Part shown: positions 1 through 59,039 of the stretch, one piece after another
Numbering within the stretch: position 1 is the first letter of the stretch
Layout: each line of letters begins with the position of its first letter
Virus record (IMG/VR): IMGVR_UViG_3300028581_000047
Coordinates: 1-59,039 of that record
Length of the DNA stretch: 59,039 bases
Reading direction: 5' to 3' (one strand)
DNA from: a virus
Lineage: Duplodnaviria > Caudoviricetes
Program-made: the position numbers and the translations under genes
Notes under the pieces: generated by a model
What the model saw: the letters and a program-made list of their open reading frames with translations, nothing else
The model's database searches: none
What the model was told of the DNA's origin: nothing

Positions 1-396
1 TTAAGTAGGAAATACCTGTACTTCAATACTGTTAGGATGGGTAGGAGGTACAAAACACCCGTACCCGTAGTAAGAATAGCCAATATGCTGTTCTATTAGG
101 ATACGATTTTCAATTACAATAGGATGCGTGTATCCTGCTCTGTTTGAGTAGGATGTGCAGATACTATTCACCCTGCCATTAGGGAAAATTTGGACAATCC
201 CAGCACATACCCGTGGGTTGCATAAGAAAAACGGTGTGCAGTAAGGGTAGGCGTAGTCATGCAGTACCTTGTGACACTACCTCGTGCTATGACCTTGCCA
301 GTAGCCTTAGCTGTATAAAATTTAGGGTAATAGGATGCGTTTGGTTCTATTGCCGTACGTTGTGTACGATGTGTACCCTTTAACTGGGAGAAATTT

Positions 397-933
397 ATGT
401 CAGAAGCATTTAGCGGTAAAGTTGGTCAAGCTGTTCAGGATAGGATTGAGTTGGTAGTAGGATTAGCCGAGGATTTGCATATATTTGACTTTGATTGCGA
501 TGATGTAACTCGTGAAGTAATCCCGCATCAAAGTTATGACGGGTTCATCAGCCTCAACTTGGGGGGCTTTACCCTGTCGTCGTGGTTTTACAATTATGGT
601 AGTGGGCGATTCTTGACAAAGTTGCAGCGTGAGTGGAGTTACGGTATGGAGAAGATGTGCCTTACCGATTTTGCGAGGGATTATCCTGGCGAAGAGTTTG
701 ATGCGTACAGTAGGGAGTACATGGATGAAGGTACCTTCATCCAGTTCCGTTGTTACGTTGATGACGACGGTTGGGTTCAGGTTGACCTGTGCATCTGTTA
801 CAAGGATTCTCCTTACTACCGTTCGCAATACTTCGAGGTGATAGCGGATGTGACGTTGAGTGAAGAGAGGTTCATGCGTTTGAGACCTGAGGCGATTATC
901 CGCTGGATTGAGTGTTGTTACCGTAAGGCTTAG
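397..933 (+). CDS. hypothetical acidic early protein
   Basis: 178-aa ORF with GGAG RBS; D/E- and aromatic-rich. Confidence 0.7.
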   Translation: MSEAFSGKVGQAVQDRIELVVGLAEDLHIFDFDCDDVTREVIPHQSYDGFISLNLGGFTLSSWFYNYGSGRFLTKLQREWSYGMEKMCLTDFARDYPGEEFDAYSREYMDEGTFIQFRCYVDDDGWVQVDLCICYKDSPYYRSQYFEVIADVTLSEERFMRLRPEAIIRWIECCYRKA

Positions 934-943
934 GAGAATTAAA

Positions 944-1444
944 ATGGCTGTATATGAAGTAAATTTAGAAACGAACGTAGCACCGTTCAATGTGGTAAAG
1001 ATGGATGAACCTTTCATTATTGGTGACGCAACGTTCATACCTGATTACAGGTTTCATTTGGTAGTAAGTGTGGAGTTTCCAGATGATGTGACTGAGGCGG
1101 ACGTGTGGAGGTATTGTGTCGCTCATCTTGAGGAATCACTCGTACTAACGAACGAGTCTGTGTTTGAGGAGTGGCTGGACGAGTACGAGTTATTTCCATT
1201 GGGTTCACTGGTTGCAACTCGTGGGATTGCTGATTCGGGGGTTGACTTTTTAGATTATGTAGTGAGGCACAGTGTTGGTGATTGGGGTGATGGGTGTCGG
1301 GATGACCAAGAGTTGAATGAGGATGGGCTGTTGAACAACGATAGGATTATGTCTGTTTACAGGTTCACCCCCATTGGTACGATTTGGGTAATCACTGAGT
1401 GGGACAGAAGTGTCACGACAGTGTTATTACCTGAAGAATACTAG
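944..1444 (+). CDS. conserved plasmid/phage hypothetical protein (LGxxVAT...GDWGD...WVITEWDRSVTTVLLPEEY type)
   Basis: AGGAG RBS before ATG 944; C-terminal motif resembles small proteins common on mobile elements. Confidence 0.7.
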   Translation: MAVYEVNLETNVAPFNVVKMDEPFIIGDATFIPDYRFHLVVSVEFPDDVTEADVWRYCVAHLEESLVLTNESVFEEWLDEYELFPLGSLVATRGIADSGVDFLDYVVRHSVGDWGDGCRDDQELNEDGLLNNDRIMSVYRFTPIGTIWVITEWDRSVTTVLLPEEY

Positions 1445-1489
1445 GATGTAAGCGGTAAGCCCCCAAATTCCTTGTGGGGTTCTTAAAAA

Positions 1490-1880
1490 GAATTACCGTG
1501 GTGTATCAGGAATCTCGCCGTTCAATGGCAAGGCGTTTATTGAATTGGTCAAGATGTATGGTAACAAAAAGACAGGAGGCGGTGGACTGGTCAGACAAAT
1601 CGACGGTAAGCACATGAATGGTGCTTGCAGCCCAGCAACGGTAAGAATTATGTGGCGGATGTGAAACTTAGGCACTTCAAGAACAGGTTAGTTCGTGTTG
1701 TAGGGTATACACACCAGTGGTTGAAGGGGTTATTACAGGCTTCTGTTGACACGGTGGAAGACGTTCAGGGTAAAACTGCCTGAGGAGCCTGTTGGTATGC
1801 CCTAATCAGTCGGATAAGGATGTGCAGTGTATATCCTGTGATGGTCAGAAGGCGAATGTGCATGGTTTAACGCATAAGCA
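1490..1880 (+). ncRNA. candidate large structured non-coding RNA
   Basis: ~470-bp gap with no credible ORF; many nested helices (1606-1613/1621-1628, 1675-1680/1721-1726, 1735-1742/1785-1792, 1817-1825/1829-1837). Confidence 0.35.
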
Positions 1881-1916
1881 GAACAAGTATCGTAAGTTTA
1901 AATTGGAGGTAGTAGC

Positions 1917-2288
1917 ATGAACAAATTAAGATTTCATTTGGCATCGGGTAAAAACTTCATGAAGTGGCAAGTGACTGAGGGTTCTAAAGTCAGCTATTTT
2001 GACCCTGACTCAACCCAGTTTAGGATGACGGGTTGCGAGTTAAAAAACAATCGTAACGTTGCAAACAAGATTTATGGTGGGGAGAACAAAAGGGTGTGTG
2101 CTTACGTCCAGTTCCAAACAATCGAGATTCTTAAATCACCTGTTCCTGTGGGTACAAAAATCTCGTACAACCCGAGACGTAGACCCTACTGGTGTATTGA
2201 AGAATTGGGGACGAGTATGGATAACATGATTCTAATGGAGTTATTTTCGAGTGGCAGTGGTGTGTTTTTACCTGGAGAAGCGAAATGA
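1917..2288 (+). CDS. hypothetical phage protein
   Basis: GGAGG RBS, 123 aa, ATGA overlap with next gene. Confidence 0.7.
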   Translation: MNKLRFHLASGKNFMKWQVTEGSKVSYFDPDSTQFRMTGCELKNNRNVANKIYGGENKRVCAYVQFQTIEILKSPVPVGTKISYNPRRRPYWCIEELGTSMDNMILMELFSSGSGVFLPGEAK

Positions 2289-2746
2289 GTACATATAACA
2301 CAGTTGTGTTTGTAACGACCAAGAGTGTGGCAACAGACATCAGGTTGGAAATGTTGACAACTGCGGACAAGGTGGAGAGCAATCAAGCGTGTTCGGTGTG
2401 GACATGGGATTGGATTGAATCAAATCAGTTGAAACCACTTTGTAACTGGATGATGGATAACTGGGCATTGGAGGAGCATTTCCTGTTCCTGCGAACAGGG
2501 GAAAGCGATACAGATGTTGAAGTATCTGGGTTGTATGACTGTGGTTACAGGATTGGAATCATTCCGCCTGACTTTGATTACGCCGATATGTTGCTATATC
2601 TTGTGGATTCTGAGTACAACTCGTTTTTGGAGCTACGGGAAGAGGGTTTAAGCCACGAACAAATTGCAGCAGCAGGGTTGGCGGATGAAGACATCAGTCA
2701 CATCTGGAAAACCGCCAGGTTAAAGCTGGATAAGTTTTACGCTTAA
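2285..2746 (+). CDS. hypothetical acidic protein
   Basis: 153-aa ORF translationally coupled to upstream gene. Confidence 0.7.
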   Translation: MSTYNTVVFVTTKSVATDIRLEMLTTADKVESNQACSVWTWDWIESNQLKPLCNWMMDNWALEEHFLFLRTGESDTDVEVSGLYDCGYRIGIIPPDFDYADMLLYLVDSEYNSFLELREEGLSHEQIAAAGLADEDISHIWKTARLKLDKFYA

Positions 2747-2865
2747 AATTTAGGGTCTAGCTCATGGGATGTATACCTGTGAGCTACTCCCTACGTTTTG
2801 TAGGAAACATACATAAAATAATTAAATTTTTGTGTATGTACTTTGAATTAACTTGGAGAATTAAG

Positions 2866-3354
2866 ATGGCTGCAATATCGTTTCATGCTTTGGGTGCGTA
2901 TGTTGGTGGAACTTGCGTGACAAAAGAGTTTGATTTGGACGAATACTCAGATTACTACGATTTTGCGGAAGCTCGCGAAAATTGGTTGGAATCAATTGGT
3001 GAAGAAGAATGGATTGTGTGTGATTACGAAGGTGTGCCAAGCCAGTATGTTTCAGAGTACGACCTAGACCCTGCCTTCTTCGACTTCCGTGCTGTGGTGG
3101 AAGAAATGGGTAATGATGAGGAGTTAGTTGAGGCAGGGTTGGATTGTGATGTGCCTCTTGACAAGATTGCAGAGGCGTACTGCGGTAAGTACCGAAGTTT
3201 GGAGGATTACGCTTACGACTTCCTTGTTGAGGTTTACGACCTAGACAGCCTCCCCCACCTTATCACCTGTCACATTGATTGGGAAGGTGTGGCGCGAGAT
3301 TTGAGTCAGGAAGTGAGTTTTGAAAATGGTTATGTGTTTTCGGGGGGTTGGTAA
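2866..3354 (+). CDS. ardA: ArdA-family antirestriction (DNA mimic) protein
   Basis: Very acidic 162 aa with EEWIVCDYEG, AYCGKYRSLEDYA and IDWEGVARDL motifs typical of ArdA; RBS before ATG 2866. Confidence 0.85.
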   Translation: MAAISFHALGAYVGGTCVTKEFDLDEYSDYYDFAEARENWLESIGEEEWIVCDYEGVPSQYVSEYDLDPAFFDFRAVVEEMGNDEELVEAGLDCDVPLDKIAEAYCGKYRSLEDYAYDFLVEVYDLDSLPHLITCHIDWEGVARDLSQEVSFENGYVFSGGW

Positions 3355-3623
3355 TGAATGGGAATTGGGATGAGTATCGTAAATCAATGCAGCTTGTAAA
3401 GATGGTGGCATCCATGTCACCTGAAGACAAAATTAGAGCTTCTGAGGCTGTTAAAGAGGCAGATATTGCACGGTTGATGCGTGGCACGACTGTGCAAAAA
3501 GAGTTGAAACGAATTAGGGGGACACATTCAGGGAAGGTGAAAACCTTCTTGAGTGCGTTAAGCGAATGTAAGTTCGCACAATCAGGTGTGGATGTTTTAT
3601 TTAACAAAGGGGTAAAGGTATGA
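3354..3623 (+). CDS. hypothetical protein
   Basis: TAATG coupling to ardA. Confidence 0.6.
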   Translation: MNGNWDEYRKSMQLVKMVASMSPEDKIRASEAVKEADIARLMRGTTVQKELKRIRGTHSGKVKTFLSALSECKFAQSGVDVLFNKGVKV

Positions 3624-3772
3624 GTGCGTTATTGGCAGTTATGTGTTTGGTGTTAGTGTTTGTGATTTTTGAGGGGATTTATGCGTTAGAGCGTCAACGT
3701 TCCTCAAACCTGAGAAACAAGGTGTTTCAAGCAATGCGGGTAAACCGTGCGTTAAGAAGGGGGTTGTCATGA
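3620..3772 (+). CDS. small predicted membrane protein (50 aa)
   Basis: Read manually: MSALLAVMCLVLVFVIFEGIY...; ATGA overlaps on both sides. Confidence 0.55.
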   Translation: MSALLAVMCLVLVFVIFEGIYALERQRSSNLRNKVFQAMRVNRALRRGLS

Positions 3773-3915
3773 GTGCTTACGACGATTTCAAGAATGCACA
3801 GCTCGCTTATGATTACATGAGTGAACCAGAATGGGATGACGAAGAACGTGAAGAAGACGACCATTTCGATGAACCTGAGTGGGAAGAGGATTTAAACGCA
3901 GAATGTGCGTGGTAG
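3769..3915 (+). CDS. very acidic 48-aa peptide
   Basis: Read manually: MSAYDDF...EPEWDDEEREEDDHFDEPEWEEDLNAECAW; 20 of 48 residues are D/E. Confidence 0.6.
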   Translation: MSAYDDFKNAQLAYDYMSEPEWDDEEREEDDHFDEPEWEEDLNAECAW

Positions 3916-4033
3916 TTAAGAGTTGAGATTGGTGCTACTTGAGTAATCAGGTGGCACTGACCTACGCTTTTTAGTAGGATTAACCCAATTGTATACTGAC
4001 GGTATACTACAATAACTTTATCGGAGATTTAAG

Positions 4034-4846
4034 ATGTCACAAGCATTAACATTTAATGGCAAAACTTTACACCCAGTTTCACACAACAATGAAATGTGGT
4101 TCACTGCGGCTGATTTGTCAAGAGCTTTGGGTTATGAGAAAGAAACTGCTGCAACCCAAATTTACGCCAGAAACAAGGGGGAATTCCTCGAAAGTATGTC
4201 AGTTGTGCTACACCATCAAATTGAGGGAGGTAACGAGCTAAACGGAAAATGTAAAGTGGGCTGCGGCACTCAATCTGAGTATCTAGGCGAATCTCGTGGC
4301 CTCCAGAAAATGACAAGAATTTTCAGTCTTCGTGGTTGTCACCTAATCGCTATGTTTGCAAAGACAGTAATTGCCAAGCAGTTTCGAGTTTGGGTGTTAA
4401 ATTTGATTGAGGGAAAGGTTCCTGAACCTGCGTACGGGTTGAAAGAAACCTTGGCTACAATTTCCGTACACAGTTATAGCGGAATTGAAGTGCTTGAGAA
4501 GAATGACTTTTTCAAGGTATCTCAGTTATGTTTAAAACAGGGGCGGTTTGCACAAGATTTTGTGGGTCAAAAACGTTATAAGCTAATGATGTCAAAATTC
4601 CCTGCGGCAAAAGTAGCGACGCACGGAGCTGAAAGAGGTACTTGGGTTCATAGGGGCGTGTTTGTCCCATTAGCTTATTGGTTGTCACAGGATTGTGGCG
4701 ATTGGGCGAGGGACTTGGTTGAGAAAAGCAATCCTGCCCCCGTCGTAACCAGCATTACATTAGCGGATTACATGACGAAGGTAATGCCTGAAGTTTTGAG
4801 AGCGTTTGGCGTGGACAAGAATTATGCTCGTGGTTTCTTAGTGTAG
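4034..4846 (+). CDS. Bro-N family antirepressor-like protein with KilA-N-like C-terminal region
   Basis: N-terminal WFTAADLSRALGY...RIFSLRGCHLIAMFAKT..AKQFRVWVL; C-terminal GTWVH...LAYWLS. Confidence 0.75.
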   Translation: MSQALTFNGKTLHPVSHNNEMWFTAADLSRALGYEKETAATQIYARNKGEFLESMSVVLHHQIEGGNELNGKCKVGCGTQSEYLGESRGLQKMTRIFSLRGCHLIAMFAKTVIAKQFRVWVLNLIEGKVPEPAYGLKETLATISVHSYSGIEVLEKNDFFKVSQLCLKQGRFAQDFVGQKRYKLMMSKFPAAKVATHGAERGTWVHRGVFVPLAYWLSQDCGDWARDLVEKSNPAPVVTSITLADYMTKVMPEVLRAFGVDKNYARGFLV

Positions 4847-5718
4847 GATGTAGCACCAACTTGTACAGCCTAATTCTGGGCTGTACCCAACTTAAATTGG
4901 AGAGTAAAGATGAGAAAAGAACCTTTAAAAATTCACCGACATGGTGGATTCCTCGAAAGTATGTCAGTTGTGCTACACCATCAAATTGAGGGAGGTAACG
5001 AGCTAAACGGAAAATGTAAAGTGGGCTGCGGCACTCAATCTGAGTGTCTAGGCGAATCTCGTGGCCTCCAGAGAATGACAAGAATTTTCAGTCTTCGTGG
5101 TTGTCACCTAATCGCTATGTTTGCAAAGACAGTAATTGCCAAGCAGTTTCGAGTTTGGGGTGTTAAATTTGATTGAGGGAAAGGTTCCTGAACCTGCGTA
5201 CGGGTTGAAAGAAACCTTGGCTACAATTTCCGTACACAGTTATAGCGGAATTGAAGTGCTTGAGAAGAATGACTTTTTCAAGGTATCTCAGTTATGTTTA
5301 AAACAGGGGCGGTTTGCACAAGATTTTGTGGGTCAAAAACGTTATAAGCTAATGATGTCAAAATTCCCTGCGGCAAAAGTAGCGACGCACGGAGCTGAAA
5401 GAGGTACTTGGGTTCATAGGGGCGTGTTTGTCCCATTAGCTTATTGGTTGTCACAGGATTGTGGCGATTGGGCGAGGGACTTGGTTGAGAAAAGCAATCC
5501 TGCCCCCGTCGTAACCAGCATTACATTAGCGGATTACATGACGAAGGTAATGCCTGAAGTTTTGAGAGCGTTTGGCGTGGACAAGAATTATGCTCGTGGT
5601 TTCTTAGTGTAGGATGTAGCACCAACTTGTACAGCCTAATTCTGGGCTGTACCCAACTTAAATTGGAGAGTAAAGATGAGAAAAGAACCTTTAAAAATTC
5701 ACCGACATGGTGGATTCC
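4183..5718. repeat. 765/766-bp tandem duplication (4183-4947; 4948-5713) with ATTCC microhomology at the junctions
   Basis: Direct comparison: copies differ by 2 substitutions and one extra G at ~5160. Confidence 0.95.
4910..5612 (+). pseudogene. chimeric, frameshifted second copy of the Bro-N gene
   Basis: First 14 codons come from the 5676 gene, the rest from the 4034 gene; +1 frameshift in the G run at 5157-5160. Confidence 0.8.
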
Positions 5719-5912
5719 CTTATGTGATTGCTGAGGCTTATGTTCGCCTTGTTGCGGAGGAAGCAGGCTTAATTGTGGGTAAGTCAGTAAGATATGTGCA
5801 TAACGGTCTTACCCAAGCCTGGGTGTTTCAGATTGGTGAGTTATCGGAAGATGGTGTAGCGCAATTGATGTTAAGAATGTTAGCTACAGAATCTTGTCAT
5901 TTTGGTATTTAA
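5676..5912 (+). CDS. hypothetical protein
   Basis: GGAG RBS, 78 aa. Confidence 0.6.
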   Translation: MRKEPLKIHRHGGFPYVIAEAYVRLVAEEAGLIVGKSVRYVHNGLTQAWVFQIGELSEDGVAQLMLRMLATESCHFGI

Positions 5913-5926
5913 ATTGGAGAGTAGAG

Positions 5927-6241
5927 ATGAGAATGTTTAGATGGTATGCGGAGTATTTACCGAACCCTTTTAGTAAAACATCAGGAATTCACAGCAGGGT
6001 AGGTTATGTTTATGGTCCTCGTGGGCAGTGTGTTGAGGTTCGGTGGTCAAGTGAGGGGCATTTTAACACTCGGGTTAATTGGGAGTATTTGCGCTTGGAA
6101 GGCGAGATGCTGTGGGTGTTACAGGAAGTTGCTAGACTGCTGCAATCGGATTTTGGTGTGATGGGGTTTGATGCTCGAATGGAAGCCTTAGCCGAAAGGG
6201 GCTATGTTAAAAAGGGTTCTTTCTTTGTGTTGGAGGTGTGA
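5927..6241 (+). CDS. hypothetical protein
   Basis: GGAG RBS before ATG 5927. Confidence 0.6.
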   Translation: MRMFRWYAEYLPNPFSKTSGIHSRVGYVYGPRGQCVEVRWSSEGHFNTRVNWEYLRLEGEMLWVLQEVARLLQSDFGVMGFDARMEALAERGYVKKGSFFVLEV

Positions 6242-6242
6242 G

Positions 6243-6698
6243 ATGGGCTGGTTAATTGGCTGGAATTCAAGAAGTGAAGTGATTAAACACTTGAATGAGG
6301 ATGTAGGTACAGGCTGTACACTTGTTAAGTCTTGCATCAAAGGGAGTACACAGTGGCAAGTAATTGACACGCCAGAAGGTCGTTACATTGCCTGCAACTT
6401 GATTGGTGGTAGTAAGGATGGGTATGGGTACAAGGATATGTGTGAAGGTATGAACCCGTATCAGTATTCATGTCCCCTCGCTTATCTGGACATCACCCCT
6501 GTAGCAAGCGAGGAATGGCGCGTAGAAGTCAGGAAATGGCATGAGACACAGAAAGGTAAGTCAAAGTCGTGGCTGTTGACTGTGGGGGATTCTTCAAGGC
6601 AGTATAACTGGGCAAAGAAGTACAGTGAGGATGTGGTAAGGGAACATTTCAAAAAGTCCATGGGTGACACCGAATTTAAATTGGAGGCGGTAAAATGA
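6243..6698 (+). CDS. conserved mobile-element hypothetical protein (GYKDMxExMxPxxYxCP motif)
   Basis: GYGYKDMCEGMNPYQYSCPLAYLD motif typical of plasmid/phage early-region proteins. Confidence 0.7.
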   Translation: MGWLIGWNSRSEVIKHLNEDVGTGCTLVKSCIKGSTQWQVIDTPEGRYIACNLIGGSKDGYGYKDMCEGMNPYQYSCPLAYLDITPVASEEWRVEVRKWHETQKGKSKSWLLTVGDSSRQYNWAKKYSEDVVREHFKKSMGDTEFKLEAVK

Positions 6699-6955
6699 AA
6701 AAGAAGAGAGCAATGTATGCAGGTTACAACGGAAGTCCTTGGAAAGCGTATGACTTTACCCCTTGCCTGAACACAGGTGAAAGGGATTTCACACGGGATT
6801 GTGATGAAGTTTGGTGTGTTTACGTCCACTTCAATCCTGTAGACAAGTCAAGGCAAGGGGTAAAGCACCTCACTTACCTGCGAAGTGAGGGGTTGCATTT
6901 TGGTGACAAAGCGTGGGTTGAGAAGGCAGTGTATTGTGAAGTGGAGGCGTTATGA
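6695..6955 (+). CDS. hypothetical protein
   Basis: GGAGG RBS, ATGA overlap. Confidence 0.6.
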   Translation: MKKKRAMYAGYNGSPWKAYDFTPCLNTGERDFTRDCDEVWCVYVHFNPVDKSRQGVKHLTYLRSEGLHFGDKAWVEKAVYCEVEAL

Positions 6956-7143
6956 AAAGGTACGCAGTGATTTATCGAACGAACAAGTGGGTACAGACGA
7001 ACGATGCACTTGTTGTGTATGACGAGGTAAAGAAAGGGCGTGTGGCGGAGGTTGTAGATCGTCACAACAACTATTTGGTAAAGAAAGGAGCTGTCACGTT
7101 GTATGGCAGACGGACGTTTAATGCAATTGGGGTGGTGTTATGA
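6952..7143 (+). CDS. hypothetical protein
   Basis: GGAGG RBS, ATGA overlap. Confidence 0.55.
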   Translation: MKRYAVIYRTNKWVQTNDALVVYDEVKKGRVAEVVDRHNNYLVKKGAVTLYGRRTFNAIGVVL

Positions 7144-7391
7144 GTACGATACAAAGTTTGATTGATGCAGGATTTATGGCTGTGTTTGGTGGGGATCAGG
7201 CTTACCCTTTGGAAAGCTATGAAGTGGTGGTAGACAGTGAAGTAGTCCGTTACTGCGACATCTCAGACATCGTTAGGGTGTACTGTGGTGACGATGACAT
7301 CTGTGACGTGGTGTGTGAATTGGAGGATTTGGACAGTGAGATTCCTTACCCTGTGTCTGTGTTTAAAGTTACGAAGGAGTTGGTGTTATGA
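7140..7391 (+). CDS. small acidic hypothetical protein
   Basis: ATGA overlap; D/E-rich. Confidence 0.6.
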   Translation: MSTIQSLIDAGFMAVFGGDQAYPLESYEVVVDSEVVRYCDISDIVRVYCGDDDICDVVCELEDLDSEIPYPVSVFKVTKELVL

Positions 7392-7657
7392 AAGTTTTAA
7401 GTATTGAAGCGTGGGCAGAAGGGTCTTCTGATGAAGGGGAAGGGATTTCATGGACTTGGAACGCCTGGCACATGATTGGTTCAGTTGAGCCTGTCTCAAG
7501 TGAAGAAGAGGCTGTCAAGGCATTTGAGGATTTCTTTGGGATTCCTTTCAATACGACCGAGTATGAAGTGATTGATGACCAATACAATTACGCTTTGTGT
7601 GTAATTGCGGAGGATTACAGACCTATTTATGCCATTGAATACGGCTCGGAAAATTAA
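7388..7657 (+). CDS. small acidic hypothetical protein
   Basis: AGGAG RBS; stop codon lies in the first bases of the left inverted repeat. Confidence 0.6.
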   Translation: MKVLSIEAWAEGSSDEGEGISWTWNAWHMIGSVEPVSSEEEAVKAFEDFFGIPFNTTEYEVIDDQYNYALCVIAEDYRPIYAIEYGSEN

Positions 7658-8034
7658 CCGAACCGAGGGGTCTCAAATCGGGGTGGGGTTGTTGCAATTT
7701 GACCACACCCCTGTCTGATAATTACAAATTCAGAAAAACAGGAATCCAATTTGTCTCGCGGGGCTGGGATAGGCAACAGGGGGATGCGGGTTACAGAGGA
7801 AGTAAAACGAGACAAGCGTCTATCTATTATATATAATTATTATATTATATATATTATATATTAAAGAGGTGGGGAGTGTATCAATCTTGCAACAAGTTGT
7901 TTGTATTGCCCAACATAATCTCCTGCCACCCTCTCACGTCCTTACCTGTCCTCTGCAACCCGCATTCGGCTGGACCCCCCAAAAGTCCCGCGAGGCAATT
8001 TGAATCTTTAACTTTTGGCAAAAATTTATTACAA
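7651..8034 (+). repeat. IR-L: left copy of ~384-bp long inverted repeat (origin-like)
   Basis: Reverse complement of 33864-34247 with about a dozen differences; nearly pure AT core at 7821-7865. Confidence 0.95.
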
Positions 8035-8047
8035 CGAGAGTAACAAC

Positions 8048-8245
8048 ATGAAGAATTTGACAGTAACACTAACAAGGGATGAGTTTATCTGCTTGCTAGA
8101 CACAGTAGATTACGTTTTAAAGGACACCATGTACTACACAGATTATGAAGGTACCGACCCTGATAATCTTTACTTGCATGAAAACAACCTCAACGCATTC
8201 CAAGCTAAGGATATTTTAGAGTCGTTTGTCTGGGTAGAAGAGTAA
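8048..8245 (+). CDS. small acidic hypothetical protein
   Basis: GAGAG RBS, ATG 8048. Confidence 0.55.
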   Translation: MKNLTVTLTRDEFICLLDTVDYVLKDTMYYTDYEGTDPDNLYLHENNLNAFQAKDILESFVWVEE

Positions 8246-8311
8246 AGAGTGTTGCCCATTATGACAAGTGGGCAATGCCCTGTGCTTTACAGGAATAACT
8301 TGGAGAATGAA

Positions 8312-9079
8312 GTGAGTGAATTTTTTATAGCGATTAAAAAGTACCCAATTGGTTTGGTAGAAGTGAATGCGGTGAATGCTCGTGATTTGTGGACTGAACT
8401 TGAGGTTGGAACTACTTTCAGCAGATGGATTCAACGGAAGCTAGAGGAGTACAATTTCACGCAAGCTGTTGATTTTGTCGAAATTTCCAGTTTTGTCAAA
8501 GACGAGACTCGGTTTGGTGGGAAGCGTAAATCCATCGAGTACATCATCAGTCTCGACATGGCAAAAGAATTGGCGATGGTAGAGAGAACTGACAAAGGCA
8601 AGATTGCCAGACAGTATTTCATTGACTGTGAGCGAAGAGTGAAACTTGCGGATGAAATGGATGCTGTGCGTATCTTGGAGTTGAAGGCATACCTGGATAG
8701 GGTGCGTCGAGCTTTACTGTTGGACACGCCGCACACTTGGGAGAAGATTTACCCTGTTTCATTCTTTGAGGCGATAATGTCCTTGCATGGTCACACGTTC
8801 AACGGGAACAGTTCCACGCCGAGTTATTGTTCAAAGATAATTCGGGATTGGGTGTATCAGATTGTGTTGCCTGGTGAACTTTTGGCGGAGATAGACCGTA
8901 TTCAAGGTTCAGAAAAGAAGCATCAGTGGTTCACACAGCAGGGAGGTCGTCAAATCTTGGCTAAACAGGTCGAGAAGGTTGAGATGCTTGCGTTGGCAGC
9001 TGATTCACGGAAAGATTTTGAGCAGATGTGCAAAAAGGTATTTAAGAAACCGCTACAGCTTGGTTTGAGAGCGATGTAA
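8312..9079 (+). CDS. AntA/AntB antirepressor N-terminal domain fused to P63C-like domain
   Basis: VNARDLW..LEV...FSRWI...EYIISLDMAKELAMVERTDKGKIARQYFIDCE; C-terminal WEKIYP..FF...KKHQWFT; GTG start after GGAG. Confidence 0.8.
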   Translation: MSEFFIAIKKYPIGLVEVNAVNARDLWTELEVGTTFSRWIQRKLEEYNFTQAVDFVEISSFVKDETRFGGKRKSIEYIISLDMAKELAMVERTDKGKIARQYFIDCERRVKLADEMDAVRILELKAYLDRVRRALLLDTPHTWEKIYPVSFFEAIMSLHGHTFNGNSSTPSYCSKIIRDWVYQIVLPGELLAEIDRIQGSEKKHQWFTQQGGRQILAKQVEKVEMLALAADSRKDFEQMCKKVFKKPLQLGLRAM

Positions 9080-9187
9080 GAGTAAAGAGTTTATCCTAGG
9101 TGACAGATAGGATACGCCCTGTGCTTTTATGCAGGAAATCGGTACACTTTCGTGTATTGACATTTAACTTAAATTGGAGTAACAAAA

Positions 9188-9583
9188 ATGAGCGCATTAC
9201 AAAACCCAGATTTATCGCTTGAAAACTTGATTGACGACTTTGCTCACTTGCACATTTACCTACAAGACGCACAAAAACGTTACGATGACATGAAGAAAAA
9301 GTTGGCTGTGGTTGCAAACTCTGTGCAGTCAAAAGAACGGTTCAGGTTGCATGGGTTGAAGTACCAGCTGGAATTTAGCGAGTCACCGCAGAAAGCGGTG
9401 ATTCCTGAAGAAGTAACAAGCGGGGTGATTTATGACTTATACGGGATTGGGGCTTTCGCGCCCTCTGTTAAGTTCATCAAGGAGATTGAGAATCTCAGAA
9501 CCCGCGAAGTTGGATTTTCTGCCTCCATTCTTAAGTTGAAGTGGGATTCCAGAAGGTTGCTTAACGCTACTAAGAACTCTTAG
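9188..9583 (+). CDS. hypothetical protein
   Basis: GGAG RBS, 131 aa. Confidence 0.65.
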   Translation: MSALQNPDLSLENLIDDFAHLHIYLQDAQKRYDDMKKKLAVVANSVQSKERFRLHGLKYQLEFSESPQKAVIPEEVTSGVIYDLYGIGAFAPSVKFIKEIENLRTREVGFSASILKLKWDSRRLLNATKNS

Positions 9584-9709
9584 TTGAGCTTTAGGGAGTT
9601 CGTGGAAGCCGAAGGTATCTACTTCCTCGTACTCTTCATCCTGTAGTAAATATAGCATATTAGCTCCAAAAAGCGGTATGCTATCACATTTTAAATCGGA
9701 GCAATAAAA

Positions 9710-10237
9710 ATGAGTAAAAATGTAATTCACTTTCCTGTTAAAATAGCCACCCAAACCGAACCGAAGCAGTTCGGGAACGCTTATGGGTTAGACTTGAGTG
9801 GTAGTAAGCACGAAATTCGTAAAGACATGTTTGAGCAGTACAAAGATTACGACTTCCGCAAAGCCTTGGAACGGTTCCCTGAGCATGGGATGGGATTGCA
9901 GCGTGACAAACACTTTGTCATCAATCACAACATTACCCTAAGAGATTATGTAGGTGCGGCACACTTTGCGTTAGATTTGAAAGGTGATGTAAAAGCGCAT
10001 GACGATTTAATGGGGATTTATTTTACACTGAAGGAAGCAGGGTTCAAGAAGTACCCAGTAAAACACATCAACCCGCAGTTAGTCGGGTACGTCATAAACT
10101 TGGTGGTAGACAGGGACTCAAGACCTGGCATTGGTGTCCCGCCATTCTATTACCTTTGCGATTCTTACTTCGGGCCGTTTCAGGCAAGTGGCTGGTCAAA
10201 CAATGCCGATTATGAACGAGCTAGTATAGGTCGTTAA
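9710..10237 (+). CDS. hypothetical protein
   Basis: GGAG RBS, 175 aa. Confidence 0.65.
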   Translation: MSKNVIHFPVKIATQTEPKQFGNAYGLDLSGSKHEIRKDMFEQYKDYDFRKALERFPEHGMGLQRDKHFVINHNITLRDYVGAAHFALDLKGDVKAHDDLMGIYFTLKEAGFKKYPVKHINPQLVGYVINLVVDRDSRPGIGVPPFYYLCDSYFGPFQASGWSNNADYERASIGR

Positions 10238-10289
10238 ACAATAGCCCCACAGGTTTCACTGTGGGGTGTCTCAATCCTTGGAGATACAA

Positions 10290-10958
10290 ATGATAGAATT
10301 TAAGCGTGATGTTTATGATAGTTTGGTAGAATACGAACCCGAGTCAAGACCTGTTCGAGGAGCTAGGCTCTACACAACAATTTGTACTGATTGTGGAAAA
10401 GAGTCACGGTATCACCGTCACACGAATCTTGCTAAAAAGATTTGTACTTGCTCTACTTCAAAAATCGAGTTGTTGATTTACGGTGAGATGTCCAGAACGC
10501 TCGAAGAGTGGGCGGAGGTTGAACCTTCCATCAATGTGGGTAGTGCAAGGGTCAGGGCGAGTAATAGACGGCTAGGAAGACGAAATTGCACCGATGCTCA
10601 GGTTTTATTTGGGTATGGAAAGAAATCTCCTGCATTGCGGTTGCAAGTGTTACCGACGAATGATTCACCTGAGTGGATTAGGACGTTATCGGAAGAAATT
10701 ACCAGAAACATGATTAAGTTGCCATTGATTGAAGCGGTAGTGTTAGCCGTGAAAGTGGCATCACGGGAAAGAGATTTTGGAAAGTTAGTTCGAGAAGACC
10801 TTTCTATGTACACAAAGTCTGGCATTAAGTTCACAGACCCAGAAGGCACATCATTACCCGAGTTGTTGGAGCAGCTTGGTGATTTAGATGCCCTGAAAGA
10901 TTATTTACTGGGTGATTTGAGTCTTACAGAAGCAAAGGTAAACAGTTTTTTCATTTAA
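10290..10958 (+). CDS. putative Zn-finger/DNA-binding protein
   Basis: CxxC...CxC followed by a GExxTLEEWAE segment resembling homing-endonuclease-associated DNA-binding modules. Confidence 0.55.
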   Translation: MIEFKRDVYDSLVEYEPESRPVRGARLYTTICTDCGKESRYHRHTNLAKKICTCSTSKIELLIYGEMSRTLEEWAEVEPSINVGSARVRASNRRLGRRNCTDAQVLFGYGKKSPALRLQVLPTNDSPEWIRTLSEEITRNMIKLPLIEAVVLAVKVASRERDFGKLVREDLSMYTKSGIKFTDPEGTSLPELLEQLGDLDALKDYLLGDLSLTEAKVNSFFI

Positions 10959-10973
10959 TTTAGGGGAAGTAAG

Positions 10974-11336
10974 ATGGTTGGTGTAGTTAAAACACGGTTG
11001 AGAGAGGGGGCGGTATTGGCACTCACTAATCCGCTACATACAAAAGTGTTAGAGTATTTTGTTGTAGTGGCGTTGGCAGGTGAAAAAGGGTTAACGATTG
11101 AGGACAGTGATGGAAGGCGGTTTAGTGGTTACACACACAGCACTCTTTGGGTACACCCTCAGGTGATGTTTGAGGCGTTAGAGCCTAACCAGGTAGGATG
11201 TAACAAGGACGGCTACTTCTTGTCAACCAGAATCCACGTCAATGACAATTTGAGAATCCACTTCATGGATTGGTTAGAGAAAGAGAACGTTGAGTGTTTC
11301 AATAAGCTCCCGTTCAAACTTAGAAAAGGGGTGTGA
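10974..11336 (+). CDS. hypothetical protein
   Basis: 120-aa ORF directly upstream of primase. Confidence 0.65.
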   Translation: MVGVVKTRLREGAVLALTNPLHTKVLEYFVVVALAGEKGLTIEDSDGRRFSGYTHSTLWVHPQVMFEALEPNQVGCNKDGYFLSTRIHVNDNLRIHFMDWLEKENVECFNKLPFKLRKGV

Positions 11337-11337
11337 T

Positions 11338-14217
11338 ATGTCGGCAGCCCCAGTCCCCGTCTTTTATTACCAAACGCACGACGAGCAACACCAAACATGG
11401 AAGGTTGCGCCTTACACTGATTACGATGAAGTCATTAAGACCTGTGCTTTTCATGCTGGCGTTTATTCTTTGTCAAAAGCCCCGACGGGTGATGACGAAA
11501 GTGACTTAAAAGTCAGGTACAAAGGCAGTCTTGTTATTGATATTGACAACAAGTCAGTTGAGACAGGTAACATCAACATTGCGATTGACCAAAGTATTGT
11601 TGACGTTAGGGCAATACGAAAGTACCTTGATTTGCTTGGGGTTAACCCCAAGCAGGTTGGATTGTACATCTCAGGTGGTAAAGGTTTTCACATCATTATT
11701 CCGTTAGGTTTGATGGGTGGTATTGCTTTAAACAGCTTGCCGCACATTCATAAAAAGATGGCGATGACGATAAAAACGCGGACTGGCGTTGAAAGTATTG
11801 ATTTTTCTTTGTTTTGTAAAAGGAAGGGGAAATTACTCCGCACACCCAATCACAAGAGAGCTGGAAATGGTAATTACAAAGTTCAAATCACATGGGAAGA
11901 AATGGATGGGTTGGATGCTGAAACGTATTTCAACTTATGTCGAGAACCACGACCTGTATTTGCTCTTGAAGATCCTGAAATAGTACCTGCATTATCCGAC
12001 ATGTTTCAGGACGCATTGTTAGACGTCCGTTCTGAGGACGAACAATCTACGTTAGGTAAAACCGACCCTAAGCATTTTTTAGAGTTAGGTGATGGTGAAA
12101 TACCTAAATGTATCAAGAACTTATGCGGATACCAAAACATAAGGGAGAATGCAAGTTCTTTCAATTATGCAAAAATGGATGTGATACGGTTCTTGAAAAA
12201 TAGTAATCTTACTGCGGAAAAACAGGAAGGTGTAATTCAGGAGTTCTGTAATAACTTTCACAGTGATAGGCATGGCAGTCCGCAAGAAAGGTTGCGTGAA
12301 GTTAGGTCAGCAGAGCGGAGTTTAGAAGGTACGGGGTTTGATTGTAGTTTGGCTGCAAGGCAGTTTAGTACGAATCCCTGTACTGGATGCCCTGTCAAAG
12401 TTTCTCAAGTTGTGGAACTCAATGAGTCACACAAAATTGTTGAAATCGGTAACTCATATCATCGAGCGACAGTAAAGAAAAATGAGGACGGGGCAATTAG
12501 TAACTTCATTCTTACGCCGATTAAAGTATCGTATGAAGTATCTGAGGAAGGCTACACCACTGATCAAGTTTACACGTTTCGGGTAGATTATCTTCGGAAG
12601 GATTTACGACCTGATTTGTGTACCATCAAACTAGAAAGTTTCTTAACAAAAAGTACCTTTTCCACAGCAATGAGGCAATTGCCACAGGCATGTTGGACAG
12701 GGAGAGACGATGACGTAAGTCATTTAACAACAAGGGTGACAAGCCCAGAAAGTATGCTAGGAGTTGAAAAAGTCATGCCAGTAAAAAAACAAGGGATGTC
12801 AAAAGTCCTGGATACCAACAGGGGTATTGATGAGTGGTGTTGGGTTCAGAAGGGCTGGAGTTGGAATGGTAGATTGCCAGGTACAATGGAGTACCGAGGA
12901 CCTAGACAGTTTGGCGATACAGGTGAACAAATGACGGCTGTGTTGGATATGCGGAAAGTATTGCCCGTACCAACCCCTGCAACAGAAAAAACACTTCAGG
13001 CGTTGTTATCCAGTCGTGGGTTGGAAGAATTAGCGATTCAGCTAGGCTGGAATGCGGCTTGTTGGGTTAAACCGCAGTTACAAACAGGTGAGTATGGCGA
13101 TATGTTTCCTGTCCTGCTTGTATATGGTGATGCAGGTTCAGGTAAGTCTGAAATGACCAAGAACTTCAGCATTTTGGGTGGGAATGATGGCATCAATAAC
13201 GCCACAATCAACATCTCAAATAGCACAGGGTTTTTCTTGCAATCTGAAGCATCTTCAACAACCACCGTACCAAAATTGTTTGATGAGTTTAATCAGGCAA
13301 AGATGAAACCGCAGGATTACCTTCGGTTACGGGACGTTATTAAGTCTACAGGGACGAAGATGGCGATGGGTAAGGGTCGTGTAATCGGCTCTGGTGGTAA
13401 CTCACAAGTTGCAACAGAAATCACCGTCTGTACAGCCCCAATAGCCCTATTGGGTACAGCACAGAATCAGGAGGAAGAAATTATCCAGCGGAGTATCATC
13501 CTTTATTTAGACAAGGGCGATATTTTGAACAACCCAGATACTGCGTTCATAGAAGCTCACAGGCAGGTACTGAAGAATAAAAAGGATTTGATTCCTTACG
13601 CTCGGATGTTGTTGGAAAAAACGCTTATTCTCACTCCAGAAGAGTTGTTTGAAATGTGGGAATCCTCTGCATGGGTTAGCGATACAGTGACTGACCAACG
13701 GACAGCCAAGGCAGTACGAGTTATCCATATTGGGCTTCAGTTAGCTTATGCGGCGTTCAAGGAAGCAAAGTGCAGTAATGACACATTGAAAGGGGTGGAG
13801 CGTTTGTTGAAGGAGGGGCTACCTGCGTATATGGTGAATTCTCGGTACAACTATTTGTCGAATGACGGGCGGTCTGAGATTGACCACACACTCAATCATA
13901 TCCTGTTGATGGCGACGTTAGATAATGGACGTGGTGAGAACTATTTGCGTGAGGGGGTACATTTTACAACTGACGAAGTAGCGGTGCATCTTAAAATCAA
14001 TTCGGCATATATTTCGTTCGTAAGAGTAGCCAAAGACATGCAATGGATGCTAGAATTTACGAACGCCAAAGCGTTCATTCAGGCTTTAAGTGGGCAGAGT
14101 TACTACTTAGGAGCTGGTAAAGCGCGAGGCGTTCCAACCCCCCATGAGTGGCATACATTCAGCATTCAGGGGCTTTTAGACAAACACATCGACGTAAGAC
14201 ACCTCGGTGCGAAGTAA
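11338..14217 (+). CDS. AEP-type primase fused to P-loop helicase
   Basis: AEP motifs IDID and SGGKGFH; Cys cluster C..C...CxxC; Walker A GDAGSGKS and Walker B FDE. Confidence 0.85.
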   Translation: MSAAPVPVFYYQTHDEQHQTWKVAPYTDYDEVIKTCAFHAGVYSLSKAPTGDDESDLKVRYKGSLVIDIDNKSVETGNINIAIDQSIVDVRAIRKYLDLLGVNPKQVGLYISGGKGFHIIIPLGLMGGIALNSLPHIHKKMAMTIKTRTGVESIDFSLFCKRKGKLLRTPNHKRAGNGNYKVQITWEEMDGLDAETYFNLCREPRPVFALEDPEIVPALSDMFQDALLDVRSEDEQSTLGKTDPKHFLELGDGEIPKCIKNLCGYQNIRENASSFNYAKMDVIRFLKNSNLTAEKQEGVIQEFCNNFHSDRHGSPQERLREVRSAERSLEGTGFDCSLAARQFSTNPCTGCPVKVSQVVELNESHKIVEIGNSYHRATVKKNEDGAISNFILTPIKVSYEVSEEGYTTDQVYTFRVDYLRKDLRPDLCTIKLESFLTKSTFSTAMRQLPQACWTGRDDDVSHLTTRVTSPESMLGVEKVMPVKKQGMSKVLDTNRGIDEWCWVQKGWSWNGRLPGTMEYRGPRQFGDTGEQMTAVLDMRKVLPVPTPATEKTLQALLSSRGLEELAIQLGWNAACWVKPQLQTGEYGDMFPVLLVYGDAGSGKSEMTKNFSILGGNDGINNATINISNSTGFFLQSEASSTTTVPKLFDEFNQAKMKPQDYLRLRDVIKSTGTKMAMGKGRVIGSGGNSQVATEITVCTAPIALLGTAQNQEEEIIQRSIILYLDKGDILNNPDTAFIEAHRQVLKNKKDLIPYARMLLEKTLILTPEELFEMWESSAWVSDTVTDQRTAKAVRVIHIGLQLAYAAFKEAKCSNDTLKGVERLLKEGLPAYMVNSRYNYLSNDGRSEIDHTLNHILLMATLDNGRGENYLREGVHFTTDEVAVHLKINSAYISFVRVAKDMQWMLEFTNAKAFIQALSGQSYYLGAGKARGVPTPHEWHTFSIQGLLDKHIDVRHLGAK

Positions 14218-14236
14218 CCTTAAATTGGAGCATTAA

Positions 14237-15733
14237 ATGAAATTAAGCGAACTAATACGGGAAGCATTCCTTCCCATTTCGGCAGACTGGCAGGACAAAG
14301 TGGAGGTAGGTAAAACGCCTTTCGCCCATCAAATCGAGGACTTTAAGTATATGGGTTCTTGTCACCGTTGCGGGATATATAACGAGCCAGGTGTCGGTAA
14401 GACCTTACCAATTCAAGCGTATGGGTTGTGGAGAGCTGGAAACGGTAATCGGGTGGTATATGTTATGCCCCCAATCCTGATTAGACAGTTTTCCCAATCC
14501 CTGGACGTTAATTTTGTGGGTGCAAGAGACTTTATCACCTGCGAAGCGTTTAACGGAAACCCTGCACAACGCGATAAGCTCTGGGCAAAATGGGAGGATA
14601 CAACGTTTCCAAACATACTGCTCGTAAGCTATGTCATGTTCGTAAAGTATTACGAGGCTTTACTAGAGAAAGGCTTCAACTGTGTGGTAGTAGATGAAGC
14701 TACGGCTATTAAATCGCCATCATCAAAGATACACAAGGCGGTAAGAGCTTTCGCAGAAGACGATAACGGGGTGGTGCTTGTTACAGGCACACCTATTGAA
14801 ACAAACGTAGAGGATGCGTATGGTTTCATCAAGATTATTACCCCTGAAGCGTATGGCTCGTACAAGAATTTTGAGTATTACCATGTTGTTAAATACTCTA
14901 TGTTCGTGCCAAGTTCAGGTAAAGAGGTATATAAAACTCAAGGGTACTCCAACCTTGCGATGCTCCACGACAATTTGTTTAGACAAGCAAGACGTGTGTT
15001 GAAATCGGAAGTATCTGATTTACCTCCACGTTTGATTTCGGAGTATCTGATTGACTTGTCACCAAAGCACATGAAACTGTACAACCGTATGGTTAATGAG
15101 CGGATGTTAGAAATTGGTGATGAACTGGTTGACATGACAACGGCTCAAGCATTGTACCAAGCCATGCAGCAGGTGCTTTTAAATCCTGAAAAGTTTGGTG
15201 AGGCTCAACATGACAATGAGTTGTTTGTAGCATTAGACGCAATCATAGAGTCGTTGGAAGGGCAGAAGATTCTTGTTTACGCTTGGTTCAATGCTTCGGT
15301 TGACACTATCTGTGAAAGATACAAACACCTTAACCCTGCCAAGATAAACGGTTCGGTGACAGGGGACAACCGTGAGAACGAAAAACAACGGTTTATTTCT
15401 GATGGCGGCTGCAAAATGCTTGTTGCAAATCCAAAGTCAGGCGGAGTTGGCGTGGATGGTTTGCAGCATGTTTGTTCTCATGTCGTTTATGCTGAAATCT
15501 GTCCGTTCGTCGGTACGTTTCAACAATCAGTAGACAGGCTGCACAGAACTGGTCAAAAGTCAGAATCAGTCAATGTGTATCTTTTAGTGGCAAATCACAC
15601 TGTTTCGGTTAAATTGCGGAATGATTTGATTAAGAAAGATGCTTATCAGGAATTGGCAATGAAAGACAAAAGGTCAATCTTGTCAGACTTGATGGGCGAA
15701 GAAGGGATTAAAGGGTCATTAGACACAATTTAA
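14237..15733 (+). CDS. SNF2-like superfamily 2 DNA helicase
   Basis: GVGKT, VVDEA, TGTP and QQSVDRLHRTGQ motifs. Confidence 0.9.
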   Translation: MKLSELIREAFLPISADWQDKVEVGKTPFAHQIEDFKYMGSCHRCGIYNEPGVGKTLPIQAYGLWRAGNGNRVVYVMPPILIRQFSQSLDVNFVGARDFITCEAFNGNPAQRDKLWAKWEDTTFPNILLVSYVMFVKYYEALLEKGFNCVVVDEATAIKSPSSKIHKAVRAFAEDDNGVVLVTGTPIETNVEDAYGFIKIITPEAYGSYKNFEYYHVVKYSMFVPSSGKEVYKTQGYSNLAMLHDNLFRQARRVLKSEVSDLPPRLISEYLIDLSPKHMKLYNRMVNERMLEIGDELVDMTTAQALYQAMQQVLLNPEKFGEAQHDNELFVALDAIIESLEGQKILVYAWFNASVDTICERYKHLNPAKINGSVTGDNRENEKQRFISDGGCKMLVANPKSGGVGVDGLQHVCSHVVYAEICPFVGTFQQSVDRLHRTGQKSESVNVYLLVANHTVSVKLRNDLIKKDAYQELAMKDKRSILSDLMGEEGIKGSLDTI

Positions 15734-15743
15734 TCTAACAAAG

Positions 15744-15775
15744 GTATACCCCACAAATTGCTTTGTGGGGTATAC
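15744..15775 (+). terminator. perfect hairpin after helicase gene (terminator or processing site)
   Basis: GTATACCCCACAAA-ttgc-TTTGTGGGGTATAC. Confidence 0.55.
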
Positions 15776-15783
15776 TGCCCCAC

Positions 15784-15900
15784 GAGTTTTTAGATTTGGA
15801 TTATAGCAGGTCTCATAAATCTAAGAGCTTAACGTTCTGCCCTTGCCTATTTGGTGCCTGCTATCACCGAGTTCGCAAGGGTTCTATATTTTCGGAGCAA
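15784..15900 (+). promoter_or_regulatory. two-hairpin RNA leader with loop-loop complementarity (copy A)
   Basis: Loop ATAGCAGG (15803-15810) is complementary to loop CCTGCTAT (15857-15864); homologous to 17940-18053. Confidence 0.6.
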
Positions 15901-15904
15901 TACC

Positions 15905-16630
15905 ATGTTACAAACAACAACAGAAGTAAAAACCATGTCTTCTACGGAAATCGTAAAAATCATTAACGACATGAGAGAAGACGGTACGGCGGAATTACGC
16001 CATGACAATTTCATGGTGAAGGTAGTAACTGTGCTGGGTGCAGAAGTAGCCCTAAAATTTCAGGGCTACTACAAAGCAGCAAATGGGAAACAAAATCCAT
16101 GCTACTACCTCCCAAAACGTGAAGCGAATTTGATGGTGATGTCAGAGTCATACAAAGTTCAAGCCGCTGTTTATGACAAGATGGTTGAGTTGGAAACCCA
16201 ACAGGTGAGACCACTTTCACAGCTTGAGATTTTGGGTCAGTCCGTTCAAATCTTAACTGAGCATGATAAACGATTGACAGCAGCAGAAGTTGAAGTAAAA
16301 CACATTTCTGCAAAAGTGGCAGACCTTCAAGTAAACTTACGGAACGGTGTTCCAGAAGGATACGTTTCAAAAGCAAATGCGCTTAGACTTTATGGTTGTG
16401 GGTTGAGCAAAGCAATTTTTGAAGCTGTGATGACCGAGAACGATGTTAAAACCCAACCGTATGTTCATTACGCTGAAGGTCATTCAGTCGCCACGTTTGG
16501 TTATTTAGAAAACGTTATTCCTGGGGTCGTTGAAAGTTTCATCGCAAGTTTAGAACAAGCTACAACGAATCAATGTTATTCACCCACGTTAAACAAGCGG
16601 TTGACCTACAGAAAACCCACATTGCAGTAA
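15905..16630 (+). CDS. Rha-family antirepressor-like regulatory protein
   Basis: MSSTEI...RHDNFM...YKAANGKQNPCYYLPKREANLMVMSES motif. Confidence 0.75.
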   Translation: MLQTTTEVKTMSSTEIVKIINDMREDGTAELRHDNFMVKVVTVLGAEVALKFQGYYKAANGKQNPCYYLPKREANLMVMSESYKVQAAVYDKMVELETQQVRPLSQLEILGQSVQILTEHDKRLTAAEVEVKHISAKVADLQVNLRNGVPEGYVSKANALRLYGCGLSKAIFEAVMTENDVKTQPYVHYAEGHSVATFGYLENVIPGVVESFIASLEQATTNQCYSPTLNKRLTYRKPTLQ

Positions 16631-16678
16631 GCATCACCCTTTACACAACATTCATTTTAAAATAATTGGAGAAGTATC

Positions 16679-17341
16679 ATGGCTTTAAATTTAGTAGGTT
16701 CTACAGCAGCATTCAACAACACTTCAGTAGACGAAGCATTCCCTGCGGTAGTTTCAGAAGCCCCAACAACGTTGGCGTTAGTAGCTGAACCGTCACAACG
16801 TAACAGTGTGAATTTGGCGGATTTAGAGGCAGCAGGCTTTGCTGGTTTGGTATTTGACTGGACTGCCTTCCCAATGATTTCGTTGAAGACAGATGGTCAG
16901 TTTGAGGACTCGAACGGTCAGACTTATGGCAAAGGGTTCGAGTGTAAAGTTATTGGGTCTAAAATCAAGTATGCTCACAGCTTTACAGGTTCTACAAACC
17001 CCAAAACAGATTTGATTTATTCTTATGACAAAATCACTTCTACAAGTGGTAAAGATGTAGTAAGCTTTGAGTCGGATTTGAGAGCGGCAGGGAAAGAAGT
17101 CACTTGCAAAGAGTATCTTGAAGTGATGGTCGAGTTAGTAGCTCCAGGCGAGTCGCATGATGGTGAGTTTAGATTAGTGTCAGTGTCGCCAACATCGAAA
17201 GGTAGATTCTCCAGTCTTATCTTTAAGTTGGTACAAAAAGGGATTAAGGACACAGCTGTAATCCGAATGGAAGTGGGCGAAAAGGTTCGCAACGTTGCTA
17301 ACCCCTTCTACCCTTGGAGTTTCGTGTTAGTCTCAGGCTAA
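16679..17341 (+). CDS. hypothetical replication-module protein (possible ssDNA-binding/annealing)
   Basis: 220 aa, strong RBS, beta-rich; function inferred from position only. Confidence 0.5.
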   Translation: MALNLVGSTAAFNNTSVDEAFPAVVSEAPTTLALVAEPSQRNSVNLADLEAAGFAGLVFDWTAFPMISLKTDGQFEDSNGQTYGKGFECKVIGSKIKYAHSFTGSTNPKTDLIYSYDKITSTSGKDVVSFESDLRAAGKEVTCKEYLEVMVELVAPGESHDGEFRLVSVSPTSKGRFSSLIFKLVQKGIKDTAVIRMEVGEKVRNVANPFYPWSFVLVSG

Positions 17342-17533
17342 CCCAGATGTTCACTGCCGAACAGGCAGCTTAGGAAATAATTCCTGCCCGTTCTTCCGAG
17401 GGTTAAATCGGAAGACTCCCACTGAAGGGTCATAGAGAATCTTTCATTGGTAGTTAAACTGCCAACTAACTGGAACTGGGGAGTTCCTCGCGTTAGGTGA
17501 CTTTCCCTGCGGTAATCTGTGGGGACTTATATT

Positions 17534-17609
17534 GGGTCAGTATCACAAAGGTTCGTGGAGCGTACTCATAATGCGTAGTATGTTGGTTCAAGTCCAACCT
17601 GACCCACCA
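17534..17609 (+). tRNA. tRNA with CAU anticodon (elongator Met or Ile2), encoded CCA
   Basis: Acceptor GGGTCAG/CTGACCC + A + CCA; anticodon loop CTCATAA; T arm GTTGG-TTCAAGT-CCAAC. Confidence 0.9.
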
Positions 17610-17939
17610 AACACACCCCCCTTGTTGGGTGTAAGTAGCAAGGCGTGTAGCGGAATCACGAAAGTCACCGCAGCAGTAATGGTAGAAAAGGCTACGGAGT
17701 TGTGTTCTCCATAGTAACGAGAGTTCATGGCGATAGTTTCCTCTGATTAACTTGCGCCGCCTTTAGTAAAACTCACTTAACTTCTGCGGAATATCGCAGT
17801 CTAGTTCATTTTGGTAAACCTAGATAGAGTGTGTTTTACTAAGGGTTAAACCTTACAGCTTTACCATTAGTATCTCCTGAACTCAAGGGATTTTCGGATC
17901 CCTCTTTTTGAAACGCATTTCTTGTGAGTGCTTTTCAAA

Positions 17940-18053
17940 AAGTCTTTAGATTTTGCGTGTGAGAGCGTTCATAAATCTAAAAACTTAACGTTTACCCTTA
18001 TTCGGTTAGTATCTCTCACTACTTGCTTGATAAGGGTTTTTCTTTTTATGGAG
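17940..18053 (+). promoter_or_regulatory. two-hairpin RNA leader with loop-loop complementarity (copy B)
   Basis: GTGAGAG (17959-17965) is complementary to CTCTCAC (18013-18019); shares TCATAAATCTAA.A.CTTAACGTT and CCCTT/AAGGG with copy A. Confidence 0.6.
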
Positions 18054-18060
18054 TTTCAAA

Positions 18061-18837
18061 ATGTTACAAGTATTTAATTTCGATACCAACACCGTCCGAG
18101 TAGTTATGGATGAAAACGGCGAACCTTTATTTGTCGCAAAAGATGTTGCGGTAGCTTTGGGATATTCCGACACAGTGAATGCAATAAAACAGCATTGTGA
18201 CGAGGGGGTGGTGAAACACCACCCCCTTCAAACGGCAGGTGGAGTACAACAAGTTAGAGTAATTGATGAACCTGATGTGTATTCTTTGATATTTGGTTCA
18301 AAACTTGAATCGTCAAAACGCTTCAAAAAGTGGGTGACTTCGGAAGTGTTGCCAACAATTCGTAAAACGGGTAGCTATGCAATCGTTAAGCCTGAGCATG
18401 ATTTTGAGTTGGCAAAACAAACTGGGCTACTTTCTCCTGCTTATGTTGACATGGCAAAAGCATTTGGGTTTGATGGTAATCAAGCCTATTTGTCAGCAGA
18501 TAAAGCTATTAAGCAAATCACAGGTTATTCTCCACTCTCATTGCTCGGTGCAGAACTCGTCTCACCTGTACAAGCTGCTGTTTTAGTTCCAAGCGACATT
18601 GCAGACAGACTGGGTTTAAAGCGGCAGGAACCAAATAAACTGTTGACGGCTCAAGGGTTCCAGACGAATCACAGAAACCACAAAGATGCTATTTACTACG
18701 AATTGACTGAAAAAGGAAAACAGTATGGTGAGTATGTTGATACAGGTTTGAAACATTCAGATGGTTCACCAAGAAAACAAATCAAGTGGTTCAGCACAAT
18801 TTTAGAAGTTTTACAAACAGAGGCGCTTTCAAAATGA
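18061..18837 (+). CDS. Bro-N antirepressor-like protein with KilAC-like C-terminus
   Basis: FVAKDVAVALGY...FKKWVTSEVLPTIRKTGSY; C-terminal ELTEKGKQYG...QIKW. Confidence 0.85.
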   Translation: MLQVFNFDTNTVRVVMDENGEPLFVAKDVAVALGYSDTVNAIKQHCDEGVVKHHPLQTAGGVQQVRVIDEPDVYSLIFGSKLESSKRFKKWVTSEVLPTIRKTGSYAIVKPEHDFELAKQTGLLSPAYVDMAKAFGFDGNQAYLSADKAIKQITGYSPLSLLGAELVSPVQAAVLVPSDIADRLGLKRQEPNKLLTAQGFQTNHRNHKDAIYYELTEKGKQYGEYVDTGLKHSDGSPRKQIKWFSTILEVLQTEALSK

Positions 18838-19037
18838 TTAACTTAGCTTTAGCACCAAAATCAATGCTTTCAGTTGAAATTGCAGCGTTGACTGGTAAAA
18901 ATCATCAACACGTTATGCGCGACATTCGAGTAACTGTTGAACAGTTGCAAAAGGACAGTCCAAATTTGGACAGTGGTTTTAAATCAAGCACGTATCTTGC
19001 TGGTATTCTACACTTCTTTGCGGAGCTTTCAAAATGA
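18834..19037 (+). pseudogene. truncated Rha-family gene
   Basis: SMLSVEIAALTGKNHQHVMRDIR N-terminus only; flanked by 14-bp direct repeat. Confidence 0.7.
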
Positions 19038-19912
19038 TCAAACCAATGCTTTTATCAGACACCATCATCAGTAAAATCCAGTACCCTGTCTATTTACAGC
19101 CGAAAGCTGATGGATGCCGAGCGTTAGTACAGGGCAACATCGTTTACCCACGCAGCCTTAAAAAGTTTGCTAACAAACACACTCAAGCGTATTTCAGTCG
19201 GGAGAAATTTAACGGATTTGATATGGAAATCTACGTCGGAAATATCACTGACCAAGATTTATGCCGTAACACCACGTCGGCTGTCAATTCGATTGAAGGT
19301 GTACCTCCATTGAAAGCAATGGTATTTGACCTGGTTAACTTGGATTACAGGTACGAAGTGCGTTTGATGATGCTTGAACGCCGAGTGAAAGACCTGGGTC
19401 TGTCAAACATCACAGTAGCAGAAACCACCGTGTGTTACGATGAACAACACTTGCTCGATTTGGAAGGAAAGTACCTCAATATGGGCTATGAAGGCGTTGT
19501 AGTGAGAACAATGGACGGATGGTATAAGGAAGGGCGTGTCAACAAGTCTAACCCTGTCTGCACCAGAATTAAACGCTTCATGGATGCCGAAGCGATTGTT
19601 GTGGAATTGATTGAAGCAGAAGAGAACTTAAATGAGAAACAAACCAATGAATTGGGTTTGAGTTTCCGCACGTCACATCAAGAAAACAAGACAGGTAAAG
19701 GTATTTTGGGTTCAATGATTTGTCGGACTGCTGAAGGCGAGACAATCAAAGTGGGAGCAGGTGCAATGAATCACACGGAGCGTGAGTATTACTGGGAAAA
19801 TCAAGGTGAACTTGTTGGGAAACTGATTAAGTACAAGTGTTTCCCGAAAGGTGTAAAGGACAAGCCACGTTTTCCCACATTTTTGTCGGTTCGCGCCGAT
19901 TTTGATATTTAA
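19034..19912 (+). CDS. ATP-dependent DNA ligase
   Basis: KADGCR adenylation motif, EGVV, KPRFPTF C-terminus. Confidence 0.9.
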   Translation: MIKPMLLSDTIISKIQYPVYLQPKADGCRALVQGNIVYPRSLKKFANKHTQAYFSREKFNGFDMEIYVGNITDQDLCRNTTSAVNSIEGVPPLKAMVFDLVNLDYRYEVRLMMLERRVKDLGLSNITVAETTVCYDEQHLLDLEGKYLNMGYEGVVVRTMDGWYKEGRVNKSNPVCTRIKRFMDAEAIVVELIEAEENLNEKQTNELGLSFRTSHQENKTGKGILGSMICRTAEGETIKVGAGAMNHTEREYYWENQGELVGKLIKYKCFPKGVKDKPRFPTFLSVRADFDI

Positions 19913-19927
19913 TTTTGGAGGATTAAG

Positions 19928-20773
19928 ATGGCAAAAGTAATAGATGATGCCACTTTGGGTATTCTCTCTCAAACTGATGGGGGTAAGTCTACCGAAGCAT
20001 TTGTGCGTACTGTTGAGGCTAGTAACGCAGGTAAGAGAGACTCCTACTTTGGTGTTCTGACTAAAGCAGGATTACCTGAACGTGGGTGGGACTTAATTAG
20101 AGTTGAAAAAATTGTGGATGAGACCTTTGTATGTGATAGATGTCCTATGACAGACATTCAGTATCTGTTTATCATGACACACCCAACTAGAACAGGTGCA
20201 AATTACAAAGAGTTAGGAGTAGGGTGTATCTGTGCTGGGTGGATGTTTGGAGAGGGCAGGGAAGGACTAGATAAGGCAGCAAAACTCAGGTCGAAATGGG
20301 TTACTAAACTCAAAAAACGTAAAAAGAAAACTGAGGCAGAACAGTTAGCTAGGGTAGCCGCAGACACTTTGACATACGCCGCGTGGGGAAGTCGTAAATA
20401 CTCTGCTATACAAAGTAGGTTATCTCAGGACAGAAGGTTACAACAATGGCAAAACACCTGTGGGGATATAGCTAGAAAACGGCGTATTTTTAACGCAGAC
20501 AGACCTGATAGGGTACTACAAAAAATGAGTCTATTTGTTGATAAGTACATTGATTTTGGACCAGGTAGCGGTTGGTACACGTCTAAGAGTGGCAACACTA
20601 TGTTCTACCAAAAAGAATATCGTCACACTGTCTATAACAAAGGGGGCGTTTACAAGATAGTTACTAACCGTAAGGACACAAATGAAGCTACATTTCACCC
20701 TGAGATGTTTAGTAACCAAGACGCAGCCGTAATGTTTATTTTTTACGCCTACATTGAGCCGAGTATATTATGA
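19928..20773 (+). CDS. hypothetical protein with putative Zn-binding motif
   Basis: CDRC...H...GCIC. Confidence 0.6.
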   Translation: MAKVIDDATLGILSQTDGGKSTEAFVRTVEASNAGKRDSYFGVLTKAGLPERGWDLIRVEKIVDETFVCDRCPMTDIQYLFIMTHPTRTGANYKELGVGCICAGWMFGEGREGLDKAAKLRSKWVTKLKKRKKKTEAEQLARVAADTLTYAAWGSRKYSAIQSRLSQDRRLQQWQNTCGDIARKRRIFNADRPDRVLQKMSLFVDKYIDFGPGSGWYTSKSGNTMFYQKEYRHTVYNKGGVYKIVTNRKDTNEATFHPEMFSNQDAAVMFIFYAYIEPSIL

Positions 20774-20977
20774 TTCCAGAATTCGTAAGAATTGCCCACC
20801 CGACACCCTTGTTTAACGCTCGAGACATTTGCGAGTTAGCAGGGTTGACAAACAGCAGTGGTTTATATCATGTAGTACAGCGTGGCGCGTTTCCGAAACA
20901 CGACTTAACGTTAAAGAAAGCTAATTTTTTGGCGTAAAGACACAATTGTTAAATTTTTAATGGAGAAAGGGTTATGA
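20770..20977 (+). pseudogene. AlpA/excisionase-like HTH gene with apparent +1 frameshift
   Basis: MIPEF...ARDICELAG...YHVVQRGAFPK; removing one T from the T6 run at 20925-20930 gives ...NFWRKDTIVKFLMEKGL* overlapping the pol ATG. Confidence 0.5.
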
Positions 20978-23900
20978 CACAACCAATATACGCACTTCTT
21001 GATTTCAACGCCTGTGTAATGCACAGTTACAATTCTGGGACTGATCCAGACGCAATGTTGATTGAAGGAAAGAACGTCAACACAGCAGGTTACGGACTAC
21101 AGATATTTATCGAAAGGTACTTCTTAAACGTTGCGTCTTACGTCCCATTGAACCACATCATTGTGGTACATGACGACCTGTTACGGGACAAAGACGGTAA
21201 GTATACTGATTATCGCACGCTTTATTACCCTGATTACAAGAAAGCCAGACGAATGGGAAAGTACAGTGGTGAAGCAAAAGCCTTGTGCAAAGCGTTTCTG
21301 ACTGCAATGGGTGTACCACAAGTCAGTTTAGCCAATGTGGAAGCAGATGATGTCATTGCTTACTTGTCAATGGGGTTGCCAGGTCACAAACACGTTTATT
21401 CTGTTGATGCGGATTTGATTGCATTAGCGCAGTATGAAGGCGTGTCGGTGTTCCAGAAGTTAGAATTGAAGTCTGATTATAAAGGGATTCCACCCCACCT
21501 GATTACGTTGTACAAATCACTGGTGGGCGATACGTCAGACGGTTATGGTGGTGTGAGAAACTTTGGACCTGCCAAGTGGGACGAGTTCGACATCAAGCAG
21601 CTAGAGTTTTTTGACCTTGTGGTTAGAACAAAGGCTTGGGACAAGTTAAACATAGCGTATGAACGCTCGCCAACAAAATCGTTGAAGTTGTTGATTGATG
21701 GCAAGAATGAGTGGGTTATGGCGTATCATATCCTTGCTAAAATGCACCCTGAATTCGTGGACAGCAAACCAACTGAAACGTTTTATATTGACGAGGCGGG
21801 TGAACAGCAGCCAGTACCAAGCAAACACTTTAACCGTTTGAAATGGGTCAAGAAAGTTCCGTCTCGGGATGCGTTATTAGCCGTGTTGAACGGTTGTGGT
21901 ACGAACTACTTGATAGACAAGTTAGCTAAATTCCTGCCCACGCAAACGCTTATTACACCTGGGAATCTCGATGTCGAAAAAATCAAGCGTCAAATTAACA
22001 ATTCGCGTTACGTCAGCCTTGATTGGGAAACGTGGCAAGTTCCGAATGAAAATTTCAAAAAAGCTAATCAAGGAAAAGAATTTGTTGATATGCTTGGAAG
22101 TACAATTGCAGGAATGGGATTAACACTGGGGGAGAACCTGGAACACACCTATTACCTCCAGTTTGACCATGCTGACACAGAAAACAACTTAGACAAGCAG
22201 GTGTTGTTAGATTTATTAGGGTATATCCCTGCAACAATGCCCGTGGTATGTTTTAATTCGTATTTCGAGACATCTGTATTGATTGCAGAGTTTGGCGCGT
22301 CATTGCCAATTATGTACGACCCAATGGTGATGCACAAACACATTGATGAACTTGCAGATGAGCATGGTTTGAAAAGTTTGTCGAAGCGTTATTTAGGTGC
22401 GGAACAGCTACATTACGAAGATGTTATTGAAAAAGGTAAAACGATGCAGGACTATTCAGGTCAGCACGTCTTTCAATATGGCGCGGACGACCCACTTGTA
22501 ACTGCTCACTTGTACGACCTATTTTACATCATCTTGAACTTAGAAAAAACCTGGGAGTTTGTTAGGGATTGTGAGTTTCCGACAGTCCAGTTGCTAGCCG
22601 AATCTTACGTTGAAGGCGTTAGTTTCGACTTAGAAGCCGTTGAACAGCAGCGGAGTGAAGATCAAGCAGTTTATGACACTTGTATTGCTCGAATGAGGGA
22701 GTTATTGGGTACAAACCGTATTCCGATGTCCGATTTAAAACGGCATGCCGCTACGTTGTACCTTGCAGATATTAACCCAAAGGGTTCAGAAGACGATGAA
22801 GAAGTCTTAGCGTTAGCCGACCAGTTTGTTTATGAAGAATACCGTGAGGTTCCACCCGAAGGAAAACAAAAGCTATCGCGTTGGGTGGGAACAGAGTTAA
22901 ACCTGGACTCACCAAAGCAGATGCAGTACCTGTTTTACGGTACGCTTGGTTTGCCAATTCGTATTCGAGATTTCAAAATCTCTGAAACACGGAAGAAAAA
23001 GAACTTGGAAGGTACACCACAAGTAAATACTGATGCAATTGACGAAGCTATTTTTAACGGAGACGCTGTTGGCTGGAAAAGAGAGGTTCTTGAGTGTTTC
23101 AGCAAGGCAAAGAAGTGTGCAACTCGTGTAAAATTGTTTTATGCAAAATACCCACTTTGGGTTCATCCGAAAGACGGTAATGTCCATCCAAGGTTTAACT
23201 CAACAGGCACGGAGTCCAGACGACCCACAGGTGGTTCACCCAATTTGTTACAGATGAGTAAGAAAGGGGATGGGGTTAAAGTACGCCGTGCTATTGTACC
23301 TAATCGGAATAAAGGTCATGATTTAATTGTCGCAATAGATTTTGACGGGGAAGAACTCCGCGTTCTCGGGGGGTTGTCAGGAGACAAAAACCTGTTATCT
23401 TGCTATGTTGGCGACCATCTGCGAGACGCTCATGCCATCGTGGCTGCACAAATTATGGGTTGTGAGTATGAGGAATTTGTAGCGAACCGAAAAAGTTCTG
23501 ACAAAGCTGTAGCTAAAAAGCATGACGACATTAGAAAAGTTGCGAAACAGGTGGGATTTGCGTCAGCGTATGGTTGTGGAGTTAATAAACTTTCGCGTAT
23601 AATCAAGGAAGACTTGGAGACAACTGAAAAGTATTTAAACGCTAAGAAAACCGTTTATTCTAGGCTTGAAGACTGGAAGGTTGAGGTCAAAGAGGAACTA
23701 CAGGAAAAAGGTAGGGTTGTAACCCAATTAGGTTGTTACCGCCATGCGTTTGATCACTATACCAAAAGTAATTCCGACATAAAAAGCTACTACGAGAGGT
23801 CTGCGGTAAATTATTTAGTCCAGGGGCTGTGTGCGGAGTATTTGAAGTTAGTATTGTCTAATCTTTATAAGTCTAAAGTTTTCCAACGCCATAGTGCGGT

Positions 23901-24141
23901 ACTACTGGCACCGATTTACGATGAGGTCGTTATTTCTGTGCATTCTTCTCAAGCTATATCTTTAATCAAAGAAGTGTATGCAGCTATGACTGTAGGTATT
24001 CCAGGGGTTCCTGTACCAATGCTTGCTAACCCTAGTCTTGGGGTTAATTTTGGAGATCAGATTGAAGTTCTTGATGACTGTAACCAAGTTTTGACAGATG
24101 AGTTAATTCAAATTGCAATTGAGAAAGCACTTGCTAACTGA
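20974..24141 (+). CDS. polA: family A DNA polymerase with 5'-3' and 3'-5' exonuclease domains
   Basis: EADDVIA and GDTSDGYGG (5' exo); DWET and YGADD (3' exo); motif A DFDGEELR, motif B RKVAKQVGFASAYG, motif C YDE. Confidence 0.9.
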   Translation: MTQPIYALLDFNACVMHSYNSGTDPDAMLIEGKNVNTAGYGLQIFIERYFLNVASYVPLNHIIVVHDDLLRDKDGKYTDYRTLYYPDYKKARRMGKYSGEAKALCKAFLTAMGVPQVSLANVEADDVIAYLSMGLPGHKHVYSVDADLIALAQYEGVSVFQKLELKSDYKGIPPHLITLYKSLVGDTSDGYGGVRNFGPAKWDEFDIKQLEFFDLVVRTKAWDKLNIAYERSPTKSLKLLIDGKNEWVMAYHILAKMHPEFVDSKPTETFYIDEAGEQQPVPSKHFNRLKWVKKVPSRDALLAVLNGCGTNYLIDKLAKFLPTQTLITPGNLDVEKIKRQINNSRYVSLDWETWQVPNENFKKANQGKEFVDMLGSTIAGMGLTLGENLEHTYYLQFDHADTENNLDKQVLLDLLGYIPATMPVVCFNSYFETSVLIAEFGASLPIMYDPMVMHKHIDELADEHGLKSLSKRYLGAEQLHYEDVIEKGKTMQDYSGQHVFQYGADDPLVTAHLYDLFYIILNLEKTWEFVRDCEFPTVQLLAESYVEGVSFDLEAVEQQRSEDQAVYDTCIARMRELLGTNRIPMSDLKRHAATLYLADINPKGSEDDEEVLALADQFVYEEYREVPPEGKQKLSRWVGTELNLDSPKQMQYLFYGTLGLPIRIRDFKISETRKKKNLEGTPQVNTDAIDEAIFNGDAVGWKREVLECFSKAKKCATRVKLFYAKYPLWVHPKDGNVHPRFNSTGTESRRPTGGSPNLLQMSKKGDGVKVRRAIVPNRNKGHDLIVAIDFDGEELRVLGGLSGDKNLLSCYVGDHLRDAHAIVAAQIMGCEYEEFVANRKSSDKAVAKKHDDIRKVAKQVGFASAYGCGVNKLSRIIKEDLETTEKYLNAKKTVYSRLEDWKVEVKEELQEKGRVVTQLGCYRHAFDHYTKSNSDIKSYYERSAVNYLVQGLCAEYLKLVLSNLYKSKVFQRHSAVLLAPIYDEVVISVHSSQAISLIKEVYAAMTVGIPGVPVPMLANPSLGVNFGDQIEVLDDCNQVLTDELIQIAIEKALAN

Positions 24142-24151
24142 TTTACTATTT

Positions 24152-24177
24152 GCGGTAGCATCTGCTGCCGCCTTTTT
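24152..24177 (+). terminator. Rho-independent terminator
   Basis: GCGGTAGCA-tc-TGCTGCCGC followed by a T run. Confidence 0.6.
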
Positions 24178-24196
24178 ATATTTGGAGATATTTGAG

Positions 24197-24952
24197 ATGA
24201 GCAATTTACAAGTTTTTAACTTTGATGCAAACACAGCAATCCGCACATCAATGGTTGATGGAGTTATTTGGTTTGTGGCAAAAGACATGGCGGAAGCGTT
24301 GGAATACCCTGAGTCTAAAAACGCACTACGGCTTTGCAAAAATTCCAATTCGCCCCCAAATGGCGAATTAAACAAAATCAACGACTTACCTCCAGCAACT
24401 AAGTGGATTAACGAATCTGACCTGTATCGCTTGATTATGCACTCAACAAAACCTGAAGCCGAAAAGTTCCAAGACTGGGTGTGTGAAGAAGTGTTACCCA
24501 CAATCCGTAAAACTGGCTCGTATTCTTTTGTACCAGAAGTAAAAGGTACTGAGATTTCTCAAACAGCTATTGCAATGCTTGACCTTGCAAAGGCTTACGG
24601 ATTTGAAGGTAATCAAGCCTTAATCTCCGCTGACAAAGCCACGTTTAAACTGATTGGGCAATCACCTTTGAAACTGTTGGGTGCGGAGCTTATTTCTGAT
24701 CAAGAGCGGCATTTAAACCCCACTGAAGTTGGGAGACGTTTTGACCCTGCACTTAGCGCAATCAAGATTAACCTTAAACTGGCTGAAAAGGGTTTACAGT
24801 TCAAAAATGAAGAAGACAAGTGGATGCCTACTGAGCAGGGAAAAGAGTTTGGTGTCTTAATTGACACAGAAAAAAGACGTAGCAATGGAACACCAGTTCA
24901 GCAGTTGAAGTGGAAAGAGTCAGTTATTTCAAAATTAGGAGAATCAAAATGA
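24197..24952 (+). CDS. Bro-N antirepressor-like protein (paralog of 18061)
   Basis: WFVAKD...AEKFQDWVCEEVLPTIRKTGSY; shares AKAxGFxGNQA..SADKA with 18061. Confidence 0.85.
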   Translation: MSNLQVFNFDANTAIRTSMVDGVIWFVAKDMAEALEYPESKNALRLCKNSNSPPNGELNKINDLPPATKWINESDLYRLIMHSTKPEAEKFQDWVCEEVLPTIRKTGSYSFVPEVKGTEISQTAIAMLDLAKAYGFEGNQALISADKATFKLIGQSPLKLLGAELISDQERHLNPTEVGRRFDPALSAIKINLKLAEKGLQFKNEEDKWMPTEQGKEFGVLIDTEKRRSNGTPVQQLKWKESVISKLGESK

Positions 24953-25578
24953 GCAAACACGAACACGTTGTAGCAGTAAAAGCACGCGAACAGAACCAAG
25001 GCTTTTCACAAATCCCTGAACACCTAGCAATCGGGGACATCTGGGAACCAAAAGACATTATGTTGGGGTCTCGTGAATGGTTGGAAACGGACGAAAACTT
25101 CCACCAGCTCATTCCGTACTGCGTAGTCACAGCAGGTACAAAAGTATTGACGTATGCAAGAACCCCAAAAGGTGGTGAAAACCGCTTACAGGGGAAAGTA
25201 AGCGTGGGATTTGGCGGACACATCAACGCAAACGACGTTGCAACAAGAAGTGGTGGCATATCCCTCGGCAAAACCATCATGACAGCTGTGTATCGTGAAT
25301 TGGAAGAAGAGTTATGGTTGCCTGTTGACGTTGACTTCCCTTTTGAATCAGAAGTAAAAGGTTTGATTTATGACGGCTCGAACCCTGTTGGTCGTGTCCA
25401 CTTGGGTATCTTGATTGAATGTCGGTTAGACGAAGATTGGAGATACATGGCACACAAGATTACAACCGAAGACGAAGGCATTACAATCCTTGGTATGTTT
25501 GACCCTGTGTATTTGTTGGAGTCTGACGAAGTTGATTTAGAACCTTGGTCACGGTATGCGTTGGAAGGCTTGGCATGA
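24949..25578 (+). CDS. NUDIX-like phosphoesterase
   Basis: QLIPY...SVGFGGHIN...RELEEE...VGRVHLG motifs. Confidence 0.75.
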   Translation: MSKHEHVVAVKAREQNQGFSQIPEHLAIGDIWEPKDIMLGSREWLETDENFHQLIPYCVVTAGTKVLTYARTPKGGENRLQGKVSVGFGGHINANDVATRSGGISLGKTIMTAVYRELEEELWLPVDVDFPFESEVKGLIYDGSNPVGRVHLGILIECRLDEDWRYMAHKITTEDEGITILGMFDPVYLLESDEVDLEPWSRYALEGLA

Positions 25579-25775
25579 ATGTGTTAAGTAACTTCTTTTT
25601 AGTGTGGGCTGCAACTGGGTGGAATGACAATAACCTGTATGATGTACCCCCACGTTCCTTAGTTAACCGTGAGTTTTTTACCCAGTCAACCGAAGAAATT
25701 GTAGCGCATGTTGAAAAAACGATGTTACAACGGTCAGAAGCTATCACAACTTTATTTAAAAATCATTGGAAGTAA
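25575..25775 (+). CDS. hypothetical protein
   Basis: ATGA overlap, in operon. Confidence 0.5.
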   Translation: MNVLSNFFLVWAATGWNDNNLYDVPPRSLVNREFFTQSTEEIVAHVEKTMLQRSEAITTLFKNHWK

Positions 25776-25776
25776 A

Positions 25777-26460
25777 ATGGCATTAGTAATTTTCGACACA
25801 GAGACAAGTGGTTTTGATGGCGGCATAGTTGAACTGGGTTCGGTTATTGTCACGGATGCAGGCGACAGGTACCACTTCAATGAACGATGCAAACCGCATT
25901 TACCTGTCACAGACGGGGCGTTTAAAGTTCACGGCATATCTAACGCAGATGTAGCGGATTGTAGACCTGCTCAAGATGTGGTGGAAGAGTGGCTAAATGA
26001 TGTAATGAGTTTGGGCGAAGAGGTTATTTTCTGCGCCCACAACTTGCAGTTTGATGTTAGAATGCTGTCTCATCATATTAGCTTGAAGCCGTATGCTAAG
26101 TTTTGTTCGCTTGAATTGGCGCGGGAGAAGATGCCGCATGTGGAAAAGCATAAACTTGGTTATTTGTACGACCTTTGGTTTGATGAAAAAATGAACGCTC
26201 ATAGTGCGCTGGATGATTGTATTATGCTTGAACGGGTACTAACGAAGTTGTTAGGGACTACAAGCTACTACGACATCCCTGCCAGTCAGGTTCGTGAGCC
26301 AAAGATGTTAACAGTCGTTCCCTTTGGAAAACACAAGGGGTTACAGTTCGCGGAAGTACCTCACGATTACTTGAGATGGGTTTACGATAAACACAGTAAT
26401 CAGGATGCCGCATACACGGCTGGAGTTTTACTTGGCAAAGAACAACGGAAAAGCTCTTGA
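25777..26460 (+). CDS. DEDDh 3'-5' exonuclease (ExoX-like)
   Basis: DTET, HNLQFD, HSALDD; C-terminal PFGKHKG...VPHDYLRW. Confidence 0.85.
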   Translation: MALVIFDTETSGFDGGIVELGSVIVTDAGDRYHFNERCKPHLPVTDGAFKVHGISNADVADCRPAQDVVEEWLNDVMSLGEEVIFCAHNLQFDVRMLSHHISLKPYAKFCSLELAREKMPHVEKHKLGYLYDLWFDEKMNAHSALDDCIMLERVLTKLLGTTSYYDIPASQVREPKMLTVVPFGKHKGLQFAEVPHDYLRWVYDKHSNQDAAYTAGVLLGKEQRKSS

Positions 26461-26860
26461 AGCTAAAATCAGTAAAGTTTTAAAACTTTACGCAGCTAAG
26501 AACAAGAGTTTAGATCATCGTTTCGTAGATAAAACCCAGGCAATGTCTGGGTTTGTTACAGCACCCCCTGGAGACTATATGTTGTTGACTCCTGGCGGTG
26601 CTATTTTAATTGAAGCTAAAAGCACAAACACAGGCAGGGGCTTATTATCGTTAGCACACAAAAATAAAATACAAATTGCATCACACAGAATGTGGGCAAG
26701 AGCAGGGCATCCGTCGTTGTATCTTTATATGGATTTAGAGAGTGATGTCATTGAGTGGCACCTCGGAACTAACGTTGTCGAGAAGATTAACAAACCATTA
26801 TTCATCGGCAAAAGTGCAGCGATGCTGAGTTCATTAAGTGCAATCGTGGAGGATTTATGA
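26405..26860 (+). CDS. PD-(D/E)XK nuclease, probable Holliday junction resolvase (RecU-like)
   Basis: PGDY...LIEAKST; start uncertain. Confidence 0.65.
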   Translation: MPHTRLEFYLAKNNGKALEAKISKVLKLYAAKNKSLDHRFVDKTQAMSGFVTAPPGDYMLLTPGGAILIEAKSTNTGRGLLSLAHKNKIQIASHRMWARAGHPSLYLYMDLESDVIEWHLGTNVVEKINKPLFIGKSAAMLSSLSAIVEDL

Positions 26861-26967
26861 TTGAACATTTTCTTCACAACACAGCCCATTTCTACACGTT
26901 TGTAGTTGCATGGGGTGTAGTGCTTGTACTGATGCTTATTTTTGATATTAAGAGATTAAACAAATGA
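26857..26967 (+). CDS. 36-aa membrane peptide
   Basis: Read manually; GGAGG RBS, hydrophobic stretch, ATGA overlaps. Confidence 0.45.
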   Translation: MIEHFLHNTAHFYTFVVAWGVVLVLMLIFDIKRLNK

Positions 26968-27980
26968 TTACCATTTTTAGTGACCCACACCTCGGGTTGA
27001 ACCGCACGAGCCATACAACTCCTGCTTCCCGTGAGCGTTTAAAGGAAGCGTTGTACAAGCAGGCAAAAGCGTTAGCACCCTTTACTATTAAACCTCTGAC
27101 AGACGTGTACTGCCTGGGCGACTTATATGATACTTACTGGTCAGACGCTAACACGGTTAAGCAAGGGCTAGAGATTTATCAGCACGTTGACGTATGCTTG
27201 ATTGGAAACCATGACTTTTCCCAACGGGCTAATGCAACATCCGCTTTAAGACTTTGCCATGACATCATGGAGGATGCTTGGGATGAACCAAGTGAGGCTT
27301 CGGTCAAAACTACCCATGCCGAGGGGTTTTCTATTCAGTATGTGAACCACAAGATGACCCAACAGTTATTTGATGCGTCATTAGAAAAAGTAAGGAAGGT
27401 AGGCGGTGTTTTATTCCTGCACTGCAACTTTGACAACGGGTTTGCAACCGACGAAGCGAGTTTAAACTTGAGCCGAGCGCAAGCTGAAGCGTTACTGGAA
27501 AAAGTAGACTTAGTGTTTTCTGGACACGAACACACAAGCGCAGCACACTTTAATGGTCGTTTGATTATGACAGGGAACACACACCCGACTTCATTCTCAG
27601 ACATTTCAGATAAGTATTCGTGGCACGTTGACAAAGATTTAAAAGTGACCAGGGAGTTGATTTGGAGTACGAACTACGCTGTAAAACTGGATTATGCCCA
27701 TTTACTCGAAGGGTCTTGCGATTTAGTCCACATGGAGTTCATCGAGATAGTAGGACAAGCAGAACGTGCTGAACTGCCTAAAATTGCCCGTGCAGTTGCC
27801 AATCTCTGGAAAACATGTCCCAATGCTTACATGATTAAAAACTCTGTCACTTGCGAGCAGTTTGATGCTGAGAAAGTGGACGAAGTTCACATTGCTGATG
27901 TGATTACTACGTTATCCGCAGAGCTATCCCACACGAAGTTAAATACATTGTGGAAACATTATGTGGGGCGAGTGCAATGA
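26964..27980 (+). CDS. SbcD/Mre11-like metallophosphoesterase nuclease
   Basis: DPHLG, GDLYD, GNHD and GHEH motifs. Confidence 0.85.
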   Translation: MITIFSDPHLGLNRTSHTTPASRERLKEALYKQAKALAPFTIKPLTDVYCLGDLYDTYWSDANTVKQGLEIYQHVDVCLIGNHDFSQRANATSALRLCHDIMEDAWDEPSEASVKTTHAEGFSIQYVNHKMTQQLFDASLEKVRKVGGVLFLHCNFDNGFATDEASLNLSRAQAEALLEKVDLVFSGHEHTSAAHFNGRLIMTGNTHPTSFSDISDKYSWHVDKDLKVTRELIWSTNYAVKLDYAHLLEGSCDLVHMEFIEIVGQAERAELPKIARAVANLWKTCPNAYMIKNSVTCEQFDAEKVDEVHIADVITTLSAELSHTKLNTLWKHYVGRVQ

Positions 27981-28171
27981 TAACGTATCCTGAGGTGTTG
28001 GAACGCATGGGTGTGACGGAAATGGCATTAGATATGGCGATCTATTCGGGTCGCCTACCAAAACCGAGAGAAACTGTTTTTGGGGTGCATCGTTGGGCAG
28101 CAAGAAAACTTGAACCACACTTGGTTAACTGGGAAGCTCAAATTAAGCGGAGAAATAAAAATGATACATAA
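27977..28171 (+). CDS. small HTH (AlpA/Xis-like) protein
   Basis: EVLERMGVT...GRLPKP...RW. Confidence 0.55.
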   Translation: MITYPEVLERMGVTEMALDMAIYSGRLPKPRETVFGVHRWAARKLEPHLVNWEAQIKRRNKNDT

Positions 28172-30269
28172 CCTTACATTAAAAAACTTCAAACAGCACA
28201 CAAACTTGGTTGTGGGGTTCACGACTGGACTTAATGTTATCACAGGTGAGAATGGTGCAGGTAAATCAACCATCCTGAAAGGCATTCTGTACGCCCTATT
28301 TGGGGCAGCGGCTGCGGGTAAAAAAGAACATTTATCTACATGGGGGACTGAGGATAAAATGGAAGTCTCGTTAACGGTAGATGTTAACGGCAAAACATTA
28401 GAAATCTTGAGGTCTTTCGATAAATCAGTGATTTACAGTGGAGACGATTTGCTTGCATCAGGTCATACGCCCTGCACTAAGTTTATTGAGCAAGAATTAG
28501 GGCTTGACTACAAGCAGTTCAAGCATTTACTCTATGCAGGTCAGGGCGAAACCCAGTCACTTTTGAGAATGGGTGCAGCAGACTTACAAAGGAAAATTGA
28601 GGTCATCACAAAGATGGACGGTCTCGACGCAATCATAACCCTAATTTCGGCTGATTTAAGCGAACTCACGGGTAAGTTATCAGGAATGGAAAGCTCACCT
28701 GATATTCCTGCTTACGAGCTACGATTAGCGGAACTTACAGAACTGGCAGAAAGCCAGCAAATTAACGTAATGGAGACAGAGAAAATGGCTACACAAACTG
28801 AGTTAATGTTGAAAAAAGAACAAGAAAAATTAGACATCGTTTCTAAAAAGTTGTCTAAAGCCAAAGCAAGTAAAGCTGCAGAACAAACTATCACAACTTC
28901 TATCGACAACACCTTGGATGAACTTGAAGTACACGCTGAAACAGAACCCAAAGAATCTGCAAAACTGCTCGCACTTAAAATTACCGCCGTTCAAGACGAT
29001 ACGGACAGCAAACTGAAAAAATTAAAACAGTTTAAGTTACAGGACAATGCAGTTGCTCAGGCTCAAGAGAATGTTGATGATGCTGAATGTAGTCTCAGCT
29101 CGTTAATGGCTGCGGAAGGTGAGTTTAAAAAGTACGCTGAACTTTTAGAAAACTACAAATTCAGTCAGTATGCGTTAGACACTGCTCAAACTAAACTACG
29201 TCAAGCAGAACAACTTGAGGTTAACTGCCCAACCTGTGAAAGACCTTTTGAGAACAGCACAGCGCATTTGGAAGCACAGGATAGAGCAGCTATTGCCGTC
29301 AAAGAAGCTCGACTCAAGTTTGGCTTGAACAAACGTGCTTTTGAGGACTTCAAAGCGAGTGTATCTCCTACCCGTGCAGAGTCTTTTGACGGCATAAAAA
29401 AACGTTGTGAACTCCATGTTCTGAGCTGTGAGGCTGCGCTGCATGCCGCAGTTGCTGCTATCCGCACTCGTGACACAAACATTGATGCCGACTCACTTGG
29501 CTTTATGATTTCTGCACAAAAAGATGCCCTAGCAGACTTTGAACGCTCACACGGCATTGCAGTATTGTGGGAGAAGAAACAAGATCAGCTTATCTCAATG
29601 CTTGCACGTTTGTCGGATGACTTGGGAGACCTTGATCCATCTGACTGTGAATGGGACGATGACGACCTTGAAGACGCAATGCAAAGTGTCAAAGAACTAC
29701 AGGAAGAATACCGTGTCAAAAGCATGGAGATGGTACAGGCTAAGTCAAACTTTCGTGAGACTACAGCTGCCCGTAATTCGGGCTGTGCAGACTTAAAACG
29801 TGGCGAAGAACTTGCTGAAAGACGTGATGCTTTAGAAAAAGATGCCGCTTTACGCAAAGACCTCCAAAGTTATTTAAGAGCGAACCGTGCAAGAATGTTA
29901 GACAATACATGGAAAGGTATCACGAGTTTGACTAGCTCCTACGTTTCAGAAATCACTGAAGGGCTTATTCGGGAGTTGGAACGTGACTTATCAGGAGAAT
30001 TTACGGTAAGAGAAGGCGAACACGTTGTACCTGTCTCCGAACTGTCAGGCGCAAGAGAAGCAATCGTTGGCTTGGGTTTGAGAATTGCGTTGGGTAAAGC
30101 GTTCTTTGGAGGTTCAAGTTTCTTGATGTTGGATGAAGTAACAGCGGCTTGTAGTGAAACAAATGCAGCGAACGTGGCGGGTACGTTACAAGGGCTAGGA
30201 ACCCAGATAATTATGGTGTCACACAGACAGGGCGATGCGTTAAATGCTGCAAACATTATTATCCTTTGA
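28161..30269 (+). CDS. SbcC/Rad50-like SMC ATPase
   Basis: GENGAGKS, coiled coil with CPTC zinc hook, LSGA signature, MLDE. Confidence 0.9.
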   Translation: MIHNLTLKNFKQHTNLVVGFTTGLNVITGENGAGKSTILKGILYALFGAAAAGKKEHLSTWGTEDKMEVSLTVDVNGKTLEILRSFDKSVIYSGDDLLASGHTPCTKFIEQELGLDYKQFKHLLYAGQGETQSLLRMGAADLQRKIEVITKMDGLDAIITLISADLSELTGKLSGMESSPDIPAYELRLAELTELAESQQINVMETEKMATQTELMLKKEQEKLDIVSKKLSKAKASKAAEQTITTSIDNTLDELEVHAETEPKESAKLLALKITAVQDDTDSKLKKLKQFKLQDNAVAQAQENVDDAECSLSSLMAAEGEFKKYAELLENYKFSQYALDTAQTKLRQAEQLEVNCPTCERPFENSTAHLEAQDRAAIAVKEARLKFGLNKRAFEDFKASVSPTRAESFDGIKKRCELHVLSCEAALHAAVAAIRTRDTNIDADSLGFMISAQKDALADFERSHGIAVLWEKKQDQLISMLARLSDDLGDLDPSDCEWDDDDLEDAMQSVKELQEEYRVKSMEMVQAKSNFRETTAARNSGCADLKRGEELAERRDALEKDAALRKDLQSYLRANRARMLDNTWKGITSLTSSYVSEITEGLIRELERDLSGEFTVREGEHVVPVSELSGAREAIVGLGLRIALGKAFFGGSSFLMLDEVTAACSETNAANVAGTLQGLGTQIIMVSHRQGDALNAANIIIL

Positions 30270-30356
30270 TTACCAACAGGTAGGTTGGATTATTGAGCTA
30301 GCCGCAGGGCTGGCTCTTCTTTTAAGTAGTAACCATTATGACAACTTGAGGTGAAT

Positions 30357-30611
30357 ATGATACATACCGAATGGCGTAGCACAACGCCAACAACTATCGA
30401 AGTTGATTTAGTTAATCAGCCTGCACACTACAAATCAGGTAAGTTTGAGTGCATTGATGTTCTTGAAGACACAATGCCAGAAGAAGCGTACCTTGGCTAT
30501 CTGCAAGGTAATGTAACGAAGTACCTCTGGCGGTGGCGGGACAAGGGCGGGGTGCAGGACTTACAAAAGGCGCAGTGGTACTTGAATAAACTCGTGGAGA
30601 AAGTGGGATGA
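30357..30611 (+). CDS. DUF3310-like (T7 gp1.7/SaV-related) protein
   Basis: VNQPAHY...ECID...GNVTKYLWRW..KGGVQDLQKAQWYL. Confidence 0.8.
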   Translation: MIHTEWRSTTPTTIEVDLVNQPAHYKSGKFECIDVLEDTMPEEAYLGYLQGNVTKYLWRWRDKGGVQDLQKAQWYLNKLVEKVG

Positions 30612-30805
30612 TGAAAATTAAATTCTGCACAGGTGACGGAAAAGGCTTCGTATGCAACAGTAGTGAGATTGAGCAATTTTATCCGCTAGACTTAACTCAT
30701 ACTATTTTAGAGTTCAATGGCGGTAGTAAAAAAGTGGTTGTAAATAATGATATGCGACAAGTAGCAAGCTCTATTTTTCACCATTGGCGGTTGATAAATG
30801 ACTGA
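30608..30805 (+). CDS. hypothetical protein
   Basis: ATGA overlap. Confidence 0.5.
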   Translation: MMKIKFCTGDGKGFVCNSSEIEQFYPLDLTHTILEFNGGSKKVVVNNDMRQVASSIFHHWRLIND

Positions 30806-31648
30806 ATCGAAGGAATTAAAAATGACAACTAAACACACGACTGCGCCTTGGATACTGCACAAATTAAGCGTTGAAATGGAACGCATTGACGGTGACGCTG
30901 AAAGATACGCCGAAATGGTCGCAAACTTAAATGAATGATGACGACGAAAGCGGTTGGGGCTATGACGGCATCGACGATGATGCAGAACATGACTTATTCA
31001 TTAGCTGCCTTTCTACTAATGAATCACAAGAACAAGATTTAGGAGTGCAAAATGATTGAAGTAAAACAAGCAGTAATCGGCAGTGAAAATGTGAGCTGGG
31101 TATCAGCGCGTGATTTGTATGTAGGGCTAGGATTGCGTAAAACCAACTGGTCAACCAACTGGTCAAGATGGTCGAAAGATAACATTGAAGAAAATCAATT
31201 TTTCGTGCAAGGTGTTGATTTTGTTAAACTCGTCACAGCGACGAGCGCAGAAATCCCCAACCCACCTAAAGATTATGCCATCACTATTCAAATGGCGACA
31301 CACTTATCAATGATGGCAAAAACAGTTAAAGCGCATGATTATCGCAACTACTTTATCGAGTGTGAAAAACAACTAAAGCAGCCGCTTTCACATCTTGAAA
31401 TCCTTGTGCAATCTGCAATGGCATTAGTCGAACATGAAAGAAAAATGAAAGCGTTATAAGACTTCCGCATCACCCGATGAGTATTACTCGATTTCAGGCT
31501 ATGCAGGTTTGCGCGGCGTGAATGTAGATGTTCACAGGGCGGGGCGGTTAGGAAAGGTGGCGACACGGTTCTCAAATGACTGAATCGAAGGAATTAAAAA
31601 TGACAACTAAACACACGACTGCACCTTGGATACTGCATAAATTAAGCG
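30796..31648. repeat. 75-bp direct repeats (30796-30870; 31574-31648) flanking a decayed AntA gene
   Basis: AAATGACTGAATCGAAGG...AAATTAAGCG, 2 mismatches. Confidence 0.9.
31052..31583 (+). pseudogene. decayed AntA/AntB-type antirepressor gene
   Basis: VSARDLY...YRNYFIECEK stops at 31459; an out-of-frame C-terminal remnant (DEYYSISGYAGLRGVNVD..RAGRLGK) follows. Confidence 0.7.
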
Positions 31649-31878
31649 GTGAGATAAGAACGCAAGACAACTTAAAAGTGATAACGGACATAAATTACAG
31701 ACTTAGGGATGGGTGTGGCGAAGCCAACGCAAAACTTATCGCCGCCGCACCTGATTTGCTTGCTGCTTTAATCGCTTGTGATGAAGCAATGGAATATATC
31801 AGCGAGTACGACATCCCCCTGACTTTGCAGCAACAGGTAAAAGACGCAATCGCTAAAGCAACGGGAGAATTAAAATGA
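31576..31878 (+). CDS. conserved phage hypothetical protein
   Basis: KHTTAPW...ANAKLIAAAPDLLAAL motif. Confidence 0.7.
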   Translation: MTESKELKMTTKHTTAPWILHKLSGEIRTQDNLKVITDINYRLRDGCGEANAKLIAAAPDLLAALIACDEAMEYISEYDIPLTLQQQVKDAIAKATGELK

Positions 31879-32522
31879 CACCTGAAAAATTGCGTGCATT
31901 GGCTATGAAGTTAATGTCAGTGCCAGCAAGTCATGATGAAGCTGTTATTGACAAATGGCTTGAACAAAACCAGCCCGAACTTGTTGTGGGGCTTAGTGAT
32001 GAGCAGATAAAGGACTTTTCGCAGCTGTACGGTCTTACAGTAACGCAGCAGGTTCGACTAAACGTGAATCTCACCAACTTCCTTAAAACCCAAACCTTCT
32101 CACAAGTCCGCGCTTTTGATGATAGTGAGTTGTCTGAAAAGTACATGACTCTTTATGATGACTATCAGTCACTTTTGGTTGATAAAGCAAACACAAGTCA
32201 GTTTGAGCCTAACTGGGATGATGTACCCGTCACAGCAAAGTATGTGCGAGTAGTTTTATCATATTTGCGTGAAGATTTTATGTCGGTTTCGAGCGATGAG
32301 GTTCTTGCACAATTTGAACGTCCGAAGCCAAAAGTTACAGTCGGACAGGTGTGGAAATTTGTTGCAGATGACCAAGATTTTACGGTTTCAGAACTTGCGG
32401 CTGTATGGGTAATTGATAAATTTGTAGGCTGTATCGGCGTTAAGAATGCTTTTGATGAATCTTGCTTTTATTCGCATGAGGATTTCCTCGCTAAATTTGA
32501 GAGAGTTTCAAGTGATGGATAA
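31875..32522 (+). CDS. hypothetical protein
   Basis: GGAG RBS, 215 aa. Confidence 0.6.
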   Translation: MTPEKLRALAMKLMSVPASHDEAVIDKWLEQNQPELVVGLSDEQIKDFSQLYGLTVTQQVRLNVNLTNFLKTQTFSQVRAFDDSELSEKYMTLYDDYQSLLVDKANTSQFEPNWDDVPVTAKYVRVVLSYLREDFMSVSSDEVLAQFERPKPKVTVGQVWKFVADDQDFTVSELAAVWVIDKFVGCIGVKNAFDESCFYSHEDFLAKFERVSSDG

Positions 32523-32712
32523 TTTTGAGGTTTACACAGCAAATGGTCAGTACCGAAAAGTGTTTATTGACTCTTGTTTCAAAGAATTAGAACGGGCAGT
32601 AGCTTTACAGGCTATTGCTCCATTAACACCCTGCCAAGCATTTGTACTAGATGCTTTACAGGACGAGTTTCAGAAGTATTTGAAGGAGGCAGCAGATGCA
32701 AATAACAGCTAA
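32515..32712 (+). CDS. hypothetical protein
   Basis: Overlapping operon arrangement. Confidence 0.5.
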   Translation: MDNFEVYTANGQYRKVFIDSCFKELERAVALQAIAPLTPCQAFVLDALQDEFQKYLKEAADANNS

Positions 32713-33085
32713 AGAATTCTCGGATAAACACAACATAAAATACGTCACGGTAAACAAACGCATCCGCGAAAGACGTATACTTTGTCGGGGCTACCAGAAA
32801 ACCTGTGCTATCGGGGGTTTAAGTCGTGTTTTTGAAGAAGCAGATTTACTCAAAGCAGTAAGTGAGTTTAAAACCAGACAGGAAGGTGAAGTAACCCTTC
32901 GGGAATACTGTGCGGAAAAAGGTATCAAGCACTCTACCCTGTACAATCATGTAAAAGATAACTATGTCAGGCAGTATGGTCTTGTTATCACTTCTGATAC
33001 GTCAGGAAGAAAACAGATTTTGTACAAAAGACAAGACTTAGACAAGTTAAGAGAACGTGCTTACCCGAGGAGGGTTATAAAATGA
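32696..33085 (+). CDS. basic protein with two HTH-like repeats
   Basis: TAKEFSDKHNIKYVTV and TLREYCAEKGIKHSTL. Confidence 0.55.
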   Translation: MQITAKEFSDKHNIKYVTVNKRIRERRILCRGYQKTCAIGGLSRVFEEADLLKAVSEFKTRQEGEVTLREYCAEKGIKHSTLYNHVKDNYVRQYGLVITSDTSGRKQILYKRQDLDKLRERAYPRRVIK

Positions 33086-33270
33086 TGAATTTACAAAACT
33101 TGAAGCAAACAATGTCTTCCCTTGAGATTGCAGGGTTGACAGGTAAAAGACATTCCGATGTTTTAGAAACTATCCGAAATGTGTTTTCTGAAGGGGGTAT
33201 TTTGGCGGCGGAATTTACCGCTGCGAGAATTGTGCGGGGAAAACTATTGATTGACGAACACATGAGGTAG
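33082..33270 (+). pseudogene. truncated Rha-family gene
   Basis: TMSSLEIAGLTGKRHSDVLETIRN N-terminus only. Confidence 0.7.
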
Positions 33271-33274
33271 AAGC

Positions 33275-33829
33275 ATGAAAGTTAAAATCAGACAAGAAGC
33301 AGGGTACGAATGGGCGTTAATGGGTATGTCCTTTTCTCACTTTGCTGAAGATCAGCCTGTCGATGATTGGTGGGCAGTGCAAAAACCCAAAGCCTTCCTC
33401 CGCGCAGAAAAATTAAAGGATAAAGACGGCGGTCATAACAAGTTTCTTGAAAGCATCCAAGTATGGGTCGAAATTAAGGCTTCTCGGGCGTTCTGGTCAG
33501 AGTTTGATACCTATAGAGCAGGTGTGACGAAGCAAAGCACTAGCACGATGCACACACTATCAAAACGCGCTCCCTTACATTCAGACTTTGAAGAGGGTAC
33601 ACCTAAAGAAGTATTCATTGATTTCCTGCGGCATTTTGCACAGCATCATCATGACATAGTTACGTTGAAGAGTGGGCTTCCTGAGGGGTTCTTGCAACGG
33701 CGAATGGTTTGTACGAACTACAAGACTATCAAAGGCATTGTAGCCCAGAGAAAAGCTCACAGGTATAAACCCTGGCGAGTGTTCATTGAGGCTCTAATGG
33801 AGCAACTGGAGCATCCTGAGTTAATGTAA
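33275..33829 (+). CDS. ThyX-like (flavin-dependent thymidylate synthase family) protein
   Basis: HNKFLESI...FWSEFDTYR...STSTMH...NYKT...QRKAHR pattern of phage Thy1-like proteins. Confidence 0.65.
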   Translation: MKVKIRQEAGYEWALMGMSFSHFAEDQPVDDWWAVQKPKAFLRAEKLKDKDGGHNKFLESIQVWVEIKASRAFWSEFDTYRAGVTKQSTSTMHTLSKRAPLHSDFEEGTPKEVFIDFLRHFAQHHHDIVTLKSGLPEGFLQRRMVCTNYKTIKGIVAQRKAHRYKPWRVFIEALMEQLEHPELM

Positions 33830-33833
33830 ACCC

Positions 33834-33865
33834 AAGACCCACTGTAAAAGGTGGGTTTTCTGTTT
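33834..33865 (+). terminator. Rho-independent terminator ending the replication module
   Basis: AAGACCCAC/GTGGGTTTT stem plus T-rich tail, immediately before IR-R. Confidence 0.55.
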
Positions 33866-34247
33866 GTAATAAATTTTTGCCAAAAGTTAAAGATTCAAAT
33901 TGTCTCGCGGGACTTTTGGGGGGTCCAGCCGAATGCGGGTTGCAGAGGACAGGTAAGGACGTGAGAGGGTGGCAGGAGATTATGTTGGGCAATTCAAACA
34001 ACTTGTTGCAAGATTGATACACTCCCCACCTCTTTAATATATAATATATATAATATAATAATTATATATAATAGACAGACGCTTGCCTCGTTTTACTTCC
34101 TCTGTAACCCGCATTCCCCTGTTGCCTATCCCAGCCCCGCGAGACAAATTGGATTCCTGTTTTTCTGAATTTGTAATTAAAAAGACAGGGTGTGGTCAAA
34201 TTGCAACAACCGCACCCATATTTGAGACCCCTCGGTTCGGTTAATTT
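33864..34247 (-). repeat. IR-R: right copy of ~384-bp long inverted repeat
   Basis: Reverse complement of 7651-8034; ends 6 bp from the rep stop codon. Confidence 0.95.
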
Positions 34248-34253
34248 CCTGAC

Positions 34254-35324
34254 CTACCACAGCCCCAACATTTTTATATGTTCTATGTACTCTTTTGGGA
34301 TAGATTTATCTATCTCCTCCCCGTACTGTTTTCTCAAATCTATGTAGTAATCCACTTTGCTTTGTTTTATCTCGCGTGGCTCTTGTATCGGTTCGGGAGG
34401 TACTTCCACCTTTTCAATAGTTGTTTTTGTTTGTGCAAGGTACTTGGCTAACCCCAACTGTATTTTTTCCATAGCCGTAGCAACAGGTACTTCTTGTTCA
34501 GCCAGCCTCTGAGCTACCTGTGATGCCGTTTCACCTGGACGTGCCGCTTTCTTGATTTCCTCCATGTCAACCCCGCCAACTTCATTTTCCTCCTGCGCTT
34601 TCTTTTTCTTGAATACGGGTTTGGCACGTTGCACTTTCTGAGCCATTGTGAACACAAATTTAAAACTCACAACTTTCTTACCTTTCTTAATCTGTGTGTA
34701 CGCCGTGGTCATGTCGGTGTACTGGTTTATCTCCGCGACAGCCACATCCAAAACCCTTGCTTTCAAATTATCAATCCTCGAATACGATTCGGGTAACTCA
34801 AGTGTTTCCCTGAGCCAAGCTACCGTCAACGTTACCTCGCTGCTCATCGAGCTTTTTAAAATCTCATACAGGCGTATCCCATAAGACGAGCGTAGGTTCA
34901 GAACGTTTTCAAGTTTGTACTGCGTAAAATTACTTTTTATTTCGCTTAGAAACGGAATGATAAACGGAGCGAAGAACAGGTCAACACTGCCTGTTTGAGG
35001 GATATAATCCACAGAATGCACCCATCGGGTATTTCTTTCGCCTGATCGGCTTGAGGGTTCAACAAACGTTACCCAACGTTCCGACAGTCTAACGAGGGCA
35101 GACTTTAGATTAGCGTACATATCAGCATCGCTGTCGGTATCCAATAAGTCCCTGAGGCCTTCTACCGACACCGAGAACTTGTCCAAGTGGGATAGGGTAC
35201 CTTTTGAGTTCACCTGCGCTATGCAGGCTAAAACAATGCGGCTTTCAACTAACGACAGCTTGTATGCGGATTTAATCAAGTCGTTGTGTTTTACGACTAC
35301 TAACTTTTCTTTTGAAACGTCCAT
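34254..35324 (-). CDS. repB: plasmid replication initiator, Rep_3 (RepE/RepB) family
   Basis: VVKHNDLIKSAYKLS, FTQYKL...SSYGIRLYE, RVLDVAVAEIN, KKGKKV motifs; adjacent iterons. Confidence 0.9.
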   Translation of the reverse strand: MDVSKEKLVVVKHNDLIKSAYKLSLVESRIVLACIAQVNSKGTLSHLDKFSVSVEGLRDLLDTDSDADMYANLKSALVRLSERWVTFVEPSSRSGERNTRWVHSVDYIPQTGSVDLFFAPFIIPFLSEIKSNFTQYKLENVLNLRSSYGIRLYEILKSSMSSEVTLTVAWLRETLELPESYSRIDNLKARVLDVAVAEINQYTDMTTAYTQIKKGKKVVSFKFVFTMAQKVQRAKPVFKKKKAQEENEVGGVDMEEIKKAARPGETASQVAQRLAEQEVPVATAMEKIQLGLAKYLAQTKTTIEKVEVPPEPIQEPREIKQSKVDYYIDLRKQYGEEIDKSIPKEYIEHIKMLGLW

Positions 35325-35371
35325 TACGTCACTCCCAGTGGTAAAGCGCGAGTGTACTACAGTTTTTATTT

Positions 35372-35397
35372 TATGTAGTAATTATTACTCCTACATA
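35372..35397. promoter_or_regulatory. probable Rep autorepression operator
   Basis: TATGTAG-N12-CTACATA inverted repeat containing the iteron core ATGTAG, upstream of rep. Confidence 0.6.
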
Positions 35398-35416
35398 TAA
35401 ATTTTCCAGTAGTACC

Positions 35417-35522
35417 AAACCGATAAAATGTAGGAATGAAACCGATAAAATGTAGGAATGAAACCGATAAAATGTAGGAATGAAACCGATAAAATGTAGG
35501 AATGAAACCGATAAAATGTAGG
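35417..35522 (+). repeat. iterons of the plasmid origin: 4 full + 1 partial copies of 22-bp AAACCGATAAAATGTAGGAATG
   Basis: Exact tandem 22-bp period, followed by an A-rich tract at ~35570-35640. Confidence 0.9.
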
Positions 35523-35677
35523 GTTATAACAGAAAAACTTCAACAAAATCAAAGGCGAGCGGTGCGCTTAAAAACAAAAAACAGAAAAATTTAAAAAAGC
35601 AAAGAAGAAAAATCCAAAAAGTAAAAACAGCCATAAAATGTGTGCTAATATCTACCCTCAATTAACAGGAGACTTTT

Positions 35678-36313
35678 ATGATTATTGTTGTCGGCGGGGA
35701 AAAGGGTGGTACAGGGAAAACAACGTTAGCTACGAACTTGGCGGTACTTCGTAGAGATGCAGGTCACGATGTATTACTTCTTGATGCAGACCCACAAGGA
35801 AGTGCGAACAATTGGTCACAGTTCCGTTTGAACACCGACCTCAACCCAATCCCCTGTCTCCAAAAACTTGGCAACATCAAAGCCGATATTGCAGACCTGA
35901 AAACACGCTATGGCGATATTTTTATCGACACAGGTGGAAGGAACTCGGAAGAACTGCGTTCTGCGCTCGTTGTAGCCGATGTTTTCATCACACCTATCCA
36001 ACCATCACAGTTTGACATTTGGTCGCTCTCAACGGTCAATGAGTTAGTTAAAATACCCAAACTGCTAAACCCTGCCATGCGTTCTTACGTTATAGCTAGT
36101 CGGTCAGTAACTAATACAGGGCAACAGGAGCTGATGGAGATGCGTTCACTCCTTGTTGAGTTTCCTGAATTAACATTGCTTCGTACTATTATTCGAGATC
36201 GTGTGGCTTTTCGTAAAGCTGCCAAATTTGGAAAAGTTGTGACTGAGCTTTTACCTGAGGATAAGAAAGCGTCAGAAGAGATAAGCGCGATGTACGTTGA
36301 AGTTTTTGGTTAG
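35678..36313 (+). CDS. parA: ParA-family partition ATPase (type Ib, no N-terminal HTH)
   Basis: KGGTGKTT, DADPQ, IDTGG motifs; 211 aa. Confidence 0.9.
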   Translation: MIIVVGGEKGGTGKTTLATNLAVLRRDAGHDVLLLDADPQGSANNWSQFRLNTDLNPIPCLQKLGNIKADIADLKTRYGDIFIDTGGRNSEELRSALVVADVFITPIQPSQFDIWSLSTVNELVKIPKLLNPAMRSYVIASRSVTNTGQQELMEMRSLLVEFPELTLLRTIIRDRVAFRKAAKFGKVVTELLPEDKKASEEISAMYVEVFG

Positions 36314-36448
36314 GGCGCAATTTTGCGCCAAACTGACGTAACCACTGATTCTAGTGATGTACAGACCTAACGGAGGCAGAAAGCCTCAGAAGAAATATCT
36401 TCCAGGCATGCTGAAGTTTTTGGGTAAAGCGAGTATAGTTCTTCTTGA

Positions 36449-36612
36449 GTCTTGAAAAGCTCGAAAAGCGGAATCCACCCCGTTAGTTAGTGGAAATTCT
36501 TTTACCCAGAAATAAGTTTAGGGTAAATGGTTTGCCTCCCCAGTAATGACAGGCGCAACTACTTTTCGTTGTTTTCAAAGACCATTTATCTTAAACTTAT
36601 TTCTCGGAGTAT
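36449..36612 (+). promoter_or_regulatory. structured leader with alternative pairings (c4-like), with only a 6-codon ORF downstream
   Basis: 36508-36531 pairs with 36581-36604 next to GGAG; 36449-36468 pairs with 36562-36582. Confidence 0.45.
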
Positions 36613-36690
36613 CTCATGCTACACCTGCTTCACTAAGTTGAGTTTTTGAAATAGAATTGAACTGCTAATTTGAAGCAATCGGAGAATGTT

Positions 36691-36936
36691 ATGCAAAAGA
36701 AACGAAACCCAAATGATTTTATTCCGTCGCCAGCCATAAAATACCCCTGGCTTAGTCCGAATGTTAGAGAGGATGTTCAAAGACCGTTCAATCTTAGACT
36801 TTCCGAACCACAAAGAATGAAGTTAAAGTTCATTGCGGAAAATACGCCGCCCAGTATGCAGCAGTTCTGTTTGGATGTTTTGGATAAGGCAATAGAGGAA
36901 AAGATTTACGAACTAACATCAGGTCGTTTCAGATAG
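36691..36936 (+). CDS. small ParA partner, RHH/ParG-like centromere-binding protein
   Basis: YPW...PFNLRLSE...LKFIAE..SMQQFC pattern; downstream of parA. Confidence 0.65.
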   Translation: MQKKRNPNDFIPSPAIKYPWLSPNVREDVQRPFNLRLSEPQRMKLKFIAENTPPSMQQFCLDVLDKAIEEKIYELTSGRFR

Positions 36937-36972
36937 ATTGATACCATATCATTCGAAACGGTAGACAACAAA

Positions 36973-37005
36973 AAGGGAAGTGTTTAACTATCAAACACTT
37001 CCCTT
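36973..37005 (-). terminator. terminator between convergent par and tail transcription units
   Basis: Perfect 13-bp stem AAGGGAAGTGTTT/AAACACTTCCCTT; T tract on the - strand. Confidence 0.7.
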
Positions 37006-37049
37006 CGCTTCACAAAAACATCAATTTTACATAATGACCATTACGCGCA

Positions 37050-37244
37050 TCAGAATCGAACCGAGCCTTCTTTCAGCTCTTTGTCTTTCAACTCTTCAAT
37101 CGCCATCACAGTCCCTAATACCTTTTTTCCATCAAACTCGGTAACATAATGTGCCGATTCTACTGCGCTAATTTCATCTTCGTCTACATCAATGTAGATA
37201 AAGTTTGCATTAGGTAACAAGTTTTTTACATCAACATATTTCAT
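37050..37244 (-). CDS. small hypothetical protein
   Basis: MKYVDVKN... last gene of the - strand operon. Confidence 0.55.
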   Translation of the reverse strand: MKYVDVKNLLPNANFIYIDVDEDEISAVESAHYVTEFDGKKVLGTVMAIEELKDKELKEGSVRF

Positions 37245-37245
37245 A

Positions 37246-37782
37246 CTAATTCCAAAATTGAAAAGCGTCATTTGACGCATAATTACCCAGGAGACCTGAG
37301 AAGTTTTTAAATCCTGGAGAACCCAGGAGACCTGAGAAGTTTTTAAATACTGGAGAACCCAGCATATTTTTCGTAAAACCTAAACTGGGAAATCTAACAC
37401 TAGAATACTCATTCCCACCGTTAAATGAATACCGATAAGAACTAAGTTTGACAGTCTTGGTTCCTGAATACTCATTCCCACCGTTAAATGAATACCGATA
37501 AGAACTAAGTCCGACAGTCTTGACACCACAAAAATAAGGCACTCTGGCTATTCTTACGGAAGAGCTAATTCTGACAGCTTTAACTCCTGAATAGTTATTT
37601 CCCCCGTTCTTTGTGGAAGGGGTATAGCCGATTTTAGGGGCCGAAACCCCTAAAAATGTCCTTGATCGAACAGCTTTAACTCCTAAGTAGCCGTTTCCCC
37701 CGTTCTTTGTAGAAGGTACAGAACTAAGTCTTGTTGCGCCCAGACCAGAACAAGATAATTCAATGTATATTAGAGCTATCAT
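37246..37782 (-). CDS. low-complexity protein made of three internal repeat pairs
   Basis: PSTKNGGNxYxGVKAVR x2, LSSYRYSFNGGNEYS x2, FKNFSGLLG x2; probable start MIALIY. Confidence 0.55.
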   Translation of the reverse strand: MIALIYIELSCSGLGATRLSSVPSTKNGGNGYLGVKAVRSRTFLGVSAPKIGYTPSTKNGGNNYSGVKAVRISSSVRIARVPYFCGVKTVGLSSYRYSFNGGNEYSGTKTVKLSSYRYSFNGGNEYSSVRFPSLGFTKNMLGSPVFKNFSGLLGSPGFKNFSGLLGNYASNDAFQFWN

Positions 37783-39824
37783 GCTACTAGCGTCGCCTGT
37801 CCTAATTGAACGGTTGGTAAATTCCATTCACCGTTAATCTTCGTCCAAATTCTAATACCAGAATCCATACTAGAAATAATTTTTGCACCATCAGACCAGA
37901 ATGCACAAGCTGAATTACTGTTTCCCATATTCCCCCCAGTTAAATCAGCCCACGTTGTGCCTGTGTTCAGCGAGCCTGTTACGGTATTTCCGAGTGAAAC
38001 AGCGAAGCAAGAAAATGCGTTGGCAGCAGTATTTCTAAGAAGCGTGAACATTACGCCATTTATCTCAATAGAAGTCATCTTGTATGGAACTATACCTATT
38101 GAACCAGGGGATGTTACATTCAAAGCAAAAGTTGCTTGAGCGGTAAAATAGGGCAAATTGACTTGTGTGTTCTGCACGCTAGTTGCTGATTGCAGTTGAG
38201 AAACAATAAGAGTGGAGTTATCAATCAAACTCAAGCCTACTTGCCATGTTACATACGCTAATGCAAGGTAACTAATAGTGCCTGATGCAGATATTTTAAT
38301 TAACTTGAAGTTTGCTGCTGTTGCTACCACAGGAGCAAAATAAACATTACCTTTGTCGTCTACCACGGACTCAATGATTCTAGCCGTCGCTTCTGTAAAG
38401 GTTGACAAAATAGCAACACCGTCCGTGAAATCGCCTTCAATGCCAGATTCAAGCGCAAAAGGAGATTTAACGATGCGATACAATGTTTGTGTGGCACTTG
38501 CGCCATAAGAGGCACAAACTATCGTATCTGTAGATAGAGATAGTGTTTGCAAGCCGCCAGATATAGCCAAACTGGTTAGACTATCATCTACAACGTTTAA
38601 TCTTGTTAAGCCCAAAGAAGTTGTGATATACACATACTCTTCGCCGTCATATTTCAAGTCATACAGAGTTGGCGAACCTTGTAGCGCAATATCTGTACTC
38701 GCTGTCGTGAAGGCACTAATCTTTACAAGTTTTGAGCCACCTTGAGTAATAAGATAATAGTTTGCACCAGCAATTACCAACTGTTCTGGACGCAAACCAT
38801 TGCTTGCAACCACGTCTATTTTTATCCATGAAGTATTGGCAAACATGGATGAAATCGTATTTGCTTGGGGCTTGTGATGAACGTTCAATAACCAATGGTC
38901 TTTCAATGTACCTGCATTTGAAAAGTTTCCATCCGAATCCACCGAAAGTTTAATCTTGTTCATGTTGCCACCAGATGGGGCTAACATTTTTAAGCCATAA
39001 ATTTGACCATAGTTCGTCACAGTCCCAACGTAATCAATAACTGGTTTAATTGGAAGCACAAGTCGTCTACTTGTGTCCCAGTTGGAGTAAGCAAACTTAT
39101 TTGAAACATTGGACAAATAATAGGGCATAGACACAGCGGAGGTGGCGAGCCAATGTGGAATCTGAGTAACGCCATAGTCGCCAGCCATGCCTTTGGCTGC
39201 GTTTACTCCAGTAAGTCCTACTCTTGTTCTGGGAATAGAAATTAAAGTATGGTCGTAGCCAGCCAATGGTTTCGTAGCATTGGAAGATGCGCCAATCATC
39301 CACAAATTGGAACTAATCCAACCAAAACAAGGGAATCCAGCAGCACCTGTATCAACAGGGTCTTCGCGCTGCATTTCAAAAACACCCGCCCACATTGAAG
39401 GCTCACCGTTTAAGAAGGTGGTGAAGTTTACCCAGCGCGGATGTACCATAATAATCAAATCGCAGGCGGAGAGGTTGTATCCAATCGGCGCACAATTAAA
39501 GAATGTGTAGCACTCATTTGTTGGTGTGTGTGTTGTGGCATTCCAATCTTCGCAACAAGAAGTGTTTAACTCTTGATGCGCCGTGTCCCAACGCAAGATT
39601 GCATATTTATATGTGATGGCATCAACATTCAAGGCTTTAAAAACCTGCGTAAACACCATGCCAGATTTAAAAGAATCATGTAGTAGCCAACCTGTGCTAA
39701 TTACAGGATTGAGGCCTAGCATTGCGGCAGCAACGGCATTGGTGAGATTTATTAGCGTGTTGCCTAAGCCACTCGTGGTAATCTGAACAGTGTTGTCAGC
39801 AATTTTTGTAACCGAAATAGTCAT
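37779..39824 (-). CDS. putative virion/receptor-binding protein (beta-rich, propeller-like C-terminus)
   Basis: 681 aa, S/T/N-rich, in tail cluster. Confidence 0.55.
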   Translation of the reverse strand: MTISVTKIADNTVQITTSGLGNTLINLTNAVAAAMLGLNPVISTGWLLHDSFKSGMVFTQVFKALNVDAITYKYAILRWDTAHQELNTSCCEDWNATTHTPTNECYTFFNCAPIGYNLSACDLIIMVHPRWVNFTTFLNGEPSMWAGVFEMQREDPVDTGAAGFPCFGWISSNLWMIGASSNATKPLAGYDHTLISIPRTRVGLTGVNAAKGMAGDYGVTQIPHWLATSAVSMPYYLSNVSNKFAYSNWDTSRRLVLPIKPVIDYVGTVTNYGQIYGLKMLAPSGGNMNKIKLSVDSDGNFSNAGTLKDHWLLNVHHKPQANTISSMFANTSWIKIDVVASNGLRPEQLVIAGANYYLITQGGSKLVKISAFTTASTDIALQGSPTLYDLKYDGEEYVYITTSLGLTRLNVVDDSLTSLAISGGLQTLSLSTDTIVCASYGASATQTLYRIVKSPFALESGIEGDFTDGVAILSTFTEATARIIESVVDDKGNVYFAPVVATAANFKLIKISASGTISYLALAYVTWQVGLSLIDNSTLIVSQLQSATSVQNTQVNLPYFTAQATFALNVTSPGSIGIVPYKMTSIEINGVMFTLLRNTAANAFSCFAVSLGNTVTGSLNTGTTWADLTGGNMGNSNSACAFWSDGAKIISSMDSGIRIWTKINGEWNLPTVQLGQATLVA

Positions 39825-39831
39825 ATTTTTC

Positions 39832-40347
39832 TCATTGATAGTTAAGAACTAAGGATAGGTCTGACCCGCTAATCGCATCAACATCTACGGTTAGATAATC
39901 AGAAGTAGATACAGCAAAAGATAAATCCCCCAAGTAGCTTGTGAAATTATTAGGTTCCAAAGTAATTGAGGCTAAAAAAATTCCATTAGAATTAACTTTA
40001 ACGCTTATGGGGGATGTCGATACGTTGCTTACTTGACAGTGTAGCGATGTTATTATTACGTTTGCCTCTGGGTACCATTTAACCTTTCCTGGTTTTGAAT
40101 TTAACTTTCCAATCCAGTTAAATGTTTTTATTCTGTAGGTTGTCCCAGTATCGCCTTTCAGCCCTTTCTCTGCCAGTAACTCCCAATGAGCCAAATCAAG
40201 ACTCGGTACGGTTGTCCCTACGCCTGAGATTGTGCGGATATAACTAGAGCCGTTGTGGCTGACTATATCGAGTTCTTTATAGCTTGTGTTTGAAGCCCAC
40301 ACGCCCTTCGGCACAGGTCTTATTCTGCCTAGATTTGTTATTGTCAT
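39832..40347 (-). CDS. fiber-associated protein with carbohydrate-binding-like motif
   Basis: KGVWASNTSYKELDIVSHNGSSY...W.LLAEKG.KGD motif. Confidence 0.6.
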   Translation of the reverse strand: MTITNLGRIRPVPKGVWASNTSYKELDIVSHNGSSYIRTISGVGTTVPSLDLAHWELLAEKGLKGDTGTTYRIKTFNWIGKLNSKPGKVKWYPEANVIITSLHCQVSNVSTSPISVKVNSNGIFLASITLEPNNFTSYLGDLSFAVSTSDYLTVDVDAISGSDLSLVLNYQ

Positions 40348-40565
40348 ATTGTCTCGAAACTCACTATAAATTCTCCATCCACTAGAGAGGGGGTCATGGA
40401 AGACAAGTGGGACACAACAAGTTCGCCGTCATTCAGACTAAAATTTGCCACCATGGCGACTGTCGTTCCTGAACCCGAACCTTCCGACGCTCCGATAATT
40501 GTATCTGTGTCGGAGAGTTCTTTTATTTGCCCATTTATCTGAACTAACGGCCTTCTAACTGCCAT
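40344..40565 (-). CDS. small virion structural protein
   Basis: MAVRRPLVQINGQIKEL N-terminus typical of fiber-associated proteins. Confidence 0.55.
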   Translation of the reverse strand: MAVRRPLVQINGQIKELSDTDTIIGASEGSGSGTTVAMVANFSLNDGELVVSHLSSMTPSLVDGEFIVSFETI

Positions 40566-41071
40566 TACGCCAGCTCAATAGGGTCTTTGAACTCCACATT
40601 GACACTTGTTGCGTCAGTAGAAACGCCAATACGCTGAACTATGTTTCCCGTCGAGCTTGGTGGTGTTGAAGTAAACCCACCAGCAGTTGTAGACAGAAAT
40701 AGGTTCCCAACAGTTGCGCCTGATACAGCAGTATTGTTACCTTCAAAATAAACCAAAGCAGAAGTACCCGAAGAAAATGCCGACAAGACAAAACCGTGCG
40801 CTTCTTTTCCAGCTGTAGTTGCATCAGCCTTTCTTACATTTGCAGTTCCTGCATTGTTCCAGACGTTTACAAAGTTGCCAGCAGACAGGTTTTCACTTGC
40901 CAAAACAGACTTAATATCTGCACCGATACCGACAGGCATAAAAGATTGGTCAACCCTACCAGAAGCGTCCGTCACTACCACCTTGCCTGAGTCGGAAGCC
41001 CCCAATGAAGCCTGAATACCTGCCGCGACAGATTTGAATACGCCGCCCACCAACGTTACGAATTGTTGCAT
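40565..41071 (-). CDS. virion structural protein
   Basis: ASENLSAGNFVNVW...VRKADA...KEAHGFVL motif. Confidence 0.65.
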   Translation of the reverse strand: MQQFVTLVGGVFKSVAAGIQASLGASDSGKVVVTDASGRVDQSFMPVGIGADIKSVLASENLSAGNFVNVWNNAGTANVRKADATTAGKEAHGFVLSAFSSGTSALVYFEGNNTAVSGATVGNLFLSTTAGGFTSTPPSSTGNIVQRIGVSTDATSVNVEFKDPIELA

Positions 41072-41073
41072 GA

Positions 41074-41535
41074 TTACTCCAAAGTTATTGGTTGAGAAAT
41101 TGAAATGATTATTGAGTCTGTCGAAGAAGCCACACCAAGTTGTTGATGCACGCCAGACGTGACAGGTACTTGGGTTATAAGCCCGTTCAGCCCAAGGTAA
41201 ATGGGTAGTCCAGGTAGTAGGGCGTAGAAACCATTTAAAGTACCTTCAGAAATAATTTTTATTAGGCTACCCAAAGTGGCTGATTGGAATGTAAATCCTA
41301 CCACCTTCCCAGAATCCAAAGTATTAGAGCTATCAGCATAGTTACACCCTGTTGAAGTCACTTTCACTACCCGTTGGCTTCCTATATCTACATCTGCAAG
41401 CAGAGAAAGATTGCCAGGAATAAAAACCCCTGGAGGGCCTTGAATACCTGAGGCTACTATGACTTCATGTATGTTAACAACAGGAAAAGTAGCCTGATTA
41501 GGCTGTGCAGAAATAATGAAGTTTTGAGAGTTCAT
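41074..41535 (-). CDS. virion structural protein
   Basis: YAD...VVGF...PIYLGLNGLITQVP motif; related in pattern to 40565. Confidence 0.6.
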   Translation of the reverse strand: MNSQNFIISAQPNQATFPVVNIHEVIVASGIQGPPGVFIPGNLSLLADVDIGSQRVVKVTSTGCNYADSSNTLDSGKVVGFTFQSATLGSLIKIISEGTLNGFYALLPGLPIYLGLNGLITQVPVTSGVHQQLGVASSTDSIIISISQPITLE

Positions 41536-41936
41536 CGAACGATCTCAACAACAGGTTCTAAAATGCCTGTCACCAAAGTAGTGGTGATACCCGAGGGTGA
41601 AGTGACTTCAACGCCAAACACAGCTGTTTTGCAGGTAAGAGTTGAGGTAACTTCTTTTGGAACGTTTAGCTGTACGCCTTGCGCTCCAACAACAATTCCG
41701 TCAGGTGTTTCTGCATTGGCAGTGACAATGGTTAAACCACCATTGCCTGTTGTCAAGTCCCAGCCAGGAAGCACGTCCTCACTCAAGGGTGACAATCTTG
41801 CTTGTGCGTGGGCAGTGAACCCTGTCATATCAATAACAGAATTGTCTTTTCCGAGGTAAAAGAAGATGGGGTTCAGTGTTGAACCCTTACTAAACTTTAC
41901 AGTGATAGCGGGTGGTCTAAGGTCTAATACTTGCAT
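41532..41936 (-). CDS. BppU-like/virion adaptor protein
   Basis: IDMTGFTAHAQAR...GVEVTSPSG...LVTG motif. Confidence 0.6.
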   Translation of the reverse strand: MQVLDLRPPAITVKFSKGSTLNPIFFYLGKDNSVIDMTGFTAHAQARLSPLSEDVLPGWDLTTGNGGLTIVTANAETPDGIVVGAQGVQLNVPKEVTSTLTCKTAVFGVEVTSPSGITTTLVTGILEPVVEIVR

Positions 41937-41958
41937 CGTGACTCCTAAAATTTAGCCC

Positions 41959-41988
41959 ATTATACCAGACTTACAGGGTAGTTGACAA
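41959..41988 (-). promoter_or_regulatory. sigma70-like promoter for the 37.0-41.9 kb block
   Basis: - strand TTGTCA-N18-TATAAT with extended TG, followed by AGGAG RBS. Confidence 0.6.
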
Positions 41989-41995
41989 ACTGCCC

Positions 41996-44900
41996 TTAAC
42001 TTGTTGTGGTGAAATAAACGGCGGTTGAGGTAGGGCTTGAACCTGCCGCATTGGTTGCCCACATTACAACCTTATGTTGCTGGTTACTGGAGAGCGATCC
42101 TCTATAAAATGAGGATACCGAAGTCTGAGAGTCTGTCCATGTCCGTGTAGCATCCGATGTGTCAGTGATGGTGATGTGATAATCCGCAACAGGTCCTCCA
42201 GAAGTAGACGCGCTAAATTGGATAAAGGCAAAACTCGACCCAATATAAAACGCGGATATGCCCGTGGGTGTGCCAGGCGCACTTAGATTGCTTAACGTTA
42301 CGGGCGCAGAATCAGCCGTGTGTCCATTTTTTCCTATCGCTCTAACCATATAGCTGTGAGTTGCATTAGCCCCATCATGGTTGTAGGAGTAACCACCATG
42401 ACCAACTGTTGTGTATATCAGACTGCCATCGCTATATATTTCATAGTGGTCGGTTCCCGCCGCGTTTGCTTGGTTTGACCATGCAACGACTATATATGTA
42501 CGACCAGGATAAAGCGTAGTAGCTATTACGGTGTTTGACGGGTCAGTATAAACCGTTATCGACACGGAAGTGGCAGAATCATAAATATAACTTGAAGTTT
42601 GCGAGTTATATTTGCCTGTCGTAACCGAAATGGTGTGACCTGAACCCACCGCAAAGGCTGTAACGGGAGTTAAATGGTTTGTATTAGAGGAATCCTGAGA
42701 TACCAGAGTGCCATCAAAATATACTTTATAAAAAGAGCCTGTAATCACAGTATCCCAGAATGCACCTAAGCGCGTATCTGAACACATCCATTGACGTAAA
42801 TTATTTAATTTTGGGTCAAGACTGGTTAGGGTTATAGCCTCGGAATCTGAATAGTTTCCATTTTTTCCTATAGCTCTAACTTTATACTCATGAGTGCTTA
42901 GAGGGAGTGCATCACTATAATTCGTCACAAGTGCTGTATAAATTAAAGAACCATCTCGGTACAACTCATAAGTCTGTGTTCCAACCGCACTACCATTCGC
43001 ACTCCAACTAACATAAATGGAAGACAATCCAGTTGAATTGGAGGTTCCCATAGTAGGCTTAGGGGGGTCAGTGTACACCACCAGCGATGCAGCCCCCGCA
43101 CTGTCATAAACAAACGACGAAACAGAAGGGTCATACCTACCAGCAGTGATGCCGTAAGTGTGAGACGTACCTGCGGTCAGGTTTTGAGCGGAGTCAGTAT
43201 AGCCCGTGGTTGGGCTTGTTGTTGATACTACCGTGCCGTCGAAGATTACTTTGAATACGGCACCGCTATAAGCACAGTCCCACCATAATCCAACCTGATT
43301 TTTGCTGGCTAAGTAGCTTCTCAAGTTGACAGCCGCCAAAGCAGTCGTTTGGTAATAGTTATCCGACTGAGTTGACGTGCCGTCTAAAGCCTTTGCCACA
43401 ACGTATATGCAGTATTCGGTACTCGCAGCTAAAGAGCTAAAATCACATGTTCTTGCAGTTCCTGCCGAGTAATACAAAGCCCAACTGATATAGAAGTCAT
43501 AAGTTACCGCACCCGTTCCAGCAGTTTGTACATTTGAACAGCTTATCGCAATAACGTCGATAGCTTTCGAGACTAAGGATATAACAGGTTTGGCAGGAGC
43601 ATCGCTCTTGGTGAAAAACTTCGTCCCGTTAGAGTCTGCATACTCCGAAATGGAATTATAGCTTCGCACATAGTAATTTATTTCCGTGCTTTGGGCATAC
43701 CCCGTAACAGCATAAGGACTTGTTTGTAGCCCTTTGTCTACATTGTTGATAAATACCCTGGTAGTGACAGTCCCAAAAGTGTTCCAAGAAAGTGTAAATG
43801 TTGTTTTATCAATCGCCGATGAAGATACATTAGCTGCTGGCGAAGGGGCTAGCACAACCGTCACCACATTCGAGAACGTTTCCCCATTATCGTGAGAGCG
43901 CGAAACTTTAACATCATAACTCGTTGCAGCCGACAACCCATACTTGGATATGCTGCCAGTTGAAGTGACTGAAGAATCATAAACGCCGCCAACATAGAGC
44001 TTAAACGTGTTAGACGCAACACCTGTATAGTTGGCAGTAATGCTGTTAGCTGCCTTTGCTACGGTTATCGTAAATGCAGGATAAAGCGTCCACGCTTCTC
44101 TAAGAATGAAATAACTTGATAGGGCGTAGACACCAACAGTAGTTTCTTTTGCGGCTGCTATAGTAAGTTGATATTTGGTATCAGCTGTTAGCCCTGTCAT
44201 GGTAACTACTTTAGGGTCTGCTGTGCCAACACGGTTAATTAACGCCCAACCAGACATACTTATTGTAGTTTCTGACGCAGGTGAGGCGGGTATGGCAGTA
44301 GACACAACGCCATCTTTTTTGACAAAATAATGTGTAGCTTCTGGCAATCTTGAGAAATTTAAATCCACCGTCGTCTGCGTAAAATTAGACAACCAGAAAT
44401 TAGAAATCTGTGACGGAGAAGTCCACCCCGTAACGGTACTCGAATAAGCCGCCTCACCTCGTTCATTGACAGCCTGAACAGAATAGACGTAACTTTTTGC
44501 TTGGGTAAGCCCTGTGTCTGTGTATTGCCCTGTAAGTCCAGAAATTATTACATTGTCACGTTTTAGATTATAAGTTGTTGCACCAGCCGAAGCTCCCCAT
44601 GAAACAGTAATGCTTGTTGCTGTTGCAGAGATAATATACGGGGCAGGTGTTACTACAGCAGGCAGTGCAGGCAAAGATAACCCAGATTGATTGATTGTCG
44701 CTGAATCCGCATTGCCTGTCTGCGTAAAGTAAGCATACATCGTTGCTGATACAGCATCACCACTTACCGCCTTAGAAATTACTACAGAATTAGAATTCGG
44801 AGAGATGTTGATGTTTGTCCAAGTAACACCGTCATATCCGTACCTTGCTCCAACCGTAATAGAGTTTGGATTATGTATTGTAAAATCAATAGAATTTACT

Positions 44901-45622
44901 TTCTTGACAAAAGCTATCGTTGGGCTTTGCAATATAGCCAACGACGTACCCTCAAGAAAAGCTGTAGAGGAATTAACTCGACCTGTTGCCGTGCTGTACA
45001 CAAATAAAGTAACTTTTGCGGCACTACCTACCGCAGGACGTGTAGCAGTAGCCGTGGAGTTTGCGCCAATCGTTACGCTTGTCCAAGTGACATTATCTAT
45101 CGAGTGTTTTGCTATTATGCTAAAAGAGTTGTTGTTATGAATTATAAAGTTGACAAAATCCTTCCCACTAACGAAGGTAATGGCGGGTGTAGGGACTTTA
45201 AACCAGGTCGTAGCCCCAAATATAGAGGGTAGCGAGTTTCGGTACCCTGACGTAGTTGTTTTAGCCGTGACCAAAATGTCGTAATTTGTGCCTGGATCTA
45301 AATTCGTAGGGCTTGTAAAAGTCCTTGTCGTCTGATTGGTAGCAGTTCCACCATTAAACGATACATCATAAGACGTTGCGACGGGAACAACCCCCCAAGC
45401 GTATGTAACATAATTACTATACCCCACCCCAGACAACACTGGAGTAGCCAGGGATATTAACGAAGATGTACTGTACCCTTGACTAAGACTGATAGCCCCA
45501 GAAACCCAATTAAACAAACTTTTAACTGCGGGATAGTCCAGACCAATCTCAGCACTGGATGCCAAACCCAACTCAACATTCACATCCGATAACGCTATTT
45601 TACCGCTACTTTGCAAGGTCAT
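41996..45622 (-). CDS. large fibronectin type III repeat protein, putative tail-fiber adhesin
   Basis: N-terminal MTLQSSGKIALSDVNVELG; roughly ten or more FN3-like units (SW...Y...L...Y.Y.V.A). Confidence 0.7.
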   Translation of the reverse strand: MTLQSSGKIALSDVNVELGLASSAEIGLDYPAVKSLFNWVSGAISLSQGYSTSSLISLATPVLSGVGYSNYVTYAWGVVPVATSYDVSFNGGTATNQTTRTFTSPTNLDPGTNYDILVTAKTTTSGYRNSLPSIFGATTWFKVPTPAITFVSGKDFVNFIIHNNNSFSIIAKHSIDNVTWTSVTIGANSTATATRPAVGSAAKVTLFVYSTATGRVNSSTAFLEGTSLAILQSPTIAFVKKVNSIDFTIHNPNSITVGARYGYDGVTWTNINISPNSNSVVISKAVSGDAVSATMYAYFTQTGNADSATINQSGLSLPALPAVVTPAPYIISATATSITVSWGASAGATTYNLKRDNVIISGLTGQYTDTGLTQAKSYVYSVQAVNERGEAAYSSTVTGWTSPSQISNFWLSNFTQTTVDLNFSRLPEATHYFVKKDGVVSTAIPASPASETTISMSGWALINRVGTADPKVVTMTGLTADTKYQLTIAAAKETTVGVYALSSYFILREAWTLYPAFTITVAKAANSITANYTGVASNTFKLYVGGVYDSSVTSTGSISKYGLSAATSYDVKVSRSHDNGETFSNVVTVVLAPSPAANVSSSAIDKTTFTLSWNTFGTVTTRVFINNVDKGLQTSPYAVTGYAQSTEINYYVRSYNSISEYADSNGTKFFTKSDAPAKPVISLVSKAIDVIAISCSNVQTAGTGAVTYDFYISWALYYSAGTARTCDFSSLAASTEYCIYVVAKALDGTSTQSDNYYQTTALAAVNLRSYLASKNQVGLWWDCAYSGAVFKVIFDGTVVSTTSPTTGYTDSAQNLTAGTSHTYGITAGRYDPSVSSFVYDSAGAASLVVYTDPPKPTMGTSNSTGLSSIYVSWSANGSAVGTQTYELYRDGSLIYTALVTNYSDALPLSTHEYKVRAIGKNGNYSDSEAITLTSLDPKLNNLRQWMCSDTRLGAFWDTVITGSFYKVYFDGTLVSQDSSNTNHLTPVTAFAVGSGHTISVTTGKYNSQTSSYIYDSATSVSITVYTDPSNTVIATTLYPGRTYIVVAWSNQANAAGTDHYEIYSDGSLIYTTVGHGGYSYNHDGANATHSYMVRAIGKNGHTADSAPVTLSNLSAPGTPTGISAFYIGSSFAFIQFSASTSGGPVADYHITITDTSDATRTWTDSQTSVSSFYRGSLSSNQQHKVVMWATNAAGSSPTSTAVYFTTTS

Positions 45623-48008
45623 TTTGTAACCCCTCTATTTGCGCCTGCTGTGCCTTAACGCACTCGATAAGCAGTGGGATTAACTTTTTGTAATCAACTG
45701 CAAGAAAGCCTGTTTCTCTTTCGTGAATCGCTTCGGGTAAAACCGCTAAGACTTCTTGAGCGATCACACCTACATCATTTTGTTTAAAAAACTCCTGATT
45801 TTGTTTTTCATAATAGTCATCAACCCATCTGAAGTTGTTTCCCGACAAGCTCATTAGTTTTTCGATTGGATTTGAGATTGGCGTTATGTTTTCCTTTAGA
45901 CGCTTATCCGAACCATCATAAGCCGTGACGTTCCCGCTACAAGTGATAGAGCCTTGAACCTTTAGACTTTCCGTCCCATTGCACATATCCACCATCTGCG
46001 CTCCGCTAGTCACTCTTGCTCTCCCAACGGCATCAATAGCATACACCCCGTTGCACATCCAAACGTTTCTAGTCGTACCTCTAAAAGTGTCCTGAAAATT
46101 AGCACAGTATCCCGTTTCTTCTGTTGTGGAAGCAAAGGAAACGTTTAGGCTGGTCTGTGTTGAAATCCCCGTAATGCCCTCTGAACCCGCCTTAATTCCT
46201 GTATTGTTAAAGAAACCGCAGTAAGAGTAACTCGCAGTACCTGCGACACTACTGACATTAGCCACTCTGCCAAGGTAAACTGCTAATTTCGCCGTGGCAG
46301 AGCCACCAAGCGCGCTAGTTGTGACTGACATACCAGAAATGGAGGTTTGACTGGGGATTGCACCCGCAATCTCAGGAGAGGGGACATTTGAGTGAAACCC
46401 AGAAGTGTTGGAATATGAACTTTCAGAACCTGCCCGTGTGCGCTTGTTTCTTCCATAGTAGGCGTTGAAAGTGTTTGCAAGGAATACAGGGTCATAGTTT
46501 AAAATGTTAGTTTCGTTTGGCGAGTTCTTCCCCATGTCGCCCATCGAAGCGATTAAACCATACTCTGAGTACGCCCTAAACTCATGGCTGTCTACATCAC
46601 CTGTGCCAGGATTAAAAGTGTCGTTGATTGTCAAGCGTGACCCAGCAGACACTGAGTGTAAATGACCTACGTTTGACGTGAATGCTTCAAGAGTATCCAC
46701 TTTAAACAGAGAAAGATAAGGTTGGTTCCACAATGTATTAGTGCCGTCATACAGTCCGTCCATCTGGAATTGCTTTGTTGCACTAGCAAACGGCGTGCTT
46801 TGCCAAGTACCCGTAGGTGTTGAGCCAGTCACCATAGTTGGGTAGGTAGTATTGCCCACAATGGACTTTGTAGTTTTTCCGCTATCAGGGGTAAATGTTG
46901 GGTCAACTGTGCTTGATGGATAATTAGCGTAAGCTCTAGTAGCTGAAACGCCTGAGGCACCTTTACCACCATCAGAAACAAGCATTATTGTTTGAGTGTC
47001 TAAGGGGAAATTACCCGCCATGTCCTGATAGGCAGTGATTTTTATTGCACTTGTTACCGTCGAGGTGTCAATAGATTTGGTTGTGGCTGAAGCGGTAATC
47101 ACTTCAGAACCCGAGTCTATTTTAACTCCCCAGCAAACTGCCGTTTCTTCGTTGATAATCGCACCCTGAGTTCTAAAACTACTCACAATCAGGCTTGTTG
47201 GAGCAATCACCCCCGTGCTTAACTTAACAATAACCGAATTAGAGAATTTGATGTTATAGACAGCGGGAGACGTACCATCTGCACCATTAGTACCGTTTGC
47301 ACCATTTGAACCGTCCGCCCCCGCCAACACTTTAGACACAGAAAATCTTTTCGTAATTGGAGAATACCCAACCCTTGATGCGGTAATATCGACATAACCT
47401 GTGGGCGAAGCCATAGTGGCAATCGTAACGGAGTTTGTATTGGTGCCTGTAATAGTGCATCCTGATACAAATGTAGAAAAGCCCCAGTTTGCTGTATCGT
47501 CTGTAAATCCATCAAACACAGACATTGTAGAAATTCCGCCAGCCAGGCTCGTGGTAGTTCCATTGCTATCGCAAGGAAAAGTCTGCGAGTCATTACTTAG
47601 CATAGCTACAGTTGCGCTAGACCCAGCTTTTGCCAGCACCCCCCATGCGTTGGTATCAGTTGTTGGGGCTGTAACACCGTTGTACAAAGCTATATACGAG
47701 CTACCACCTGTCTCAACCATATCCCCTTTAGTGTATACCCCAAAAGCGTCCCAAACCCCTTTTGGTTCATTTTTTGTTGAATAAGGCTCTGGTTTTCCGT
47801 CACCAGAAACCCCCGTTGCGAAGTCAACGGTAACAAGAGACCAAGATTCGCCTGTCCAGCGATAAGTGAACCCTGGCAGGAGGTATGTTCCTGTCTCTGT
47901 GCAATACACCCCTACCGCGCTTGTATTTGTCCATTCGTCACCAGCTGCAACGTAGTCATCTGCCCCGTCTCCATTGTGGTCGTAATCAATCGTTACTATA
48001 TCTGTCAT
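45606..48008 (-). CDS. tail fiber with C-terminal intramolecular chaperone (peptidase S74)
   Basis: SDKRLKENI...GVIAQEV..VLPEAI...VDYKKLIPLLIE. Confidence 0.85.
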   Translation of the reverse strand: MTDIVTIDYDHNGDGADDYVAAGDEWTNTSAVGVYCTETGTYLLPGFTYRWTGESWSLVTVDFATGVSGDGKPEPYSTKNEPKGVWDAFGVYTKGDMVETGGSSYIALYNGVTAPTTDTNAWGVLAKAGSSATVAMLSNDSQTFPCDSNGTTTSLAGGISTMSVFDGFTDDTANWGFSTFVSGCTITGTNTNSVTIATMASPTGYVDITASRVGYSPITKRFSVSKVLAGADGSNGANGTNGADGTSPAVYNIKFSNSVIVKLSTGVIAPTSLIVSSFRTQGAIINEETAVCWGVKIDSGSEVITASATTKSIDTSTVTSAIKITAYQDMAGNFPLDTQTIMLVSDGGKGASGVSATRAYANYPSSTVDPTFTPDSGKTTKSIVGNTTYPTMVTGSTPTGTWQSTPFASATKQFQMDGLYDGTNTLWNQPYLSLFKVDTLEAFTSNVGHLHSVSAGSRLTINDTFNPGTGDVDSHEFRAYSEYGLIASMGDMGKNSPNETNILNYDPVFLANTFNAYYGRNKRTRAGSESSYSNTSGFHSNVPSPEIAGAIPSQTSISGMSVTTSALGGSATAKLAVYLGRVANVSSVAGTASYSYCGFFNNTGIKAGSEGITGISTQTSLNVSFASTTEETGYCANFQDTFRGTTRNVWMCNGVYAIDAVGRARVTSGAQMVDMCNGTESLKVQGSITCSGNVTAYDGSDKRLKENITPISNPIEKLMSLSGNNFRWVDDYYEKQNQEFFKQNDVGVIAQEVLAVLPEAIHERETGFLAVDYKKLIPLLIECVKAQQAQIEGLQNDLAK

Positions 48009-48020
48009 GTTAGTCCCTTC

Positions 48021-51000
48021 TTATTTAGAGATTTTTGGGGCAGCGGCACCACCAAAACTTGTTTTAGTGAACAGGTTAAATGTAACCCAATTATCCCATA
48101 TTGTTTTACGGGTGTAGTACACAAAGGCACTTTTATCGAGGTACTTTAAGATAGTTAATGCCTTCGCAGGCGTTACGAGTCCTGTGTTTGCAGTAAGAAG
48201 CTGAGACCGCAATTTCCACGACCCGTTTTGTGCAGCGAACAAATAACAGTAGGCCTTACCATCTACAGTTTTTTCCCCAATGTAAATGCTACCTTCGTAA
48301 GGGGCTATCTCGATAGTTGCAGCTGTAATGTTAGTACCCCGTCTTTTCTCAACTATGGTTTTATTCTTACCTTCCCACAAATAATCTTCGTCATTCCAAG
48401 TAACAATAGCCTTGGACGGAACGCCACTAACGGTTTTAGTCGAAGTGTTCTTCCAGTAAAACCCTGCAACGTTTGGAAGTTCCGTAAGCGAATCAAACGT
48501 GTTATTGAATTTCTTCGCTCTAAAACCTGCCCATTCAGAAACCGTGAGCGCATTCCAAACCGTTCCGTTAAATCTCTTCGTTTGGTAAGTTACCGTGTTT
48601 ATCCAGTAATCCCCCTTTACAGGCTCTACGGGTGCTGTCTCTGACTTAGTATACATCGCAGAGTAAATCCTATTGTAAGTCGCAGCCCAAGCATAACTCG
48701 TGTTGTACACTACAGGCGTGCCATAGAACTTTGCTTTGTTGGCCACCGTGGGTTTTAGGTATGTTGCATCGTTTATAATTCGATAGGGGACGACGATAAA
48801 ATTATAAGTATGGTTTGCACCCATATTGGGGAATTCAACACTTCTAGCTGTGTTGGACACCAGCTTAGTCCCAGAAAAAGTCGTAATAGTGGGCAAGGCT
48901 GGAACCACAGTGAGAGATTCCAATGCCACAAGGTAAACTAAAAACCCGTCTATTTTACTTTCGTTATAGGTGGACAGAACCCAGTTGCACGTTACGTCAA
49001 GAGAACCGCTAACGTTTCCAGAGAACGTAATATGGTGCGGAACAGGGTAGCCAGCAGTTGGAACCAACGTGACATCCGTCAAGGTACTATCGTTGACGGA
49101 GTTAAAATCAGTAATCATTGGCTTAATTTCAGTAGCCTTTACAATCACGCCATCACTGCCTTTCAAGTCTGCTTTTATTACTAAAGTACCTGTGTTGTAT
49201 TTGTACACCCCACTTACTGAAACAGGCGAAACAAGCCAGAGTTTGTCGGGCATCCGTGAGGCTGCGGGGGCTGCGTCGTAAACTGCTTTTGAAACCTCTT
49301 TATACACAAAAGTATATGCTTTGTTGAACGACGTAGTTCCTAGATTGCTAAACTCAGCACTTTTATTAGTGCTGACCCTTCTCACACCCGCGCCGTAGAC
49401 GGTTGTATGCGCGAGTGTAGCAGAAAAACTATCTATTTTATTGGTTACAACACAAGTCACAAAATTGGTATATTCTGCTGGAAGCCCACCCCATTCCCAT
49501 GAAACGGTAGCATTCGTTCTTCCATCATCGTTTGCATCATTATCATAAGTAATGACAGGGATACCTGTAGCAGCTGGAACTCCCGCAGTGCTACTGTATT
49601 TTGCTGCAATGGTTGCAACCGCGTCTAAAACAGCCGTTGTGTGAGGGGCTATTGCAACGGCACCGACTAATGCAGGGTGATCCACAACAGACAAGTTTCT
49701 TCTTGCAGCTAATTTTTCGTTATACGTCGCAAAAGCAGCCTCGAAAACAGACTTGTTGGTCAGGTTATGCGTGTAAGACTTGTGGTTTGAGCTAGCTACA
49801 ACAACAGTAGGGCTTGCAACTTCTCGTTTAGTTAAACCTGTGTCAAACAAAGGTGATTCGTAGATAGTCCCCGTAATCGGGAAATACGTTCCAGTCAACA
49901 GCGTAATAACTGCGTCTCTTGCTGACTTTAGAGCAGCATTCGCCGCAGTCGCGGATGCAAGCGTTTTTGGGGTTGTTGCAAGGTTATACGCTAATTTATA
50001 CTCCGAATTCGCGTTATCGCTTAGGTTATCAATCCATTTCTGGAACGTGAGACCTTTTTCCATCGCAGTAATCACAGAGTCTTTAGCAATGTCTTCGATG
50101 ACCGCGAGGGTATTATCTACTGTGTTCTTGAGCAATGCGATATTCACACCACTTTGAAGCAAGACAGTAGCTGGTTGGAAAGGATCTTGAGTTACAGGTG
50201 TGGAATAAATTGTAGATGCCTTTGTGGGGTTCAACGAGGCAGTTACATTACGATAAGCCCAAATAGCGAAGGAGAAGAATTTGGTGGAGGTATCGGTAAA
50301 ACCGTGCTTGTAATGCGTCTGTTTAGCATCCCCATCATTGAATTTTATAATTGTCCCCGTCCCCTTTGACGTTGAGAAGGTTTGTACTGCATTCGTTTCC
50401 ACTGCACGAACTTCAACCAAGAAACCATCAATGTCGTAACTATCGCCTGTACCAACATAGTCCCATTCAATTACAACGTGCGCCGTACCAAGACCCACCG
50501 CTTGAATCTGTGGGCTGTATGTAACGCTTGTTACAGGGGCGACGGTACCGAACTTCTTGTTATTGTTAGTGTCATAGTCATACTTCATGCTAGCGATACT
50601 TTCTACAGGAATACCCATCACGGTAGAACCTGCCACCATATCGTTTGTGCCAAATACGGTTAAAGCTAAGACATTACTAGCATTCTTTTTAGCCACCCAA
50701 GTTTTAGCTGTGATAGGGTCATAAATTAAGTCACCCTCTTTTGGGTTTTTCTCAAAGCCGTGATACGCACTTGTTGAGTCAAACTGCCACAGTTTAAGTG
50801 TCGTTGGGTTTAATATACTTAACCCTGTGACATTAACAGCTCGGCTAGTTGTAACTCCACCTGTTTTTGTCCATAAAGGGAAAGTGGTGAGACTACCTGT
50901 AGTTGAAGTAACAAAGTAATTCCACCCCACAGGTGGGTTTGTGGGTTGCGAGTTGTCATAAATGCTCGCTACAACTGCTTGGAAAGTTCCTGCCCCGCCT

Positions 51001-54000
51001 AACGTAGTGGAGTCCAAGCCTAATTTTAACAACATTTCTGTTGACCAACCTGTTACTGCGTCGGTGGGGTCAAGTCGAAAGGCATCCGAGAACTCGCAAC
51101 CAATTGTTCCAAATGAGTCTACTGCCTGAACAATAAAGTAATAGGCTTCAGAGGTAGGCAGTTTGAACTTCAAAGTACGTTCAGAAGCCCTAACAAGCAG
51201 GTTAGCATCTGCGGGGGTAAAAGTAGTGGCAGCCCCTAACAAACTTTCTGCTACACCATACACCAAAACTTCTTCTGGTTTATACGCAGGGTTAATTACA
51301 CCTGAAATCTCTGCTTTAGTGCGGTCTAAACGAGCTAAAGTATATTTGAACTCAACGTCTAATTCTAAGCCTTGTGTGTACTTTGGAATCAAAGATTTGA
51401 TAAGCGGAGCAGGGTTTGCGGCTTTTACATAAGTGAAGGCACTGTTATTTTCTGCAATGTCAATCACACTTACTTTGAACTTTAAGAACCGTTGGGGCGT
51501 GCCAAAGTCCTCTGCGTTTAAATCCATTGAATACTCGAAAGTATCCGTCGGGCAGTGATAAACAATCGGAACTGTCTCGTTTAACGCATTGAGTTTTGTT
51601 AGTGGTTCATTCGAGGAAAAATGTACAAGTTCAATTTTGTAGTGTTTGAACCACGCAGACTTTTCTGTGTCCGAGAAGAAGGTATTTTTCTCTTTTAGAA
51701 CTTTATCAATATCTGTGCTTAACCGAAGTTTGAACGAAGAGCCATCAAACTCTGTCCAGTATGTAGCTGCGTAACCATTAACAACTTTAGCTGTAGGTGT
51801 CAAGAACTGGGCAACACTGATTGCTTCAGGAACATAAAGTTCAAGTGCAGGGAATGTGCCTATCGTTGCACCAGCTAAACTGATTTGAGTAGTTGCCCAC
51901 TCACTAGCCTTCAACCCCAAGACTGCCTTAACCGCGACATGAAGCACAGTATCTGTGTTACCTGGGTGGTAGATAAAACGGTTAGTAAGCGTACCAACTA
52001 CTGCTGTTAAATCCCCTGCATATTGGTCAATGCGTAAGACCTCTTCGCCTGCTTGGCTATACACCCTAACCGCATAGTAGATACCCGAAGTGCGACCTAA
52101 AAGCGGAGCGTTTTGTGGAACAATTTTGTCTTGTTGCAAGAACGCATCACGGTGGTTCCAGGTGATAATTACCTGACCTATATTATCAGTAACTGCCTTT
52201 AAACCCGCCACAGGGTAAGGTTCCGCCCAAACACTTTCTACTATTTTATTGAAAACAGTCCCAGTAAGCTCCTGTGTTGTACGAGTTTTACTTACTGTGC
52301 GTATCATGAAATTAAGGTTAGTGTAATCAGGAAACTCAGCGTCAATCACACATCTGTTAAGCGTATCACCATAAAACCAAAGTGTAGCCCCTTTATAGAA
52401 CTCTTTAGGCACTGTGTGGAAAATACCGCGAGTAACTGTCACAGTAGTATAGCCAACTCCAAAGCTAACTACCTGCATCATTTCTTCTACGACATCTTTA
52501 CCGTTCCAACCAGAACAAACAAGGTAAGAGCCTGCTGAAACTTTATTTAGTCCAACAACAGACACCAAGGGTATAGTTGTTGTCACTTCTGGGTGCAATG
52601 CCGCGTCTGTGTTACCTGTTGGGGTAAAATCTAACGTCCCCATATACCGATAATTGTCGCCTGTTAAACTAACATGAACTTCAAATTGGTTGTAACGCAC
52701 GCCAGGTGATTTCGCAAAGAAGGCAAGTACACCGCTCTCTGAATCCACATTGCTAACGTCAACGTTGTTGCCAGGGCTGAGTTTTAAACGTTGAATATCC
52801 CAGTAATGCAAGTTAAACAGTTTGCCTGCTAAAGGTACAGGCGGGTCTGCTGGATAAGCTGTTGGGTTTATGAACTCCTCCATTGACGGAGGGCCGTAGC
52901 TAACCTGGTCTGTTTTAAAGATATTCTCAACGCATTTTAACGTGATACGACCGTCTTCAAGCAAACCAAAACCAATACTAACCACGCGGAGGGACATATT
53001 TATGATGCCAAAATCCTCCCAAGTCCAGTCAACAACATCACCAATTCGCAAAGCACTTGCAGAGCGGTTGACCACCAATTCGACAGACGCTAAACTCTGA
53101 CTCATTAAAGCAAGGTCACGGTTAGCAAGAGTTGCTGCTAACGCATTGCTTGTCACCATCTGATAAACCCGAGTAACTGCTACAGTATTACCTTGGATTT
53201 CTCTCGCCGCTGGGTTATGCACCGTCATAGATTTAGGTGTACCCAAAACAGAATCTATCCACTGTACTGTTAACTGGTTTACTAATTCTGAAACACCTGA
53301 TCGGGTAAAGTTTCTCGCTTCAATAACATTTGTAGTGTTTAACGGTAGTTGCCCTTCATCTTCTCTCCGCAATAACTTCAGAGTGAACTTGCCTGTTACA
53401 GGCTCAATGTACAATACTGCATTGATTGTTTGGAGAATTAAACCCAAAAACTCTTCCACAGTAGACGTATTTTCCCAAACCGCTGAGATACCAAAGTTTT
53501 CTGTGTGGAGTGTTTCAGCAGCCTTTTTAAAACCCTCTCTATCAATATATGAATCTGTATAACCCATGCCCCAAACTGAGTTCGTCAAGCATTCTAAAAT
53601 GATATACGCAGGGTTTGCCTCTTCTCTTGAAATACTCGTTATTGTTTTAATTGGGGTAGAAGTAATAGTTACCGAACCCGAAGTCTTAACAGTATCTACC
53701 CCATCGGTGGTGGTGGTTACTACGGGTGTCGCAGTGGTACTAGGTACTTCCGCAACTCCAGGAGTCGTGACTGTCGCAGGCGTTGCAGGCGTGCCAACAG
53801 TAGCGGTAGTGGCGGGTGTTACAGTTGTTACAGGTGCTGCTTTAGCTACAGGATAAACTACACCATCAGCACTAGAGGGTGAATTGTAAAGGGCTAGGTG
53901 TAACGCTGGAGGGTATAATTCTTTCACCCACAAGGCTCCACCTTGTCCATCATACTGGGCTTTGTAGTACCCCACCCCTTGCGCTGCTGCAACTGTAGCC

Positions 54001-54746
54001 AAATTGGGGTACGCATCTGAGTAAAAGGAAGCCGTGGTAGCCCCAGGTGCTACATAGTATGTAAGTTTCCCCCCCACCACGCCTAAACTTTGTAGCTCCC
54101 GCCCAGACAACATTAAGGATATTTGTGTACCAAAGCCTGTTCTTGAGAGTTTAACTAGCTTCAAGGAGTTATCGGACACGCCATAAGGGCTGGAAACAAC
54201 CTGGTCATCCTTATTCAGAATAACCGCGTAGGCTCCAAAATAACTGTCGTCTCGATAAGGGACTCGCGTGACTTTGAATTTCCATGCTTTAGGTCTTGAA
54301 GAGTTGGCTTGGTAAAGCAAGTTATCCCAAAATACACTTGTTACGCCTCTAAACGAGGGCATTTTGTCCTTTTGGAAATCTGACGAGGTTGCAATTTGGT
54401 TTTGGGCAAAGGACGTGACAAATTTTGACATACCTTCTGACGTGTTAGCACCCTGAAACATAGAAACAATGTGGTCACGCAGAACCAGGTCGCCCGATTC
54501 CAACCCGTTTTTCAAGACTATGATATGTCCGAGTACCCCGCCTTCTTTTAAAATTCCGCCGTATAGGTTAGGTTGATTGATTTTTACCCTTTGGTTTACA
54601 TTCAACGCGCTTTGGTTAATTACAACGTCATCGTAAGTCCGTATTTCGTGGATAGCATCAATAGTACCTTGACAGAGTACCATGTGCATACTCATATAGT
54701 AGTTATATCCGACGGTGACGGGACCGCCTGCTTCTTTACTTCCCAT
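48021..54746 (-). CDS. central tail tip/host-specificity protein (Phage-tail_3-like), 2241 aa
   Basis: VGYNYYMSMHMVLC, KEGGVLG, ANPAYIILECLTN..WGMG, GKFTLKLLR motifs. Confidence 0.8.
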   Translation of the reverse strand: MGSKEAGGPVTVGYNYYMSMHMVLCQGTIDAIHEIRTYDDVVINQSALNVNQRVKINQPNLYGGILKEGGVLGHIIVLKNGLESGDLVLRDHIVSMFQGANTSEGMSKFVTSFAQNQIATSSDFQKDKMPSFRGVTSVFWDNLLYQANSSRPKAWKFKVTRVPYRDDSYFGAYAVILNKDDQVVSSPYGVSDNSLKLVKLSRTGFGTQISLMLSGRELQSLGVVGGKLTYYVAPGATTASFYSDAYPNLATVAAAQGVGYYKAQYDGQGGALWVKELYPPALHLALYNSPSSADGVVYPVAKAAPVTTVTPATTATVGTPATPATVTTPGVAEVPSTTATPVVTTTTDGVDTVKTSGSVTITSTPIKTITSISREEANPAYIILECLTNSVWGMGYTDSYIDREGFKKAAETLHTENFGISAVWENTSTVEEFLGLILQTINAVLYIEPVTGKFTLKLLRREDEGQLPLNTTNVIEARNFTRSGVSELVNQLTVQWIDSVLGTPKSMTVHNPAAREIQGNTVAVTRVYQMVTSNALAATLANRDLALMSQSLASVELVVNRSASALRIGDVVDWTWEDFGIINMSLRVVSIGFGLLEDGRITLKCVENIFKTDQVSYGPPSMEEFINPTAYPADPPVPLAGKLFNLHYWDIQRLKLSPGNNVDVSNVDSESGVLAFFAKSPGVRYNQFEVHVSLTGDNYRYMGTLDFTPTGNTDAALHPEVTTTIPLVSVVGLNKVSAGSYLVCSGWNGKDVVEEMMQVVSFGVGYTTVTVTRGIFHTVPKEFYKGATLWFYGDTLNRCVIDAEFPDYTNLNFMIRTVSKTRTTQELTGTVFNKIVESVWAEPYPVAGLKAVTDNIGQVIITWNHRDAFLQQDKIVPQNAPLLGRTSGIYYAVRVYSQAGEEVLRIDQYAGDLTAVVGTLTNRFIYHPGNTDTVLHVAVKAVLGLKASEWATTQISLAGATIGTFPALELYVPEAISVAQFLTPTAKVVNGYAATYWTEFDGSSFKLRLSTDIDKVLKEKNTFFSDTEKSAWFKHYKIELVHFSSNEPLTKLNALNETVPIVYHCPTDTFEYSMDLNAEDFGTPQRFLKFKVSVIDIAENNSAFTYVKAANPAPLIKSLIPKYTQGLELDVEFKYTLARLDRTKAEISGVINPAYKPEEVLVYGVAESLLGAATTFTPADANLLVRASERTLKFKLPTSEAYYFIVQAVDSFGTIGCEFSDAFRLDPTDAVTGWSTEMLLKLGLDSTTLGGAGTFQAVVASIYDNSQPTNPPVGWNYFVTSTTGSLTTFPLWTKTGGVTTSRAVNVTGLSILNPTTLKLWQFDSTSAYHGFEKNPKEGDLIYDPITAKTWVAKKNASNVLALTVFGTNDMVAGSTVMGIPVESIASMKYDYDTNNNKKFGTVAPVTSVTYSPQIQAVGLGTAHVVIEWDYVGTGDSYDIDGFLVEVRAVETNAVQTFSTSKGTGTIIKFNDGDAKQTHYKHGFTDTSTKFFSFAIWAYRNVTASLNPTKASTIYSTPVTQDPFQPATVLLQSGVNIALLKNTVDNTLAVIEDIAKDSVITAMEKGLTFQKWIDNLSDNANSEYKLAYNLATTPKTLASATAANAALKSARDAVITLLTGTYFPITGTIYESPLFDTGLTKREVASPTVVVASSNHKSYTHNLTNKSVFEAAFATYNEKLAARRNLSVVDHPALVGAVAIAPHTTAVLDAVATIAAKYSSTAGVPAATGIPVITYDNDANDDGRTNATVSWEWGGLPAEYTNFVTCVVTNKIDSFSATLAHTTVYGAGVRRVSTNKSAEFSNLGTTSFNKAYTFVYKEVSKAVYDAAPAASRMPDKLWLVSPVSVSGVYKYNTGTLVIKADLKGSDGVIVKATEIKPMITDFNSVNDSTLTDVTLVPTAGYPVPHHITFSGNVSGSLDVTCNWVLSTYNESKIDGFLVYLVALESLTVVPALPTITTFSGTKLVSNTARSVEFPNMGANHTYNFIVVPYRIINDATYLKPTVANKAKFYGTPVVYNTSYAWAATYNRIYSAMYTKSETAPVEPVKGDYWINTVTYQTKRFNGTVWNALTVSEWAGFRAKKFNNTFDSLTELPNVAGFYWKNTSTKTVSGVPSKAIVTWNDEDYLWEGKNKTIVEKRRGTNITAATIEIAPYEGSIYIGEKTVDGKAYCYLFAAQNGSWKLRSQLLTANTGLVTPAKALTILKYLDKSAFVYYTRKTIWDNWVTFNLFTKTSFGGAAAPKISK

Positions 54747-54957
54747 TTTCTTTTTCCTTTATTACGGCTTCGATGAGCTGTTTTACAAATAGGTCTTCCT
54801 GAAACGCTTCAAGGTCTCGGAGTACAAGGTCTTTTTTTATTAGTTGATTGAAATCTAACCCCAAGGCTTTCCAGTAATTTCGTGTACCTTTTACACAAAA
54901 CCCCTTCTCCCGAATCAGGGTTAAATTCACAGGGTAATCTAATTGTTCCGATGTCAT
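54736..54957 (-). CDS. small tail assembly protein
   Basis: GFCVKGTRNYW..LGLDF motif in conserved position before the tip gene. Confidence 0.6.
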   Translation of the reverse strand: MTSEQLDYPVNLTLIREKGFCVKGTRNYWKALGLDFNQLIKKDLVLRDLEAFQEDLFVKQLIEAVIKEKENGK

Positions 54958-54958
54958 G

Positions 54959-55231
54959 TTAAGCTCTGGATTGTAACACGCTAGGGTCTACTTTATTTGA
55001 GACATTATGAGTATTTCCCCACCAAACCACATTAGGTTGGGTTACAAACCGCGTACCAAAAACAATTGGAATAGCTTTACCTTGTTCAGCAGTAGGGATA
55101 TTATTTACTGCGTTTGGGGCAGGAACAGGCGGTTCGGGGTTCTTAGCCGTCAGCATGGCGTAAATACTCATGCCAAGAGAGATTACCGAACAGACTGCGG
55201 CAACTACCGCAGCTACGACTAACCATGACAT
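54959..55231 (-). CDS. tail assembly protein
   Basis: PTAEQGKAIPIVFGT...PNVVWWG motif. Confidence 0.7.
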   Translation of the reverse strand: MSWLVVAAVVAAVCSVISLGMSIYAMLTAKNPEPPVPAPNAVNNIPTAEQGKAIPIVFGTRFVTQPNVVWWGNTHNVSNKVDPSVLQSRA

Positions 55232-55232
55232 G

Positions 55233-55703
55233 TTAGACCCCTAAACGCACAAGCGTTTTCATTGCGAACTGTTCAAAAGTGTCTGAAACAACTTCTTCTT
55301 CTATGTCTTCTAGTGTTTCTTTATCCGTAGGGATAACGTTTATAAATGTACTGTCCCGCAAAGCGTAAATAAGCCGTTTTGTCCCTGGTGGGTCTTTCAT
55401 GATATGCGGAGCTTTTATCTGCATGAATTCTTTTCCGTTTGATAACCGAATCTCGCCTTGAGCGAGAATTGATATATGCTCTTTATGGTGTATCTTTCCT
55501 GTCAGTAAAGTCCCAGCAGGCATAAATAGTTCTCTAATATACACCCCATCCAAATGGTGGTGATTAACAGGCAACTCAATAGGGTTGTCACCCGCTTTCT
55601 CAAATAGATAATCTTCCACAGCCAGAATATGCGGCATTGTACCTGCAAGCGAAAGTTGAGTTGCCAACTCTTTTACTTGCAGAGAAAGTCCTTTATTTTT
55701 CAT
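55233..55703 (-). CDS. cupin-like phage protein
   Basis: GVYIRELFMPAGTLLTGKIH...PGTKRLIYA motif; probable start MKNKG. Confidence 0.65.
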   Translation of the reverse strand: MKNKGLSLQVKELATQLSLAGTMPHILAVEDYLFEKAGDNPIELPVNHHHLDGVYIRELFMPAGTLLTGKIHHKEHISILAQGEIRLSNGKEFMQIKAPHIMKDPPGTKRLIYALRDSTFINVIPTDKETLEDIEEEVVSDTFEQFAMKTLVRLGV

Positions 55704-55704
55704 A

Positions 55705-57045
55705 TTATCCGCCAGTAGAAACGTGAGACCCAGCGAAGGGGTTTGCAGATACCATGTACGGAAAGCCTCCAAAATTAACCGCATTGCCGCCAGTAGCCCC
55801 CTCGCCAAACGAAGCACAAGTAGTAAGTGTGTGGTCACATCCACGGAACAGTTTTATGGACGTTACAGGTGCTTCAACTGTTCGGGTTGGTATTGCTCTC
55901 GCCAAGCCTATTTTACCTTGGGTATGTTCTGTTATCCAGTAGAACGCACCTTCAGGCAATATCTGTACCATTCCACCTGTGTAATAGCCTGCTTTGTTTG
56001 AAGACGATGCAGTGGCGGGAACATCTACTGATTTTTGTAGGAAGTCAGAATTGCTTATCGTGATAACTTTTTTACCTGGTTCAATTGTAAACCCTACTGG
56101 AAATATCTCATCCCCCGCTTTAACCACCCCACAGGTATTTATATCGTATAGGCTGTGGGAACACATGGGTTCATACATTCTTTTTAAACCCGCCTTCTGA
56201 ACATGGGAGTAAATAGGCTCACAGTTGATAGTCGCTTCCACCCCTGAAAAGCTACAGGTGACAATACGGCCTTGAAAAATACATACCTGGGGGGCATTCA
56301 CAGCCGCAACGTTTACTCTAAACACTTTGATAAGTATCTGAAATGAGGGTGCGCCAGAAATAAACATTTGAGCAACTTCGTTATTCTTATCGACAGTAAT
56401 AGTCATCATAGAACGATTGATTTCCATTGTCATCTCTGTTTCACCACGCTTAATCGTGCGGGGTCTGTACTGGTCTACCCCCACCTGGTATGTATCATTT
56501 CCAGAGGTGAAACATTCCCGTTTTTCCACAGCCCCATTGCTCCAAGAGAACTGAAAGAGTTCACAAGGCTCTAATTCTGCTTTGCGTTCCTCAGCTAAAA
56601 ATGCTGCAAGAATCTCTATAGCGGGGGGTACGGTAGATCCAGGTGTCACGGTGGTTGTATCAACAGATACAACAGATGTGGAGGGGATTGGGAAAGTAAC
56701 ACTGAATGCCTTTGAGGGCTTACTGGCGGAAACAAACATAGCCTTTTGTAGCGTAAGCGTGATTTCCGTTAGATTATTTCTTAGCTCAAAAAAGGTAAAG
56801 ATTGCTTGCTGCGGGTTTCCAGGGGTAACAGCAATAGTGTACTGGAATCCATCAGACTCAACAGGCTGGTTAGGCAATACTGCAAAGCCCAGGGCTGCAA
56901 TATCGTCCGCCCACAAACCAAGGGATAATTTATTCAACGTATCCAATAACGTAGCATCAACGCTACTTAACGTTGCAATAGACTTATACGATATATCTGA
57001 ATCGGTGTTAATAGCTGCTAAAGGTGTAAAGGTGATAATAGACAT
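55705..57045 (-). CDS. tail hub protein (DUF2163/BR0599-like)
   Basis: CSHSLYD..CGV, GCDHTLTTC..F...N..NFGGFP motifs. Confidence 0.8.
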   Translation of the reverse strand: MSIITFTPLAAINTDSDISYKSIATLSSVDATLLDTLNKLSLGLWADDIAALGFAVLPNQPVESDGFQYTIAVTPGNPQQAIFTFFELRNNLTEITLTLQKAMFVSASKPSKAFSVTFPIPSTSVVSVDTTTVTPGSTVPPAIEILAAFLAEERKAELEPCELFQFSWSNGAVEKRECFTSGNDTYQVGVDQYRPRTIKRGETEMTMEINRSMMTITVDKNNEVAQMFISGAPSFQILIKVFRVNVAAVNAPQVCIFQGRIVTCSFSGVEATINCEPIYSHVQKAGLKRMYEPMCSHSLYDINTCGVVKAGDEIFPVGFTIEPGKKVITISNSDFLQKSVDVPATASSSNKAGYYTGGMVQILPEGAFYWITEHTQGKIGLARAIPTRTVEAPVTSIKLFRGCDHTLTTCASFGEGATGGNAVNFGGFPYMVSANPFAGSHVSTGG

Positions 57046-57047
57046 AA

Positions 57048-58472
57048 TTATTTTGTATTTAAAATTCCAGTGAACGACACGCTAACCCTAAACCATTCAG
57101 GGTTTACCCAACTAACTTCTAAAGCATCCGAGCTAAACCGCGTTAAAGTAATGTAAGAAACCCTCTCAACATCTGAAACTAAAAAACCAGAAGCAAGGGG
57201 AACTTCTATCCCAATTTCTTCTGTTCCTGTGTATTCCTCGGAGGTTATATTTCCGTTTGCGTCTATTGTTCGCTGACTAGAGGTGTAACATAGTGAGGTA
57301 ATCTTAACTATTATAGCAGGTTTATTCTTAAATGCGACTAACAAATAAGGTACTTTTATTGTAGGTCGTACCATATACTTGGCAAAGCCCACATCCGTTA
57401 CAAACAGCCGTTTTGAGCCTGCTTCAGTACCCCCAACAATATCCAAATCATTTTGAAACGTGGGCATATAAAATGACTTAAACTTTCCTGACATTTGAAT
57501 AAAGAAATCACGAATAGAAAACTGACTTCTTCTGCCAAAGAAATCAATAGACCTTGACGTTTCAGACCGATTGTACAAGTCGTATGCCGCAACTTTACCA
57601 CCATAATCGACTACGCCTGATGGGCGAGTTATGGACACCCCAAGATTAGACACACGCTCAGGTTCTAACATGAGGACAGGTAGACCCTCCAAGGTGAAAG
57701 CATTAACACTTGGGAGCGTAGCAGGAATAAAATCATCCATAATTAACTGAATCGTTCCTGTTCCCACAGACCTGTTTAACATGGCTATTTGTACTTTGTC
57801 CCGTGTACTGCCTATCCGTAAAGGCACTACCCATGTCATGTTACTAACATTAAGGCTTGGGTCATTTGCATACACCACGGTATTATTCACTTTGAGTAAA
57901 CTCACCACTTCATAACTCGACTCACCGTTGTAAAACAGGTATTGCGCTGTAGCTAAGTTCTGTAAATTATTTGTTTTGGTAAAAGATTTCATCTCCGCCC
58001 AAATAGGAACTAATATCTTTCTGCCTTGCACACCATAAATAAGGTTTTGAAACGCCTGAAAACGTGTAAACGTAACGAGAAACTCATACTCGTACATAAC
58101 CCTTGGCAAAATGTACAGTTTAATCCTCTGTTCACTCCCATCACGACCTACCAGGGTATCCGTATGAAAACTAATACGCTCGGTAATTGGCTTAACCCAA
58201 TTTGCCATCATGGGTAACGTTTCAGGTTGTTCTGCGTAGACCCTATAATTGGCAGCAAGGTTTTGAGCCGTCTGATACGACCCAGAGGCATCAGGTGTCA
58301 CCACGTTATACGGGTTGCTGCCAATCATGCCTGCAAGAATTGCAGGGAAATCTGTCGCAGTGATACTAGACAAGCCTGTTGTAACGCCAACCCAATAATT
58401 GATTTGTGGGGTAGTTGGGTTTATTCTTAAAACAATCTGGTACCCTAAAGTTATCTCTTGTGCTGTCAGCAT
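57048..58472 (-). CDS. distal tail protein
   Basis: NW..PITERI.F.TD.L..RDGSEQR...PR; follows the tape measure gene. Confidence 0.7.
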   Translation of the reverse strand: MLTAQEITLGYQIVLRINPTTPQINYWVGVTTGLSSITATDFPAILAGMIGSNPYNVVTPDASGSYQTAQNLAANYRVYAEQPETLPMMANWVKPITERISFHTDTLVGRDGSEQRIKLYILPRVMYEYEFLVTFTRFQAFQNLIYGVQGRKILVPIWAEMKSFTKTNNLQNLATAQYLFYNGESSYEVVSLLKVNNTVVYANDPSLNVSNMTWVVPLRIGSTRDKVQIAMLNRSVGTGTIQLIMDDFIPATLPSVNAFTLEGLPVLMLEPERVSNLGVSITRPSGVVDYGGKVAAYDLYNRSETSRSIDFFGRRSQFSIRDFFIQMSGKFKSFYMPTFQNDLDIVGGTEAGSKRLFVTDVGFAKYMVRPTIKVPYLLVAFKNKPAIIVKITSLCYTSSQRTIDANGNITSEEYTGTEEIGIEVPLASGFLVSDVERVSYITLTRFSSDALEVSWVNPEWFRVSVSFTGILNTK

Positions 58473-58476
58473 TGTC

Positions 58477-59039
58477 TTATCTCAAAATTTGTTTAATAGA
58501 TAAACTGTTGCGGCGAACGAATTCTACCAAAGTTTTCTCGCCCGACGCAGAAGATATATAGTCGCCAACATTTCTGTGGTCATCCACCATCACAACCCGA
58601 ATAGACTGTTCTGTGGGGGCAGAAGGGGCTACAACGGGTGCATTAGGTTGTACTCGTGATGCAGCATAACTCATGGGGTCTGCAATACCACCTGTGGCGC
58701 GTTGAATCGGGAATTTGTTGGCAAAGTTCCAAGCATCTAACGTACGCTTACCAATTGCTTTTGTTGTCTTCGCATTTAAAACATACTCTCCGTTTGACAA
58801 CCTAGCAGGGATGGAATCGGATGTGGTCGTTCCAGGTCCTGTGATGTAACCGTGTTGCGTTTGGTCAGGGTAAAGCTGGGTTGTGCCTGTCTTCGGGTCA
58901 TAGATGGGGGTACCACCCGTTGAATAGTTTTGGACATTTGCACTCTCAACATTTCCACCCGTTGAATAGTTTTGGACATTTGCACTCTCAACATTTCCAC
59001 CCGTTGAATAGTTTTGGACATTTGCACTCTCAACATTTC
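58477..59039 (-). CDS. tape measure protein, C-terminal part (5' end beyond the window)
   Basis: Open frame through the window end; GPGTTTSDSIPARLSNGEYVLNA motif. Confidence 0.8.
   Translation of the reverse strand, partial: NVESANVQNYSTGGNVESANVQNYSTGGNVESANVQNYSTGGTPIYDPKTGTTQLYPDQTQHGYITGPGTTTSDSIPARLSNGEYVLNAKTTKAIGKRTLDAWNFANKFPIQRATGGIADPMSYAASRVQPNAPVVAPSAPTEQSIRVVMVDDHRNVGDYISSASGEKTLVEFVRRNSLSIKQILR
58913..59039. repeat. exact 42-bp tandem repeat, 3 copies, running to the window end
   Basis: CCACCCGTTGAATAGTTTTGGACATTTGCACTCTCAACATTT; encodes NVESANVQNYSTGG in the tape-measure frame. Confidence 0.9.

Follow-up and report, generated by a model that had tools for sequence, protein, structure and literature searches.

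Why should a phage-plasmid carry two long inverted copies of the same non-coding sequence, one at each end of its replication genes? The stretch of DNA analysed here (the window, 59,039 nucleotides) covers ~66-69% of the genome of a tailed phage-plasmid of about 89 kb from lake water. The initial annotation of this locus suggested that recombination between the copies might invert the block between them, and that the element may exist as two isomers, may have twin lytic origins or may use inversion to pass from iteron-limited plasmid replication to run-away replication. We tentatively prefer to read the pair as an intergenic control cassette of ~390 bp, duplicated in inverted orientation and specific to the lineage (probability roughly 0.42), and neither as an architecture of the whole family nor as a demonstrated inversion switch. 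The features at the two borders are the following:

7388-7657, + strand: last gene to the left of IR-L, 89 aa, of no family, with its stop codon inside IR-L
7646-8039, no strand assigned: IR-L, the left copy, its outer "A" side toward the early genes and its inner "B" side toward the bracketed segment
8040-33858, + strand: bracketed segment, with all genes on the + strand
8048-9079, + strand: first genes to the right of IR-L, encoding a 65-aa protein (8048-8245) and an AntA/P63C protein (8249-9079)
33834-33859, + strand: terminator-like hairpin and U-run (z -3.3) at the end of the + strand operon, abutting the B side of IR-R
33859-34252, no strand assigned: IR-R, reverse complement of IR-L, its B side toward the segment and its A side toward rep
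34254-35324, - strand: Rep3-type initiator with WH1 and WH2 domains, its stop codon 2 nt outside IR-R
35417-35526, + strand: five 22-bp iterons, four exact and one matching at 19/22
35678-36313, + strand: ParA-type partition ATPase

A repeat search of the whole 59-kb window returned a single inverted pair, IR-L and IR-R, with a length of 394 nt, 95% complementarity and a separation of 25,819 nt. Within the record, BLAST aligned 7646-8039 with 33864-34247 at 97% (E 3e-184), self-BLAST placed the core of the pair (7651-8034 against 34247-33864) at 96.9% over 385 columns, and global alignment counted 12 differences inside 7651-8034 (7679, 7680, 7686, 7708 as a deletion, 7716 as an insertion, 7717, 7718, 7783, 7812, 7822, 7904 and 7995). 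These methods agree with the pair as first described, at ~97% with about a dozen differences. The differences are unevenly distributed, 7 in the outer 70 nt versus 5 in the inner 314 nt (Fisher p 0.0019), and the longest blocks identical between the copies measure 90, 81, 64 and 39 nt. From 11 nt ahead of the 89-aa gene's stop codon, IR-L extends to within 9 nt of the ATG at 8048, filling the gap between this start codon and a tightly packed early gene run, and IR-R is placed between the hairpin at 33834-33859 and the rep stop codon (34254-34256). The distance from IR-R to the first perfect iteron (35417) was measured at about 1.15 kb, which bears out the position at module borders, ~1.2 kb from the iterons, that had been recognized at the outset. 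An assembly artefact, already judged unlikely then, can be excluded, since gene order and strand across both junctions are those of the only close relative and a pseudo-ORF across the right junction is on record in 10 contigs (ENA and JGI assemblies).

Besides the 65-aa gene and the AntA/P63C antirepressor-like gene, the bracketed segment contains genes for a primase, an SNF2 helicase, a tRNA-Met, Bro-N proteins, an ATP ligase, PolA, an RNase T-type exonuclease, SbcD and SbcC, followed by a second AntA gene and a PHROG 6721 gene. Of the SbcCD, resolvase and helicase initially listed for the window, SbcD/SbcC and the SNF2 helicase were thus recovered, and the Holliday-junction resolvase of the segment is a weak match only. 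The gene at 33275-33829 had been called thyX-like, a label that does not hold, as it matches no Pfam family, belongs to PHROG 6721 (function unknown) and has a best PDB sequence match with an E of 0.27. A lone CRISPR-type repeat also lies within the segment.

The search of related phage-plasmids for the same pair, proposed together with the inversion hypothesis, returned nothing: an inverted repeat of at least 60 nt was present in 0 of 10 genomes (G001, SHOU24 and 8 near-complete IMG/VR relatives). G001, the closest relative (70 kb), has Rep3 and ParA and lacks the long inverted repeat, and nhmmer found no homologue of the element in it. The segment has the same orientation in this repeat-less relative (18 of 18 plus-strand ORF matches on the same strand), and on this comparison the assembled orientation is the ancestral one. 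GC skew, another check that had been proposed, changes sign at about 34 kb and is uninformative because the coding strand also switches there.

That the pair is missing from 10 of 10 relatives, and that self-BLAST shows further recent duplications in the genome, one a tandem of 781 nt (99.2%) and one a pair of 99 nt (91%), is consistent with a functionless one-off duplication or module-boundary "linker", copied once by illegitimate or template-switch recombination. Such a duplication would persist since inverted copies cannot delete the essential block, and its sole effect would be to offer homology for module exchange among co-infecting strains. We regard this as unlikely, given that the copy differences are not evenly spread and that the elaborate internal symmetry and extreme A/T core of the copies resemble a working element and not a random spacer. 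Neither copy is coding, their ORFs being short and unconserved, and neither matches an Rfam family; their internal features are as follows:

7682-7709, + strand: outer GC-rich hairpin of IR-L (fold of 7652-7745), just past the stop codon of the gene at 7388-7657
7744-7800, + strand: arm A of IR-L, with box 1 (CAATTTGTCTCGCGGGGCT) and box 2 (ATGCGGGTTACAGAGGA), their GCGGG cores about 29 nt apart
7817-7871, no strand assigned: A/T core of IR-L, A+T content 90% or higher, including 42 uninterrupted nt of A/T
7949-8005, - strand: arm B of IR-L, matching arm A in inverted orientation and again carrying box 1 and box 2
33893-33949, + strand: arm B of IR-R
34027-34080, no strand assigned: A/T core of IR-R
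34098-34154, - strand: arm A of IR-R
34174-34217, - strand: outer hairpin of IR-R, from a fold (hairpin 34188-34217, then UGUCUUUUUAAUU)

The two arms of ~57 nt are arranged around a pure A/T tract of 42-55 nt as an internal quasi-palindrome of 260 nt, with a 77-nt insert (7872-7948) separating the A/T core from arm B in IR-L. Each box motif occurs 4 times in the window, only in the IR copies, and this count was reached by 0 of 100 shuffles. The IR-L core is the least stable 50-mer of the window at -43.4 kcal/mol (mean -66.9, sd 3.7) and the IR-R core the second least stable at -44.8 kcal/mol, both with z about 6; third comes the A/T stretch of the Rep3 origin (35355-35404), which serves as an internal control for the ranking. 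Folded as single-stranded DNA, 7735-8015 reaches -48 kcal/mol (z -5.4), a value that none of 200 shuffles attained. Behind rep, the GC hairpin of IR-R followed by a U-run makes an intrinsic-terminator-like 3' end, and this U-run is lost in IR-L, where the hairpin tail reads UGUCUGAUAAUU. The outer 70 nt with 7 of the 12 copy differences take in this hairpin together with its tail, where three of the seven (7716-7718) are located. Hexamers resembling a -10 element are found on both strands of the IR-L core, and a sigma-70-like site (GAGACA-17 nt-TATAAT, 10/12) points toward the segment, with a weaker -35 (GAGGCA) in IR-R, the total of such sites being 3 against 2.5 expected by chance. A second iteron cluster can act as a control locus of Rep3-type replicons, as at P1 incA. 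The best match of either copy to the 22-bp iteron is 13/22, a background level reached at 107 sites across the window.

The best reading of this anatomy is a duplicated terminator-plus-promoter/operator with origin-like physical properties. The outer hairpin would end the converging gene, 7388-7657 at the left and rep at the right, with the U-run of a good terminator only at the right. The arms with their GCGGG boxes enclose an A/T core that carries -10-like hexamers and melts more readily than other sites in the window. Since the B sides face inward, IR-L would supply the only non-coding space in which the 65-aa/antirepressor/replication operon could start, and an operon leader of ~200 nt would be part of IR-L. 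The same putative promoter and leader in IR-R would be aimed at the hairpin at 33834-33859 and would consequently yield a short RNA at most. On this reading, one and the same element, able to bind protein and to unwind easily, would insulate the replication block on either side. Its activity as promoter and operator, the protein that binds it and any RNA made from it are what we infer from this sequence layout. A pure promoter reading leaves the retention of IR-R unexplained, as there is no gene for IR-R to drive.

A non-coding, palindromic, intergenic element in two copies that is absent from relatives would also be expected of a MITE-like miniature mobile element inserted twice, which we consider extremely improbable. 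The arms of the palindrome lie inside the element, at distances of about 100 nt and 35 nt from where the homology stops, and neither terminal inverted repeats nor a target-site duplication could be seen on inspection of the two copies; nor was a transposase found. Further copies were not found in phage or plasmid collections. Near-identical contigs aside, IMG/VR gave only 11 unrelated, chance-level 17-mer matches and JGI metagenome contigs 0 occurrences of the two-box pattern, and the same pattern occurred 0 times in the 185,579 species genomes searched.

Equally, inverted boxes on both sides of an A/T core are what a textbook replication origin looks like. The copies might be twin lytic origins or an origin-plus-barrier pair, with a phage initiator or primase on the GCGGG boxes and the A/T core as the unwinding element; either both copies would fire, or an initiator-bound copy would stall forks and set off concatemer synthesis that depends on recombination, the scheme put forward for SPP1 oriL/oriR. 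Both cores melt more easily than the A/T stretch of the Rep3 origin itself, four inverted boxes surround each core and occur nowhere else in the window, the core is a strong quasi-palindrome, and the segment has a primase, a helicase, PolA, a ligase, an exonuclease, a resolvase-like protein and SbcCD. However, the element is absent from all relatives examined and, for that reason, cannot be the conserved lytic origin of the family, and an alternative candidate is offered by the tandem-repeat arrays near contig ends, which the window itself has in common with at least 5 of the 8 distant relatives. On balance, we hold an origin function to be improbable.

In the SPP1 model, a second origin copy with its origin-binding protein is proposed to block forks, whereupon a Holliday-junction resolvase starts sigma replication and theta gives way to concatemeric replication; the sites themselves are defined there by binding of the known initiator G38P (PMC3485210). 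The element described here resembles SPP1 in its two dispersed copies of a cis-element and in a phage-encoded exonuclease and Holliday-junction resolvase (PMC3485210), the latter a weak match here, and the same boxes lie at both sites beside an A/T-rich, unwinding-type stretch. It differs from SPP1 in being a pair of 390-bp inverted duplicates that is absent from relatives and whose binder is only putative. The oriS of herpes simplex virus lies inside the inverted "c" repeats, chloroplasts likewise carry inverted repeats, and the segments isomerise by homologous recombination. Here, too, an A/T-centred palindromic element, putatively an origin or control element, is duplicated in inverted repeats around a unique segment, but the herpes and chloroplast repeats are kilobases long, identical and conserved in their families, whereas the present copies are 0.39 kb, 97% identical and lineage-specific.

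Variation between sister strains bears on both the control cassette and the one-off duplication. In the contigs compared at IR-R, all listed with a longest length of 28,725, the B half of IR-R is about 99% identical, its pseudo-ORF being changed at 1 of 79 codons, the gene flanking IR-R on the segment side has 12 of 184 amino acids changed (93.5% identical), and Rep is 74% identical, with a tail at 31%. Around IR-L, the upstream gene has 8 of 89 residues changed, and on the downstream side neither the 65-aa gene nor the AntA gene varies among all the contigs on record; ParA differs at 3 of 211 residues. The near-invariance of the B half suggests constraint or homogenisation, yet it could reflect recent recombinational spread and not selection, since the AntA and 65-aa proteins are invariant and ParA has so few changes. 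The sharp breaks in mosaicism at IR-R, and at IR-L too, are as a functionless linker between modules would predict. At site 7904, the right-junction copy of the sister strain carries the left-copy base.

This last pattern is what crossover or gene conversion between the copies predicts, but ancestral polymorphism explains it equally well. A functional inversion device, in which the copies recombine, the 26-kb block flips and two isomers result, is very unlikely in our estimation. The geometry suits it, with long inverted repeats dividing the replicon and an asymmetric origin beside IR-R, and with the cassettes laid out as they are, the block would stay expressed either way round; from the Rep3 origin 1.15 kb from one copy, theta replication could turn into double-rolling-circle replication and possibly a 2-micron-like amplification. 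The yeast 2-micron plasmid has 599-bp inverted repeats with FRT sites, the Flp recombinase and an origin beside one repeat. Copy-number amplification in plasmids of the 2-micron family requires Flp (PMC13439956). Both replicons are split by two long inverted repeats with a theta-type origin near one of them (here about 1.15 kb away). Unlike the 2-micron plasmid, the present system is a tailed phage-plasmid (about 89 kb) with no recombinase gene found in the available sequence, its copies are 97% and not 100% identical, and any inverted isomers of it are putative.

Six-frame searches for tyrosine and serine recombinases (PF00589, PF00239) gave 0 matches in the 59-kb window and in the 70-kb G001, with matches in 14/14 and 12/14 genomes as positive controls, and neither type was present among 40 ORFs scanned with Pfam, in line with the original impression that none is visible in the window. 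RecT, ERF and RecA were likewise absent from the window and G001 in six-frame searches, and the lack of all these functions, in a window that is ~66-69% of the genome, speaks against inversion. In the C segment of P1 (Cin) and the G segment of Mu (Gin), a neighbouring serine invertase switches tail fibres; in Halobacterium phage phiH, ISH1.8 copies flank the L segment in an IS-based immunity switch. These are also phage genome segments between inverted repeats, but here there is no invertase (PF00239, 0 matches) and there are no IS features, and the segment consists of 26 kb of replication genes. A Cin/Gin/Hin-type invertible segment was rejected on the lack of a Resolvase-family match and on this gene content.

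Inversion is further disfavoured by the 12 differences retained between the copies, by the lack of an iteron-like site in either of them and by the assembled orientation, which is that of the repeat-less relative. Several assemblies, the window included, run through the repeats, where a 50:50 mix of isomers would probably break them, and the proteins flanking both copies have in common a longest-contig value of 89,402, although such tables are no proof of one contig. A single orientation in long reads, combined with relatives lacking the duplicate, had been named as speaking against inversion; the half concerning relatives is what was found, the pair being absent in 10 of 10. The idea of a 2-micron-like amplification is not supported.

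For the control cassette, a broader parallel comes from distant relatives. In SHOU24 (near 35,034 and 71,863) and G015 (near 3,769 and 80,859), the two least stable sites are TA-rich and have a common flanking motif of about 50 nt, which is found in direct orientation at 78-84% identity. As in the IR pair, a motif is common to the two least stable sites of the genome, although the IR pair is far longer (385 nt), more similar (97%) and inverted. Repeated control elements would fit as a theme common to this phage-plasmid and these relatives. Homologous recombination between IR-L and IR-R is physically possible, judging from their long identical blocks, and if the copies did recombine, the inverted isomer would be expected to be transcriptionally self-sufficient.

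The window holds a single inverted repeat pair, at 7646-8039 (left copy, IR-L) and 33859-34252 (right copy, IR-R), which extends over 394 nt at 95% identity, with a core of 385 columns at 96.9%, and whose copies lie 25,819 nt apart. Inspection of the sequence around both copies confirmed the coordinates and module borders given in the initial annotation. An assembly artefact is ruled out, since both junctions match the closest relative (G001) in gene order and strand, and since a pseudo-ORF, a 79-codon open frame leading from IR-R into its inner flank, is found on 10 contigs from two data sources, with three sequence variants on 6, 3 and 1 contigs. The gene map around the pair is as follows.

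Gene map of the window
397 to 7657, + strand: small early genes, including ArdA and Bro-N/KilA-N genes
8048 to 33829, + strand: 26-kb replication block with antirepressor-like genes, primase, SNF2 helicase, ligase and PolA, and further with an RNase T-type exonuclease, a weak Holliday-junction resolvase match, SbcD and SbcC; an HTH-like protein is encoded at 32696-33085, and the last gene, at 33275-33829, belongs to PHROG 6721
34254-35324, - strand: Rep3 initiator (rep)
35417-35526: five 22-bp iterons
35678-36313: ParA
After ParA to the window end, - strand: structural genes

This is a freshwater, siphovirus-like phage of a little described type that combines T5-like replication genes with Rep3 and ParA. 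The window is a complete IMG/VR virus record (59,039 bp, completeness rating 69%), and since identical proteins are found on contigs as long as 89,402 bp, a full genome of about 89 kb is probable. The 11 public sequencing runs listed, with no RNA run among them, are all contig-level metagenomes from lake water; 9 of the 11 contain 0.90-0.98 of the words from a 10-kb test stretch, and two carry the mark of a possible source. Three perfect 42-bp tandem repeats occupy the window end (58913-59039) and are probably the reason the assembly stops there. Tandem arrays at or near contig ends were also seen in at least five of eight distant relatives (G007, G011, G012, G014, and G015); they are a family trait that could mark a packaging site or an origin.

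Other repeats occur within the early genes and the replication block. A head-to-tail tandem duplication of 781 nt (4173-4952 and 4939-5718, 99.2%) doubles a Bro-N/KilA-N gene, and two direct repeats (30788-30885 and 31566-31664, 99 nt, 91%; 15785-15836 and 17941-17992, 52 nt, 75%) span the starts of paralogous small genes together with the sequence upstream of them. Also, a lone type I-F-like CRISPR repeat (scoring 45.1 bits for Rfam CRISPR-DR4, whose gathering score is 35) lies at 17349-17376, directly 3' of the gene at 16679-17341 and about 160 nt ahead of a tRNA-Met(CAT) gene (17534-17609). It may be a solitary repeat or an RNA anti-CRISPR decoy, and a search for hosts among 185,579 species genomes turned up no exact match to it.

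Each copy of the inverted repeat has the same four-part organization, read here from its outer edge (A side) to its inner edge (B side), which faces the replication block.

Anatomy of the repeat
Part 1, outer A side: GC-rich hairpin that immediately follows the stop codon of the converging gene (7388-7657 on the left, rep on the right)
Part 2: arm A, ~57 nt, carrying two boxes with GCGGG cores ~29 nt apart
Part 3: A/T core, 54-55 nt, at least 90% A+T, including a 42-nt pure A/T run
Part 4, inner B side: a 77-nt spacer followed by arm B, an inverted counterpart of arm A

The two box motifs occur four times each in the window, always in the repeat arms, a number reached in none of 100 shuffles. 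As single-stranded DNA, the 281-nt core folds into one long imperfect hairpin (-48 kcal/mol, z -5.4) that none of 200 shuffles matches. When all 50-mers of the window were ranked by nearest-neighbour duplex energy, the two A/T cores were the least stable (-43.4 and -44.8 kcal/mol, compared with a mean of -66.9, sd 3.7). The third least stable site is the A/T stretch beside the Rep3 iterons (-51.5 kcal/mol), an internal control indicating that this measure detects a real origin.

The two copies have not diverged evenly. Within 7651-8034 they differ at 12 positions, seven of which fall in the outer 70 nt, comprising the hairpin and its tail, and five in the inner 314 nt (Fisher p 0.0019). In IR-R the hairpin is followed by UGUCUUUUUAAUU, giving it the look of an intrinsic terminator, and in IR-L this U-run is lost; three of the outer changes (7716-7718) lie in this tail. 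The inner part retains 98.4% identity, with uninterrupted identical blocks of 90, 81, 64 and 39 nt. That the pair is a functionless duplication, or serves as a mere stretch of homology or 'linker', is an explanation we regard as doubtful.

Several other roles were considered for the element. It is non-coding, its ORFs all being short and none conserved as a gene. A structured sRNA is not supported, because RNA read outward from the B half is no more stably folded than shuffled sequence (z 0.27) and the A half is only modest (z -2.2); no Rfam family lies in or near the repeat, the gathering-threshold run giving only the tRNA and the CRISPR repeat elsewhere and the E-value run a single chance match (E 3.1). 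Binding by Rep was rejected as well, neither copy having an iteron-like site (best match 13/22). One-mismatch DnaA boxes number 26 in the window versus 17 expected, with none in the repeats, and no Xer/dif-type site with three or fewer mismatches was found.

Our reading of the pair is that an intergenic control cassette has undergone an inverted, lineage-specific duplication, and that in each cassette a terminator would be joined to a promoter/operator with an easily melted core. This reading draws on position more than on the promoter scan. IR-L takes up the only gap from which the operon of the 65-aa, antirepressor and replication genes could start; its A/T core contains a 10-of-12 sigma-70-like site directed at that operon, such sites being no commoner there than by chance. 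IR-R would act as a good terminator ending rep, and as its copy of the putative promoter and leader is aimed at a hairpin at 33834-33859, it could yield an RNA of at most ~200 nt. With the B sides turned inward and the ribosome site and ATG placed beyond the repeat, the operon of an inverted isomer would again follow an identical promoter and leader, and the layout is predicted to tolerate inversion.

The cassette anatomy is also the look of a replication origin, and the second copy might act as an origin or fork barrier in an arrangement of the twin-origin type, which we consider unlikely. In the SPP1 model, a second origin copy acts as a fork barrier (PMC3485210), and the two cassettes have a fair mechanistic parallel there. 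Cumulative GC skew, whose computation had been suggested for this locus, does peak near 34 kb; the coding strand switches at the same place, and we therefore dropped the skew as evidence for an origin.

The initial annotation had proposed that inversion between the copies might amplify the element as in the yeast 2-micron plasmid, and had seen no site-specific recombinase. The latter observation held in six-frame searches, with Phage_integrase and Resolvase families in neither of two records (the window and G001) and the controls detected. The RecT, ERF and RecA families were likewise found in 0 of these 2 records with working controls, and a Pfam scan of 40 ORFs gave no member of the recombination families sought; the searches of the window cover about two-thirds of the genome. 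The amplification idea fails because its defining recombinase was not found in the available sequence, and we rate it as very improbable. A scheme that dispenses with such an enzyme would take the cassettes as the twin origin or fork trap of a T5-like-replicating phage with a captured Rep3/ParA module, where recombination or fork arrest between the inverted copies would flip or break the 26-kb block and so switch iteron-limited plasmid replication to concatemer-producing lytic replication; this too we judge improbable. On the initial interpretation, our assessment leans against a dedicated inversion device.

Searches with the repeat element gave no match in phage or plasmid collections, 11 unrelated single 17-mer matches in IMG/VR, and, with nhmmer, nothing in G001 or in L025, an unrelated phage that was the one hit of a metagenome scan with the PHROG 6721 protein. 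The two-box pattern was absent from JGI metagenome contigs and from 185,579 species genomes; the scope of all these searches possibly leaves out the nearest strains. A mobile miniature element is an origin for the pair to which we give hardly any credence.

Single-protein queries with Rep or PolA found no relatives, and G001 (70,383 bp, PolA 65% identical, carrying Rep3 and ParA) is the sole close relative reached. It has no inverted repeat, and other genes intervene there between the PHROG 6721 gene and rep. The Vibrio phage SHOU24 (PolA 31% identical) has no long inverted repeat, and among 18 further PolA relatives reached in IMG/VR, the eight near-complete ones fetched (78-87 kb) contain none of at least 60 nt. 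The search of relatives for the same pair, as put forward in the initial annotation, thus found it in 0 of 10 examined. As for segment orientation, the bracketed block of G001 is oriented as in the window, 18 of 18 plus-strand ORF matches lying on the same strand relative to the flanks. Judged from these comparisons of sequence, the repeat pair characterizes this species-level lineage, in which the assembled orientation is ancestral.

The Rep3-iteron-ParA module (34254-36313) is confined to the window lineage and G001, with the Rep protein in 0 of the 18 more distant PolA relatives. Its nearest PLSDB match is 43% identical and comes from a Methyloprofundus plasmid, others being from methanotroph, Halomonas and Pseudomonas plasmids.

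A 17-nt string common to IR-L and the early control region of G001 (15/17 identical, with a degenerate pattern fitting both exactly) occurs once in the window, which is chance level, and the first 820 nt of G001 contain it three times; we treat it as a weak lead and not as homology. Ahead of the early genes of G001 is a 1-kb non-coding region (L016 1-1100) in which three stretches are A/T-rich, a 16-bp GTACCC...GGGTAC palindrome occurs three times, and the least stable site is surrounded by a 26-nt inverted pair; a related string, GTGTACGATGT...ACCC, is present at 359-381 of the window. In SHOU24 the two least stable duplex sites (L020 34960-35300 and L021 31790-32130) are both (TA)n runs, 36.8 kb apart, each followed by a common motif of ~50 nt (~54 nt) in direct orientation, and G015 from IMG/VR has a similar pattern of two least stable TA-rich sites with a common ~50-nt motif, again direct. 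Because these sites share a motif within each phage, paired control elements may be a recurring theme in this group.

Sister strains were compared through protein tables, which gave eight protein variants, all with a longest listed contig of 28,725 bp. The tables also list contigs of 89,402, 89,263 and 28,073 bp.

Differences of the sister-strain variants from the window
Pseudo-ORF covering the IR-R B half: 1 of 79 codons changed
PHROG 6721 gene beside IR-R: 12 of 184 residues changed
Rep, on the other side of IR-R: 74% identical, tail 31% identical
ParA: 3 of 211 residues changed (98.6% identical)
Genes 9188, 9710 and 32696: 8/131, 6/175 and 5/129 changes

A sister strain carries a divergent and shorter Rep allele beside a nearly unchanged ParA. 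The lone pseudo-ORF change is the left-copy base of site 7904, in a copy attached to the right-hand inner flank, and could reflect ancestral polymorphism, gene conversion or a crossover. On the left, the gene before IR-L has 8/89 changes in one variant, and the 65-aa and AntA genes after it do not vary on any contig on record. The cassettes are therefore located at mosaic breakpoints between strains, and they count among the conserved blocks themselves. The 28,725-bp value, listed for variants of genes at both segment ends as well as for Rep and ParA, matches the span between the IR-L outer edge (7646) and ~36,370, just past parA; it would fit either block orientation and does not decide between isomers.

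The feature is a real, structured, strain-conserved and lineage-specific element. On present evidence, the pair illustrates clearly how a control cassette at two module borders can be duplicated recently and be conserved between strains. These module borders coincide with mosaic breakpoints, a rep allele having been swapped next to a nearly invariant cassette, and the locus is a useful case for how phage modules are insulated and exchanged. The change of phage-plasmids from copy-controlled plasmid to lytic replication is poorly understood. If the pair works as an origin or switch, it would provide a sequence-defined handle on this change and a counterpart in bacteria to the replicons with inverted repeats known from yeast and herpesviruses.

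Follow-up and report, generated by a model that had tools for sequence, protein, structure and literature searches.

The 59,039-nt viral sequence that we analysed (hereafter the window) holds two copies of a predicted kissing-loop RNA element, and these belong to a family of 18 copies, assembled by pattern scans and a covariance model (R1) from 14 records of viruses or MAGs. On comparative sequence evidence we consider the element real; the covariation seen at the level of the family ends the remaining doubt. Its architecture runs from a 5' hairpin through a 13-16 nt linker to a 38-42 nt hairpin with a GC-based stem and a U-tract, followed by an RBS and start codon, and every copy is oriented toward its downstream gene. 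The stem of the 5' hairpin, UUUAGAUU/AAUCUAAA, is nearly invariant across the family, and the loops at the tips of the two hairpins form a Watson-Crick match, the one on hairpin 2 being 6-8 nt long and complementary to the one on hairpin 1. Our best explanation, to which we assign about an even chance, is that each copy would form the first ~110 nt of a transcription unit, as its 5' leader, and would serve as a transcription attenuator gated by the kissing loops. Termination itself, whether the kiss promotes or hinders it, and its modulator are parts of this model that we infer.

Both window copies lie on the plus strand and extend from the base of stem 1 to a GGAG RBS: element 1 at 15784..15897 (116.9 bits against R1) and element 2 at 17940..18053 (119.6 bits). 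The first-pass annotation had described a stem 1, a linker and a stem 2 shared between these sites and ending before the RBS, and every string that it listed is present in its place. Hairpin 1 occupies 15784..15830 in element 1 (stem 15784-97 with 15817-30, core TTTAGATTT/AAATCTAA) and 17940..17986 in element 2 (stem 17940-53 with 17973-86). Its loop carries the kissing sequence X, which is ATAGCAGG (15803..15810) in the first copy and GTGAGAG (17959..17965) in the second. The linker CTTAACGTT (15828-36 and 17984-92) leads into hairpin 2, a terminator-like structure at 15839..15882 in element 1 (GCCCTTGC...GCAAGGGT then TTCTATATTTTC; -23.0 kcal/mol) with its counterpart at 17994..18037 in element 2 (ACCCTTAT...ATAAGGGT then TTTTTCTTTTTA; -16.2 kcal/mol). 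The complementary sequence X' makes up the entire 8-nt apical loop of hairpin 2 in element 1 (CCTGCTAT, 15857..15864) and lies inside the 8-nt apical loop in element 2 (CTCTCAC, 18013..18019). In both copies, then, the loops differ from those of the other copy yet are complementary to each other, as had been noticed at the outset. A U-rich tail, GGAG at 15894-97 and an ATG at 15905 follow in element 1; in element 2, GGAG is at 18050-53 and the ATG at 18061.

Controls for chance were run on the window. It has two matches to the stem-1 pattern TTAGATTT-N(10-30)-AAATCTAA, against none in any of 100 shuffles, and shuffled versions of loop 1 equal the observed complementarity in 6/1000 cases for copy 1 and 21/1000 for copy 2. 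Of the window's 105 terminator-like hairpins, none but these two is preceded upstream by a loop complement of at least 7 nt. The CTTAACGTT linker by itself was rejected as a signal (25 matches with at most one mismatch against 19.1 expected, not significant), and three further exact copies of it in the window are without hairpins and unrelated. A third Bro-N gene (ATG 24198) was also rejected as a member: it is preceded by a plain terminator (fold z -1.41), and a 6-nt loop match at -57 is outside any hairpin. No leader of this type was found upstream of the AntA gene at 8249.

The 18 copies comprise 17 distinct sequences, to which the counts out of 17 given here refer. Most pattern matches proved spurious. 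The first stem-1 pattern returned at least 119 loci, and among the 137 stem-1 pattern matches listed, all but six rows were AT-rich chance palindromes. A metagenome scan contributed no members (0/19 loci) and a genome scan one (1/9 loci), while matches to the pattern without R1 support were set aside at 4 of 13 loci and at 7 of 11 new loci. Scanning viral contigs with a AAATCTAANNNCTTAACGTT pattern gave two loci, both chance, and a Bro-N protein search of viral contigs did not find relatives. When 151 genomes of the family of one member-bearing genome (G004) were searched with R1, G004 itself was the sole match.

Across the family, the loops change together. The 17 distinct sequences contain 13 different matched loop pairs, and the conserved loop-loop element originally proposed from two copies stands on pairing kept through all of these compensated changes. 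In the kissing helix, both sides have changed in 8/8 pairs, and pairing holds in 83.6% of cells even with slips in the alignment; over the whole structure 90.0% are paired versus 70.9% in shuffles (0/500 reach the observed value), and slid partners attain at most 51.4%. Helix 1 is paired in 98.9% of cells in the 14-sequence alignment, which agrees with the larger one. None of 500 shuffles attains the observed covariation score. The first-pass annotation had suggested building a covariance model from homologs and had named homologs without loop complementarity as evidence that would count against the element; in the 17-sequence alignment, compensatory covariation exceeds both the shuffle and the slide controls, and complementarity is present across the family. 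Cognate loops share 6-11 nt of complementarity versus 3-6 nt for non-cognate pairs, and the calculated energy of the loop-loop helix is -6 to -11 kcal/mol. One such comparison is between the copies L183 and L184, in which GGACGAG/CTCGTCC is replaced by GGGCAAG/CTTGCCC, exactly compensated, on a near-identical scaffold; exactly compensated loop changes on near-identical scaffolds also distinguish L065 from L172 and L044p from L179.

The same observations bear on whether the conserved object could be DNA, either the operator of a dimeric repressor or an inverted-repeat site for recombination or cassette exchange. Stem 1 is indeed an inverted repeat of invariant sequence that lies just past a promoter, and elements lie at the boundaries of variable gene cassettes between two of the genomes (G000 and G003). 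However, covariation of two loops ~55 nt apart would be meaningless in duplex DNA, the U-tract is found on one strand only, and G-U pairs, which are frequent in the stems and are a strand-specific sign, become A-C mismatches on the opposite strand. Element 1 folds at -42.1 kcal/mol (z -4.25) on the plus strand, and its minus-strand fold is no better than shuffles (z -0.72); for element 2 the plus strand folds at -30.4 kcal/mol (z -3.14) and the minus strand gives z -3.08. A DNA-level element is therefore disfavoured, and we regard it as very improbable.

Covariation of this kind also invites a reading in which the pairing takes place between molecules. Terminated or processed leaders would accumulate as trans-acting lock-and-key immunity RNAs and kiss any nascent leader that carries the same code, setting its termination, so that the codes would mark specificity groups, akin to P4 CI, P1/P7 c4 and the antisense RNAs of plasmid copy control. 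Consistent with this idea are the conserved scaffold with hypervariable loops (13 codes in 17 sequences) and the compensated swaps in the three pairs of copies just described. Furthermore, the two copies carry different codes in all four two-copy records, and one code is found before different genes in different contigs (L172, L175 and L174p). A precedent exists in P4 CI, a leader-derived RNA that causes premature termination by pairing inside its own leader (PMC4825925). On the other side, a partner in cis would be present at far higher local concentration, the conservation of linker and hairpin length speaks for folding within one molecule, and paralogous copies may have diverged simply by drift and compensating changes. 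We consider action in trans possible, though doubtful.

Gated attenuation in cis, the explanation that we prefer, draws on the form of hairpin 2. This hairpin is 38-42 nt long in 17/17 sequences and the linker before it is 13-16 nt in 15/17; the hairpin has a base of the form CCC(G/T)...GGG and a stem energy of -14.5 to -26.1 kcal/mol, and in 17/17 sequences its predicted apical loop lies inside the kissing complement. A U-tract with 5-6 U (such as TTTTTTATT) follows in 16/17, the interrupted one being TTCTATATTTTC of copy 1, whose terminator is weak. A GC-rich stem followed by a U-tract fits the form of an intrinsic terminator directly before the RBS, which supports, at the level of predicted structure, the earlier proposal that the element controls termination or translation. 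In the model, transcription would start a few bases before hairpin 1, judging from the promoters of relatives. Hairpin 1 would then fold, exposing a code of 6-8 nt in the loop at its tip, and after the 13-16 nt A/U-rich linker a 38-42 nt hairpin of terminator form, with a GC-rich base and a U-tract, would present the exact complement of that code in its own apical loop. By competing with the complete terminator fold, or by locking it, the loop-loop helix would set the frequency of read-through; this action is modelled on the guanidine-IV riboswitch, with no ligand pocket involved. As the codes are hypervariable and always matched, each leader would answer to its own partner only.

Several observations complicate this picture. 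The kissing loops are outside the stems, so there can be no simple competition between antiterminator and terminator sequences. With the linker fixed and the hairpins equal in length, the two hairpins and the kiss may be present together in one stable fold, and this would argue for a role in structure or stability more than for a switch between two states. A model made of RNA alone also has no explanation for the invariance of stem 1, which points to contact with a protein or with RNA polymerase.

The promoter context of the family suggests where the element sits in its transcript. A promoter score of at least 8 was obtained for 12/17 sequences versus 6.2% of random positions, and in 11 copies, most of the non-window ones, a sigma-70-type -10 hexamer ends 13-14 nt before the TAGATT sequence. 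In an independent promoter scan, the L174 copy is directly preceded by TGGACA-16-TATAAT (11/12 matches). The presence of a -10 hexamer just upstream in most non-window copies suggests that the element forms the 5' end of the transcript, and from these promoters in relatives we infer that it is probably a promoter-proximal 5' leader and not an internal switch. At the window copies themselves, the promoter scan found no full sigma-70 promoter before either one; a -10-like hexamer, TATACT, at 15771..15776 on the plus strand, precedes TAGATT by 14 nt, in keeping with the spacing of 11 other copies, but has no -35 and so counts as a weak candidate promoter, and a -10 at the family spacing is absent in copy 2, L112 and L153.

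These signals can also be accommodated by factor-dependent antitermination. RNA polymerase would then pass the leader terminator as it does at lambda PR'-6S-tR'. The invariant stem 1 would be bound, in a nut/boxB-like or put-like manner, by a protein of the phage or the host; alternatively, TAGATT in the non-template DNA would resemble a -10 and cause a sigma-dependent pause. All 17 sequences share the stem-1 core, save that a single C-to-U change gives a G-U pair, and the element is variable elsewhere; the distance between TAGATT and the -10 hexamer is constant at 13-14 nt. However, no candidate binder of stem 1 was found: comparison of the flanks did not identify a protein group or family common to all element loci, the largest spanning 4/14 records. 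The promoter context is missing at the window copies, and antitermination by a factor leaves the necessity of the loop pairing unexplained. We judge it unlikely.

We also assessed the genes that follow the element. Element 1 heads a Rha/Ant-like gene of 241 aa (15905..16630, plus strand) that matches the PHROG anti-repressor Ant profile (phrog_63, 1.1e-12); a Pfam search gave no match for this gene, and its homologs at L153 and L065 match Phage_pRha below the cut-off. Element 2 heads a Bro-N family gene of 258 aa (18061..18837, plus strand; Pfam Bro-N, 3.7e-24) that opens a gene run reaching a ligase and DNA polymerase A, in synteny with G003. The initial impression that the element is tied to antirepressor-like genes was not borne out, as a Rha, Bro-N or Ant gene with Pfam or PHROG support directly follows it in only 7/18 copies. 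The companion suggestion that it travels with genes fared better: the leader and Rha-like gene occur as a unit in three unrelated contexts (the window, L153 and L065).

The spacing to the downstream gene is short, with a start codon within about 30 nt of the stem in 17/18 copies. Because the RBS and start lie at most about 30 nt after the U-tract, leaving no room for a promoter, all mRNAs of the downstream genes must pass the predicted leader terminator, and the element is necessarily the leader of those genes. This argues against a stand-alone sRNA gene, in which the terminated RNA of ~105 nt would be the product, shaped or masked by the kiss, and read-through into the downstream gene would be incidental. 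Hfq-type sRNAs are built of a 5' hairpin, a U-rich linker and a terminator with poly-U, and the element resembles this architecture. At L171 the next gene lies ~180 nt further on and has a TTGACA-N17-TACATT promoter to itself, and at L183 and L185 the next ORF is just 22-23 aa, as might suit an RNA that functions alone. Yet a search of the window for trans targets of the window loops found none that is convincing; the only extended match, 12 nt at 57310, has ~0.05 expected by chance and was judged near-chance. An independent sRNA seems to us quite unlikely.

The element is uncatalogued. It had not been assigned to a named family at first reading, and this holds: an Rfam search of the window from 15500 to 18300 gave no match even at E ≤ 10, and at seven loci with nine other copies the C4 (RF01695), P4 CI/isrK (RF01394) and riboswitch models, the last bearing on guanidine-IV membership, gave no match at E ≤ 1. 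By blastn the elements had no match, or only chance fragments, in GenBank phages and a single 24-nt chance match in plasmids. A literature search over the full text of the articles themselves found no description of such an element.

By analogy, the closest known systems appear to be the guanidine-IV riboswitch and two RNAs derived from leaders, P4 CI and P1 c4. The loops of guanidine-IV riboswitches contain conserved nucleotides; here the loops are hypervariable, which makes a ligand pocket implausible. The guanidine-IV (mepA) motif is described as two 5'-leader hairpins in which the first loop kisses the loop of the terminator hairpin, as it would here, and competition between this kissing loop and the complete terminator stem decides read-through (PMC11611296). 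Its kiss needs guanidine, whereas ours would consist of 6-8 contiguous Watson-Crick pairs in 13 codes, and the genes and hosts differ, with phage accessory genes found here. P4 CI and isrK resemble the element in that the RNA is on the same strand as its target and pairing inside its own leader controls termination; the leader-derived CI RNA pairs within its own operon leader (seqB with seqA/seqC), terminating transcription prematurely (PMC4825925). CI is freed by processing and acts on two linear sites up- and downstream, whereas here a single pairing would join two apical loops, with the tip of an intrinsic terminator as target.

The c4 RNA of P1/P7 (immI c4-icd-ant) is likewise an antisense RNA encoded on the same strand, within the leader of an antirepressor operon, and expressed from a constitutive promoter, and it uses short complementary boxes (a' and b' with a2 and b2 in the P1 record annotation). 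Its specificity differences arise through compensated changes. Same-strand complementarity within the leader of an antirepressor-type operon, a trait of c4, is found here also and suggests a similar way of working, not membership. The 77-nt c4 RNA has a long 5'/3' closing stem that is absent here, and two boxes, with b2 just upstream of the icd start according to the record annotation; the present element has a single box, with the terminator loop 30-40 nt before the RBS as target. Searching P1 immI with the R1 model gave no match (best overlapping 3.9 bits, E 5.7). Kissing loops are also familiar from plasmids. In ColE1 RNA I/II, plasmid R1 CopA/CopT and the attenuation systems of pT181 and pIP501, fully complementary apical loops of 6-8 nt set specificity and diversify into incompatibility groups, and in the last two the kissing antisense interaction ends in terminator formation. 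Those antisense RNAs are encoded on the opposite strand and act in trans, whereas here both loops are on one transcript.

A ligand-free kissing-loop attenuator coded by sequence would be an addition to the modes of phage gene control. The element heads mobile accessory genes, Rha and Bro-N among them. Its 13 matched codes on one scaffold are a natural test of the specificity of short loop-loop helices, and they would be ready orthogonal parts for synthetic transcription control. More tentatively, the loop codes may work as addresses by which leader-derived RNAs confer immunity or incompatibility, with terminated leaders accumulating and tuning the read-through of their own cassette. If so, kissing would be code-specific with nascent leaders from the same genome or from a co-infecting relative, and each mobile cassette of promoter, leader and gene would have its own dosage control and a means of self/non-self recognition. 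A common factor, of host or phage origin, would then engage the leaders through the invariant stem 1, and the family would form a class of programmable RNA lock-and-key distinct from c4 and CI. Should the leader also act in trans, it would represent a new RNA-based form of immunity or incompatibility between related phages.

The window carries two plus-strand leaders built to one plan. In copy 1, hairpin 1 (15784-15830) has the stem core TTTAGATTT/AAATCTAA and, within its loop, the sequence ATAGCAGG (15803-10), and it is followed by a linker that includes the nonamer CTTAACGTT, by hairpin 2 (15839-15882) with the 8-nt apical loop CCTGCTAT (15857-64), and by a U-rich tail, GGAG (15894-97) and the ATG at 15905. 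Copy 2 (17940-18053, ATG 18061) has the loops GTGAGAG (17959-65) and CTCTCAC (18013-19). All strings reported for both copies in the first-pass annotation can be read in the window sequence at their positions. Two matches to the stem-1 pattern lie in the window, against none in 100 shuffles. Plus-strand folds of copies 1 and 2 beat all 200 shuffles (z -4.25 and -3.14), which the minus-strand fold of copy 1 does not (z -0.72; 200 shuffles). Among 105 terminator-like hairpins scanned in the window, those of the two leaders are the only ones whose loops complement an upstream segment over at least 7 nt. The linker nonamer by itself is at chance level in the window, and its three further exact copies are unrelated to the leader. 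At 57310-57321, ATTATAGCAGGT is identical over 12 nt to part of element 1 loop 1 (about 0.05 such matches expected by chance), and a minus-strand transcript there, within ORF 57048-58472, would complement that loop.

This 59-kb virus record has an estimated completeness of 69% and contains a plus-strand replication block (primase, SNF2 helicase, ligase, DNA polymerase A, exonuclease and SbcCD). Four antirepressor-like genes are present: AntA/P63C at 8249, Rha/Ant-like at 15905, and Bro-N at 18061 and 24198. The leader stands in front of only two, those at 15905 and 18061; the region upstream of the AntA gene lacks it, and the Bro-N gene at 24198 was rejected as leader-bearing, a plain terminator being found there. 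Between the leaders lies a tRNA-Met (CAT) gene (17534-17609, plus strand), and at the syntenic place a related phage, G003, has several tRNA-like stretches. Directly 3' of a 220-aa ORF and 5' of this tRNA is a solitary type I-F CRISPR repeat (17349-17376, plus strand; Rfam CRISPR-DR4, 45.1 bits), of which a search allowing up to 3 mismatches found no other copy in the window; it resembles the single repeat units that have been put forward as RNA anti-CRISPRs. A 394-nt inverted repeat, 95% complementary (7646-8039 and 33859-34252), with a 63-nt hairpin in each arm, flanks the 25.8-kb plus-strand replication block, both leaders inside; possible explanations are an invertible segment, duplicated regulatory regions and an effect of assembly. 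Where genes switch from plus to minus strand, six tandem 22-nt iteron-like units (AAACCGATAAAATGTAGGAATG; 35395-35559) may mark a replication origin. The window also holds a tandem duplication of about 765 nt, 98-100% identical (4178-5454), and, at the record's very end (58913-59039), three exact 42-43-nt tandem repeats.

A Rha-like protein search led to a viral contig (L005, also the contig of locus L065) with the same leader, preceding a gene 66% identical to the window Rha-like gene and bearing a third loop pair. The family was gathered by pattern scans of public collections, then by searches over the loci and their records with R1, a covariance model made from six copies. It totals 18 copies (17 distinct sequences) in 14 records, namely one metagenome-assembled (MAG) contig labelled as a proteobacterium and uncultivated viral contigs. 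None of 19 loci from the metagenome pattern scan belongs to the family, eight of nine from the genome pattern scan were rejected as non-members, and the last two patterns gave 13 and 11 new viral loci, of which 4 and 7, respectively, were chance matches. R1 had no match in 150 of the 151 genomes of the MAG's family, and GenBank phages and plasmids searched with the elements yielded no member.

The first-pass observation that loops differ between copies yet are complementary within each extends to 13 matched loop pairs across the family. Single copies carry ATAGCAGG/CCTGCTAT, GTGAGAG/CTCTCAC, GTCGCAG/CTGCGAC, GTGGAAG/CTTCCAC, CTGCTAGA/TCTAGCAG, GTACGAG/CTCGTAC, GGTAAG/CTTGCC (one G-U), GGCTAG/CTAGCC, GGTCAAG/CTTGACC and GGGCAAG/CTTGCCC; CTACGAC/GTCGTAG, the pair of L065, occurs in two copies, and CTACCAC/GTGGTAG and GGACGAG/CTCGTCC in three each. 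Homologs, gathered into a covariance model and an alignment, keep the loop complementarity. Counting stem 1, stem 2 and the loop-loop helix in the 17-sequence alignment, 90.0% of cells are paired, versus 70.9% in shuffles (0/500 reach the observed value) and at most 51.4% with slid partners. All eight pairs of the kissing helix (columns 20-27 with 86-93) have changed on both sides, and 83.6% of its cells are paired despite a few rows one column off register or gapped. In stem 2 both sides have changed in 9/13 pairs; the stem 1 core is invariant apart from a single C-to-U substitution, which makes a G-U pair. A 14-sequence alignment had the same outcome. The covariation between the loops is exceptionally clear, and the leaders form a genuine structured RNA family.

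Complementarity in a 14 x 14 matrix is 6-11 nt for cognate loops versus 3-6 nt between different codes. Between near-identical scaffolds, the loop changes compensate each other exactly (L183 versus L184, L065 versus L172, for example), and two-copy records hold two different codes in 4/4 cases (the window; L044; L174; L172 with L183). The two L044 members (452-748) occupy opposite strands, back to back with some 50 nt between them and with promoter-like hexamers in divergent orientation; downstream of one come a 36-aa Rha-N-like ORF and then an HNH-like gene, and downstream of the other a 67-aa membrane-like ORF. In L179 (1037-1158) and L044 (630-748), the 3' part of loop 1 (AAGGTG or UAGGUG) complements the linker (CACCTT or CGCCTT), which could be a second contact or chance.

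Hairpin 2 measures 38-42 nt in 17/17 sequences, with its predicted 6-8 nt apical loop within the kissing complement in all 17, and the linker 13-16 nt in 15/17; for the loop-loop duplex the computed energies run from -5.7 to -11.0 kcal/mol. After hairpin 2 comes a U-tract, and 17/18 copies have a start codon no more than about 30 nt away, the exception being L171, whose next gene is some 180 nt off behind its own promoter. Sigma-70-like promoters scoring at least 8 are found in 12/17 sequences (6.2% of random positions), and an independent scan placed TGGACA-16-TATAAT immediately upstream of the L174 copy. With predicted promoters just upstream, the element would be the very 5' end of a transcript in those phages. 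For the window copies the promoter scan found no full promoter upstream; at family spacing, copy 1 has only TATACT and copy 2 no -10 hexamer. The invariance of stem 1 points to contact with some factor. It could also be a DNA-level signal, for the spacing between TAGATT within stem 1 and the -10 hexamer is fixed, the hexamer ending 13-14 nt upstream of TAGATT in 11 of the 12 promoter-bearing sequences.

The genes behind the leader vary. They encode Rha family or Rha-like Ant family proteins (window copy 1, L153, L065, L175, L174+), Bro-N (window copy 2, L172), an SNF2-type helicase (L176) and, in the remaining copies, short or unknown proteins; L172 and L175 have one leader with different genes behind it. 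In G003 (helicase 72% and DNA polymerase A 65% identical to those of the window phage), element 2 is at the syntenic position upstream of the polymerase unit with another code, followed by a 153-aa ORF where the window phage has Bro-N and ligase. G003 has neither element 1 nor the Rha-like gene; an HU-like gene lies at that site, accompanied by a simple CCCTTGAG/CTCAAGGG hairpin. What the leader heads is therefore a changing set of accessory cassettes rather than antirepressors in particular: its association with two antirepressor-like genes, as first annotated, holds in the window and gives way family-wide to accessory cassettes of several kinds. Upstream of the G003 leader (L112, 2913-3262), three copies of a roughly 30-nt motif, CTCCAGCTTGCAGAGGTTAAA(T/C)GCAAGCA, surround a small ORF; the motif may be a phage-specific regulatory repeat.

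The Rfam comparison proposed at first annotation (cmscan, release 15) gave no family match on the elements at E<=10 for the window copies or E<=1 for nine other copies, the overlaps being solely chance-level microRNA and tsr26 rows. The c4-a1b1 motif is without an Rfam accession in the table of PMC2864571 and may not be covered by cmscan. Full-text literature searches yielded no description of a kissing-loop architecture in phage leaders, and the family is uncatalogued. Its nearest worked-out precedent is the guanidine-IV riboswitch, in which a kissing loop that joins the first hairpin to the terminator hairpin makes it harder for the terminator stem to be completed, so that transcription reads through (PMC11611296). 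In both, the kiss joins the first hairpin and the terminator or terminator-like hairpin; in the phage leader the kiss amounts to 6-8 Watson-Crick pairs in which none of the loop letters is conserved, and a ligand is therefore not expected.

The codes turn over fast and with compensation, and within a genome they are orthogonal, which fits a specificity function; the model for it is leader-derived antisense RNAs such as P4 CI (PMC4825925) and P1 c4 (P1 record annotation). The kiss may act in cis, in trans or both. P1 c4 differs from the leader in its fold, a 77-nt RNA with a long closing stem, and R1 has no match in the P1 immI region. The conserved, roughly equal hairpin lengths could place both hairpins and the kiss together in one compact fold. 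No promoter fits between the U-tract and the ribosome-binding site, so the downstream gene is transcribed only through hairpin 2, and the element must then be an attenuator, if hairpin 2 terminates at all. Most likely, the leaders that head phage accessory and early transcription units would be attenuators controlled by a coded kissing loop.
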